Shown here in pieces: positions 1-64,000 of a stretch of 64,000 bases of DNA. Under the pieces are notes generated by a model. It did no database searches. It saw only the letters and a list, made by a program, of their open reading frames with translations, and was not told where the DNA came from. The DNA is taken from assembly GCA_951406725.2 (NCBI GenBank), contig OX597820.1:25420001-25484000 (forward strand). The letters run 5' to 3'. The position numbers were made by a program, and so were the translations under genes. This DNA is from Octopus vulgaris (taxonomy: Eukaryota). The stretch's first letter is position 1. Each line of letters starts with the position of its first letter.

Positions 1-10
1 TTCCTTTTTC

Positions 11-120
11 ATTATTTACATCTGACGGATATTTGTCCTCATCTTGTTTGTTGTTAACACAACATTTCAGCTGTTAGCAACAAACAAAATGAGGGCAAAT
101 ATCCGTCAAATGTAAATAAT
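11..120. repeat. ~48-bp-arm imperfect inverted repeat (Penelope-terminus-like)
   Basis: attatttacatctgacggatatttgtcctcatcttgtttgttgttaaca is mirrored by tgttagcaacaaacaaaatgagggcaaatatccgtcaaatgtaaataat. Confidence 0.75.
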
Positions 121-324
121 GTACATAATTCCTTATCTCTTAAATATAGAACTGTATTTTCATTTTAATTCGATAATAATGGTAGTCATAATAATCCTTT
201 CTACTAAAGGCACAGGGGCTGAAAATTTGTGGGCGGGGGATTGATTACATTGACCCTAGTTTTTAACTGGTACTTATTTCTCCTTCAATAAACACGATCT
301 GATCTATGTGAGCATGGCTACCAA

Positions 325-492
325 ATTTCGTCTGCCATTACATTCTGAGCTCAAATTCTGTCGAAGTCGACTTTGCCTTTCATCCTTTCGGGGTCGATAA
401 ATTAAGTACCAGTTAAGCACTGGGGTTGGTCTAATCGACTTAATCCGTTTGTCTGTCCTTGTTTGTCCCCTCTATGTTTAGCCCCTTGTGGG
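325..492 (+). mobile_element. SINE family B, partial copy
   Basis: Carries the ttctgagYtcaaattc..gtcgactttgcctttcatcctttcggggtcgataaattaagtacc motif found in many copies across the window. Confidence 0.7.
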
Positions 493-1327
493 TTCTTGAT
501 CCCCAACATTAAACTAAAAAGAAAGAAAACAAGAGTGAGCCATAACATGGTTGTTTGATCTGTTGGAAATAATAGCCAAATTTCTCTCAAATGAACACCA
601 GCATTTTTAGAAAAGAAGCTTTGATTCACTCAGAACTATAGAAGATATTTCCCCCAGTGTTGTGATACGGAATGAAACCTGGAATAATCATCTGAATTGA
701 CCACCAAGTCCTGAGCAACACATTAAATTGCATTTAGTGGCAAGGTCCCTGCTTGGGAATTCATAAGCCTTGGGAAGCATAGAGTTACCCATTAGTCACC
801 AGAGCTCCTATGCCTGCACTGGCCCAGGATTTTGCTACCTGTCAAGGCTCCAATAATGAATCAATCAACAGAAGATTCAAAGGTGAACCACATTGGCCCA
901 ACAGTGTAAGGAGATACCTTGATGTCTTGGGAGAGAGTCTTTTTGGCTAAGAGCTAAAGAGGTTCTGTGCCTCAAACGTAAATTCAGGCGAGCAGAAAAC
1001 TATCAGTGTAAATTGTAAATAAACTGGCAAAAAGCAACAGGAAACCACAGCTGTATCTTTCCCAAGAAAAATCAGTAATCTTCAGAATTTGGTATTGATG
1101 TCCACGGTTGCCAACACCTGTAGATATGGAGAGACAGGAGGGTTGTTAACTGTTATGTAGATTTGAATGTTTTACGATATGAGGTTTTAAATAATATCAA
1201 AATAATAACAAAGTCTGTCGTAATTTAACATACTGAGCCAAGTTAGGCGCTCGATCTGCTAGATATAGCAGTCAACAGTCCCTCAAATCATACCCAACTT
1301 TCTTTAAAAGGAAAAAAAAACATACAT

Positions 1328-1361
<34 letters not shown>

Positions 1362-1910
1362 GCAGAAAATGCACTCCTTGATTTCCCCCACCCACCAAAA
1401 GTCGAGATAGTCATACCTGGTGTCGATGTTTGCATCTACAATATCTGGGCTGACTTGATATTATTATATAACAACGTCGCTATCAAGTTTCATGTTCGTT
1501 AATAGTGTTCCACATGATCGCACTCGTTTGTTCATCCATGATTGCTTCCCTTGGACCCAGTGGAAGTCCAGTGGTAACGTGTGAATTGCGTGTATTTATG
1601 CTTGTATACATGCACACACACACACAAACATGTTCTTTATTCTTTTAGTGGTTCAGTCGATGGAACATGGCTGTACTGGAGCACCGCCTTATTTTTGTTT
1701 ATTTATTTATTAGTCTTTTTTTTTCAGCTTTATTTAAGTTTTATTGCTGAAAGTTAGTGTATAATTGAGTTTAGTGGCAGTTGACCTTCCTTGAGTATAA
1801 CCTTGTAGAGTTGGTTGGCTCGGTATTTTGATTACATAAATACATGCATGCATGTATGAATGGATGGATGGATGGTGATGCAAATAGGAAAAGTAGAACT
1901 CAAAATATGA

Positions 1911-2070
1911 GCGTAGGCGCAGGTGTGGTAAGTAGCTTGCTAACCAACCACATGGTTCCGGGTTCAGTCCCACTGCGTGGCACCTTGGGCAAGTGTCTTC
2001 TGCTATAGTCCCCGGCTGACCAATGCCTTGTGAGTGGATTTGGTAGACGGAAACTGAAAGAAGCCTGTCG

Positions 2071-2105
<35 letters not shown>

Positions 2106-2266
2106 CTGTGTTTGTGTGTCTGTGTTTGTCCCCCTGGCAATGCTTGACAACCGATGCTGTAGAATAAGTACTGGGCTTACAAAGAATAAGTCCAGGGGTC
2201 GATTTGCTCGACTAAAGGCGGTGCTCCAGCATAGCCGCAGTCAAATGACTGAAACAAGTAAAAGAG
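1911..2266 (+). mobile_element. tRNA-derived SINE family A
   Basis: B-box-like GGTTCAGTCCC head, gtggcaccttgggcaagtgtctt core, internal (TA)n/(TG)n tract and the tail ggcggtgctccagcat..gcagtcaaatgactgaaacaagtaaaag. Confidence 0.85.
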
Positions 2267-2278
2267 TATATATATACA

Positions 2279-2438
2279 ATGGCCCAGTGGTTAGGGCAGC
2301 GGACTTGCGGTTGGAGGATCGCGGTTTCGATTCCCAGACCGGGCGTTGTGTGTGTTTATTGAGCGAAAACACCTAAAAAAAGCTCCACGAGGCTCCGGCA
2401 GGGGATGGTGGTGATCCCTGCTGTACTCTTTCACCACT
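2279..2438 (+). mobile_element. tRNA-derived SINE family C, partial
   Basis: Head tggcccagtggttagggcagcggac..ggtttcgattccc; related copies at 41231-41530 (+) and 7580-7787 (-). Confidence 0.75.
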
Positions 2439-2488
2439 CTAAAAGGCGGTGCTCCAGCATGGCCGCAGTCAAATGACTGAAACAAGTA

Positions 2489-2549
<61 letters not shown>

Positions 2550-2559
2550 TATTTAAAAG

Positions 2560-2905
2560 AATCGTTTGCATGCCGGGCGAAATGCTACATTCTGAGTTCA
2601 AATTCCACCGAGGTCGACTTCGGGGTCGATTAAATAAGTACCTGTTATGCACTGAGGTCGTGTAATCGACTTAATCACTTTGTCTGTCCTTGTTTGTCCC
2701 CTCTCTCTGTTTAGCCCCTTGTGGGCAACATAAAAATAAGAAACGTTAGCACACTGAGCTTAATGCTTAGTGGTATTTCGTCTGTCTTTACGTTCTGAGT
2801 TCAAATTCCACCGAAGTTGACTTTACCTTTCATCGATAAATTAAGATCTAATCGACTGGATCCCTCCCCAAATAATTTCGTGTCTTGTGCCTAGAGTAGA
2901 AAGAA
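2560..2905 (+). mobile_element. SINE family B, tandem copies
   Basis: Two ttctgagttcaaattccaccga units and the 3' end ttgtgcctagagtagaaaga. Confidence 0.75.
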
Positions 2906-2913
2906 TATGGAAC

Positions 2914-2964
<51 letters not shown>

Positions 2965-4155
2965 GGAAGATGGGAGAAGTGAAAGCGTTGCTCAATTACT
3001 ATTTTCAAGGCTTCAGTGTCTAAATCGGAGACCTAGCCCGAATGCTTGCAGCAAACTGGACCCTGTTAAAGACAGTCCCAAGTAGTAGTGTTAAACCGGA
3101 CGACAGATTAGGTCTTATTACAACCACCGAGCGCGCGCAGTTATAAGATGGAAATTATATGCTTCGATACTGTTGTTATTGTAATCATTGTGTAGTCTCC
3201 ACCCGCCTTGTTCAATTCTTATTGAACGGACATATGTTTAACATTATCCAGTATATCTTCCCCTTTTCTTAAGATGACGGGATGTGATATGCGGAAGATT
3301 TAGCTACTATTTCTAACGGCTTAGATGATAACTTTCAGGCTGCTCCTTCTTAGTTTGATTCAAGGTAAGCTTGTGTCTTGACGTTGTTTCAAGTCGTGCA
3401 AGGGACATAATTCAGTTTGCATGCATGGATTTACTACACAAGGTAGCACGTATCGTATTGATTCACTACACAATTGAAGAATAGCGTCGTTTGTTTACAG
3501 ATCTGCAAATACTGAGAGATTCCTAGATAGATGGTCTACTACCCTGCTATTCATACTCCCAGCCGTTCGAAGTATTTTGTATAGTTGAACTAAGTATGCC
3601 TGGACCATTAAACAAAATTCCCATTAAGTTGTATTTTGAGGACAAATAATATTTTTTCCTATCTTGATAATAACATTGTTCTAAACTAGATAACATACAC
3701 ACATACGTATGTATCTAGATATATGTGTGTATATCTATCTATCTATCTATCTATCATCATCATCATCATCATTTAACGTTCATTTTCTTTGTGGGCTTGG
3801 GTCGGACAGTTTGACAGGAGCTAGCAAGTCTGAAGGCTGCGCCAAGCTCGTCTGTCTACTTTAGCATGATTTCTTTGGTTGGATGCCTTTCCTAATGCCT
3901 ATCACTTTACATAGTGTACTGGGTGCTTTATATGTGACCCCAGTACCAGTGAGGTTACTAAATAACTTACAAGACCATACTCCTCAACTGAAAAGTGAGT
4001 AGGATCGAAAGAGGTGGCTTTGTTCCAAGTGATGAGAGGTTAGAGTATGAATAGAGGGACAGAAGTAGGTATCTTGCATTAAAGGAGATACAAGGCTACT
4101 TTAGAAGAAGAGAGGAAAGAGAGAGGGTGCAGCAGATGGAGAAAATTTGACAAGG

Positions 4156-4519
4156 GGCGTAGGGGTGGCTGTGTGGTAAGTAGCTTGCTTACGAACCACA
4201 TGGTTCCAGGTTCAATCCCACTGCGTGGCACCTTGGGCAAGTGTTTTCTACTATAGCCTCGAGCTGACCAAAGCCTTGTGAGTGGATTTGGTAGACGGAA
4301 ACTGAAAGAAGCCCGTCATATATATGTGTGTGTGTATATAATATATATATATGTGTGTGTGTGTATGTTTCTGTGTCTGTAACTTAGCGGTTCATCGAAA
4401 GAGACCGATAGAATAAGTACTAGGCTTGCACAGAATAAGTCCTGGGGTCGATTTGCTTGACTAAAAGGTGGTGCTCCAGCATGGCCACAGTTAAATGACT
4501 GAAACAAGTAAAAGAGTAA
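4156..4519 (+). mobile_element. SINE family A
   Basis: A-box-like TGGCTGTGTGG, B-box-like GGTTCAATCCC, core and tail all present. Confidence 0.85.
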
Positions 4520-4565
4520 GGGGTTAGCAAGGATCCTATTAAAGAGATATTAAAATTTTATAGGT

Positions 4566-4760
4566 AGGCATATGTCAGTCTCGAAAGCATATTTTGTGTC
4601 AGCCACTGATGGCAATGTGGACCTATACAGCCACAGCATCACCATCAGTGGCTGTATAGGCCCACACAGGAGTGACAGTCTTACATGTAGCGACTGCATT
4701 TGAACATGCTCTCCACCAGTGTTACGGTGCTTTCTGTTCTTTGAGTGCACTCTTCTTTGG
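4566..4760 (-). mobile_element. degenerate 3' end of RTE-type LINE
   Basis: Minus strand translates to FKCSRYM*DCHSCVGLYSH, resembling the C-terminal Cys/His motif of RTE ORFs; ends with a ttcgagactgacatatgcct tail. Confidence 0.5.
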
Positions 4761-5335
4761 TGGCAAGTTTTAGTTTAAAATTTTATATATCATTTAAATG
4801 CTAAATGACTTCTGCATCACTGTGCATGTGTGTGTGGAGATCTGACTCCTTTATTGATCAAGTCAAAACAGCCCCATAGAGGCTACAGGTCTCTATGATC
4901 TGCATTATTGGAAGTTAGCCTAGCAGCACATTGGGTTTCACCTAGCTTGTTTGAGATGACAGTTCATGGTACCTGCTTTGGATGTCAATTATACTGAGCC
5001 TAAAGAAAAGGGTTTACATGTGTAAATAGGTTAGTGGGCTTAACAAAACCGCAAAGGTTTCAAAAAGGGTTTATTAACGTGCGACCAAGGACTATTAATT
5101 GTTAGATATTATATGTTATTGTTTAGCCCTGATCAGCAAACTTATTATTAAAGCCATTCTGGCCATGACCATCCCTTATTCAGATACAGTGTATCTAGGA
5201 GTACATTATTTACATTTAACCTTTTGGTTTTTAAAACAGTGTGGTATGGTTTTGTGGAAGATTCTGCTGCTATTTCTAGCTGGTTGATCAACTGCATATA
5301 GCCTCTTTGGTTTATGCATTTTGTTACTGACATTG

Positions 5336-5545
5336 TTGTTGTTGGTTGTAGCAGCAGCAGTAGGAGGAGGTGGGGGTAGTAGCAGCAGCAGCAGTAGCAG
5401 TGGTAGTAGTAGTAGTAGTAGTAGTAGTAGGAGCAGCAGCAGAAGTAGTAGCAGGAATAATGGTGATGGTGATGCTGATAGTAGTAGTGGCAGTAGTAGT
5501 AGTAGTAGTAGTCGTAGTGGTAGTAGCAGTAGCTGTTGTAGTTGT
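5336..5545. repeat. GTA/GCA/GGT trinucleotide microsatellite mosaic
   Basis: Direct inspection. Confidence 0.9.
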
Positions 5546-6013
5546 TTTTCTCCTTTGATTAAAGTTCTCAGCTCCTCATGTTATAAGATTGAGATTAAAC
5601 TTAAATACATACGAGTTAAGTTGTTCAATGTTCGAAATTACAAGTCATTATCAACAAGGCTCTACTTCACTTAATTAAAAACCAAACTTAAAACACCATC
5701 AAATTCATTAAATAAACAATGTTGATGGACAAAGATATTTATTGAAAACATCTCAGTATTAGTGAAGACGAAATAATTGGGTGGGGTTAAGAGGGGATGG
5801 GGTTGGGTTTTTCTTGTTTCTTTCTTTTTTTTTATAAATATAGGTTCAGTCTTGGCTGTGCAGTAAGATGTTTGCTTCCCATCCACATGATTCTAGGTTC
5901 AGTCCCACTGTGTGGCATCTTAGGCAAGTTTCTTTTAATATCGCCAACCTATGCCTTGTGAGTGAATTTGGTAGATGAAAACTGAAAGAAGCCCATCATA
6001 TTATATATATATA

Positions 6014-6402
6014 GGCGTAGGAGTGGCTGTGTGGTATGTAGCTTGCTTACCAACCACATGATTCCGGGTTCAGTCCCACTGCGTGGCACCTTGGGCAAGT
6101 GTCTTCTACTATAGCCTCGGGCCAACCAAAGCCTTGTGAGTGGATTTGGTAGACGGAAACTAAAAGAAGCCCATCACATATATATGTATATGTTTGTGTT
6201 TCTGTATTTGTCCCCCAACATCACTTGACAACCGATGCTGGTGTGTTTACGTCCCCGTCACTTAGCGGTTCGGCAAAAGAGACCGATAGAATAAGTACTA
6301 GGCTTACAAAGAATAAGTCCTGGGGTCAATTTGCTTGACTAAAGGTGGTGCTCCAGCATGGCCACAGTCAAATGACTGAAACAAGTAAAAGAGAGTAAAA
6401 GA
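6014..6402 (+). mobile_element. SINE family A, full length
   Basis: Runs from the ggcgtaggagtggctgtgtgg head to the aaacaagtaaaagagagtaaaaga tail. Confidence 0.9.
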
Positions 6403-6613
6403 TATATATAAAGAAATACTGAAAATAGGACAAGAATGCAAAACATCCGGACAATTAGATGATACAAAAAAGGGACAACAAAACATCCAGACAGATGATA
6501 CAAAAAAACAAGGATGGGTCATTCGGAGTCTTCTTTTTTCAGTCAAGTTCCAGATTATCTTTGCAATTTCGGCTGGAAAGACTGAAGATGGATTATACGA
6601 AAATTTATTATTA

Positions 6614-6719
6614 ATCACGACAATTCTTTCGACACATCTAGCATAGATACCTCACAGGTGGGACACTCAACAACTGGTTCAGGAGCATCGGGTGATGCAG
6701 GTGTATCTCATCAGGTGAT
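6614..6719 (-). ncRNA. degenerate minimal type I hammerhead ribozyme (left arm of inverted pair)
   Basis: AUCAC-CUGAUGA-GAUACA..UGUGUC-GAAAg-AAUU-GUC-GUGAU: 5-bp stem I, 6-bp stem II; C15.2>G breaks stem III. Confidence 0.65.
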
Positions 6720-6766
6720 AAATAGACACAACTAATTAAAATAACAGTTCAACAATGTAACTATTT

Positions 6767-6838
6767 ATCACCTGATGAGGTACACCTGCACTGCCAGAAG
6801 CTCCTGAGGGATCAATGTGTCGAAGCAATTGTCATGAT
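6767..6838 (+). ncRNA. degenerate minimal type I hammerhead ribozyme (right arm)
   Basis: AUCAC-CUGAUGA-GGUACA..UGUGUC-GAAgC-AAUU-GUC-aUGAU; A15.1>G and one stem I mismatch. Confidence 0.6.
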
Positions 6839-6963
6839 TAAAAATAAATATATGTATATTCTAACTTCCATCATGCATTTGCCATATACTTAACGATCAC
6901 TGTGAAGGTGACTGTGCTTTACCATTAAGCTACTTTGTGTAGACCATTCGTTTTATTATCCAA

Positions 6964-7577
6964 TCATCATCATCATCATCGTCCAACGTCCGTTTTCCAT
7001 GCTAGCATGGGTTAGACGGTTCAACCAGGGTCTGGGAAGCCAGGAGGCTGCTCTAGGCTCTAGTCTGATCTGGCAATGTTTCTACAGCTGGATGCCCTTC
7101 CTAACGCCAACCACTCCATGAGTGTAGTGGGTGCTTTTTACGTGCCACTGGCACAAGGGCCAGAGTAGGCTGACAACGGCCATGATCGGTTGGTGCTTTT
7201 TATGTGCCACCGGCACAGAAGCCAGTCAAGGCGGCGCTGGCATCAGCCACATTCTGATGGTACTTTTTACATGCCTCAGGCACGGGTATCACAACCACAA
7301 TTTCCATTTGATTTTTATTTTAATGTTGATATACTTCACTCAATAGGTCTCCTCAAGTACAGCAGGTTGCCCTCAGATCCAAGGTACTTTGAATGGGCTG
7401 GGGCTGGTTATGTGAAGCTGGTGTAGGATACGCCATGGACTCACTTTATTTGTCGGGTCTTCGCTGTCACAGCATATCTCCAGAGGTTTCGGTCTTTTGT
7501 CATTGCCTTTGTGAGGCCCAACGTTCGAAGGTCATGCTTGACCACCTCATCCCATGTCTTCCTGGGTCTACCTCTAC
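6964..7577 (-). mobile_element. 5'-truncated RTE-type LINE (ORF end, long 3'UTR, (GAT)n tail)
   Basis: Minus strand 7577-7441 reads RGRPRKTWDEVVKHDLRTLGLTKAMTKDRNLWRYAVTAKTRQIK*, matching the RTE GRPxxxW..DR..WR motif. The 3'UTR ends acccatgctagcatggaaaacggacg..(gat)n. Confidence 0.8.
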
Positions 7578-7579
7578 TC

Positions 7580-7787
7580 TGGATGCCAGTCTGTCGCAGG
7601 TGAGCTGCAATATGCCGGAGGAAAGAGTGAGAGAAAGTTGTGACGAAAGAGTCAGCAGAAGTTCGCCATTACCTTCTGCCAGAGCCGTGTGGAGCTTAGG
7701 TGTTTCGCTCATAAACACACACATTGCCCGGTCTGAGATTCGAACCCGTGAGTCCGCTGCTCTAACCACCAGGCCATGTGCCTCCAC
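7580..7787 (-). mobile_element. SINE family C
   Basis: Reverse complement gives gtggaggcacatggcctggtggttagagcagcggactc..gggttcgaatctcagaccgggc. Confidence 0.7.
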
Positions 7788-7899
7788 TGATGATGACATA
7801 GCAGGAACATATTGGAAGAGAAACCCAAATATAGATGTATTATACATCCTAACATTCATCACCACCACTATTTTCATGACTGATTTCCTACATGTGCAC

Positions 7900-8310
7900 A
7901 TGTATGTAGGTCTTCTCCAGTACTGCATGTTACCACTTTCACAGTTCTTTATTGTCTCTTTCATGAGTCTCAGCTTCTTGAGATCAGTCTTCTATACCAC
8001 TTCTTCCCATGCCTTCCCCCATTTAACCCCTTTCTCTAACTTCTGGTCACTTCAAGTACATAGCATTTCTTTATGCAACTGATGTCCTTCATAAGCATCA
8101 CACAACCACCCTAGCACAGTCTTCTCTCTTGTATGCTACCTTTGATTTCTCTTATACCCAACTGTTCCATCTGCTCATTCATGCTTCATCATTCAGGCTC
8201 ACTGACATCACACATCCAATGAGACATATTTAGTAAATTTTTCTTTAGCCATTGGAGATTCTCCATATTCAAGTCCCACCTCTAATTACCATACAGTTTT
8301 TCATTTTGTG
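7900..8310 (-). mobile_element. highly degenerate RTE LINE ORF fragment
   Basis: Minus translation MSHWMCDVS..LGIREIKGSIQERRLC*GGCVMLM resembles RTE MLRWMC..RRLRWxGHVxRM; several stops. Confidence 0.55.
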
Positions 8311-8315
8311 CACAA

Positions 8316-8515
8316 GGCAGAAACGTTAGCACGCCAGGCGAAATGCTTAGCGGCATTTCGTCTGTCTTTATGTTCTGAGTTCAAATTCCGCCAAGGTCGA
8401 CTTTGCCTTTCATCCTTTTAGGGTTGATAAATTAAGTACCAGTTACATACTGGGGTCGATCTAATCAACTGCCCCCCTCCCCCAAGTTTCCAGGCCTTGT
8501 GCCTAGAGTAGAGAA
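8316..8515 (+). mobile_element. SINE family B
   Basis: ggcagaaacgttagcacgccaggcgaaatgcttagcgg head followed by the central domain. Confidence 0.8.
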
Positions 8516-9136
8516 GACATTAAGAGAGAAATCCTTTATTACCAGCAGAGTAAAAAGATCCCTGAACTTTACCATATCTCATTCTTAGTCTGGTTATTAT
8601 GTTTTCGGAACACACACCTTCACTGCTAATTAAGCCAAGTAAGTTACAAAAGTTATAAACTACTTCTAGGGAACCTTCTGAGCATTTGAAGGAATTTCAT
8701 CATCATCATTATCATCATCATTGTTGTTGTTGTCGTCGTCATCATCACTTTAATGACCACTTGTCCATGCTTGCATGGGTTAGATGGAATTTATTGAAGC
8801 AGTTTTTTACTGGATACACGTCCTGTTGGTAACCCTCACTTGTTGCCAGCAAGATAATATTTCCCAATTACCAGATAGGTTTTCACAGAACATTGGAAAT
8901 TGATGACACCGCTCATATGATAGTGACTCTCATTTACAACTCTTGCAAACACAGACACACACACACATACACATGTTCTTCTTTCAGTTTCTATCTGCCA
9001 GATCCACTCACAAGGCTTTTGTCTGTCTGGAGCTGTAGTAGAAAACAATTGCCCAGGGTACCAGGTAGTGAAACTGAACTCAAAATCTCATGGTTGGAAA
9101 ATAAATTTATTACTCATACAACTATATCTGTGCCTG

Positions 9137-9169
<33 letters not shown>

Positions 9170-9171
<2 letters not shown>

Positions 9172-9528
9172 TGGTTTCAAATTTTGCGACAAGGGCAGCA
9201 ATTATGGGGGAGGGGATGAGTCAATTACATCGACCCCAGTGTTCAACTGGTACTTATTTTATCGACCCCAAAAGGATGAAAAGCAAAGTCGATTTCAGCA
9301 GAATTTGAACTCAGAATAGAGCAACAGGCAAAATACCATCCAGCATGCTAACGATTCTGCCAGCTTGCCACCTTAATAATAATAATAATAATAATAATAA
9401 TCCTTTTTACTAAAAGCACAAGGCCTAAAATTTTGGGGAAGGGGACTAGTCGATGTCACCGACCCCAGCGTTTCACTGGTACTTAACTTATCAACTCCAA
9501 CAGGGTGATAGGCAAAGTCGACCTCAGA
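9170..9528 (-). mobile_element. two SINE family B copies separated by (AAT)n
   Basis: Reverse-complement matches to family B. Confidence 0.7.
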
Positions 9529-9536
9529 GAATAATG

Positions 9537-9597
<61 letters not shown>

Positions 9598-9803
9598 TAA
9601 TAATATTAATGATAATAATAATAATAATAATAATAATAATATTAATAGTAATAATAATAATAATAATATTAATAGTAATAATAATAATAGTAATAGTAAT
9701 AATATTAATAGTAATAATAATAATAATAATATTAATAGTAATAATAATAATAATAATATTAATAGTAATAATATTAATAGTAATAATAATAATAATAATA
9801 TTA

Positions 9804-9857
<54 letters not shown>

Positions 9858-9965
9858 TTAATGATATTAATAGTAATAATAATAATAATAATATTAATAG
9901 TAATAATAATAATAATAATATTAATAGTAATAATATTAATAGTAATAATAATAATAATAATATTA

Positions 9966-9996
<31 letters not shown>

Positions 9997-10590
9997 TATT
10001 AATATATTAATAGTAATAATAATAATAATAATATTAATAGTAATAATAATAATAATAATGTTAATAGTAATAATATTAATAGTAATAATAATAATAATAT
10101 TAATAGTAATAATAGTAATAATAATAATAATATTAATAATAATAGTAATATTAATAATAATAATAATAGTAATATTAATAATATTAATAATAATAATAAT
10201 AGTAATATTAATAATATTAATAATAATAATAATAGTAATATTAATAATAATAATAATAATAATAGTAATATTAATAATATTAATAATAATAATAATAGTA
10301 ATATTAATAATAATAATAATAGTAATATTAATAATAATAATAATAGTAATATTAATAATATTAATAATAGTAATATTAATAATAATAATAATAATAATAG
10401 TAATATTAATAATAATAATAATAGTAATATTAATAATATTAATAATAATAGTAATATTAATAATATTAATAATAATAATAATAGTAATATTAATAATATT
10501 AATAATAATAGTAATATTAATAATATTAATAATAATAATAATAGTAATATTAATAATATTAATAATAATAATAATAGTAATATTAATAAT

Positions 10591-10623
<33 letters not shown>
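9529..10623. repeat. ~1.1-kb compound (AAT)n microsatellite with ATT/AGT variant triplets
   Basis: Direct inspection; explains the 447-aa poly-I/L/N pseudo-ORF. Confidence 0.95.
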
Positions 10624-10624
<1 letters not shown>

Positions 10625-11624
10625 TATTTCAAGGAATTCGCATAACTATACAATACATGTGCATACCAGTATAGCACTTTATGTGTTCTTAAGATTTTTT
10701 TTTTTTTCATGAACAAATATAGAGAAGAAAAATGCTGGCAAATATATTAAAAATTGTACTCAATTAAAGTAAAGAGATAGAATACTTATCATTTCTCTTA
10801 TGGTTCCTCTTTTCCTTTCTCTCTCTCTCTCTCTCTCTGTCTTTTTCTACCTTATTCTCTCAGCTGCCATCGTCTTCAGAAGCAGACGTCTCCAGCCTCA
10901 GCCTGTCAGTCGCTTACCAAGGCTTAGCTCCCAGTTGTCAAGTGTAATCGCGCATATCGATCTGATGTGACACTAACGGTCGTCCAAACCTTCAAACTGG
11001 AGATAGATGCTAAGTAACGTGGTACGAGGGAAGCAGTAGTGATCGTAGAGAAAAGGCCCAAACACAGCTTTCATAGTAGCCTTCATTTAAGCTGGTTTGA
11101 TTGATTAGTATTAAAAGTATTAACCACATAATTGCCGTTATTATTGATTGGGTGATTGAGTGAGGAAGGGAAGGAGTGATCGGGGTGAGCATGGGACCGT
11201 CAGGTAAGGATGGGGAAGGGATAGTCGGAACGAATAGATATTTCCTCTTTCTGCTGCTTAATTTTCTTTTGAGAATTGGCAAACAGCTCCTGTTCCCTCT
11301 AGCAAGAAGGAGAGAGAAAAAAAAACGATAAAGAAACAACTAATCTTACACAAATATATTTTGTTTACGTCTGCAAACCAACGACGATATAACTTTATAT
11401 ACATATATACACACACAGATATATGACTACATATGTTCAACAATGTGTACACAGAAACGATATGTTTTTGTGTGTCTTATTTTTTTTGCGTGTCTCTGTA
11501 TTCTGTGTTTGCATAGCTTCAATTACGCATGACCCGACGCACTTATATATACACTCCGTAAGTACGCCTCCGAGTGTAATGAACTGTGTATATAAAACTT
11601 GCAAAATATTCTATACTTATATAT

Positions 11625-12001
11625 GTGTGGTAAGTAACTTACTTACCAACCACATGGTTCCGGGCTCAGTCCCACTGCGTGACATCTTGGGCAAGTGTCT
11701 TCTACTATAGCCTCGGGCCGACCAAATCCTTGTGAGCGGATTTGGTAGATGGAAACTGAAAGAAGCCCGTCGTATATATGTAGATATACATATGTATGTG
11801 TGTGTCTGTGTTTGTCCCTCCAACATCTCTTGACAACCGATGGTGGTGTGTTTACGTCCCCGTAACTTAGCCGTTCGGCAAAAGAAACCGATAGAATAAG
11901 TACTTGGCTTACAAAGAATAAGTCCTGGGGTCAGTTTCCTCGACTAAAGGTGGCGCTCCAGCATGGCCACAGTCAAACTACTGAAACAAGTAAAAAGAGA
12001 G

Positions 12002-12002
<1 letters not shown>
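11625..12002 (+). mobile_element. SINE family A
   Basis: Head (5' clipped), core and tail present. Confidence 0.85.
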
Positions 12003-12032
<30 letters not shown>

Positions 12033-12289
12033 TCTCTCTATATACGTTCTGTGTGTGTGTGTGCTTGTTTACTTATTTTTGTTTACTACTATAAACACAC
12101 CACAATACGGCATGACACACACTGCTGTGTGTATTAGAAAATGTGTAAATGTCTCTCTTTCAGTGTGTATGCTCTATCTTTGAAACCCGCGACAGTCGCA
12201 CCATGACACAGCACACACACACACACACACTTGCATGTGTGGACAGACAAATCAACACAGAAGGAAGAGATGGACCCAACACAAAGACA

Positions 12290-12336
<47 letters not shown>

Positions 12337-12709
12337 TCGTACTCCTGCATACACACACACATATATCACAGGCTTCCACACAGTTTCCATCTACGAAATT
12401 AACTTACAAGGTATTAGTTGACACCTGAAGCTATTGCAAAAGACACTTGCCCAATGTACCACACATTGGGATTGAACACCAAACCACATATTTGCAAAGT
12501 GAACGTGTTAACCACACAGCCTTGCCCTCCAAATTTGTGTGTATATTTCCAAGTGTACATGTATGTGTGTGTGTGTGTACATGCAAAACTGTTTAAATGT
12601 AGGACTAATTACATTTGTTGTGTGTGTATGTATGTATGTATGAATGTATGTATGTGTGTATGTCTATGTTGCATGTCTGTATTTGTGTTCCTATTTTTGT
12701 ATGGCTCTG

Positions 12710-12746
<37 letters not shown>

Positions 12747-13292
12747 ACATAGCTATTAGACTTTTTAATTTTATGTCTATATTAGTTATTTGTTTTGTAT
12801 GTATGTAATTATAGCTGTACACACTTCTATAGCTATATATGCATATAAGTAAGTATGCATATACAATTGTATATGTGTGTATGTATGTATGTATGTATTA
12901 ATGTATGTGTGCATGTGTTTGTGTGTAAATAACAAACGTACATGCACATATCTTTATTTTATATAAGGAACAAATAAAATCTATAAAACAAACGGGAGCT
13001 GAAATAATTTCTCTTTTATTTTGTCCTTAAGAGCTCTAGGAAGTATTAGGCATGAAATCTCAGTTTGTATCCCAGATTTTAACTTCCTGAACCTGATTTA
13101 TGCAAGTGTGTGTCTACTTTGACATCTGTATGTGTAAATGTGTGCATCATCATCATCATGCGTGAAAATTTTCAGTTGGAATCAAAATAAGCAATCAGTT
13201 CCCTAATGCTTATCAACGTTTGTTGGAAAACGTCGGTTGCCTTTGTGTGTGTGTCTGCATGTATCTCTATCTATACATACATGTGCATATAT

Positions 13293-13328
<36 letters not shown>

Positions 13329-13377
13329 ACATATATATATACATACATGTATATATATGTATACACACACACACAAA

Positions 13378-14050
13378 GGCATAGGTGTTGCTATGTGGTA
13401 AGGAGTCTGCTTTCCAACCACATGGTTCTAGGTTCAGTCCCACTGCACGGCACTTTGAGCAAGTGTCTTCTACTATAGTTCTCGGCTGACCAAAGCCTTA
13501 TGACTGGATCTGGTAGATGGAAACTGAAAGTAGCCTAACATAGTTGTGTATATCTGTGTGTATGTCTTTGTGCATGTGTCTGTACCACACCACTATTTCA
13601 CAACCTGTGTTGGTTTGTTTATGTCCCTACAACAGCAGTTTTGCAGGTATGGGAACTGAAACAAGTAAAAGATAATATATATTTCTTTTATCTTTTACTT
13701 GTTTCAGTCATTAGACTGCAGCCATGCTAAGGCATTGTTTTGAAGAATTTTTAGTTACATGAGTCAATCCCAGTACTTCTTTTTTGAAGCCTGGTATTTA
13801 TTCTATCAGTCTCTTTTGCTGAACTGCTAAGTTATGGGGACGTAAACACATCAACACTGGTTGCCAAGCGGTGATGGGGAACAAACAGACACAAATGCGC
13901 ACTCACACACAGACAGACACACACACACATACAGATAAATTTATACAACAGGCTTGTTTCAGTTTCCATCTACCAAATCCACTTACAAGGCTTTTGTTAG
14001 CCCAAGGCTATAGCAGAGGGCACTTTGCCCAAGGTGTCACATTCCGTTGC
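13378..14050. mobile_element. two SINE family A copies tail-to-tail (+ 13378-13672, - 13685-14050)
   Basis: Degenerate family A motifs in opposite orientations. Confidence 0.7.
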
Positions 14051-15174
14051 GTTTCTTGTCCCCATCTGACCAAAATGGTGATATGATGTTTACATTCCTA
14101 ACTGGTCACTCTGCATTTTTGAAGACCAGTGGAATAAAAAAAAATCTCTTGCTTGGAAAATAGATAAAATCCTGCAATTTCCTGTCCAAAACCTTGAGAG
14201 CACTCTTGCATTCTGGTGTTTATTTGGTCCTAAGAACCACTTGGGGTCTGATATGAAGTTGTCGAATCCCTGAATTCTCTTGTCAGTTATTGACAACAAA
14301 TGCACCCTTCATATTTAAGCCTCCCCAAGAAAGAGTATAGCAGCAATAAATGAAGAAATAACTGCAATAGCACACACACTCAAATACATGTGTGTGTATG
14401 CACACATACACACAGACACACTGCATGTGCACATGAACACACATGCACACAAACACTACATGCACACAAGCACACATGCTTCAGGGCCGAGAGCAAACAA
14501 AACAAAGCAAAACTACACAGAGTGTGATTTAGGATGGTGGACAAGGACGAACAGACAAGCAAAATATGGCCTTGGGACCAAGAAGACAAGAATAGTGGGT
14601 AATGCTTAGAAGATATCTTAAAGGATAGAGAATGGAGAGACAGAGAATTTGTGATTGGTCAGCTATGGGACCAGTGTGAGAAAGGGAGAAAGCTGGCCAT
14701 GGGTGATGTGACAGCAACAGGTAGAGGAGAAAGACATCAGCAAGAGAGTGACAGAGAGAAAAAAGGAAAGAAATGAGGGGAGAAAAAGAGGAAGGAGAAA
14801 GGTTAGAAATACAAGAGAGAGAGAGAAATGAAAAAAGAAGAAAGGTTAGAATAGAAGTGAGAGGGGGAGAAAAGGGAAAGGCTAGAATTGAAGTGAGAGT
14901 GTGAGAGAAAGAAAAGGGAAAAGAATGAAGGCAAGAGAGAGAAAGTCACATAGGTATATAAGAAATTTACTTGTTAATACAAATTCTGTGTGCATTGCAT
15001 TCTGTTACTTAGTATATTAATGTTTCACTCAAGCATAGCAAGACTAATAGTGTGGTGTGGTGTAGAACTCAATATATGTATTGTCCTGAACACAATGTTA
15101 TATGAGTATAGAGTGGTTATAGAAATCAAAGAGATGACATCAGAAAAAACAAATGTTATGTAATAAACTTCATT

Positions 15175-15255
15175 AGCTTACAGCTGTTTCTGCTATAAGA
15201 TGTGGTGGACTCTTTGTTGAGTACCAAGATATCATCCTATAGCTTCATCAGAGCC
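15175..15255 (-). ncRNA. minimal type I hammerhead ribozyme with extended stem II
   Basis: GGCU-CUGAUGA-A-GCUAUAGGAUG..CAUCUUAUAGC-A-GAAAC-AGCU-GUA-AGCU: intact core boxes, 11-bp stem II, palindromic stem III loop, 4-bp stem I; the 10.1/11.1 position is A.A. Confidence 0.75.
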
Positions 15256-16229
15256 TTGAATATGAAGTGCACTTTATTTGGGAAACCTTACATTTTCAGA
15301 ACATATGGGTGTTATGAGTGAGAAAGTTTACATTGATGGATAGGGCAAGTTCTATCCTGCTGTCATCGCTTTGTTTTCTATATACACACATACTTTTTAT
15401 TTTATTTATGGGTTTTATGTTATGTTAAGAGCAATATTTCTTAACAATTATCAAGTCTGTCACATGGGACTTTTGTGTTCATCTCCATCTTGGATAAAAA
15501 AAAAAAAAAACCCAAGATGGAAACGAACATTGATGTTCCATATTACAGGACTGATAATTGTTAAGAGATATCTCTCTTAACATAAAACCAATGGTAGCTC
15601 GGTTAACACACAAATAAAGAATATTTATCCACCAATGTGTGTTGAGCACTCAATTTCATTGTTCGATATTAATGCATATATACATACATATATATATATA
15701 TATATAATAGATCAGGCTGTTGATGAGCCAAAAAAAAAAAATCAGACATTAATCTTCATACACATACATACACACACCACATGCACACGAACATGTACAT
15801 GTAGCATCCAGCCACCTTTTTGCAGATCATAAATCGCTAATGAAATTCGAGACATTTCATGTATATGTATATGCACATTCATTGTTAATTGGAAAAAAAA
15901 AAAAAGAAAAACCTTTTATGCTGCCAGTCGACATATCAGGAGAGGAGAGAGAGAGAGAAACAGAGAGAGAAACAACTGTATATAACTGCAACAAGAATTC
16001 ACTCTATATTCTTTGTGTCATCCATTTTTTAAACAATCTTCTTTTATGTAATTTCTTTCACTAGCAATTGTTTACATTGAGGTCCTGACCATTAATACCT
16101 TCTTCATTATTCTTTTATCATGAGGGGGGGAAAAAAGAACAAAAAAATTGCTTTCATTTTTGTCGCTGTTGTTGTTGTTATTTTCTCTTTCTATTGTATT
16201 CAGTTTATTCAATTTGCCTATTTTTTTAA

Positions 16230-16423
16230 TGTGTGTGTATATATATATATATATGTATATATATGTATGTAAGTGTGTGTGTGTGTATGTATATATGTGT
16301 GTGTGTGTGTATATATATATGTGTGTGTGTATATATATATATATGTATGTGTGTGTATATATATATATGTATGTATGTGTGTGTGTATATATATATATGT
16401 GTGTGTGTGTGTATATATATATA

Positions 16424-16456
<33 letters not shown>

Positions 16457-16515
16457 GTATGTATGTGTGTGTGTATATATATATGTGTGTGTGTGTATAT
16501 ATATGTGTGTATGTA

Positions 16516-16560
<45 letters not shown>
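16230..16560. repeat. (TA)n/(TG)n compound microsatellite
   Basis: Direct inspection. Confidence 0.95.
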
Positions 16561-17616
16561 TGGTTTGATCTGTATTATTTATCTTCTGGGGTTTTTTTTC
16601 ATTATTTCTCCCTCCATTTTCTTTTCTCCCACCCAAACCAGATAACCTACCCTCAATTTTTAGATGAGTGCTTTTTTTTTTTTTTTATTTTTATTTATGG
16701 TTATTATTTTTTTTTTTTTCGTCTTTTATAATATGCACCACAGATGCATGCATTTTGTTCAACCGAAATGATTGTTCATCACTATTTATATACCACAGCC
16801 ATTTATAAACAAATGCATTCAGTCCTGCTCCCGCCCCCACCTCCAATGTCATCAGCATCACCATCATCATCACCAATACCACCACCATGGCCAACTTCTC
16901 TAATTTATTTTGTCCTTTCTTCCTCTTCTCTATTCCCTTTAAAAATAGCACAAGCACTTGTTGATGAGGAAATCTGACGTGTTTAAGTATAAATCTTTCA
17001 TCATATGTCGAGATAAATCTTCCATCATATGTCACGGCACATTAAGCTGCTCAACAAAAATTGTTTCCAAAGTTAAAACCTTTATTTAGATCACTGTTTT
17101 TTTTAGTTTTTTTTTTAATGTTAGCTTCCAGTAATGTTGTTTTATATTTTATTTATATATTCTTTCATTCGTCCATTCATATTTTTTCTTTATTTTATAA
17201 ATATCAAATGACTACGTGGAAATAAATACAAAAAACATATCACAAAAAGGAGAGTGAAGAAAAAATTAGTTAGTGTGGGTTATTAAGTCGATGTCTTAGC
17301 TATTCTGGATCATCATTTTTAATATCCTAGTCCCCGTTTGATAAATACTAAGCATGCTTTCTTTTGGCTAGTTCTTCAAATTTAACTATAAAAAATTTTT
17401 TAAATATAATATAATTAAAAAGCAAAATGAAAAGGATGCTTGTGGGGATTGTATGCAGGAAGAACTCAAGAGTAGTGCCAAATAGGATAAGAATGTTTAA
17501 ACTGCCTTTTCAAAACTCTGTTTAAAAACCATTCCTGGGGCTTGTTCTCAAGTAGCTACTTGTTCCCTCGATCCTCAAAACTGCTGGTTGCACACTCTTT
17601 TAGACCAGTTCTCAGT

Positions 17617-17622
<6 letters not shown>

Positions 17623-17657
<35 letters not shown>

Positions 17658-18160
17658 TCTCTCCTTCTTTCTCCCACTCTCTCTCCCCTTCTCTCTTTTT
17701 TCTCCCACCCTCTCTTTCCTTCTCTCTTTTTTCTCCCACTTTCTCTCTTTCCTTTCTCTCTTTCTCCCACTCTCTCTCCTCTTCTCTCTTTTTTCTCCCA
17801 CTTTCTCTCTCTCCACTCTCTCGCTCTATGTATCTTTCTGTCTCTCTTTCTCACACCCTCTCTCTCCCTCTGGTTCTCTCCTTTCTCCCACTCTCTCCTC
17901 TTCTCTCTCTTTTTCTCCCACCCTCTCTCTTGCTTTCTCCCACTTTCTCTCTCTCCCCCCTCTCTCTCTCTATCTTTATATCTGATTCTTTCTCCCATCC
18001 TCTCTCCCTCTGGTTCTCTCTCTCTTTCTCCCATTCTATTTCCTCTTTCTTTTTTCTCCCACCCTATCTCTTCTTCCCTCCATCTCTCTCCTCTTCTCTT
18101 TCTCTTTTCTCCCACCCTCTCTCTTTCTTTCTTCTACCGTCTCTATCTCTCTCTCCCTCA
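17623..18160. repeat. CT-rich degenerate minisatellite (recurring tttctcccac unit)
   Basis: Polypyrimidine tract with repeated ttctcccac/tctctc blocks. Confidence 0.85.
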
Positions 18161-18590
18161 CCTTTCACAACATTCTGTGAATTCCTTGATTCTGAAGATT
18201 GCCTTTCCCTTCCTGACTCTCCCTCCAAATCCATTCACCTCCCACTAATCTTCATATTTTCTTCTTCTTTTGCGTTGCATTAAAATCATAATGATATTAT
18301 CATAAATCTAGGATTTAGCTTCAAATTCAATATAGGATTAATCCTTTTGATCCAGCCTGCCTAAGACCACCTATGATTCTGTGATAGAAAACTTCTTGCT
18401 TTAAAGATGTTGCAGCTGTGTGGTAAGAAGCTCGCTTCCCAACCACATGGTCCCAGTTTCAGTCCCACCGCATGGCACCTTGGGCAAGTGCTTTTACTGT
18501 AGCCTTGGGCTGACCAAAGCCTCATGAGTGGATTTGGTAGATGGAAACTGAAAGCCCATCATATATATATATATGTGTGTGTATGTGTGT

Positions 18591-18720
18591 GAAGGTGCAT
18601 GGCTCAGTGGTTAGAGCGTCAAGCTTACAATCGTGTGGTTGTGAGTTGGAATCCCGGACTGGGCTGCATGTTGTGTCTTGAGCACCAGTTCACTCAGCTG
18701 TAGAAATGAGTTGCGATGTT
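18591..18720 (+). mobile_element. tRNA-derived SINE family D, partial
   Basis: gcatggctcagtggttagagcg head plus ttcactcagctgtagaaatgagttgcga; related copy at 35945-36270. Confidence 0.6.
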
Positions 18721-19490
18721 CACTCTCTTGCAAGCCTGTGACAGAACTGGCAGAACATTGGATAGAAGGCATCATTTATCTATTCTGATTCATCCTCTTG
18801 GATGATCTACTAGTCTATCATAGACAGCTTTCCAGATTTTTGTACTAATTCCAGACAGCTAGTTTGTGGGATTGAATCACACAGAAGTGGCTGCTGTCAA
18901 GGATTTGAACTCAGTCCCTATGAATTAGTGGACCAGTGTCTTGTCTTTCAGCCACTATACCTCTTTTTCATTTATAAAGCGTGCTTTCTAATTTGCTGGC
19001 TTTGGTGATCCCACTATTGCTAGTTAAGAGTTCTTTGTAAAACATCTGCCTACTTCAGTAACTTGGTTACCAGTTGTTAATAGCAACTCAGATAACAACC
19101 CTTACAGATTAATCAATAACATATGCAATTAGTTTAAAGTTCTGATTAAGATAATTGAATTAATCATTGTTTCCCTAATACTGCTCCTAATTGCCTTCAC
19201 TTCTCATGATTTCGTAGACCTACCTACCCAACTCTTTCCTTTTCAAATCCATCTTTTTATATTTTTTTTTGGAAAACTTCTCAGCTTATGCTTTGTTTTG
19301 TTTTGTTTTGGGGTTTTGTTTTAGTTCTTTTTTTTTTTGAGAGAAACATGAACTCGATATCTTTTTGAAGTTCATTATTTTGAAGTCTGATATGTATCTA
19401 CACGTATATGTCTACTTACATCCACCCGCACACATTCTTTTTATACATCTATTATTTTATATGTATATACTCATATATTTTTATGAATAA

Positions 19491-19527
<37 letters not shown>

Positions 19528-19689
19528 GGCTTTATTTCCACACACGCCAGCTTAATTTAATTTGTCCTTACTCGAAACACACCTGTTGTTATGTCCTGTT
19601 ATTATTTTCATTGTATTTGTGTAACATTGTCCGTTTTTTCCGTCCTTGTTTTTGTATACATTCGCTGTTTTCTTCCAAGGAATCTAATA

Positions 19690-19915
19690 CTCTTAGCTTA
19701 GTTTTTCTTTGGGGTTGGCCAGATTGGAGCAGTCTCGAGTATAATCAGCCAAAATTGCGAAGATAATCTGGTACTTGACTGAAGAAAGAAAGCTTCGAAT
19801 GACCCGTCCTTGTTTTTTTTTGTATCTTCTATCTGGATGTTTTGTCGTCTCATTTTTGTATCACCTAACTGTTCGGATGTTTTGCACTCTTGTCCCATTT
19901 TGTATTTTATATTAA
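19690..19915. repeat. dispersed repeat, inverted relative to 6420-6575
   Basis: aaaattgcgaagataatctggtacttgactgaagaaagaa..tgtcccattt is the approximate reverse complement of 6420-6575. Confidence 0.7.
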
Positions 19916-19924
19916 AATAGATGA

Positions 19925-20403
19925 ACATCAATGGAATTTGTATCTTTGTGGTACCAGTGCCGGTGGCACATAAGAAAACCATCCGCACGTGGCTGTAGCC
20001 AGTACCGCATCGACTGGCCTCCGTGCTGTGGGCACGTAACAAACACCATCTGATCGTGGCCGTTCGCCAGCCTCGTCTGGCACCTGTGTCGGTGGCGCAT
20101 AAAAAACACCATCCGAGCGTGGCCATCTGCCAGCCTCGTCTGGCACCTGTGTCGGTGGCACATAAAAAACACCATCCAACCGTGGCCGTTTGCCAGCCTC
20201 GTCTGGCACCTGTGTCGGTGGCACATAAAATCACCCACTACACTCTCGGAGTGGTTGGCGTTAGGAAGGGCATCCAGCTGTAGAAACACTGCCAGATCTG
20301 ACTGGCCTGGTGCAGCCTTCGGGCTCCCCAGACCCTAGTTGAACCGTCCAACCCATGCTAGCATGGAAAGCGGACGTTAAACGATGATGATGATGATGAT
20401 GAT
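19925..20403 (+). mobile_element. RTE-type LINE 3'UTR fragment with three ~60-bp tandem units
   Basis: Same 3' end as 6964-7577; repeated caccatc..gccagcctcgtctggcacctgtgtcggtggc units. Confidence 0.8.
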
Positions 20404-20703
20404 ATACACAGACACAGATATTTTTATACATATATGATTTTATATATATATATGTGCACACACACATTTGTATATACTCTTACTCTTTATTCCTTTACTT
20501 GTTTCAGTCATTTGACTGCGGCCATGCTGGAGCACCGCCTTTAGTTGAGCAAATCGACCCTGGGACTTATTCTTTGTAAATCTAGTATTTATTCTATCGG
20601 TCTCTTTTGCCAAACTGCTAAGTTATGGGGATGTAAACACACCAGCATTGGTTGTCATGCAATGTTAGGGGGACAAACACATACACACACATACATACAC
20701 ACA

Positions 20704-20759
<56 letters not shown>

Positions 20760-20839
20760 CATATGTATATAAATTAGAGAAGAACCACCATGTAGCAATT
20801 CAACAATAATATAATTAAATATTCGATAAAACATTTACC

Positions 20840-20902
20840 TAGAACTAAATAAAGTACAAAATAATACTATTTATTTATTATTTTGTACTTTATTTAGTTC
20901 TA
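20840..20902. repeat. AT-rich hairpin, ~26-bp arms
   Basis: tagaactaaataaagtacaaaataata / tattattttgtactttatttagttcta. Confidence 0.8.
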
Positions 20903-20964
20903 AGTATTTTTATTTAGTTCTGGCCGCAGTCAAATGACTGAAACAAGTAAAAGAGAGAATAAGA

Positions 20965-20996
<32 letters not shown>

Positions 20997-20998
<2 letters not shown>

Positions 20999-21195
20999 TG
21001 TCAGGTATCCCAGATGAACCAACTTTATGGCAGGAAGTGCAGATGAGGGCAGCTGCATCAAACTCTCTCATGCACCAAATGTCAATTGCTAAAAAGCAGT
21101 CGTGAAGTAAAATCATGTAGCAACACCGAAAGGCGGTGCCCCAGCATGGCCACAGCTCGTGAGCTGAAACTAGATGAAATGAAATGAAAAAAATG

Positions 21196-21199
<4 letters not shown>
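20997..21199 (+). mobile_element. 3' end of CR1/L2-group LINE sharing its tail with SINE family A
   Basis: LSGIPDEPTLWQEVQMRAAASNSLMHQMSIAKKQS* (20998-21105), then aaaggcggtgccccagcatggccacagctcgtgagctgaaac and (gaaat)n. Clade assignment is from memory of the IPDEP..SNSL motif. Confidence 0.65.
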
Positions 21200-21229
<30 letters not shown>

Positions 21230-23451
21230 GGATCTTTAGAGCCTAGTGTGGCTCCTAGCCCTAGACTTGCCAGCTCCTGTCAAACCATCCAACCTGTGCC
21301 AGCATTTACATCCAGTTCACTTTGAACCACATCAGTGGATGAACCTTGAATAAAGTTGCATAGACAGCTAACCAGTCAAAAGTAACTGGATGCAAATGCA
21401 ATTTGCTAGCTGGCCATGCAGCAGAAACATATGTTGGACAAATTTAAACCAGATATGCTGCATAATTGACAGAAAAAATTTTTAAATATGCAGATTTACA
21501 GATGTACTAACCTACATATTCATTGCAATTGTCATACATATACATATGTATATATCCACACACACGTATATAATCTTTACTTGTTTATTACTCCGTATTC
21601 TAAATTATTACTGACAGACAGAGATACAGGGAGACATGTATAATATATTTAGATATATATATCTGCATGTTCACATATTTGTCTATATGAATTAGTCAAT
21701 TATATCGAAAGAAATATTGAAGTCTGAAATTTTTAAAAATTTCATTAGAGAAAGAAGAGTGATACATATGACCTTTGTTTGCTGGGCTTCCATCTCTGGT
21801 CAAGGAAAGGGAGGAAGAAATCGTGATTCATGGGTCATCTTTCCACCAGAGAATATATTTGAAAGCCTACAATGGTGTAGATTTTGCTAAAAGCTCCTTA
21901 GAGAGTGATAAACGTCTACCCAAGAACAGTTGCATTCTATCTGTCAGGCTTCCATATATTTCAGAGATGTACTTGCCTGGAAAATGGTTTGCTCTCAGAC
22001 CATGTGTTAAAACTAAAACAATTACAATATGGGAAACACACATTAGTCATTCAAAAACACACAGCCACTATTAACTTCAATTAAACATTTGTGTTTTTGA
22101 ATACCTTAATATGTGTCCCCTGCACTGTAATTGTTCCTTGTAAACATTTGCCAGCAACACATTCATCACTCCTCGCAAAGCTTGAGTCAGCTTGAGGTTA
22201 TAGCAGAAAACACTTGCCCAAGGTGAAGTGTCATGCTTTGGAATCAAACACACATCTGCATGTTTACATTGCAAACTACTTAACCAGTTCTTAGCTATGC
22301 CTGCGTCCTATAAGTAGTTAAGTTTGTATCTAAGTATAAATCAGTTAAATGTTTATTGACAGCTTAGGTCAAAAACTAATCATGTATTACTGTAAATTCT
22401 TTTACCAGAATTTACTGCTATTGCTTCTCATCTTTCATTCTTTAATTCTTTCTTTCGCTGTCTATTTCTCTTGTTATTCCTTTATTTATTTTCCTTCGTA
22501 ATTTTAGCTTTCTGCATAGATTTCTTTTCTTGGATACTTAAGGAAGAAGAAAAGGAAACTGTTTTGCAAAAGTAGCAGCAGCAGAAGCAATGGTGGCGGT
22601 GGCAGCAGTGGTTTCTTGTATTTGCCACGGGGGCATCAAACGAAGGGGACATTAAAACAACGGGTTATGATTTGAGTGAAGAAAAAAGATAGTAGAAGGA
22701 AATGACAGGAAAAGAATACTTTGTATACAGAATATATGAATACATGGACGATGCAGTCCTCTTTCTCCTCGTCCTCTTCTTAATAATGATGATGATGATT
22801 TTTTTTATTTTGTATACATATATTCATGGTTTTGTAATGCAAAAAAACATTTGTTACATTCACTACAAGCTCTTTTATTCTTTTAACTGATTCTATTCAT
22901 GGGGTTGTGGCCATGCTAGGACACCAACTTTAAGTATAAAGCTAATTACATTATCTCCAGTTTTTGACTGATATTTTACTTTATAAAAATCATAAAGATG
23001 ACTGACAATGCTGGCCTAGGCAGAGTTTGAACTCAAAGCATAAAATGATGTCACAAGATACATTAGGATATTTTCACATATCTGCTTCATCAACTCTGTC
23101 ATTTATTATAGTAATAATAATAATAATAACAACAACAACAAGAGCACTCAGAGAGTGCAAACCTCCACCAAGGCAACACCAATGTCCTCTCAACAATTAG
23201 CCAGAGATGATTTTTAAAATGAGAATATCTGAAATAAACTGGTCTGCTCTCACAAACGAGAATACTAAACATGAATCCAACCACTCTCAAAAATTAATTT
23301 TAAAATCCAGAGAAATTATCTAGAATCCTTGTCCGGTACCTGATTAATCCCAATGGTTGTCATGGAATGTGAAGGTGGCTGTAGAAAATTTAGTAACAGT
23401 AATGAATAGCTTATCCTTATCTAATATAAGCCAAAGTTAACAAATTCACCA

Positions 23452-24250
23452 TTCGTTACATTCTGAGTTCAAATTCCGCTGAGGTTGATCTTGTCTTTCA
23501 TTCTTTCAGGGTTGATAAATTAAGTACCAGTCATGTACTGGAGTCGATGTGTTCAATTGTCCCCCTCCTCTCAAAAGTCCAGGTCTTGTGCCTATAGTAC
23601 AAAGGAATATTAAGCTGGTGTAAGGTAGTGAGCAGGCAGAATTGTTAGCATGCTGAGTGAAATGCTTATAGGTATTTCATCTGCCGCTACATTCTGAGTT
23701 CAAATTCCGCTGAGGTCGACTTTGCCTTTCATCCTTTCGGGGACGATTAAATAAGTACCAGTTACGCACTGGGGTTGATATAATCAACTTAATCCGTTTG
23801 TCTGTCCTTGTTTGTCCTCTCTGTATTTAGCCCCTTGTGGGTAGTAAAGAAATAGGTATTTCATCTGTCTTTACATTTTGAGTTGATATTCTGCCAGGGT
23901 TGACTTTGCCTTTCATCCTTTCAGGGGTTGATAAATTAAGTACCAGTAGAGCATTGAGATCAATGTAAGGAACTAGTCCCCTTCCCCGAAGTTTCAGGCC
24001 TTGTGCCTATACTAGAAAGAATTATTATAGGGCATGTAAAGCACTGAGCTACCAGAATCATTAGCATGCTGAGCAAAAGACTTAACAACATTTCATCCAT
24101 CTTTACATTCTAAGTTTAAATTCTTCCTAAGTTAACTTCAATTTCATCCTTTTAGGATTGATAAAATAAGCACCAGTTGGACCTTGGGGTCAATGTAATT
24201 GACTAGCCTCCACCCCCAAATTTGCTGGCATTGTGCCAAATTTTGAAGTG
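23452..24250 (+). mobile_element. cluster of ~4 head-to-tail SINE family B units
   Basis: Repeated acattctgagttcaaattcc..tttcatcctttc..gataaattaagtacc. Confidence 0.8.
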
Positions 24251-24355
24251 ATTATTAAGCTGGTGTTTAGAACATAAATCAACATGGAATTTTGATAGAA
24301 GGTTTTAATTCAGATCACTTCAAAAGTTTGTATCATAGAAATAGGAGAAGCTAGG

Positions 24356-24570
24356 AATCCAGGTAAATGAGTCACTGGAAAAAAGTCACGGTAATAAAGT
24401 CACAGGGATTTTGTCCTAGAGAGGTTTTGTTTGGATCCCATGAATTAAATGTGGCTTTTTTTCCTGTGACTTTATTACCAGCCATCGTAAATTAATTATG
24501 ACTTTTTTCCTAGCCAAAATTGTAACTTTATTACTGGGACATTTTTTCCTGTGACTTTATTACTGGTCAC
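24356..24570. mobile_element. MITE-like element with inverted arrays of GGTAATAAAGTCAC/GGAAAAAAGTCAC
   Basis: aaaagtcac units on the left, gtgactttattac/tgacttttttcc units on the right. Confidence 0.5.
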
Positions 24571-24915
24571 CATTTCAGGCTGGTTGGAATCAAAAGGGTT
24601 GAATATCACATGATATTTTGTCCATTCTGTCTTAATTCTGCTATTCACTTTTCTGTATATTTCAATGCTTTTCAAATATTGCAAAAAAAAAAACATTGGT
24701 TCCTGAGAAGTAAAATCAATAACTTTTTTTTTCATTTCGTGTGGCTGTCAGAAGTAAAAGAGATTAATAATATTTTTATTTTAGTAAGGCAGTCTTTTTT
24801 TTGTGTGTGTGTTTGCGAGGTAGTCAAACAAATCATAACTTCCTTGATGATACTGTGAACTCACAGGTAAAACTCCGAAGAACCAAGAGACTGGTTTGAC
24901 CACAATAAAAATATT

Positions 24916-25071
24916 GGCTGTGTGATAAGAAGCTAGCTTTCCAACCATATAGTTCTGGGTTCAGTCCCACTGAATGGCACCTTGAGCAAGTGTCTTCTAC
25001 TATAGCCTCTGCTGACCAAAGCCTTGTGAGTAGATTTGGTAGATAGAAACTGAAAGAAGTCAATCATATAA

Positions 25072-25103
<32 letters not shown>

Positions 25104-25325
25104 CTCTGTGTCAGTGTTTGTCCTCCACCACTACATGACAATTGGTATTGGTGTGTTTACATCCCTGTAACTTAGCAGTTCAGCAAAAGAGGGTGATAGA
25201 ATAAATACCAGACTTTAAAAAAAAATAATAAGTACTGTGGTCGAGTCATTAAACTAAAAATTCTTCAAAGCAGTGCTCCGGCATGGTCACGGTCTAATGA
25301 CTGAAACAAGTAAAAGATAAAAGAT
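24916..25325 (+). mobile_element. SINE family A (diverged)
   Basis: Head, core and tail present. Confidence 0.8.
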
Positions 25326-25344
25326 ATATATATATATATATATT

Positions 25345-25824
25345 GAAATTGAACCAAATTCGATGACTGGCACCCATGCCAGTGGAGCGCTAACAGCTCC
25401 ATCTGAGTGGGATCACTGCAAGAGCAGCTGTCTGGCTTCCATGCTGGTGGCACGTAAAAAGCACCATTTGAATGTGATCATTACCTGCGTTGCCTTACTG
25501 GTACTTGTGCCCGTGGCACATGAACAAAACATTCGAGCGAGGTCGTTACCAGTGCTGCTGGACTGACTCCTGTGCAGGTGGCACATAAAAAGTACTATTT
25601 CAGCTTGGCCGTTGCCAGTACCGCCAGACTGGCCCTTGTGCCAGTGGCACATAAAAGCACCCACTACACTCTCAGAATGGTTGGCGTTAGGAAGGGCATC
25701 CAGCTGTAGAAACTCTGCCAGATTAGATTGGAGACTGGTGCAGCCATCTGGTTCAGCAGTCCTCAGTCAAATCATCCAACCCATGCTTGCATGGAAAGCG
25801 GACGTTAAATGATGATGATGATGA
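25345..25824 (+). mobile_element. RTE-type LINE 3'UTR fragment
   Basis: gtggcac..aaaagcac repeats; ends acccatgcttgcatggaaagcggacgttaaat(gat)n. Confidence 0.75.
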
Positions 25825-26201
25825 TATATAATGTATGGTGAATTTATGGAAAGAAGTCCCATAAAACTCATCGATTTATTTAAAAATGGAGGAGAGAAGT
25901 TGTTGAAATATATTAGAAGTTTAATTCTTGCAGACGATTGTTTCATACAGAGATATAAAAATAATAATGCAAATTCATGATTGAATTGAATTAAATTAAA
26001 TTAATTAAATATATCAATGTTCTGTTCAGTGTAGGAAGTATGAACAAAAATACATTATATACAAGTATTACCTTTCATATCTTCGCAAATTTACGCCTGT
26101 AAACTACCAGCAAAGTATGAAGAATCAACAACAGGAATCTATTTTGGAAAACTCCAAAATTAAGGGATGAATCTACATTCAACCTTTTTACACCTACATT
26201 G

Positions 26202-26232
<31 letters not shown>

Positions 26233-26270
26233 GACAAAGTGAAGTTGTAAGATACTGCACGAGTGGAAAT

Positions 26271-26666
26271 ATATATGAAAGAAGGTTTGAAAATGCAATT
26301 TTAAAAGGTGTTTATTCACTTGACCAGTTTCACTTTTTTAGAAAAAGATTGTCGAAAGTAAAATGTAAAAGTTTTGTAAAAACTTTGTTGTGTTAAGTAC
26401 TGGTTGTCACAAAATATTGCAATACATATATACATTCTTAATATTTTCTCAAGATTTTTCCTTGTAAACTGTTTTAACATTTTTATTATTATTATCAAAG
26501 AATGTATATATGTATTGTAATATTTTGTGACAACCAGTACTTAACACAACAAAGTTTTTACAAAGCTTTTACATTTTACTTTTGACAATCTTTTTCTAAA
26601 AAAGTGAAACCGGTCAAGTGAATAAACACCTTTCAAAATTGCAGTTTCAAATCTTTTTTCGTATAT
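26271..26666. mobile_element. ~169-bp-arm inverted repeat with decayed outward-facing hammerhead-like motifs (26318-26359 -, 26578-26619 +)
   Basis: Arms 26271-26439 and 26498-26666. Right arm reads ACUU-uUGACaA-UCUUUUU..AAAAAGU-GAAAC-CG-GUC-AAGU then AATAAA. Confidence 0.7.
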
Positions 26667-26704
26667 TTATATATATATACACACACACATACATACATAC
26701 ACAT

Positions 26705-26928
26705 TTTATTTTACTTGTTTCAGTCATTTGACTGTAACCATGCTGGAGCACCAGCTTTAGTTGAACAAATTGACCCCAGGACTTATTCTTTGTAAGCCTA
26801 GTACTTATTCTATCAGTCTCTTTTGCCGAACTGCTCAGTTATGGGGGACATAAACATGCCAACATTCATTGTCAAACAATGGTGAGGCGACAAATACAAA
26901 CACAAGACACACACACATAGATATATAT

Positions 26929-26972
<44 letters not shown>

Positions 26973-27122
26973 CGGGTTTCTCTCAGTTTCCATCTACCAA
27001 ATCCACTCACAAGACTTTGTTCGGGCTGAGGTTACAGTAGAAGACACTTCCCCAAGGTGCCACGCAGTGGGACTGAACATGGAACCATGTGGTTGGGAAG
27101 CAAGCTTCTTACCACACAGCCA
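26705..27122 (-). mobile_element. SINE family A
   Basis: Reverse-complement head, core and tail. Confidence 0.85.
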
Positions 27123-28046
27123 TATATATATACACACACACACATCATTACATCATCATATCCACATTTCCATATTCACGTGGGTCAGACAAAATTTTGG
27201 GCAGATTTTCTATGGCTGAATATCCTTCCTGTCACCAACCCTTATCTGTTCCCAAGCAAGTTAATATTTTCCTATAGCCAGGCAAAAGACAGCACTTGCC
27301 GGTTGGTGACATTTGTTTACAACTATCATCCAGTGTCAAAGCTAAAACACAGTAATACACACAAACACACACCCCACTTTTGAAAGGTGGCACTTAGCTG
27401 CAAAAGGTTACGCAAAACTCTCCTAGAATGTTACTTATAACGACTAGTTTTTTTTGTTTTTTTTTTGCTTTTTGTTGTTGTTGGGGATGGGGCAGTACAC
27501 AAACACATAACGAAGAATTGTCAATACTGAACTATAAGTTGTTTTTTCTGTTAATATTCTTTTTCTTAATTATTTGCTAAGTAGTTTTTAATAACCATTG
27601 AAAATATGTGTCAGTTACTTGAAATTGTGGAAATAATATTGTTCTTGTTTCTGAACATACACACACACACACGTGTGTATATATATGTGTGTGTATATGT
27701 GCGTATGTATATATATAAGTGTGTGTATACCATCAAAATCAAGATATATATGCCAGTGTTTTATATGTTTAAATGTCAAACTCATTAACTAGTCATATGA
27801 TCATATTTTGTATTTTTGCACACACACACAGACACACAGACACAGACTTGAATACATACATGTATATTAAAGGTTCTGAGACCTTATACAGCACCATGTT
27901 TTTGCTGTTTTGCCATTCAAACTTTGAAATTGACTGGAATAATCATCACCTTTCATTTATTTAGAATTCTTCACAACAATACTTTGTATTTTCATTGCCA
28001 ACAGAAGCAGCTGTCATAGAAATCATGGCTGCTGCCCCCACCACTG

Positions 28047-28080
<34 letters not shown>

Positions 28081-28290
28081 TGGTGGTGGTGGTGGTGGTG
28101 GTGCTGCTGCTGCTGCTGCTAATGCTAATGCTGGGAGTGGAGTCTTTGTCATTGTCATCATCACTATCATTGTGGTGATGGTGGTGACATTCCTTTAAGC
28201 TTACAAAGAATAAATCCTGGGCTCCATTTGCTCAACTAAAGGCAGTGCTCCAGCATGGCCACAGTCAAATGACTGAAATGAGTAAAAGAG

Positions 28291-28432
28291 TAAGGGCAAA
28301 AGAAAAAATTCCTATGCCAAATATGCCGAGAAATAGACTTTAACCACATAGTGATGAATTATATGTGATTATTGACAATTTAAGTTTATTTCTCAGCATA
28401 TTTGGCATAGGAATTTATTTCTTTTGCCCTTA
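28291..28432. repeat. ~50-bp-arm inverted repeat
   Basis: taagggcaaaagaaaaaattcctatgccaaatatgccgagaaata / tatttctcagcatatttggcataggaatttatttcttttgccctta. Confidence 0.85.
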
Positions 28433-28441
28433 TTTATAAGT

Positions 28442-28474
<33 letters not shown>

Positions 28475-28930
28475 GGTAAAGGTTAAAAACTCCCTTTGGT
28501 CATGAATGACCATGGGATTGCACCTAGAAAGATCCTCTCCAAGGCACAAGTCCAGGCTCGGTTGTTTTATAGATGACCAGCAGCTGCCCATGCATACCAG
28601 CCTTTCCACACCACTGATATTATCCAAGGGAAAGACAAAGGCCAATACAGTTTGATTTCTGTGCATTTGCATGTGTGTGTACTTATGTGCTTGTTTCTCA
28701 TGACCTAACAATAAGTGTCAGTTTGTTTACTCAGCTGTAACTTAGCAATTGAATAAAAAGAAACTTAGGGGTCAGTATAATAGACTAAAACCCCTCGAAA
28801 CTGCCCCTATTTGGCCACATTCTAATGACAAGTATAAGAATAAAACAAGACTAACACGTATCTATGTATATATGTGTATGTATATGTACACTCACAAACA
28901 AGCATGTGTATATACCTATATACATACATA

Positions 28931-29452
28931 CTTGATGACCATCCACTTGTGACCGAGGAAGACCATTGCTGACCTTCAGGAACATTGTGCGTTCTAGGAC
29001 TAACTTATATTTTGCAATTGCAGCTCCATTAGTGGCTAATGAGCCCTGCTCTTGACAAGCATACATGACAGCAAACATTACAGACCAAGCTTTCCCCATT
29101 CACTATATGAGCTGTGCACTTTCACGCAGCTTGCTTAAGTTCTTCATGCTGAAAACATGCTCTTTCAAAAGTGTTGACCCCTTCCTTACTTGCTTCCTCC
29201 ATCTGTGGCAATGACAGGCATTGTTCTCCCAATCAGTCTCCTATCGCATATCACAGGCCTTTAATGAGGACTTGACACAGTCCTTAAATCACAGCCTTGG
29301 TTTCTGCTGGGGTCTCTTTCCATTCACAAGTTCCCCATATAGCATCTGCTTAGGGATCCTGCTATTCTTCATTCTAATAAGGTATCCAGTCTAACATAAC
29401 AAATGCTTGTGCACCATCGCCTCAATACTCAAGATATCAGCTGTCCTCAGGA
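28931..29452 (-). mobile_element. RTE (BovB-like) LINE 3' fragment
   Basis: Minus translation VLRTADILSIEAM..RMKNSRIPKQMLYGELVNGKRPQQKPRL*FKDCVKSSLK..CLSRAGLISH; stops present; flanked by (TACA)n. Confidence 0.8.
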
Positions 29453-29546
29453 CATACATACATACATTCATTCATTCATACATACATGCATGCATGCATG
29501 CATGCATACATACATACATACATACATACATACATACATACATACA

Positions 29547-29578
<32 letters not shown>

Positions 29579-30069
29579 GTGTAGAGTTAAATATTTAAAA
29601 TGCATTAATCAGGTTACTTCAGAGTTTCACCAAAGGTGGCCTGTTAAATAAAATGTTTGATAAGCCACTCTTGGCAAAACATCAGTACTCATATTTATTT
29701 GTTGGGGGGGGGGGGGTATGTGTGTGTGCGCACGCATCTGTAGACCACATGGTCAGCACTCTCACCACTAGGCTAATGTTTTAGTAGTTAAGGTGTTAAA
29801 CTGCAATGATAAGGTTGCAGGTTTGATACCTTGGCTCAATCACATGTGTCCTTGAGCAAAGCACTTCATTTCACATTGCTCCAATCTATTCAGCTGAAAA
29901 TAGGAAATAGCAGCCTGTATGACTGCTGGTGCAGCCATATCTTCCTCTAGCTGTTACATCCTTGTTCAACTGAGTTACAAGTAGATAGGCCCAAAGCAGT
30001 TAGTGAAAGCTTGCTAACAGCTACCAGGCCTTAAGTTAGATACTATAACCATTTATATATTGTACATAA

Positions 30070-30256
30070 CGCTTTCTATTATTGGCACAAGGCCTGAAGT
30101 TTTGGGAGAGGGGACTAGTTGATTACATCGACCCCCCAGAATTTCACTGATACTTAATTTATCAACTCCAAAAGGCTGAAAGGCAAAGCCAAACGCAGCG
30201 GAATTTGAACACAGAACGTAGTAACAGGCGAAATACTGCTAAGCATTTTGTCCAGC
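30070..30256 (-). mobile_element. SINE family B
   Basis: Reverse-complement central domain and 3' end. Confidence 0.7.
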
Positions 30257-30291
<35 letters not shown>

Positions 30292-31307
30292 ACATAATGT
30301 AAATACATTGTGAAAATCAAATTTACTGCAGTATGCGTCCAGAGATATGTCTTATGGATATGCTATGTTTAAAACATATTTATGACAGAAAAGAAATAAT
30401 TCCAGCAGCACCTGGTGAGAATTCTAGATGCATTTCTGTGTCATTGAGCATTGTCAGTAGCATGTACTCACAGCCAACTACATGCAAATATAAAATCTGT
30501 TGCCACTATTATTATAGTTACTATGTTTTCCCAGTACCCAATTTCCCTGATGAGTACAATTACCTTGGTGTAACAGATGCTATCAACAATTCTAGGGAGC
30601 TTTTCCAAACAGTTAAATAAAACTTGTTTTATGGGTGTTCTTGTTGCTTGCTGCTCCTTCTTTTGTCTGCTACACACAAAGTCCATCTTCTTTGTCAGCA
30701 TGCCATCATAATAGAAAATGGCATGATGTCATTAAGAATTTATTTGATAATCAAAATATCAGCAAATCATTTCAGGATGTCAGAATATTTAAAATAATTT
30801 TTGTATAACTTTCTATTCACATTTCACATTTTATCTGTGTTAAATACTGAAATATAAATGAGTTATTTTATTGTAATAATTCATATAGACATTTGTTCAA
30901 TATTGTTCCATTGTTAGTTAATTCATAATCAGGTTGATTTACAAATACAATCATTATTTAAATTCAAGTCGAAAAGGAAATTGTGAAAGGTTTTATTTGC
31001 TATTGTGATGAGAGAGTGAGGGAGGGTATAGAAATGGGGGGATTTTTTTTTATGTGAACTAAAATATTTTAATGTCTAGGTGCTTTAGTGTATCTAGTGC
31101 AGTATTTCCTTGATCTGAATTTAAATGTTACTAAGATTTGCTTTGCTGTTTATTGCTCCAGGGTAGGAGAAATTGGGCTCCATTGATCAATGTTAACTAT
31201 ACATCAGTGGTTTCCAGGCTGGGGTCCCCAGATCCCTGGTGGTCTGCAAAGGTAGTACTGGGAACCCATGAACTAAGTTCAATATTTTATATATGTGTGT
31301 GTGTGTA

Positions 31308-31383
<76 letters not shown>

Positions 31384-31466
31384 GGTCCCGGGTTGATTCG
31401 GGGTTAACCACAGTAAATAAGGTACTCAATACATAGCAGAGTAAAATTAATTTATTATATAGAAGG

Positions 31467-31517
31467 AGCTTCTACAGGACTAGAACTGTTTCATTCAAGA
31501 GAAATCTTCAGGAAGCC
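31467..31517 (-). ncRNA. minimal type I hammerhead ribozyme, apparently intact
   Basis: GGCUUC-CUGAAGA-UUUC-UCUU-GAAU-GAAACAG-UUCUAGUC-CUGUA-GAAGCU: 6-bp stem I, short stem II with a U.U first pair, 4-bp stem III, GUA triplet; predicted cut at 31473/31472. Confidence 0.8.
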
Positions 31518-31518
31518 A

Positions 31519-31568
31519 GGCTTCCTGAAGATTTCTCTTGAATGAAACAGTTCTAGTCCTGTAGAACT
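31519..31568 (+). ncRNA. minimal type I hammerhead ribozyme, mirror copy
   Basis: Same core as the minus copy; 1-nt deletion in the 3' strand of stem I (GAACU); predicted cut at 31563/31564. Confidence 0.7.
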
Positions 31569-31579
31569 CCTTCTATATA

Positions 31580-31626
<47 letters not shown>

Positions 31627-32799
31627 TAAGAATAAGCATATTAAAAGGGATCCATGGGAAAACTCATTTAAATAAAAGGGTTGGGAACTACTGCTATGCA
31701 ACTTCTGCATGACTGTGTGGTTTGCAACCATGGAGTTACAGGTTCACTCCCACTGCATGGTACCTAGGCCCTGTGAGTGAATTTGTTAGAAAGAAACTGT
31801 ATGGACGCCCGTTGTACATGTGTGTCTGTGTTTGTCTTCTTCCCTCTGCTTCACAACTAGTGTTAATTTATTTACATCTCCACGACTTACCAGTTAGTCA
31901 GAAGAGAGCAATAGTGTAAGTACCTGACTTAAAAAAAAAGTACTGGTGTTAATTTCTTTGACTAAAACATTTCAGGACGGTACTCCAGCATGGTCATGGT
32001 CCAGTGACTGAAATATTTAAGATATAAAAGATATATATATTCGTTTCGGCAAAAGAGACCAATAGAATAAGTACTAAGCTTACAAAGAATAAGTCCTGGG
32101 GTCAGTTTGCTCAACTAAAGGCGGTGCCCCAGCATGGCCACAGTCAAATGACTGAAACAAGTAAAAGAGTAAAATAGTAGCATCAAGTTGAAATTAACCA
32201 CACATCTCTTTCTTATCATTTCTGAATAAATAAACAAAAATGAATACAGCCAAACTGTTGACAATATTGATCTACTGGAAACTGTCTAAGGATGTGCAAC
32301 CAGATGAATACGCTCTGTCTGTTAGTCACTTACCATGTCTTAAGTGTCTTGCTTCTCTGAGCATTAACACACCAAAATTTTGACTAGTAAAAGCTCTCAA
32401 GATTATCCACCATCTTTCCAATAGCTAGCTGCTTTTTTGAATTCAATATTTCAGCCAACCGGAGACATACTTATAAAATAAAGAAAATATAGTGCAACAC
32501 CAATGATTTTGGAAATATTTTATTTTATGTTCAGAATTATCAAATAAACTATGTCAGTTGTTAGCTGCTAGGAGACTGCATCCTTCAAAAATTTCATACT
32601 TCCTGAAATTCGCCCAAGTTGACTGGTAAAAGTGCTCAAGATAATCCACCATCTTTCCAACAATTGGGAAGATTGTGGATAATCCATGTCAGTTCTTAGC
32701 TTCCAGGAAACTGTATCCTTCCCAAAATTCACCAACTTGATTTCCATAAAGCCTATGTACTATTTCCTCTTTATGGCTCTTTTACTCTCCTTTTTAGTC

Positions 32800-33199
32800 T
32801 TTACTCTTTTACTTGTTTCAGTCATTTGACTGTGGCCATGCTGGAGCACTGCCTTTAGTCAAGAAAATCAACCCCAGGACTTATTCTTTGTAAGCCTAGT
32901 ACTTATTCTATCAGTCTCTTTTGCCGAACTGCCAATTACAGGGATGTAAACAAACCAGCATCAGTTGTCAAGCAATGTTGGGGGGACAAACACAGACACA
33001 AACATATACACACACATACATACATACATATATACGACAGGCTTCTTTCAGTTTCCGTCTACCAAATCCACTCACAAGGCTTTGGTCGGCCCGAGGCTAT
33101 AGTAGAAGATACTTGCCCAAAGTACCACGCAGTGGGACTGAACCCGGAACCATGTGGTTCGTAAGCAAGCTACTTCCCACACAGCCACTCCTGCACCTA
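32800..33199 (-). mobile_element. SINE family A, full length
   Basis: Reverse-complement head, core and tail. Confidence 0.9.
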
Positions 33200-34029
33200 C
33201 TGTTAATTTTTTTGTCTGTCTAGTGTTTTATCCTGTGTACTAATGCACGAACTTTGGCCATCATTGTTGTCTTACTTTAATTCACTTATTGCTGGTTTCT
33301 GTCCCCTCTTTTACACTTTTCCTATGGGTTCTACTGTACCCGGGTACCGTATACATATACTACAAGCTCTTTATAATTATTATCAAAAACACCTGTGTAC
33401 TTCATCAAAAGAAATCACTTATATTATGAAACAATTAAAGCATGAGTTTAATATATTAAATAACTATATACATACATAATTAAGAAAATAAATTAATAAA
33501 TAAATAATTCTTGCATTTTAGCACTTTCAGGCAAATTCTGCTCTAATTTTTTCGGTGTAAAGAAAAAAGTCAGTGCCTTTGATTTGTTTGTTTCTTTTTC
33601 TTTTTCTTTTTTGAGCCAAAATTAGAAATATATAGTTTAGTAAATTTGCTTAAATCTCAACAAAAGAAGGAAAGGCTCGTCATCATCATCATCATCATCA
33701 TCATCGTTGTCATTGATGAAGATGATGAGGATAAAATGAGGAAAAAATATAAACAAAAACAAAAGATGAAAATAAAAATAAAAGCAAAGCAGACGAAACA
33801 AAACAAAACAAAATGAAATAAAATAAAATAAAATAAAATAAAAACAAATATATAGCAATAACCCCAAAATGTAGATCTAAAGTAGTTCTAATTCCAGCAA
33901 TGGTAATGGTAAGAATTTCATAAGCTATTATTCTATGATTAGGCTCTAGTGAAAGATCATTTTATTTGCAAGCAAAATCAATGGGTTTCTATAAATATAA
34001 TAGCAATGATTCCACACACACACACACAC

Positions 34030-34900
34030 ACTCTTTTTGCTCTCTTTCTCTCACTTTCTCTCTTCCATACTCTCTCTCTCTCTCTCTTTTCTTTGTACTC
34101 CCTTACTTCCTTGCTCTCTATTTTCGACTCTCTCTTCCGGTCTCTTACAGTCTTTTTTTCTCTTGCACTCTCTTTCCATTGCAATTACTCCTTCCCATGC
34201 TATCTGCCTCTCTCACACTCATTCTCTCTCTTCCTTTCTGTCTCTCTTTTCCATTGCTCCTTTTCTTTCACTACTTTTACCCCCACTCACACCCCCACCC
34301 CCACACACTCTCTCACTCACTCCCTTCTCTATTTCAGTTATTTGAACTATTAACAGTGAGTGTGAGCCAATGAATAGCCTCTTTACAGTATTTTTCTTAT
34401 GTCTATTTGTCTGTCTGTGTACGTGTGTGTGTGTGTGTGCATGCATGCATGCATGTATTTGTGTGTACCTGCATGCACATTGTGCAGTGTGACGAAGCCA
34501 GCTGTTTACACCAACAAACCCACCCACCTTCTGGTCTGTCTCCGTCTCTCTCTAGCTTTCTCTCTCTCTCTCTCTCACTCTCTTTTCTCTTTCTCTTTCT
34601 CTCTCTCTTTTTTCTCTTTCTTTCTCTCTTTCTCCCTTACTCTCTCTTTCTCTTTTTCACTCTCTCTCTCCCTGTCGCTTTCTCACTCTATTTCCCTCTC
34701 TCTCTCTCTCTCTCTTTCTCCCTTTCTTTCTCTTTCTCACTCTCATTCTCTCTCTCTCCCTGTCTCTTTCTCACTCTATTTCCCTCTTCCTCACTCTCTC
34801 TCTCTTTCTCTGTCCCAGTCACTCTCTGTTCCTCTTTCTGTCTTCTTACTCCTCTCTCCCTGGCTCTTCTCTCTCTCCTCTCTCTCTCTCTCTTATTTCC
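34030..34900. repeat. CT-rich low-complexity tracts
   Basis: Direct inspection. Confidence 0.85.
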
Positions 34901-35944
34901 TACCACACACCTCCCACCCACTTGTGCATATTTGCATATTATCCACACACCCTTTGCCCCAACCCTACATGCTTCGCCAACCAGCCAGCCAGCCACCAAA
35001 ATTCTTGCCCTCTTTCTCCATCTGACCTCCTAGAGTGCCAACATCTCATTTTGGTATCTTAAATATTACATTGAAATACATTGCCCATAATAGACTGTAT
35101 TAAAAGAACGAAATAGAAAGAAATAGACAAATAAAGAAAAGTTCAACAAAGACGCCAAAGCTAAGATGGTACTACCCCCACCACCACCACCACCTCTCTC
35201 TCTCTGATACTAGACATCCCAGAATAATAGACATTACTGCCACAGACCAAATATGAGTCCTTCCTTTGGTAGATCAACGGAGCTAATTATCTCAGGGTAC
35301 CTATCTATAGTATTTATTCCAGCATCCACTGAAATAACATTTAGCCAGCTCTTATTGTTTTATTAGTGTTATTTATTTTTCTTGTTGTTGTTTTTATTAT
35401 TTTTATTTTTATGCTATTTATTTTCGAGGTGTGACAATCTTTGCTTCTTGCATTGTATTCTTGTATTCGTAATGATGTTATTACAGATAAGTGGTAATGG
35501 ATTTCTCCTCTTAGTTGGCACAGGGCCAACTGTTGTTGTCATTAGTTAGCGCCGAGTCATCTATGATCAATCAAACGTCTTTGAGCGAAAGCATTTCCAG
35601 CCATGACCACCCAGTCTGGCTTTTAGATATAGTATATTTAGGGCTACATTATCACTTTTATTCATTCATCATCATTTGACATTTGCTTTCCTTGCTGGCA
35701 TGGGTTGGACAGTTTGACAGAATCTGGAAAGCTGTAAGATTGTGTTGAGCTCCAGTGTTTGCTTTAACGTGGTTTCTACAGCTGAATGCCCTTCCTAATG
35801 CCAACCACTTAACAGAGTGTACTGGATACTTTCTTTGTCCCACTGGCAGTAGTGAAGGTACCATGAAAACTTGCAATTCACAACATGGAAAAAAGATAAA
35901 GCTTCAACTTTTAAGAGAGGAAGTTTCTTCTTCCTTGAACCCAG

Positions 35945-36268
35945 TGAAAGCACATAGCTCATTGGTTAGAGCATCAGGCTCACAATCATGAGATAGTGAG
36001 TTCAGTTCCCAGACCAGGCTATGTGTTGTGTTGTTTAGCAAGACACTTTATTTCATGTTGTTCCAATTTGCTCAGCTATAGAAATGAGTTGCGATACCAC
36101 TGGTGCCAAGCTATGTCGGCCTTTGCTTTTTCTTTGGATAACATCAGTGGTGTGGAGAGGGGAGGCTGGTGTATATGGGTGATTGTTGGCCATCTACAAA
36201 CAATCTTGCCCAGAGGAGAATTTTCTAGATGCAATCTCATGGTTATTCATGACTGAAGGGTGTCTTTA

Positions 36269-36270
<2 letters not shown>
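35945..36270 (+). mobile_element. SINE family D
   Basis: tRNA-like head and ctcagctatagaaatgagttgcga; its 3' part matches 28474-28650 in reverse. Confidence 0.6.
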
Positions 36271-36313
<43 letters not shown>

Positions 36314-36316
<3 letters not shown>

Positions 36317-36660
36317 TCATCATCATCATCATCATCATTTAACGTCCGTTCTCCATGCTAGCATGGGTTGGACGGTTCGACCGGGTTCTGGGAAGCCAGA
36401 AGGCTGCACCAGGCTCCAGTCTAATCTGGCAATGTTTCTACAGCTGGATGCCCTTCCTAACGCCAACCACTCCGTGAGTGTAGTGGGTGCTTTTTACGTG
36501 CCACCTGTACAGGTGCCAGGCAAGGCTGGCAACGGCCACGGTCGGATTGGTGTATTTTATGTGCCACCGGCACGGAAGCCAGTCGAGGCGGTGCTGGCAT
36601 CGGCCACGAGTCGGATAGTGCTTTTTACGTACCACCAGACCAGGGATCCTGGCTGGTTCA
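36314..36660 (-). mobile_element. RTE-type LINE 3'UTR fragment inserted in (TA)n
   Basis: (cat)n tttaacgtccgttctccatgctagcatgggttgg..; TA runs on both sides. Confidence 0.8.
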
Positions 36661-36898
36661 AATATATATATATATGTATATATATATCAAATTCCATAAA
36701 TACTTAATATTCAATTTTATTTATTCATTCCAATTATGAATGTTTAATAACTGAGTGCTGTGAGTTAAAATCACAGTTTTTGGGGGTTTTTTTTCAACAT
36801 TTGTCTATTTATTAGCAAAGTCTCATATAAAATAAATTTTTGTTTTAATCTTGGGTTAAATTTACTGTCAGGTGACATTTGGCCAACCCTGTTATATA

Positions 36899-36931
<33 letters not shown>

Positions 36932-36939
36932 ATATTTGT

Positions 36940-37142
36940 GTTGAAATTTATAGAAAAACAAAAGATGAAGACAGGTGTATGAACAACAAGCGTTTTAGTT
37001 TGACACTCAGGAAAATAAAAAAGTCATTTACATTTCGAGCCTATGCTCTTTAACAGAAAGGAATAAGAGAAAATAAGCAAAGAGAGAATAAAAGAAACTT
37101 GTAGATTTCAGTCGTCCAGCATAGTGTGTATGTATGTATGTG

Positions 37143-37185
<43 letters not shown>

Positions 37186-37323
37186 TATGTGTGTGTGTGT
37201 GTATTATAGGTTTACTTATTTATCTCTCTCTCTCTCTCTCTTATATATATATATATATCTATGTATATATATATATATATGTATGTATATATATATATAT
37301 ATGTATGTATATATATATATATG

Positions 37324-37382
<59 letters not shown>

Positions 37383-37530
37383 TCTTCCTCTTTATTTCTG
37401 TGTTCCTTTTTGTTGTAGAGCGTAGGCTCGAAACATAAAAGACTTTCTCACTTTCCAAGCGTTAAACTAATACATCTGTTTATTGTTTACACACCCACCT
37501 TCGTCTTTTGTTTTTTTGCAAATTCTCACT
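36940..37530. mobile_element. diverged inverted pair (~150-bp arms) around a microsatellite, with hammerhead-like motifs (37025-37061 -, 37405-37441 +)
   Basis: Two-arm consensus CUUU-CUGUURAA-GAGC-GUAG-GCUC-GAAAC-GUA-AAAG; the 5' core box is non-canonical. Confidence 0.55.
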
Positions 37531-38593
37531 ATATAACATATACATACACACACACACATATATATATGTCAGGCTTTCACACAGTTTCTATCTATCAAAT
37601 TCACTCACAAGGGGCTATAGTAGAAGACATTTGCCCTAAGTGCCATGCTGTAGGATTGAACCTAAAAACCATGGTTGCAGAGCAAGTTTCTTAACCACAC
37701 AGTCAAGCCGTGCCTGCACCATCATTGCTTTCATTGTTATTTCTGCGTTTTAGCAGTGGGGGTGGGATCAGTGTGCGTGACAGGTTTAAACTTTTATTTA
37801 TAATTATATGTCATTGGAGATAATAAGAAATTTCCCTTCTGTTGGCATAAATCCTCCATCTTTTCCCTTCTTATCTACCTTTTTCTTTTTCTATATAAAA
37901 TGAAAAGTGATAATGTTGCTTTGATTTAGAACCAATACATGATGTTGTTTAACCCCAGGTCAGAGTTTTGATTAAGCTGACCTATGATTAAAGATTTTCC
38001 AGCCATAAACTGCTAGCCTGACTTTTCAGTGATATCTGGAACTAAAAATATCCTATGTGTCCTTCTTTCTTTATAAAGATGGTTGGTTGTATTATTGATG
38101 GAGACTTGACCGATATTGGTTTCAGATTCTGGCACAACGCCAGCAAGTTTAGGGGTAAATCGATTACATCGACACTCCCCCTCCCTAGGGTTCAACTGGT
38201 ACTTATTTTATCAACCTCCAAAAGGATGAAAGGCAAAGTTGACCTCAGCAGAATTTGAACTCAGAACGTAAAGACAGGCTAATCATTCTTACAGTTTGCC
38301 ACCTTATGGTTGAGCATGATGTTGATGGAGATTAAACCTGGTACTTATTCTATTCATTTCTTTTGCCAAACCACTATGTTATGGGGATGTAAACAAACCA
38401 ACTTTGATGTCAAGGCATGGTGGGTTACAAACACAAAGACACACACACATATATCTGTATATGTATGTAATATTCTAAACAAAACTGTCCGATGAATGGG
38501 AACGTGGGACTCTATATGTATTATATGTATGTATATGTGTATCATTATCTTCATCATCATCATTTAACGTCCGTTGTCCATGCTGACAGGGAT

Positions 38594-38647
<54 letters not shown>

Positions 38648-38657
38648 ATGTATGTAT

Positions 38658-38693
<36 letters not shown>

Positions 38694-39149
38694 GCATATA
38701 TATATATATATGTATGTATATCCATATATATATATACATGTATATATATGCATATATATATGACAGGAATAAAACTGAAGCCACATGCCTGTGCCTAATA
38801 TATGTATGTGATTTAAGGACAATTTGACTGTTATCTCTCATAGGTCAAATGACCATGTAGAAGCTTCTTGTTGGCTCGTAGTTATAAATAGTGATTAGTA
38901 TTAGTAAGGTACATACAAAAGGGTATGCTTTCACTATTATCAGTAGAATCACCACTATTTTGTGGTTTGTTTGTTTTCTTTGTTTCCATTTGAACAAAGT
39001 TAGATAAACTTATTCAACCATCTTAACTGGGGTTGGTTTGTTTTTATTTCTTGGTTTGTTTTTGTTTTTTGTTATATTTATACACTTCCTTTTTTTTTTT
39101 TCAGTTAACAGTAACTCCTTCATTACAACTTTTATCACCTTCTATCTGC

Positions 39150-39525
39150 CACCGCCATCACCACTACCATCACCACTACCACCATCACCACTACCACCAT
39201 CACCACTACCACCATCACCACTGCCACCACCATCATCACCGCTACAACCAACACCATCACCACTACAACCACCACCATCACCAACACCACCACAACCACT
39301 ACCATCACCAACACCACCACCATCACCAACACCACCACCATCACCAACACCACCACCATCACCACAACCACCACCATCACAACCACCACCATCACTACCA
39401 CCGTCACCACTACCACCATCACCACTACAACCAACACCATTGCCACTACAACCATCACCATCACCACTACCTCCACCATCACCACTACAACCAACACCAT
39501 CGCCACTACCAACAGCCCCACCACC
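39150..39525. repeat. CAC/CAT/TAC trinucleotide microsatellite
   Basis: Direct inspection; source of the poly-His and poly-Pro pseudo-ORFs. Confidence 0.9.
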
Positions 39526-39755
39526 TCACTCATTTACTTTGATTTGCCTCTTTGCCTCAACTATCGTTGCTTCCTAGTTTCATTCTTAAAACACTCAATG
39601 TCATAAAACTGATATTATCTATTTTAAATTCTTTACCGAATCTCTTACATAGACAACAAAGAACCAAACATTAAACTATGCAATAATATCATAAATTTTT
39701 ATGAATTTATTTATTATTTGAATAAAAATAAATTTTTATTATTTTCAATTGATTT

Positions 39756-39965
39756 AAGGCAGCAAGCTGACAGAACCGTTAGCATATCAGACAAACTGCT
39801 TAGTGACTTCTCCTCTGGTTCTTTATTTTCTCAGTTCAAATTCCGCCGAGGTCATCTTTGCCTTTCATCCTTTTAGAATCGATAAATAAGTACCAATCGA
39901 GTACTGCAGTCAATATAATCAACTAACCCCATCCTTTAAAATTGCTGGCTTTTGCCAAAATTTGA
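39756..39965 (+). mobile_element. SINE family B ending ~50 bp upstream of the exon
   Basis: aaggcagcaagctgacagaaccgttagc head and central domain. Confidence 0.75.
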
Positions 39966-40013
39966 ATCTGTTATCTTCAATTGATTTATCTTGTTTTCAT
40001 TATTATTTTACAG

Positions 40014-40420
40014 ATTATTGGTTCCTGTTCAAGCTTTGGTCGAACAAGAAGGTCCAAGTATATTTTCAATTCGGGACGAGAAAGGCCACACACCAGCTCA
40101 CTGGGCTTGCCTTGGAGGACATACCACCATTCTTCGCTTCATCATAGAATGCAAAGGGTTAATAAATGAGCCGAGTCAAAATGATCCTGGTGCACGACCA
40201 ATTCACTGGGCTTGTGTGAATGGGCACATTGCTGTTGTGGACATACTAGTGCAGGCAGGCGTCCCACTTGATGTGATGGACAATAAGGGCTGCACGCCCC
40301 TAACTGTTGCTGCACAGTATGGCCAGACTATGCTTGCTGCCTATTTGATGGGGAAAGGTGCACAGAAACAACTTGTTGACAAAGACGGCGATAATGCTTT
40401 GCATTGGGCAGCTTTCAAAG
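40014..40420 (+). CDS. internal coding exon, ~4 ankyrin repeats, likely Patsas/ZDHHC13-17-like DHHC palmitoyltransferase
   Basis: Acceptor ttttacag| at 40013 and donor |gtaagg at 40421 (phase 2 in, phase 1 out). Peptide GHTPAHWACLGGH..GARPIHWACVNGH..GCTPLTVAAQYGQ..GDNALHWAAFKG resembles the Drosophila Patsas ankyrin region from memory. No DHHC domain is in the window. Confidence 0.9.
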
Positions 40421-40643
40421 GTAAGGCAGTTTTAAAACTTCCTCATAAAAAGAAAAAAAACAGCTCTTTAAATGTTTGATCTTTATAAATCTTTCCAACC
40501 CACAGACATAGGGATATGATTAAGAAGCTTGCCTCCCAACCATGTCACCCACTGCACTGCATCTTGGGCAAGTGTCTTCCTCTATAGTCTCTGGCCTTGT
40601 GAGTGGATTTGATAGATGGAAATTGAAAGAAACCCATTGTATG

Positions 40644-40674
<31 letters not shown>

Positions 40675-41230
40675 CTCTTGTTTTGATGATTGTAAACAAG
40701 TGATGTTTGTTCTCAATCTTCCATGAAAAACACATCTTGACCTGGAGAAATAATACATTGCTTGGAAACAGGTGAGGTTTGGCAACTGGCAGGGTATCCA
40801 ACTGAAAATCTGCCTCAATGGTTTCCATCTGACCTGTGCAAGCATGAAAAAAGTGGATGTCAAATGATGATGATGATGATGATAGAAATACAAGCTAAGA
40901 ATGAATGGTCTGTTTAATAATTCTTGGGTTACCACATGTAGGTTTTATCTATGAGAAATTTTTGAACTATTTATTATGTGCTGCTACAACATAAACAAGC
41001 AGAGGCCACATAAAAAGCACCCAGTACACTCTGTAAAGTGGTTGGCTTTACAAAGGACAACCTGCCATAGAAACCTTGCTAGAACAGACAATTGGAGCCT
41101 GGTGCAACCCTCCAGCTTGCCAACTTTTGTCACACTGTCTAACCCATGCCAGCATGGAAAATAGACATTAAACAAGGATGGTGATGATGACAACAATGGA
41201 GAAGTGTATATATGTATGTGTGTGTGTGTG

Positions 41231-41530
41231 GAGGTTCAATGGCCCAGTGGTTAGGGTAGCAAACTCAGCGGTTTTAGGATTGCAGTTTCGATTTCCAGAT
41301 CAGGCATTGTGAGTGTTTATTGAGCGAAAACATCTAAAGCTCCACGAGGCTCCGGCAGGGGGTGGTGGCGATCCCTGCTGTACTCTTTTGCCACAATTTT
41401 CTCTCACTCTTTCTTCTGTTGGCTTGCTCACTTAGCCAGTGGGGTGGTGTCATCTGAAGGCTAAAACAATGTGAAGCGCATTGTGACCAGCGATGTGTAG
41501 TAACATCAGATAGCCTGGTCAGTCATGGTG
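41231..41530 (+). mobile_element. SINE family C, near full length
   Basis: gaggttcaatggcccagtggttagggtagc..aaagctccacgaggctccggcagggg. Confidence 0.75.
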
Positions 41531-42181
41531 ATATATATATATATATATACACACACATACACACAAACACATGGTGGACTTCTTTCAGTTTCCATCTACC
41601 AAATCTGCCAAAGGGTTTTCTGCAATAGCCCAGAGCTATAGCAGAACACCCTTGCCCAAAATGTAGCACAATGAGATTGAAACCAGAACCATGTGGTGAG
41701 GAAGCAAGCTTTTTACCACACAACCACTGCAAAGGTGAGAGAGGGATCAAATATATAAGGTGAGTGCAGGGAGGTGGATAGGTATATCATGGCTTGGTTA
41801 GGTGGGGCATATTATAAAACCAACATAATGTTTATTTACACAGCTCTCTCATCTACTGAACCGAGCCCACACCTCTCTTGACATACAATTGATGATAATG
41901 AATAAGTATTAAAGCTTTGTCACGCTGTATTGATGTGGTGGTGGTGGTGGTCGTGGTGGTGGTGGTACTCATAATGGTGTCAATGGTGTTCATGGTTGTG
42001 GCAGTGGTGGTGGTTTTGGTGGTACTCATAATGGTGTCAGTGGTGTTCATGGTTGTGGCAGTGGTGTTGGTGGGGTGGACATCCAGATAACTTCACTGGA
42101 TTGACACATAACTGATTGGACAAACATAGAATAAATAGCTAAATAAAAGCAAAATGAATACACACACATGCGTATATTACA

Positions 42182-42231
<50 letters not shown>

Positions 42232-42639
42232 AGAGAGAGAGAGATAGGCAGATAGATAGATAGATACATGTATATATATATGCACACACACACATATGCA
42301 TAGATACATACATAAATACACACACACATGAAATGCATGCATGCATATATACATACATACATACCTCTGTGTGTGTGTGCACAGAAAACAAAGAGTAATA
42401 TTGTTTTGGATTAAGAGGATAAAACTGCATAAGCAATAATGATTTTTTTACTGCATCCAGCCTCAAGACCTACTCAACACTTCCATGACTGTCAATTAAT
42501 GTCGGTTTTATATGTATGTATTCTTAGAGGGTGTGTCCTACACTTATGAATGCCTCTATGTGTAATAATTAGGTGGCTGTATATGTGAAATGAGTTAGGG
42601 AATGTATTTGCATATATAAAATTATATACACTTGTTTTA

Positions 42640-42808
42640 ATATATATATATATACGTGTGTATGTGTGTGTACATACATGTATATATGTATATGCATATT
42701 TAGATATAAACATTTACATATATACATACTTATATGTGTGTGTGTATGCATATATATATATGAAGATTTTTACATATATATATGTATAAATATATATATA
42801 TGTATGTG

Positions 42809-42840
<32 letters not shown>

Positions 42841-42912
42841 TATGCATATGTAGATACATACATATACACATATATACATACATGTATATATACATGCATA
42901 TGTAGATATATA

Positions 42913-42979
<67 letters not shown>

Positions 42980-43115
42980 CATATATATATATATATATAT
43001 ATATAAAACACATACACATATATATATATATGCATATATATATATTTATATACATATGCATATATATATATATGTATGCATATATGTATGTATGTGTGTG
43101 TGTATATATATATAA
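42640..43115. repeat. (TA)n/(TG)n/(CA)n compound microsatellite
   Basis: Direct inspection. Confidence 0.9.
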
Positions 43116-44363
43116 TGTCTGGAGAGAGTCATTCTCTTTTACTGCCTTATTACTTAACACACCCACTGGTTCAATTTCCATTCATTTACTTTTTTTTTTT
43201 ATATATATGTGCGTGTGTGTGTATATGCATATGTATATGTATATCTATATACGCAATTGCACCTTTTCCTATCATTCAATACTACCCCTCCCCAGTCAGT
43301 TGAGGATTCTTGTACTGCAAGTTACTTGGTGAAATCACTGCTGCTGGTGACCACATAAAATGCACCGAGTAAACTTTGTAAAGTGGTTGGCATTGGGAAG
43401 GGCATCCAGTTGTAGAAAGCATGCCAAGCAAGCTTCTTAGCACACAGCCACTCCTGCACCTATACCTGCACAAAAATGTTTTAGAAAATAGCAAATAGCA
43501 GAAATATCAATACAAAATATAGCAGCTAAATTTCCCTCAAATTACATCTTACCATCTTCAACTATGAAAAACGCATTGCACTATATAGTTGCTGATATAT
43601 ACAAAAATGACAAGATGATCACACGAATAAACTTCTAAACTGCAATTTGCTGAAAAGCAATGGAAGATCGCTGAAAGCATCAACAGCAAGAACAAAAACA
43701 ATAACAACAACAGGACAGTCTGGTAATATTTTTGTCCAATCCATTGTATAGTTTATTGCAACTAGAGCGTAATGTCAAGCAAACTGGGTGCAGCTAGCAA
43801 AAATAGATGGCTTTTGTTGTGCTGACTACAGGTTGTCTAATTGTAGCAAATCCAGAACTCAGCACATGGTTTTTTTTTCTATATGCCTCCCGGCTGTTAG
43901 ACAATGTAAGAAACTCTAGGCAAAGAAAAAAAAAGAAAAATGACAAAAATTTGGCTTCATTAGTCGACTAAAAGGGAGAAATAGGCAGGAAAATTGTTCA
44001 GATCAATAAGACGAGCTGTGCCATTTAATAATATAGCTTGGGAGAGAGAGAAAGAGAAATACAAAGGGAGAACCTGCTCACAACAGAATCGAATTGTCCA
44101 GGCTGGTTAGGGTGGAGAGCAGCTAGAAAATGAGTGAAAGAATCAAAGACAAACAAAAACATATATTGCTAAACAGAGATGAAAGCATCCAGTGTAGCTT
44201 GTAAATCCGTCTTTTCTTTGTCTTCTTTGTGTTTTTTGCTGTTGAAATTTCAGTGTGTCATTTTAAATGTGTGTGTGTGTTTATTTATATATATATACAC
44301 ACACAAATATATACAAATACATATACACACATAGATAAGCATACATATATATATAGATGATGA

Positions 44364-44418
<55 letters not shown>

Positions 44419-45227
44419 AATATATGTATATATATATATTTGCATACATATTTATATAAAGATTCATATATATATATATATATTCACACACACAGACATA
44501 TATATATATATACACACACACACATACACCTATACATATATACACACATATGTATAGATATTCATATTCTCTCTCACACACACATATATATATTATGTAT
44601 GTATGGATATGGATATATGTGTATGCATATGTGTGAGTGTATGTGTGTGTATGCATATACATGCATATATATATAAGTGTTTACAGACACATACACAAAT
44701 ACACTCACACACACACACACACACAATGTACACTGCTTATCTCTTTTATTATCTTCTCTTGCCTTCAACTACTTTTCTCAGTTGGTTTGCTTAGTTTTAC
44801 ATGCTTGGGCAGCTTCTGTTTTAGACCTTCTTCATTTCTTCATTACTCTGTTTAAAAAGATGCTGTGAAATACACGAGAAGCAGGGAGGGGCACAGAATA
44901 CATTCATTTGCTGCAGAGTTGATGTTTTTGCTTCATCTATGGATGTGCAGTTAGCCAAATTTCAATTAGACTGCATTCTAATTCTGCTCCACTTCTGCAT
45001 CATCTTAATCATTGCCATCACTGTCAGCAACACTACTGGGTGTTACCTGATGAGTATGGTTATTGCTTGTTGAAAATTGTTATTTTTGTTGTTATTATTA
45101 AGGCAGTGAATAGTAGAATCCTTAACATACTGGACAGAATGCTTAGCAGCAGTTCTCCCAGCTTTGTGTTCTGAGTTCAAATGCCACCGAAGTTGTCCTT
45201 GCATTTATGTTTTATCCTCATCCAGGT

Positions 45228-45600
45228 CACACTGTAAAGTGGTTGGTGTTAGGAAGGACATCCAGCTGTAAAAGCCTTGCTAAAACTGACCTTGCCTGTG
45301 TTTGTGCCACATAAAAAGCACAAAGTCCGCTCTGTTGGATGGTTGGTGTTAGGAAGGGCATCTAGCTGTAAATACCTTGCCAAAACTGACCTTGCCTGTG
45401 CTTGTGCCACATAAAAAGTACTGAGTCCACTATGTTGGGTGGTTGGTGTTAGGAAAAGCATCCAGCTGTAAAAATCCTGCCAAAACAGTCACAGAAGTCT
45501 GGTGCAGGCTTCTGCCTGGATGGCTCCTGTCAAATCATCCCACTCATACCAGCGTGGAAGGCAGATGTTAAACGATGATGGTCGTGATGATGATGATGAT
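45228..45600 (+). mobile_element. RTE-type 3'UTR variant with 100-bp tandem periodicity
   Basis: ggttggtgttaggaa recurs at 45241, 45341 and 45441; (gat)n tail. Confidence 0.75.
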
Positions 45601-46361
45601 CAATGAAACAAGTACCTATTGAGCACTGGGGTCAGTGTAATCAACTAGCCCCTGCCCTCCTAATGTCAGGCTTTGTGCCTATAGTAGAAAGGATTACAAT
45701 CATCAGCAGCATTAGCATACTTATTATCATTAGCCCTAGGTCAACCCTGATCAAGTTAGTCAACATTACTCTGGAGCATAGGGCTGCAATTATTTCAAGT
45801 CACTGGACATGATCTTGGGCTGCCTCCTTGATTTCAGACGAAGGGAGACTGATTGCTTTCTCTTCATTCTCCATGCATCTTGTAATCAAATCTAGGATCT
45901 TTGTGGTTATCGTCATTGCATGTTGAAATCTTTGAAAAATATTTTAAGGCATCATATAGAAGTAATTTTTGATGCTAAATCCAAATTTGTTAATCTATTT
46001 ATTCCAGAAAGATTTTGTGAAAATGTTACGGGTGTTCAAAGTTTGATAGTTTTCAGAATTTTCAACAAATCAGAAAACAGTTTGTTCACTGCCTCTTCTA
46101 TCATCTGTAACAGTAGCGAGAAAGCAGGGTTACCAGGATGTCAAAACATTAAACTAGCTACAGTAAACAGTGAAAAACATTAAAAGATCCGTGAGCAAAT
46201 TAAATATTTAAAAGCTAAGAGTAAACCAACAAGAGTTGCTAGAAATAACAATCAAAACATTGCTTAAAACAGACATTTATTAGTTTAAAAAATTCAAGAA
46301 CGAAAGTTTGCAAGACACTCTAAGATTTTATAAAATAAATTATCTTTCACATCTTTCTCAT

Positions 46362-46728
46362 AGGCACAGGAGTGGCTGTGTGGTAAGTAGCTTGCTTACC
46401 AACCACATGGTTCCGGGTTCAGTCCCACTGCATGGCACCTTGGGCAGTGGATTTGGTAGATGGAAACTGAAAGAAGCCTGTCATATATATATATATACAT
46501 TATATATGTATGTGTGTGTATATGTGTGTCTGTGTTTGTCCCCCAACATTGCTTGACAACCAATGCTGGTATGTTTATGTCCCCATGGCTCAGCAGTTTG
46601 GCAAAAGAGGCTGATAGAATAAGTACTAGGCTTACAAAGAATACGTCCTGGGGTCGATTTGCTCAACTAAAGGCAATGCTCCATCATGGCCACAGTCAAA
46701 TGACTGGAACAAGTAAAAAAATAAAAGA
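46362..46728 (+). mobile_element. SINE family A (internal deletion in core)
   Basis: Head and tail present. Confidence 0.85.
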
Positions 46729-46730
46729 AC

Positions 46731-47110
46731 ATCTGCTTTTCCACATAAATTCACAAAGATAAGAAACTTTGTGTCCCACACCAGCGTTTGTTTCCACGCT
46801 TTAAGGATGCCCAGGTACTCTCAGTTTATTGAGTGTGAGTCCCATTTTTTGAGTCAATGCTATGGTTCACAGTTTTGTTTGAAACCATAGCCCATGATTT
46901 TTGGGATATGATAAGCTCGCCACAGGCCACTGAAGAGAGTGGTTCCTGGAAGAACTGAGTGTCAGATGCAGTCCTTGTTTACACTCCTTGTGTTCATGCG
47001 CAGCATCTTTGATTACTATGGAAACAGAGTTCTTCGCAATCAGCTATGGAACACATGGCATATAGTCTGTCTTGATTCACCATCCTTCCTTTAGCAGAAA
47101 TTTAACAATT
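46731..47110 (-). pseudogene. Merlin/IS1595-superfamily (ISXO2-like) transposase relic
   Basis: Minus strand reads SVLPGTTLFSGLWRAY..KTVNHSIDSKNGTHTQ*TESTWASLKR..SYLCEFMW, with the motifs in Merlin order; stops and frameshifts present. The part above ~46970 is less certain. Confidence 0.8.
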
Positions 47111-47206
47111 TAAGTATTTCCAATTAAAATACAGAGAATTAATAGTTATCACCATGCTAACATGGCAGTCCAGGAAAATAGGACGAATGCTGCCGTTGAT
47201 TATTAA

Positions 47207-48279
47207 CCCTTTCGTTACTATATTTCTGACCAAATTACACCCCTTATGTGTTTCAATTAATTTCTAACGTAATCATAAATTTAGTCTGGTTTCATTAAAC
47301 AACTATAACTTTTTTATTTATCGATATATTAATCTGATTTTTGGAAGATAATTTAATGAAATATTCTCAACCAATTCTATACTATAATTTTTGTCACAAA
47401 GTGACTCTAATTGCAGGTAGATACAGGTAAATTCCACAAAATATAAAATTATTAAAATTTTGTTCAAACATCGCTATAGAAAATGGGTTATTAGCTAATA
47501 TTCAATTGGGTATACAACAAAATTTTACGATAGAATTTGTTATTCTGGGTAACTTTCTGATACCCATAATAATATTTATGGCAAAATAGTCTTAATTTCA
47601 TTTTAGGTTGTGGGAAACCACAAACTATCCTTTCGTTCGCTTTGTTTATGTTTAGCGTAACGGTTCGTTTCTGCCGTAATGATTTCAAATAGGCTCATTC
47701 GAAAAAGTAAAAAGAAATAGTCTAAGGCTTTACCCTTCTGGGAAAGTCTGTGGCTTGGTCCAGTTTCTTCAGAAAAATCACCGAAAGAAACAGTTTTTAA
47801 ATTTTCACTCCATTCAGGTGCCAATTCGTTTTCTTTATCGCTATTGGAGATCTCAGATTCACTGTTTTCACTTTCGGAAAATGAAACAGATTCATTATCA
47901 AATACCACATGCTTTTTTTTTTCAGTCATAGAGTTAGATTTATGAAGGTCTTCAGTAGAAAATCCTTTGAATTCTGACTCGCTGCTTGATATAATGAAAT
48001 TCGTATCCATTATTTGTCAGAATTACAAATTTTGGAAACACGATAGGAACAAATTTCGGAAAAAAATCTCCCAAAATTCACGGAATTAAAATTACACTTC
48101 GATTATTGTACAAAACTGTAGTTGAACTGTTTACGAAGTATAATACGTGTTTTCACGAATGTACTGAAGAGATTTGCTCTGATATTCTCATTTAAATATG
48201 AATAGGTAAATTCGGGCGGCTTTGGGCGGTTTGGTCTCATAAACCAAAATTTTTTTGGGGCGGTTTGGTAATGAAAGGG
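47207..48279 (-). mobile_element. internally deleted piggyBac transposon
   Basis: TTAA (47203-47206) CCCTTTCGTTAC ... GTAATGAAAGGG TTAA (48280-48283); subterminal GGGCGGTTTGG repeats. Confidence 0.9.
47603..48010 (-). CDS. truncated piggyBac transposase N-terminus (135 aa)
   Basis: Acidic Ser-rich start, then DYFFLLF..IITAETNRYA..WFPTT (start of a DDE_Tnp_1_7-type domain); the catalytic region is absent. Confidence 0.8.
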   Translation of the reverse strand: MDTNFIISSSESEFKGFSTEDLHKSNSMTEKKKHVVFDNESVSFSESENSESEISNSDKENELAPEWSENLKTVSFGDFSEETGPSHRLSQKGKALDYFFLLFRMSLFEIITAETNRYAKHKQSERKDSLWFPTT

Positions 48280-49363
48280 TTAATATCCAGTACTGCTGCC
48301 GTAGTCTCCTTTAGAGAGACTTAAAAATATTAATATTTCTAATTTTGAAAACCAGTGGATGTATTCCACTGAATTTAGGTAAATAATCCTTCGAACAGAC
48401 GGTCAGCAGCAATGCCTGCTGTGTTCGGCTGCTCTATATTGATAAGGGGCAAATACCCCAAAACTAGTCTGTAGATGCCAGATCAGCAAGGGGAAGTGGC
48501 TGACCTCCCCTGTTTGAAGGTTATAATGGACACAGGTTCGTGTGTCACATAGCTAGCTAGAGGTGATGGCCTCTTGGAGCTAATCAACGGCAGCATTCGT
48601 CCCGTTTTCCTGGACTGCCATGTTAGCTTGGCAATAACTATTAATATCCAGTATTTCTATTATAGAGAGAAATGTTTTAGTCTTACAGGGTAAAAAACGA
48701 TAATGTGTATTTCCCTTTATTAAGCTGGCAGGGTGTGATTATATAAGGTGTTTTAGCTGCTATTTCTGTAGGAAGTAGCAGCCAAATCTCCTTCAGAGTT
48801 CTCATATAGAATCTTCCATCTTTATTCATAGTAGGGAGTCTGTTCAGGATGAATAACTTTCTCAGTTCTCACAAGGCAAGGGGTTTGCTACTCATCCATT
48901 TTCTTCTTGTTTCATAAATGTAACATGATTTTCCTTAATTGTTTTTTTCTTTTCAGTTTTTGTCTATTACAAACTCCCTCTAAGTATTTCCTGTCCCACA
49001 GGAAAAGAATCTCTGAAAAGAGACATCTGTTCTCCTGTAGCAATATCATTTATATGTACAATGAATAACTAGACAAACAGATTTGTGGATAAATAAATGA
49101 ATAGATCAAGAGATTGTGTTTGTGATTTACAAACACACACAGCTGGAAACTTGGGTTAGATTTGTTAATGGCAGTCCAATGGTGAAAGCACTGGCACCTG
49201 GAATTTAAGCTGTTAATAATTAAAGAGAGAATAAATAGGTCTTAATAGATACAAGTAATTCTCTGATTTGATGCTTTAGAGGGGTTTTTTTTGTTTTTTG
49301 TTGGATTTTTTTCCCTTTTCTTTACTTATTGGATGGAAGTAGGAAAATGCACAAAGAACCACT

Positions 49364-49536
49364 TACTCTTTTACTTGTTTCAGTCATTTGACTGTGGCCA
49401 TGCTGGAGCAAATCAACCCCAGAACTTATTCTTTATAAGCCTAGTGCTTTTTCTAGCAGTCTCTTTTGCCGAACCGGTAAGTTACGGGGACGTAAATACA
49501 CCAGCATCGGTTGTCAAGCGATGTTGGGGGGGACAA

Positions 49537-49625
<89 letters not shown>

Positions 49626-49782
49626 CATATATATACGGCAGGCTTCTTTCAGTTTCCGTCTACCAAATCCACTCACAAGGCTTTGGTCGGCCCGAGGCTA
49701 TAGTAGAGGACACTTGCCCAAGGTGCCATGCAGTGGGACTGAACCCGGAACCATGTGGTACCACACAGCCACTCCTACGCCT
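49364..49782 (-). mobile_element. SINE family A
   Basis: Reverse-complement head, core and tail. Confidence 0.85.
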
Positions 49783-50270
49783 ACACCTACTTAGATGAAA
49801 GTTTGTGAATATCTTTTCATTTTTTATTTGTTTCAGTCATTGCTGGGGCACTGTCTTGCCTTAGAAAATAACCCCAATACTTATTTTTTTGAGTCAAGCC
49901 TGATACTCATTCTATTGGTCTCTTTTGCTAAACCACTAAGTTATGGGAACATAAACAAACCAACACTGGTTGTCAAGCAGGGCAAAATGTATAAAGTGAT
50001 GTCAAAAGCCAAAAAGCAAAAACAAGATATTGTATTACCTTGCATAGGTATTTTAATGGTTCTTTCATATTTCAGGCAAGATTTCCCTTATCAAATAAAT
50101 ATAGAAATAAAATAATCCAAGAGTTATGATAAAAAGTGTTTATGATCAGCAGGCCATTCTGGTATGTTGTTTCATGTTTTTTTTTTAATTATTATTACTC
50201 CTGGTAACAGACATCTGAATTATTGGTCAAAGTTGATAACATGGATAGTGTTGATAACATGATTAACATA

Positions 50271-50968
50271 GGCGTATGAGTGGCTGTGTGGTAAGTAGCT
50301 TGCTTACCAACCACATGGTTCCAGGTTCAGTCCCACTGCGTGGCAAGTGTCTTCTACTTTAGCCTCAGGCCAACCAAAGCCTTGTGAGTGGATTTGGTAG
50401 ACGGAAACTGAAAGAAGCCCGTCGTATATATGTATATGGCACATAAAAAGCACCATCCAATCGTGGCCATTGCCAGCCTCGCCTGGCCCCCGTGCCGGTG
50501 GCACATAAAAAGCACCATCCAACCGTGGCCGTTTGCCAGCCCCGTCTGGCACCTGTGCCAGTGGCACGTAAAAAGCACCCACTACACTCACAGAGTGGTT
50601 GGTATTAGGAAGGGCATCCAGCCATAGAAACATTGCCAGATCAGACTGGGCCTGGTGCAGCCTTCTGGCCTCCCAGACCCCAGTTGAACCGTCCAACCCA
50701 TGCTAGCATGGAAAGCGGACACTAAATGATGATGATGATGATGATGTATGTGTGTGTATATGTTTGTGTGTCTGTGTTTGTCCCCTCCAACATCGTTTGA
50801 CAACCGATCCTGGTTTGTTTACATCCCTGTAACTTAGTGGTTTGACAAAAGAGACCAATAGAATAAGTACTAGGCTTACAAAAAATAAGTCCTGGGTTTG
50901 ATTTGCTCCACTAAAGGTGGTGCTCCAGCATGGCCACAGTCAAATGACTGAAACAAGTAAAAGAGTGT
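50271..50968 (+). mobile_element. SINE family A with nested RTE 3'UTR (50437-50745)
   Basis: SINE head 50271-50424, RTE tail within the internal microsatellite, SINE tail resumes at ~50760. Confidence 0.85.
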
Positions 50969-51540
50969 GTACAAACATTACATATGATTCAATTTAGATT
51001 ATGACATCCCAGCATAAGCTAACAATTTCTCTTCCGCTAAGACAATTCAAGGCATACTTTATGGGTTTGAATATGATCTGATATGGTGGTGTCCCCTTGT
51101 CAAACTGAATCTTCAACCCAACCCAATTTTGTTATGTTGAGGATATTTCACTTCATTTTATACCACTGATACTCTCAAAAAAAAAAGAAAAAGTATAAAT
51201 GTCACAGTGTCCTATTTTCCCAGACTACATAACTGTTGGTCTTGATCTTGGAGACAGATGGGTGCTGCCAAGCTTATTCATTTGGTATTGTCAGGTTGAC
51301 ATTGTTGTTTGAGGTTTTGATATCCAAAACATGCTGTAATATAATTGTTCTATGAACCAATGCAAAAAACTTTACACAGTTGCTTGACCACTTACAAATT
51401 GCTGCCAGATCTCCTCAAATCAGACTCTATAGTCTTGAAAAAGGAAAGACACATTGGACAACATAGTACTAGATGTAAAAAATGAATAGACATTGCACCT
51501 TGGGCAAGTGTCTTCAACTGTAGCCCCAGTCCACCAAAGC

Positions 51541-51821
51541 CTTCTCAACAATTTTTTTTGTCTATGGACAGCTTCCTTTTATTCTGGTGGACCCCCATAG
51601 CCATTCGATGTTTAAAAACTAGTTTCATAGAATTTTTTTTTTAATTCCTATTTTGTTTTTCACACATTAATTTGTAAAATGTTAGAAAAAGAAACCTGTT
51701 TCTTGTAATACATACCAATACATACATCTAAAGCAAATTTTTTTCAGGTGCCCTTAAAATCCTATTGTTGATCCCCAAATTAGTCTTTTGTTGCCATATA
51801 GATCTTGGTTGAGAACCGCTG
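51541..51821. mobile_element. hAT-like MITE, left end clipped
   Basis: Right terminus GGTTGAGAACCGCTG; left remnant TTCTCAAC. Confidence 0.45.
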
Positions 51822-52190
51822 ATGTAACTAGTACTTAATTTCCAATACTGGAAAGATGAGAGCATATGTCCATCTCAGTGGTATTTGAACTCAGAACAGA
51901 CGGAGGTGTATCTAAATACTGCAAGGTATTTTGTCTGCTACTATGTTAATCCTGGCAATTTACTGCCCTCGATAATTTATCAATATGATAATTGGATAAT
52001 TATTGATAAGCTCTGTTTTTTTGTTGTTTTGATCACAATCATTTAATAATTAGTGATAATTTCCTTTTGAACAATGTTTTATGAAAATAAGAAAAATAGA
52101 AGCATCTTCTACAGTGTTGTGGCTATATGAAAAAATACTACCATGTTTTAAAAAAAAGCTAAAAGAGTATATAAAAAAGATGATAGATTC

Positions 52191-53038
52191 TTTTTTAAAT
52201 GCTATTCTGCTGGAACCTATAAAAAGGTGATATAGATCTTAGCTTCAGTTTTTAAGAGGAGTTAATGTTAATTAAGTGTCTAAGAGTCTGAGATGAACTG
52301 TTGATAATAAGATAATTTTTTGCAGTATTAACCTCATCTTTAGAGATAAGAGATGTTTTAGTTATTTACATCTACATAATGCATGTATCAGTTTGATCTC
52401 CTATCATCATCAGGTGTTTTATGCTTAGAAGTGTACTAGTACCAAAATGGATTCAAACTCTGAATCTTTATCATCATTTTTATTATTTAATCCCAGGTTG
52501 AGTTAGGGGACACCCTGATCCTGTCCAGTTAATAGTTTTTGTAATTGTGTGCAAATGCAGCAGAATGCACCAGTGTCATTTGGATTGTAAAATTCCAACA
52601 TCTTAAAGATAATCTCTATTAAGTTCAGTACAATGTCTAGGTTTTAATTTTCTTGTAATCTATGTTTTGCATGTTGTTTATATTCTGAACCTAACTGCTT
52701 TTGAATCGTGATAACTTCGTCAAGAAGTCTTGTATGACACCACAGATGTGTAATTTTATTTATTAATTGTTTGTTTGCTGAAGTATAGTCAAACTTGGGT
52801 CTTCTTCATTCCCTTCATTTTCTTTCATAATTTTCCTTAGGAGGGATTCTGTTATCATTTTTTTTAAATGCTATTCTGCTGGAACTTCTAAAAAGGTGAT
52901 ATAGATCTTAGCTTCAGTTTTTAAGAGGAGTTAATGTTAATTAAATGTCTAAGAGTCTGAGATGAACTGTTGATAATAAGATAATTTTTTGCAGTATTAA
53001 CCTCATAATTTTCCTTAGGAGGGAATCTGTTATCATTT
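52191..53038. repeat. local A..B-A-B duplication
   Basis: A = 52191-52337 and 52860-53006; B = 52825-52860 and 53003-53038. Confidence 0.9.
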
Positions 53039-53909
53039 AGCAAGGATTTAGTGTATTTCCACCCTTTCTTATTAGCAGAAGTAGATCATTTTCTCTCTTA
53101 ACCCTCTCCTGGGTTACTTCCTGTGGAAAAAAAAATGTTGTTTGGTTTGACAAAAATTCTCTACCCTCCATTTTTTTGTTTGTGTTTTTTTTTTTTTTGT
53201 CTTTTCTTTTCATAATTGTGATCAATCTAAAAATTCTATTCAGTCAGTATTGAGGGAAGGTTTACCTTAACACAACTGCTGTATGAGTAGTCTACAGTAT
53301 TTTAATTCATGTAGGAACCACTAATTCCATTGTTGTTGCTGATACTATCACTATCCTCAAACAAACTTATTTGAATATTTGGGGCATTTTCTTCTTTTTA
53401 TTTCACTATACTGTCCATTTTCTCCTTCCTCTTGTACATTCAATCACATTTTTTTGATTTTGTAAGATTGTTTGTTTTTTTTCGTTTTGTTTTGCCATTG
53501 TAGTGTTTAGTCTTGTAGCTTAATTATGTGTATCGGTAGCTATTTTGGATGAGAAAATGTAATGTGAGTAAATAAAATTTTAAAATTTTATAAAGCCAGT
53601 TTTTTTTTTTTTTGTCTAATGTCTAACCACCTCTCCCCTAGATATCGATGTAGGCCTTCCTGAGGCAGTTATACTTCTTTTTACGTACACTCCAATGAAA
53701 ATTTCATTTAGTAATGCTTCGATAGAGTGTGTTTCAATGAGGGAAGTAAAATGGCATCGCACTTCCAGAGTCAAATAATAGCTCAATAGTTTCAGTGTGA
53801 AACCCAGTGGAATAAAAATACCTTAATTGAAAAACAAGTAAAGGTTGGCAGCAGGAAATGCACCCAGTCTGCCTCAGCAATTCCTCATTCAATCCATACC
53901 GCTATCACT

Positions 53910-54225
53910 TGTGATGGTGATGATGATGGTGGTGAAGGTAGCGTTGGTGGTGATAGTTCCAATGATGGTGATAGTGGTGAAGGTGGTGATGGTACTGATG
54001 ATGATGATGACAGTGGTGGTGGTGGTTTTGGTGGTAATAGTGGTGATGGGGTGATGGTAGTGATGGTAATCATGATGGTGATGACAGTGATGATAAAGAT
54101 GGTGGTGGTGGTGGTGATAATGGTGATCATGGTGGTGGTGGTGGTGGTTGTGATCGTGATGGTGGTGGTGGTGGAGGTAGTGATGATTGTGGTGGTGATA
54201 ATGGTGATAGTGGTGGTGGTGGTAG
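53910..54225. repeat. GGT/GAT microsatellite mosaic
   Basis: Direct inspection. Confidence 0.9.
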
Positions 54226-55054
54226 TATATACATAAATAAATAAAAACAATCAAATATAGAGGTTAAAAAAGAAAAGGGGAAACAGGAATGAACAAGAAG
54301 CATAAAATACAAAAACTGGAGGTGGCGTTTAAAAACGTGAGGAGGAGAATCGGAATAGAGTTTTACCCTGTGGGGAGTTAACCTAATGTTATATATGTTC
54401 CACTGATGCCATTAATACAAAGAATTAATTATTACAAGCAATTAATTATTGATATTAACAATTAATTAATTACATGATGCCACTTCTTACAGGTCCGGTC
54501 TAGTTTTTGAAACCAGCATAGCTATTCATAGATGTATACGTAGACACAAGATTACTGAGACATTAGTTTACACACACACACATACAGACATACATATATA
54601 CATACATACATATATGTACACACATACATGCACACACAGACTTGTATGTACCTACATACATATATACATACATACATGTACATATGTACATACATACATA
54701 CACGTATGTACATACAAACACACATACATACTTGCATGCACACATACACATTTGTACCGACATACATACATACATGTACATATGTACATGCCTCATACAT
54801 ACATACGTGCACATACATATGTACGTACATGCATGCATGCATACATACATACATCATACATGCAAACATGCAGACATCATACATGCATACATACATACGT
54901 ACGTACCTGCATGCATTCATTCATTCATTCATTAAAAACCTGTAAAATTTTCCAGAAGTTTATCATTTAAGTATATATAAGCATGTCTAGACATGCAAGT
55001 ATATGCATCAGAATACATATATATAAAGCAAAACACACAAATCTGCACATATCC

Positions 55055-55240
55055 TTTTATTCTTGTGTGTCTGTCATTTGACTGCAGCCATGCTGGAGCA
55101 CCACGTTTTGTCAAACAATTGACTTCAGTTCTTATTCTTTGTAAGCCTAGTACTTATTCTATCAGTTCCTTTCACTGAACCACCAACATCGGCTGTCAAG
55201 CAAAGGTGGGGTGACAAATACAGATACACAAATATATACA

Positions 55241-55286
<46 letters not shown>

Positions 55287-55303
55287 TATATATGTATGTG
55301 TAT

Positions 55304-55336
<33 letters not shown>

Positions 55337-55350
55337 CACATGTATGTATG

Positions 55351-55405
<55 letters not shown>

Positions 55406-55526
55406 AGCTGTAGAAACACTGCCAGATCTGACTGGCCTGGTGCAGCCTTCGGGCTCCCCAGACTCCAGTTGAACCGTCCAACCCATGCTAGCATGGAAAG
55501 CGGACGTTAAATGATGATGATGATGA

Positions 55527-55563
<37 letters not shown>

Positions 55564-55720
55564 ACGGACTTCTTTCTGTGTCCGTCTACCAAATCCACTC
55601 ACAAGACTTTGGTCGGCTCAAGGCTATAGTAGAAGACACTTGGCCAAGGTGCCACGCAGTGGGACTGAACCCTGAACCATGTTGGGAAGCAAGCTGCTTA
55701 CCACACAGCTATGCCTGTGC
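55055..55720 (-). mobile_element. SINE family A with nested + strand RTE tail (55403-55529)
   Basis: Tail half 55055-55230, head half 55563-55720, with the insert in the (TA)n between them. Confidence 0.75.
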
Positions 55721-55835
55721 TTATACATACAAAAATACCCTGTTGATGTTGAAATTCAAATGAAAGAGCTTTGGATTTTGGCAAGAAATCTTGAACTAAA
55801 ACTTAATAATGACATATAGACACACACATGCATGT

Positions 55836-56670
55836 ATCATCATCATCATCGTTTAGCGTCCGTTTTCCATGCTAGCATGGGTTGGACGGTTCTACTGGGG
55901 TCTGTGGAGCCAGAAGGCTTCATCAGGCCCAGTCAAATCTGGCAGTGTTTCTACGGCTGGATGCCCTTCCTAACGCCAACCACTCCGTGAGTGTAGTGGG
56001 TGCTTTTTACGTGCCACCCGCACAGGTGCCAGACAGAGCTGGCAAACGGCCACGAACGGATGGTGCTTTTTATGTGCCACCGGCACAAGGGCCAGGTGAG
56101 GCTGGCAACAGACACGAAACGGGGCGGTGCTGGCAACGGACACGAAACAGGGCGGTGCTGGCAACGGTCGCGAAACGGAAGGTTCTCTTACATGCCACCG
56201 GCACTGGTAACACATCTGCAATTTCCATTGATCGATTTCCATTCTGATCCTCACTTGCCTCAACGGGTCTTCACAAGTAGAGTTTCGACATGCCACCAGC
56301 ACTGGTAACACATCTGCAATTTCCATTGATCGATTTCCATTTTTGATCCTCACTTGCCTCAACGGGTCTTCACAAGTAGAGTATCGACATGCCACCGGCA
56401 CTGGTAACACATCTGTAATTTCCATTGATCGATTTTGATTCTGATCCTCACTTGCCTCAACAGGTCTTCACAAGTAGAGTTTTGTGTCCCAAGAAGGGAA
56501 GGTATGCATACATAGGCTGGCTCCATCCCAAGTAGAAGGCCACGGGTTATGGACTCACTTGTCCTGCCGGGTCTTCTCGCGCACAGCACACTTCCAGAGG
56601 ACTCGGTCTCTAGTCATTTCCTCAGTGAGACCTAAAGTTCGAAGGTCGTGCTTCACCACCTCGTCCCAGG
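55836..56670 (-). mobile_element. 5'-truncated RTE-type LINE with a triplicated 98-99-bp 3'UTR unit
   Basis: TWDEVVKHDLRTLGLTEEMTRDRVLWKCAVREKTRQDK*; catgccacc units start at 56191, 56289 and 56388. Confidence 0.85.
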
Positions 56671-57522
56671 TTATGTACATACATAAAACTGAAAAAGACA
56701 CGTGCATGCACGCACACATACGCACATATTTATTGAGGTGGAAATTTGATTAACCATTATTTTGAGTCTTTGAATTTTATATTTCTGATTTTTGGATGGT
56801 TGTGAATGTTAGAACAACTGCAATTAGTCTATACAGCTTCTTCTGTACAAAAATAAAAATGGTGGGGAGGAAAAATACACATGGTTTTTGGGTTCATTCC
56901 CACTACTTGGTACCTTAGGGAAGTGTCCCAGTTCAACCAATGCCTTAAAATTACCTTAATTTGAAACAAGTGTGGGTTAGCAACAGGATGAGCAAGAAAA
57001 TCTGCCTCGTCAAATTCTCTCTGATCCATGCGAGCATAGAAAAGTGGATTTTAAATGATGATCATCATCATTATTATATGTGTTTGTGCTTGTGTTTTTA
57101 ACTTCCACTGCTTGACAACCAGTGTTGCTTTGTTTACATCCCATAACAGCAAAAGTAATTGATAAAATAAGTACCAGACTTTTCAAACAAATAAAAAAAA
57201 ACACAAGTGTTAACGTGTTTGACTAAACTGTTCAAGGTGGTGCTCCATCAAAATTAATGTGAACAAGGTTAGTACAATTCTTGTGATATTGCATGTTTCA
57301 GGACTGGCTGACTAATGCAGTCTTGTATGGTAATACGATTAGTTAAGAGTTAACATTTAAAAGATGCTACACATTTCTAACATAAAGCTGTTCTGAACAT
57401 TTTCTGTGTTTTTGTGCAAAATATACAATCCTCTCTCTCTCTCCCTCTCTTTCTCTCACCACGCATATATATCATGTGACCAACCAGATTATCATGTGCA
57501 GCATTTCATTCGTCTTTACATT

Positions 57523-57920
57523 CTTATTTCTTTATTGCCCACAAGGGGCTAAACATAGAGGGGACAAACAAGGACAGACAAATGGATTAAGTCGATTATA
57601 TCGACCCCAGTGCGTAACTAGTACTTAATTTATCGACCCCCGAAAGGATGAAAAGCAAAGTCAACCTCAGTGGAACTTGAACTCAGAACGCAACAGCAGA
57701 TGAAATACTGCTAGGCATTTCGTCTGGCGTGCTAATGCTTCTGCCAGCTCGCCGCCTTAATTCGTCTTTACATTCTGGGTTCAAATGCTGCTGGAGACAA
57801 CTTTGCCTTTCGTCCTTTTGGGGTCAACAAAATAAGTGCCAGTTGAGCACTAGGATCTATTTGATCAACTTAGCCCCTTCCCTGGACTTGCTGACCTTGT
57901 GCTAAAATTTGAAACCAATA
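57523..57920. mobile_element. SINE family B copies (- 57523-57758, + 57760-57920)
   Basis: The minus copy is flanked by repeated ttcgtctttacattct, suggesting insertion into the plus copy. Confidence 0.75.
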
Positions 57921-60684
57921 TTTGAGAGCAAGGAAGTGTACATTGTAGATGGGATGGAAAAAGGATGTTGGGATTGGGAAATGAAGCCAGGAAAACTGCG
58001 AGATCTCTACTGAAGGACTTATTTCACCAGTGAACTAACCATCTAGCTAAAATGACTATTATTCATGTGTTTCATAGACTTTATTACAACGGTGGTGCTC
58101 CAGCATGACCACAGCCACATGGCTGAAACAAGTAAAAGAGTAATTGCAGTAGACCAATGGACAGAAGAAAATGGTAGTAGTGGTGGTGGTGGTGGTGGTA
58201 CTGCTGCTGCTGGTGCTGGTTGTGTCAGTGGCAGCCACGATGATGACAACAACGTAGAATAAAATCGATGTATCTTTTTGATAACAAATTCGTTTTATTT
58301 CTCTTTCCTTCAAACTTATTTATTTATATATTTATCTTATTTAATTGTTTGTTTATTGGAATTATTTTGTTTTGGTTTTTTTTTAAAGTCAAAACACTGA
58401 AGATAAAAGAAAACAACAAAAACATTAAAAAATAATCAACAAACAAACAAACAAACAAACAAGGAAGCAATTAAATAAACATAAATGACAAGCATTTAAA
58501 ACAAATAATGAATAACAGAACAGAAACATTTCTTTCAGTTCCTTCCTGGCCCACCACTGCCCCACTCTATTTTACTGTTCTTTTATCATCGATGATATAA
58601 CCTGAAGTTGTATCATCTTTTTTTGATCTAATTCTGTCCTGTTTCACCCTGTTGAATTAAAATTTGCCTTTATATTCAAGGGTTCTTTTTTAGTAAAGGG
58701 CTTCCCATCTCTACTGTTTTCCCTGATTTTATTTGCTTATTTTAACTGGAGATTTGTGCAGGCAGGGTGGGGTTCCTCTATCGATTTTTGCCTGTTTTTT
58801 TTTTATTTGATTCTTTTTGATTTTGATTGTTGTTTTTTTTTTTACATTTATTTAACTTTTTTTTTTCTCTGTTTTCTTTTTGTATTTCAAACATTGAAAT
58901 CCCTCTGCATCATCTCTTTACCTAAAATAGTTTGTTTGTTTGTTTGTTTTTTAGGGGGTGGGGAGCTACGAAATTACTTCATCTGCCAATCTATATTTTG
59001 TATTTGTTTACTTGTCTGTTTAACAATGCTGGGTGGTGGTGGTGGTGGTGGTGGTGGTTTTGGTGGCGGTCATGGTGGTGGTGGTGGTCGTGGTGAATGT
59101 GGCATGAGTGGTGATGATTGTGGGGGTGGTTGTAGTGGTAGTGGTGATGATTGTGGGGTGGTGGTGGCGGTTGTAGTGGTAGTGGTGATGATTGTGGTTA
59201 TGATAATTGTTGCGGTGGTGGTGTTGATATTAGTGGCGATGGCAGTATGGATGTGATGTTTCCTTCATTATGTAACTTACCAAGCCTGCATCTGTCAAAG
59301 ACAGTGGTTATTAGTTCACTGTTTGGTTCAGTTTCAAATGGTTGTAGGAATTAATTTGAAATGTTTTAAAAATAAAACTCAAGTCCCAACCTTCACTCCA
59401 CCCCTCATCCCACACTCCACTTCATTGCTTGCTGTCAGCAATGAACACCACCAACATCACCCCCACCCCCCCCCCCGCCAATCATACCAATCTTTCTCAC
59501 CCCATCATCATCATCATCATCAATATTCTCATTGTCATTATCACCACCACCATCATCACCACCACCCCCCGTCAATCAAACCAATCTTCTTTCTTCCCCC
59601 CATCAACATCATCATCACCAACCCCCTTTCGCTAATCAAATCAATCTTCCACCTCCTCCCCTTCATCTTCATCATCATCATCATCATCATCACTACCACC
59701 ATCATCACCTGTAGAAACAGCGCCATTAATAATTATCATTTCCTTCTTCTTTGCCCTCGCTTCCACCTCCTACTTTCATCCTTGTTACTTCTCCCACCGC
59801 TACTCACTCTCACTCGATATTACCATTGATAATTATATTTTCTCGTCTGTCTCCTCCTTGCGATTAACAACCACTACCACCACCACTACCATTGTGCCAC
59901 TGCAATCACTATCATCCAGACTATTCTAATTAAGCACTATTCTCTTTGGTATGACTACCACCACCGCAACCACGACCACCACCAACTCTACCAACACCGT
60001 GCTTTTTCCTCAACTTATTCACTACCAATACCACCATCAACACCAACAAAGACCACCACCACCTTCACCATTACTATAACCTTAATTATCATCATACACC
60101 CACCATCAATTATCAATTCTTAGGTAGTAGTAGTGGTGGTGGTGGTGGTGGCGGCGGTGTGATGGAGGCATTGGTGGTAGTTGGGCAAGGGTCAAGTCAC
60201 AATACCATTATCCATCTCAAAAATATTGCATTACCTACGTCCGGTTGACTTGTCATGGAATTTCCTCTTGTCCAAGTGCCCTGACCAGACAAAATAAACA
60301 TCAGTATATGGTATGTCTGAGCCCCTTCCTACCCAGCCCTAAGACAAGCCTTATGAGGGCTGCCCCTTCCTTCACAGACAAACAGTTAATAAAGACAAAC
60401 ATTGTGAAAACAACAACAAGAACAGAAACAAAACAGCAAAACAGGAAACAATTGCCACCAGCATCATCATCATTGTTATCATAATACATCAGCTGTCAGT
60501 ATCTTTGTTTGTACCAACACCACCGCCATCACCATCGCCATCATCATCTTAGTCAGTGCCACTTCCATCACTATCCCAATTAACCATCGATCTTACTGCA
60601 ATTAACATGATCGTGATTATCATCTTCATTTTCGTCGTCGTCATCATCATCATCACATTCCTCAACATCAATATCCTTTTATTT

Positions 60685-60882
60685 GTTTGTTTGTTTCAGT
60701 CATTTGACTGCAGCCATGCTGGAGCACTGCCTTTAGTCGAACAAATCGACTCCAGAACTTATTCTTTGTAAGCCTAGTACTTATTCTATTGGTTTCTTTT
60801 GCCAAACTGCTAAGTTACGGGGACGTAAACACACGGGCATCAGTTGTCAAGTGATGGTGGGGGTACAAATATATACACACAT

Positions 60883-60916
<34 letters not shown>

Positions 60917-61072
60917 GTATGGTAGGCTTCTCTCAGTTTCCGTCTACCAAATCCACTCACAAGGCTTTGGACAGTCCAAGGCTATAGTAGAAGACACCTG
61001 CCCAAGGTGCCATGCAGTGGGACTGAACCCGGAACCATGTGGTTGGTAAGCAAGCTACTTACCACACAGCCA
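60685..61072 (-). mobile_element. SINE family A
   Basis: Reverse-complement head, core and tail. Confidence 0.85.
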
Positions 61073-61183
61073 CTTATGTGCCTATAAAACCACTCCTGTG
61101 CCTGAATATATCTGAATGATATCGCTGTTTTGTTTTATGTCCACTTTTGATATCACCATCATCAACTCTCTTCTATACATCTC

Positions 61184-61217
<34 letters not shown>

Positions 61218-61530
61218 TATCACCATCAGGAGCATCATCTCTGTCCATCTTCACCATTATCATTATTACCTAAATTTTTGGACCACAATCATCATGGTCA
61301 TTACAGTCATCATTATTACCTTTACATTTCTCAAAATTATCAGTGTGAACAGCATCATTGTCAGCAGGATTCTCACTGTTATCATCTTCATTATCACTAC
61401 CACCACCATCATCATTATCATTACCATGACTACTGTTAGTAGCATTATTATCACTATTATTATTATCATTATTATTATTTGAGATCTTTTGCCTCCAGTA
61501 GAAAAGGTTATTATTATTATTTTTATTATT

Positions 61531-63311
61531 CAGTAGTTTTATTTTTATAGCGTACTTTCACTTCACTACCGAGCGCAGCTCTGTGTGCCTTGGGTATGTG
61601 CTGTGATTTGTTGTGATGCTCTGATGGTTATTGTATGGAAAGTGTTCTGCGTAGGATGTGTGCAGTGCCTAGTAGTGCAATTTTCTGTATGTTATATGTG
61701 TTTGTAAGTCCTGGTGTTTTTGTTATGTATTTGTCTGAATATTTTTTTATCATGCCTAATGCACCCACTATGATAGGAATTGTTTCTGTTTTCAGGTTCC
61801 ACATTCTAGTTACCTCTATTTCCAGGTCTTTGTATTTTGAGAGTTTCTCCATTTCTTTTAGAGACACGTTGTCATCTGCCGGTATTGATACATCAATTAG
61901 AAAGCATTTTTTTCTTCATGATCTCTGACAACTATATCTGGTCTGTTGGCCTTAATTTCTCTATCTGTGTGTATCGGCATATCCCAGAGTATGGTTGCTT
62001 TCTCGTTTTCTGTGACCTTTTCTGGTGTGTGCCTATACCATCTTTTTTCTGTTGTTATTCCATAATGTTGGCATAGCTTCCAATGTATGTAGGTTCCAAC
62101 TCTGTCATGTCTGTGAATATATTCCTTCTTAGCCAGGACTGGGCAGCTAGAGATAATATGATTTATTGTTTCTTGTCCATCTCCACATATTCTGCAGTTA
62201 CTTGTAATATTTCTTTTCATTACATGTTTTTGGTAATTTCTGGTGGGGAGGCTTTGGTCTTGTGCTGCAATTAAAAATCCCTCTGTTTCTGCTTTGAGTC
62301 CTGAGCTTCTCAACCATTGCTGGGATTTTTCTTTGTCTATTTCTTTTGCGTTTAGTTTAGTGCAGTATTTACCATGAAGGGCTTTTCTTGCCATCGTTTT
62401 ATCATGGCTCGTTGCTGTTCTATTTTTAGTTTGGATTTCATTTGTTTTATAGCTTTTGTTGTTTCTTCATCATCTTCTTCTTCTTCTTTGTGTTTATTAG
62501 GTGGTATGATTTCTTGTTTGTATTTGTCAGCTTCCTTAAATACTGAGAACAGTTTTTTGTTTTGCTCGTGTTTTGCTGCTATCTGGATCAGTTTTCCTTC
62601 CTTCTGAAGTAGGTATTTTTGCAGTCCTATGGTGGTTATTTTATAGTAGTTTTCCAGCTGTATAAGGCCTCTACCACCTTCTATACGTTGTATATATAGT
62701 CTTTCTATGTCAGATTTTGGGTGATGCATCCTAGATCCTGTCAGTATTTTTCTTGTTTTCCTATCTATTTTGGACAGTTCATTTCGTGTCCAGTTAAGGA
62801 TATTGTAGCTGTAACTTATAACTGGGACAGCTAAAGTGTTGATACCTATTATCTTGTTTTTAGCATTGAGCTCTGTTTTTAGTATTGATCTAACTCGTCT
62901 ATAATATTCTTTTTTTATTTTCTCTTTCATTTGTGTGTGTTGTGTCTTATCTAGTTCATGGATTCCTAAGTATTTGTAAGTTTGGCTTTGGTCTAATTCT
63001 TTTATTTCATTGGTTTTATCTAGTGTGATGTTGTTACTCTTAACTAGTTTTCCTCTTTTCATGGTTACTTTGGCGCATTTTTCTAATCCAAATTTCATAT
63101 CTATTTCTTTTGTAAATCCATGAACTGTCTTTAATAGTGTTTCCAGCTGTTTGTCATTTGCAGCGTATAGTTTTAGGTCATCCATATATAAAAGGTGGCT
63201 GATCGTTTTGCCGTAACATTTATATCCGCATCCAGTTCTATTTAGCATATCAGATAGAGGTGACAGTGCCAAGCAGAAAAGGAGTGGAGAGAGCGTGTCT
63301 CCCTGGAATAT
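61531..63311 (-). mobile_element. 5'-truncated R4/Dong-clade non-LTR retrotransposon (RT plus restriction-like endonuclease)
   Basis: IFQGDTLSPLLF, HLLYMDDLKLY, YKYLG, CCHC knuckle CRICGDGQETINHIISSC, RHD, RPDIV..LIDVS..KLSKY, PIIVGALG; ~97-nt 3'UTR; (TAA)n at both junctions. Confidence 0.92.
61628..63311 (-). pseudogene. RT-RLE ORF 3' portion (~560 codons) with two 1-nt frameshifts
   Basis: ORF-track segments 62352-63272, 61897-62394 and 61628-61867 join into one protein after frameshifts near 62380 and 61910. Confidence 0.88.
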
Positions 63312-63336
63312 TATTATTATTATTATTATTATTACT

Positions 63337-63550
63337 AAGGCAGCAAGCTGGCAGAGCCGTTAGCACCCCAGGCAAAATGCTTAGCGGTATTTTGCCTGCC
63401 GCTACATTCTGAGTTCAAATTCTGCCGAGGTCAACTTTGCCTTCCATCCTTTCAGGGTCAATAAATTAAGTACCAATGAAACACTGGGGTCGATGTAATT
63501 GACTAATCCCCTTCCCCAAATTTCAGGCCTTGTGCCTATAGTAGAAAGGA
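63337..63550 (+). mobile_element. SINE family B, full length with (ATT)n tail
   Basis: aaggcagcaagctggcagagccgttagc..gtagaaaggattattatt. Confidence 0.85.
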
Positions 63551-64000
63551 TTATTATTGTTATTATTATTATTATGATTATTATCATTATTATTGAGTGA
63601 GGGAGCAGTGCATGCCATCAAAGTGACACTTGGGTAAAATGTACAAAGCCCAGTATACCCATCATGACTACCCGTCTGATAAGGGTACACCAGACACATG
63701 CATCACAACCAGATGTGTGTGACATGGTGATCTCATATCAAGATAAACAACTCATGACATTGCAGGTGAGCCCAGTTAGAATTTTCTTCTAGTTGAGTAG
63801 CCCATCCTGCTCAAGAGGTTCCTGAATAAGGGTTGTTTAAGGATGTTGAACAAAACTCCCATGTTTCCAAAGATGAATTATCCAAACCCCAAAGAATTCC
63901 TCTCATGGCTATGATGCACCCCCACTACTTCTACTCCTGATCAAAGGCACACTTATTCATCAGCCACCAAGAGACATGCTCAACTGGTTATGGTCAAACA

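Follow-up and report, generated by a model that had tools for sequence, protein, structure and literature searches.

Six hammerhead-shaped repeats occur in the window, by which we mean the whole 64-kb stretch of DNA that was analysed; five are clear and one, locus E, is badly decayed (Table 1, loci A to F). In agreement with the first-pass annotation, blastn detected no similarity among the six loci, and a self-blast returned no second copy of any of them within the window. The divergent pairs that it described at four loci, with the left copy on the minus and the right copy on the plus strand, were also seen, at 6.7, 26.5, 31.5 and 37 kb. Its density of roughly one locus per 10 kb is a figure drawn from one window with the decayed copies included.

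Table 1. Coordinates of the hammerhead-bearing loci and associated features in the window.
Feature	Position	Strand	Description
Locus A left arm	6602..6730	-	hammerhead; C3 at 6714, H17 at 6619
Locus A right arm	6756..6849	+	C3 at 6772, H17 at 6833
Locus B segment	15105..15394	-	~290 nt; 39-nt ends 82% complementary
Locus B hammerhead	15175..15255	-	complete core CUGAUGA / GAAAC AGCU GUA
Locus C one-sided extension	26232..26270	-	39 nt, left arm only, reaching (TA)n run
Locus C left arm	26271..26439	-	UCGACAA / GAAAC UG GUC; C3 position 26355; 7-bp stem I
Locus C right arm	26498..26666	+	UUGACAA / GAAAC CG GUC; C3 position 26582; 7-bp stem I
Locus D one-sided extension	31380..31449	-	70 nt, left arm only, reaching (TA)n run
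Locus D left arm	31450..31517	-	complete core CUGAAGA / GAAAC ... GUA
Locus D right arm	31519..31585	+	left-arm motif with 1-nt deletion in stem I'; stops at (TA)n
Locus E left copy	36945..37090	-	decayed loop-less motif; C3 at 37056
Locus E right copy	37380..37530	+	decayed motif; position 3 at 37410
Locus F inverted fragment	47138..47202	-	last 65 nt of 361-nt unit, inverted; no hammerhead
piggyBac-like insert	47207..48279		CCCTTT ends, TTAA both sides; at F inversion junction
Locus F unit	48280..48640	+	361 nt, no ORF, 43.8% GC; long predicted rod around hammerhead
Locus F hammerhead	48433..48475	+	UUGAUAA (U3-A8) / AAAAC UA GUC; H17 at 48469
Locus F tail	48641..48653	+	13 nt repeating the unit's first 13 nt

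Results

Frequency of the motif relative to shuffled sequence

The window was searched with a tolerant log-odds hammerhead scan, the scoring of which was drawn up after the loci had already been seen, against a background of 100 block-wise dinucleotide shuffles. Ranks 1–8 were occupied by eight of the ten claimed copies, from five loci. Scores of at least 22 were reached by 8 hits versus a shuffle mean of 0.63 (maximum 3) and scores of at least 25 by 7 hits versus 0.13 (maximum 2); the top shuffle score, 28.6, was reached once in 100. Since paired arms are not independent, the eight top-scoring copies count as five loci. At these five the motif frequency exceeds that in dinucleotide-shuffled sequence, the comparison on which the earlier proposal had been made to depend, whereas the copies of locus E lie outside the top 30 and are below background. 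A stricter scan by mismatch count gave one perfect hit (shuffle mean 0.01), one with a single mismatch (0.21) and six with two mismatches (4.87 in shuffles), the last class showing no enrichment. Matches to CUGAAGA at 47772, 47955 and 48164 were dropped because they fall inside the piggyBac-like insert, as were hits at 23928 and 9503 (score 21), which lie in another abundant repeat and within the shuffle range. No hammerhead was found among the best 150 of 304 matches to Rfam (e-value mode); such motifs are therefore easy to miss, as had been anticipated of standard annotation.

Core and stem anatomy

The grammar said to be shared by the six loci held in its layout, which is hammerhead-like at all of them, but only three of the ten copies (15251, minus strand; 31511, minus; 31525, plus) have the CUGANGA...GAAAC...GUH core in full. 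When either a C3-G8 or a U3-A8 pair is allowed, the type I core boxes are satisfied by B, both arms of D and the right arm of C; both arms of A, the left arm of C and F carry a single deviation each, and both copies of E fail. The U3-A8 pair occurs at two unrelated loci, C (26 kb) and F (48 kb). The three stems follow the type I order, with stem II just 3 bp long in D and stem I weak in the left copy of E and the right arm of A. Stem III is palindromic in A, B, C and F, and self-pairing across 15.2-loop 3-16.2 amounts to 8/8 in B and the right arm of A, 6/6 in C and F, 6/8 in the left arm of A and 12/16 in D. A, B, E and F have the G10.1-C11.1 pair as G-C and C and D lack it; an unpaired A follows A9 in B and E. 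Two-strand folds displayed the dimeric hammerhead pairing for B, F and the left arm of D; those of C, A, E and the right arm of D showed no clean hammerhead pairing. The majority of copies in the window are decayed and probably dead.

The inverted pairs

The paired arms are 67–170 nt long, face outwards and begin 6–84 nt upstream of the core. Those of A are identical in 80 of 94 aligned columns; the left arm reads CUGAUGA, a branched stem II region of 77 nt and GAAAG AAUU GUC (C15.2>G), and the right arm CUGAUGA, a stem II region 34 nt shorter (43 nt) and GAAGC AAUU GUC (A15.1>G). At C, where 160 of 169 positions are identical, the left core combines U3-A8 with an extra U4>C, and the right core, covariant at U3-A8, is otherwise intact in an arm that stops at a (TA)n run. 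The arms of D agree in 67/67 aligned columns, with the inversion point 6 nt upstream of the core; the left arm has a 6-bp stem I, a weak stem II and a longer stem III. Locus D also scored 65 bits on a miRNA model, under that model's cut-off of 100.

The copies of E are identical in 109 of 141 aligned columns and carry the motifs CUGUUAA, A, GAGC-AUAG-GCUC, GAAAU GUA (left) and UUGUUGU, A, GAGC-GUAG-GCUC, GAAAC AUA (right). They are separated by ~250 nt of microsatellite, and the right copy is possibly an independent insertion. An exact-pattern scan for the E motif yielded 0 matches in viral and metagenome contigs.

In three of the four pairs (A, C and D) an AAUAAA is located 6–17 nt after the cleavage site, against an expectation of 0.076 per 60 nt; in the left arm of A it lies 10 nt downstream of H17. 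Two pairs, C and D, have a one-sided extension and (TA)n termini. The extension measures 39 nt at C, 70 nt at D and 13 nt at F. Loci C, D and E have (TA)n neighbours, and there is no microsatellite within 290 nt of A, B or F. A head-to-head inverted, 5'-truncated copy is present at A, C, D and F and ambiguous at E. No clear target-site duplication was observed at A, C, D or F, only a degenerate match of ~22 nt at F.

Locus B

The 15-kb copy had been called solitary. It is a single hammerhead copy, with an 11-bp stem II, a 4-bp stem I and the top score of the window, but it sits within a segment of ~290 nt whose ends pair and whose fold has a z of -5.33 (versus 100 shuffles). This segment, with approximate boundaries, is possibly a second retrozyme-like monomer, and the description as a tiny non-autonomous family is plausible for it.

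Locus F

The 48-kb locus had been described as one copy inside terminal inverted repeats. The repeats at 47138 and 48645 are instead the unit's own 3' end and an inverted fragment of it, identical at 60 of 65 positions. The piggyBac-like insert is a later arrival unrelated to the unit; it gave a weak Pfam match to DDE_Tnp_1_7 (E 0.0016, below the cut-off), and homologue and PDB searches with its ORF piece returned no significant match. The circular fold of the unit has a z of -5.05 (60 shuffles), the minus strand -7.69. The hammerhead has a 6-bp stem I, a 4-bp stem II and G12>A in the window copy.

Data on family members, obtained for F only, came from 127 contigs of one public run (X18), guessed to be RNA, none of which spans the whole unit. 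Position 48460 is G in 6/6 covering contigs, so that other copies of F retain GAAAC, and the UUGAUAA box has no listed variants. In stem I a G-U pair becomes G-C in 4/4 contigs, and loop 3 reads AU for UA in one contig, preserving the palindrome; a change at 48472 breaks a stem I pair in three contigs, and the deepest contig has lost the outer stem II pair. The end of the unit is joined to its own start in two contigs (shorter flanks of 35 and 44 letters), with three loose ends besides, junctions that a DNA tandem, a multimeric RNA or a circle would produce alike. Contig depth is zero past 48655. Raw DNA runs gave 0 reads (X22) and 6 reads (X23), and X14 gave 0 contigs, counts that are no gauge of copy number. 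As judged from its sequence and the contig junctions, F is a putative monomer of the non-LTR retrozyme type.

Coding capacity around the loci

Copies attached to RT and GIY-YIG ORFs had been suggested as a place to look. Pfam detected no PLE RT or GIY-YIG domain in 34 of the 146 listed ORFs or in 18 read-through frames beside A, B and F, and the sole RT in the window resembles a LINE remnant. The commonest repeat of the window is SINE-like; used as bait, it had 0 exact-pattern matches in metagenome and genome contigs.

Discussion

The loci are probably the insertion leftovers of several unrelated families of Penelope-like elements (PLEs) and of their non-autonomous derivatives, each with a small type I hammerhead. 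The proposed link to PLEs and to dimer-type type I hammerheads fits both the anatomy described above and the literature (PMC4209133; PMC8557442; PMC3846280), but no PLE ORF was recovered among the ORFs and frames covered, and the loci are at most PLE fragments or derivatives. That PLE ends bear small type I hammerheads, including pairs on opposite strands and U3-A8 cores, was reported in 2014 (Cervera and de la Pena, 2014, PMC4209133). Shared with the minimal and small-helix-III hammerheads of metazoan PLE pseudo-LTRs (pLTRs) are the occurrence of several unrelated, mostly ORF-less families per genome, the opposite-strand pairs ~100–700 bp apart, the covariant U3-A8, a palindromic or absent loop 3, a long stem II and the predicted action as dimers. 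Unlike them, the loci here are linked to no full PLE; the strictly loop-less form is confined to E, with U at position 6 in both copies; C and D are without the G10.1-C11.1 pair; and the stem II regions of A and B are much longer (43–77 nt).

The normal state of PLE copies is 5'-truncated with an inversion, and a tail of 30–40 nt is found at one end (PMC8557442; PMC3846280). The head-to-head orientation, the 39- and 70-nt extensions and the (TA)n neighbours match this structure. The inverted 5'-truncated pLTRs of EN+ PLEs (Arkhipova et al., 2013, PMC3846280; Craig et al., 2021, PMC8557442; Frangieh et al., 2024, PMC11167929) share with the loci here the head-to-head inversion, a tail-like extension on one side in some cases, targets that are AT-rich or microsatellites, and an element end a short distance downstream of the ribozyme. 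They differ in that the present repeats have no ORF between or beside them and no clear 8–10 bp target duplication, and in that the tail-like extension is 70 nt at D and 13 nt at F. The 39-nt extension of C is likely the PLE tail, and the longer one of D is tail-like; that both belong to the element we infer.

Published PLE biology suggests how such loci may arise. A GIY-YIG endonuclease would nick AT-rich DNA, and the RT would begin a short distance downstream of the ribozyme and halt early; the head-to-head joining of a second copy, inverted and 5'-truncated, would then yield a short inverted repeat in which two hammerheads diverge. At F the same process may have acted on an ORF-less RNA of 361 nt, circular or multimeric and of the non-LTR retrozyme type. 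It would have left a single unit with a 13-nt tail beyond the unit length and a 65-nt fragment in inverted orientation, and the piggyBac-like transposon would have split the locus later. Cleavage is predicted after GUC or GUA, with the ribozymes acting chiefly as dimers through the palindromic stem III.

Animal non-LTR retrozymes were described in 2020 (Cervera and de la Pena, 2020, PMC7229834). Like them, F is a non-coding unit within 170–400 nt (361 nt; mussel repeats ~350–390), below 45% GC and strongly self-paired, with a type I hammerhead having a 6-bp helix I and a 4-bp helix II, head-to-tail junctions and a solo monomer in the genome. It differs in its U3-A8 core and is known here from sequence. 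Its inverted 3' fragment and short tail also set it apart: the word 'inverted' is absent from PMC7229834, and the parts consulted of Li et al. (2026, bioRxiv 10.64898/2026.07.22.740005), on the same kind of element, contain no such description.

It is unlikely that each of the six loci represents a dedicated small non-autonomous family of fixed structure and not a fragment of an autonomous PLE. The closure of F as a 361-nt cycle, the position of B within a self-paired segment and the lack of an ORF adjoining any locus argue for such families; however, the arms at A, C and D lack the length of a whole unit, start at varying distances from the core and are without a terminal direct repeat, and truncation with inversion is usual for PLE copies. 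The tiny non-autonomous families of the first-pass annotation are supported for the multi-copy, closed unit at 48 kb, whereas a separate family for the four inverted pairs is unneeded, because ordinary PLEs with 5'-truncated, inverted ends would account for them. For F and B, dedicated families coincide with the best explanation.

Less probable still is an origin of the inverted pairs as MITEs or fold-back DNA transposons, with hammerhead-like boxes present by chance or as captured passengers. The near-perfection of the inverted repeats, their TA-rich flanks, the genuine TIR element nested in F and further short inverted repeats in the window without a clear hammerhead could be read in this way, yet the arms of three pairs exceed shuffles in hammerhead grammar, one-sided extensions misfit symmetric TIRs, and the 'TIR' of F is the unit's own 3' end, joined head to tail in other copies. 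Symmetric fixed TIRs with a target duplication occur only in the nested piggyBac-like insert, and the ends are asymmetric at A, C, D and F. Least probable of all are chance matches from a repeat-rich window: the unenriched two-mismatch class, the single shuffle that reached 28.6, a scoring devised after the loci were seen and the low rank of E agree with chance, but the eight hits scoring at least 22 do not, and for F chance is contradicted by the intact G12 box and the palindrome-keeping double change in other copies. A chance match is plausible for locus E only.

The element class, including the opposite-strand pairs and the U3-A8 core, is already published, and the loci are of a known kind and no new system. 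More tentatively, and with some doubt on our part, F may be an undescribed 361-nt U3-A8 retrozyme family that integrates with a PLE signature, made up of the inverted 5'-truncated copy and the more-than-unit tail; in addition, E may be a CUGUUGA-core (A6U) family, and decayed hammerheads may rank among the commonest repeats of the genome. Were the reading of F true, it would be evidence, taken directly from a genome, that animal retrozymes are mobilised by the enzymes of PLEs, a view so far argued from co-occurrence and phylogeny. The PLE origin of the loci, if true, would extend a class known since 2014 by families of a further animal genome, and would caution that Penelope ends forming short inverted repeats can be taken for MITEs or miRNA hairpins. 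Locus F is the more useful, since a retrozyme-size unit with a PLE-type inversion and tail would allow a direct test of which enzymes mobilise retrozymes in animals.

Hammerhead cores and their excess over background

The first-pass annotation had described six loci, referred to here as A (6.7 kb), B (15 kb), C (26.5 kb), D (31.5 kb), E (37 kb) and F (48 kb), as sharing one hammerhead-like grammar without obvious mutual similarity outside the core. The grammar was present at all six, and blastn returned no match among them. A shared full core (CUGANGA/GAAAC/GUH) was borne out in three of the 10 claimed copies (15251-, 31511- and 31525+) but not in the other seven. The copies of locus A carry one deviation each within GAAAC; at loci C and F, U3 and A8 replace C3 and G8, so that the core pair is preserved; and the copies of locus E show three and four core deviations, with U at position 6 in both. 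U3-A8 occurs naturally and an A6C variant is slow (Perreault et al., 2011, PMC3088659); no mention of an A6U variant was found in the literature searched for it.

A mismatch-count scan of the window gave one perfect match (shuffle mean 0.01), one with one mismatch (0.21) and six with two mismatches (4.87). A log-odds scan, devised after the loci had been seen and controlled with 100 shuffles, placed eight of the 10 claimed copies at ranks 1–8, with eight matches scoring at least 22 (shuffle mean 0.63, maximum 3), seven scoring at least 25 (mean 0.13, maximum 2) and a highest shuffle score of 28.6. Based on these ranks and the shuffle comparison, five of the hammerhead loci are real and exceed background, whereas locus E, taken by itself, is indistinguishable from it. 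Two copies of an abundant dispersed repeat, at 23928 (+) and 9503 (-), scored 21, inside the shuffle range.

The hammerhead motifs are real, mostly decayed, and of an already published kind. Minimal hammerheads number thousands per metazoan genome, in several families and mainly solo; opposite-strand pairs spaced ~100–700 bp, the U3-A8 covariant and a palindromic loop 3 have been reported, and monomers do not cleave while dimers cleave at a low level (Cervera and de la Pena, 2014, PMC4209133). A squid genome was counted to hold 235 Rfam hammerheads (PMC6962438). The available part of a 2026 octopus repeat annotation includes Penelope families, and the word ribozyme is absent from it (PMC13282606). 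In the literature searched on cephalopod retrozymes and octopus hammerheads, no account of the A–F families was found; they may already be catalogued in Repbase, Dfam or supplements.

A retrozyme-type unit at locus F and a possible second one at locus B

The best new detail of the window is a 361-nt retrozyme-type unit at locus F with inversion and tail of the Penelope-like element (PLE) type. Once the piggyBac-like insert is removed, F consists of an inverted 65-nt fragment (60/65 identical) and the 361-nt unit, the first 13 nt of which recur at its end. Four sequencing runs were compared with 48200–48760, yielding no reads from X22, six from X23, no contigs from X14 and 127 contigs from X18, a run whose RNA status is a guess and in which no contig covers the entire unit. 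End-to-start joints of the unit were observed in two X18 contigs and three loose ends, and depth ceases past 48655. The circular fold of the unit (GC 44%) has a z of -5.05, and -7.69 for the minus strand (60 shuffles). The 361-nt unit, the end repeat, the head-to-tail joints and the circular fold give the locus the anatomy of a non-LTR retrozyme rather than a TIR element; the earlier placement of this copy inside terminal inverted repeats was not upheld. Non-LTR retrozymes measure 170–400 nt (Cervera and de la Pena, 2020, PMC7229834) and have been linked to the pseudo-LTRs of PLEs (Li et al., 2026, bioRxiv).

Position 48460 is G in all six covering X18 contigs, and therefore other F copies carry GAAAC; no variants in the UUGAUAA box were listed among the X18 contigs. 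In stem I, a G-U pair becomes G-C in 4/4 contigs, and one contig has AU for UA in loop 3, retaining the palindrome. By contrast, a change at 48472 disrupts a stem I pair in three contigs, and the outer stem II pair is absent in the deepest contig. The raw DNA run X23 contains a 68-nt tandem duplication of the unit start (48285–48352; three reads at the joint). The piggyBac-like insert holds a 137-aa acidic ORF piece and has a TTAA duplication; X18 contigs reach high depth over its right end.

Locus B, which has the best hammerhead motif in the window, lies in a segment of ~290 nt with paired ends (fold z -5.33) that may be a second retrozyme-like monomer. No terminal repeat was found in it and no second copy was seen.

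Genomic setting

The window has a GC content of 37% and abundant microsatellites and dispersed SINE-like repeats. The exon-like ankyrin ORF and the LINE-like reverse transcriptase (RT) remnant mark it as animal-like intronic or intergenic DNA, and the hammerhead loci near the ankyrin ORF may be intronic. In its motifs the remnant resembles the R4/Dong type, not a PLE. Locus A abuts one of two opposite-orientation copies of a further repeat family.

Features located in the window
Feature	Position	Strand	Evidence
Repeat family copy abutting locus A	6400-6575		orientation opposite to next
Second copy of that family	19600-19900
AT-rich minisatellite, large	9415-10650		9-, 12- and 15-nt units mixed
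Exon-like ORF with ankyrin repeats	39985-40476	+	Pfam Ank_2, E 8e-23
piggyBac-like insert	47207-48279		CCCTTT ends, TTAA both sides; weak Pfam DDE_Tnp_1_7 match
LINE-like remnant, frameshifted	61900-63359	-	Pfam RVT_1 + zf-RVT

Mechanism

Folding predicts dimeric pairing via the palindromic stem III for B, F and the left copy of D; clean dimeric hammerhead pairing was absent in folds of the remaining seven copies. As inferred from the literature, a PLE endonuclease would nick AT-rich sites, reverse transcription would begin downstream of the ribozyme and truncate early, and an inverted second copy would be joined on. PLE copies that are inverted and 5'-truncated, with a tail on one side, have been described (Arkhipova et al., 2013, PMC3846280; Craig et al., 2021, PMC8557442; Goubert et al., 2022, PMC8969392). 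Copies attached to RT and GIY-YIG ORFs were sought in the window: Pfam scans of 34 out of 146 ORFs, together with 18 read-through frames, detected no GIY-YIG domain and no PLE ORF, and the RT that they revealed looks like a LINE remnant. The Anolis PLE inserts in vitro without need of its hammerhead, whose cleavage depends on protein of the element (Frangieh et al., 2024, PMC11167929). Among retrozyme dimers, one of nine assayed showed cleavage (Li et al., 2026, bioRxiv).

Inverted pairs

The arms of the divergent pairs are identical at 80/94 (A), 160/169 (C), 67/67 (D) and 109/141 (E) positions, face outward, and start 6–84 nt upstream of the core. In A, C and D, AAUAAA follows the cut site by 6–17 nt, against an expectation of 0.076 per 60 nt; none was found near the cut site in B, E or F. 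C and D end on the right at a (TA)n run, and on the left have 39 and 70 additional nt, respectively, before a (TA)n run. Locus E is embedded in microsatellite, ~250 nt of which parts its two copies, and hence it may represent two insertions. No microsatellite occurs within 290 nt of A, B or F, and no clear target-site duplication was found at the loci.

Further inverted repeats were observed. The one at 10–121 (arms 46/50 identical) has GAAAU GUU at its centre on the minus strand, which looks like a loop-less hammerhead truncated inside stem II with just its second half left; this is possibly a seventh locus like A–F. Adjoining locus B, the repeat at 15408–15592 has an A-run at its centre, and both arms contain (C/U)UGAUAA, a 9-bp hairpin and UAAAAC instead of GAAAC; it is possibly another decayed hammerhead pair. 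Those at 28291–28432, 20836–20906 and 13655–13708 show no recognisable hammerhead; they could represent MITEs, SINE ends joined head to head, or PLE ends truncated on the downstream side of the ribozyme.
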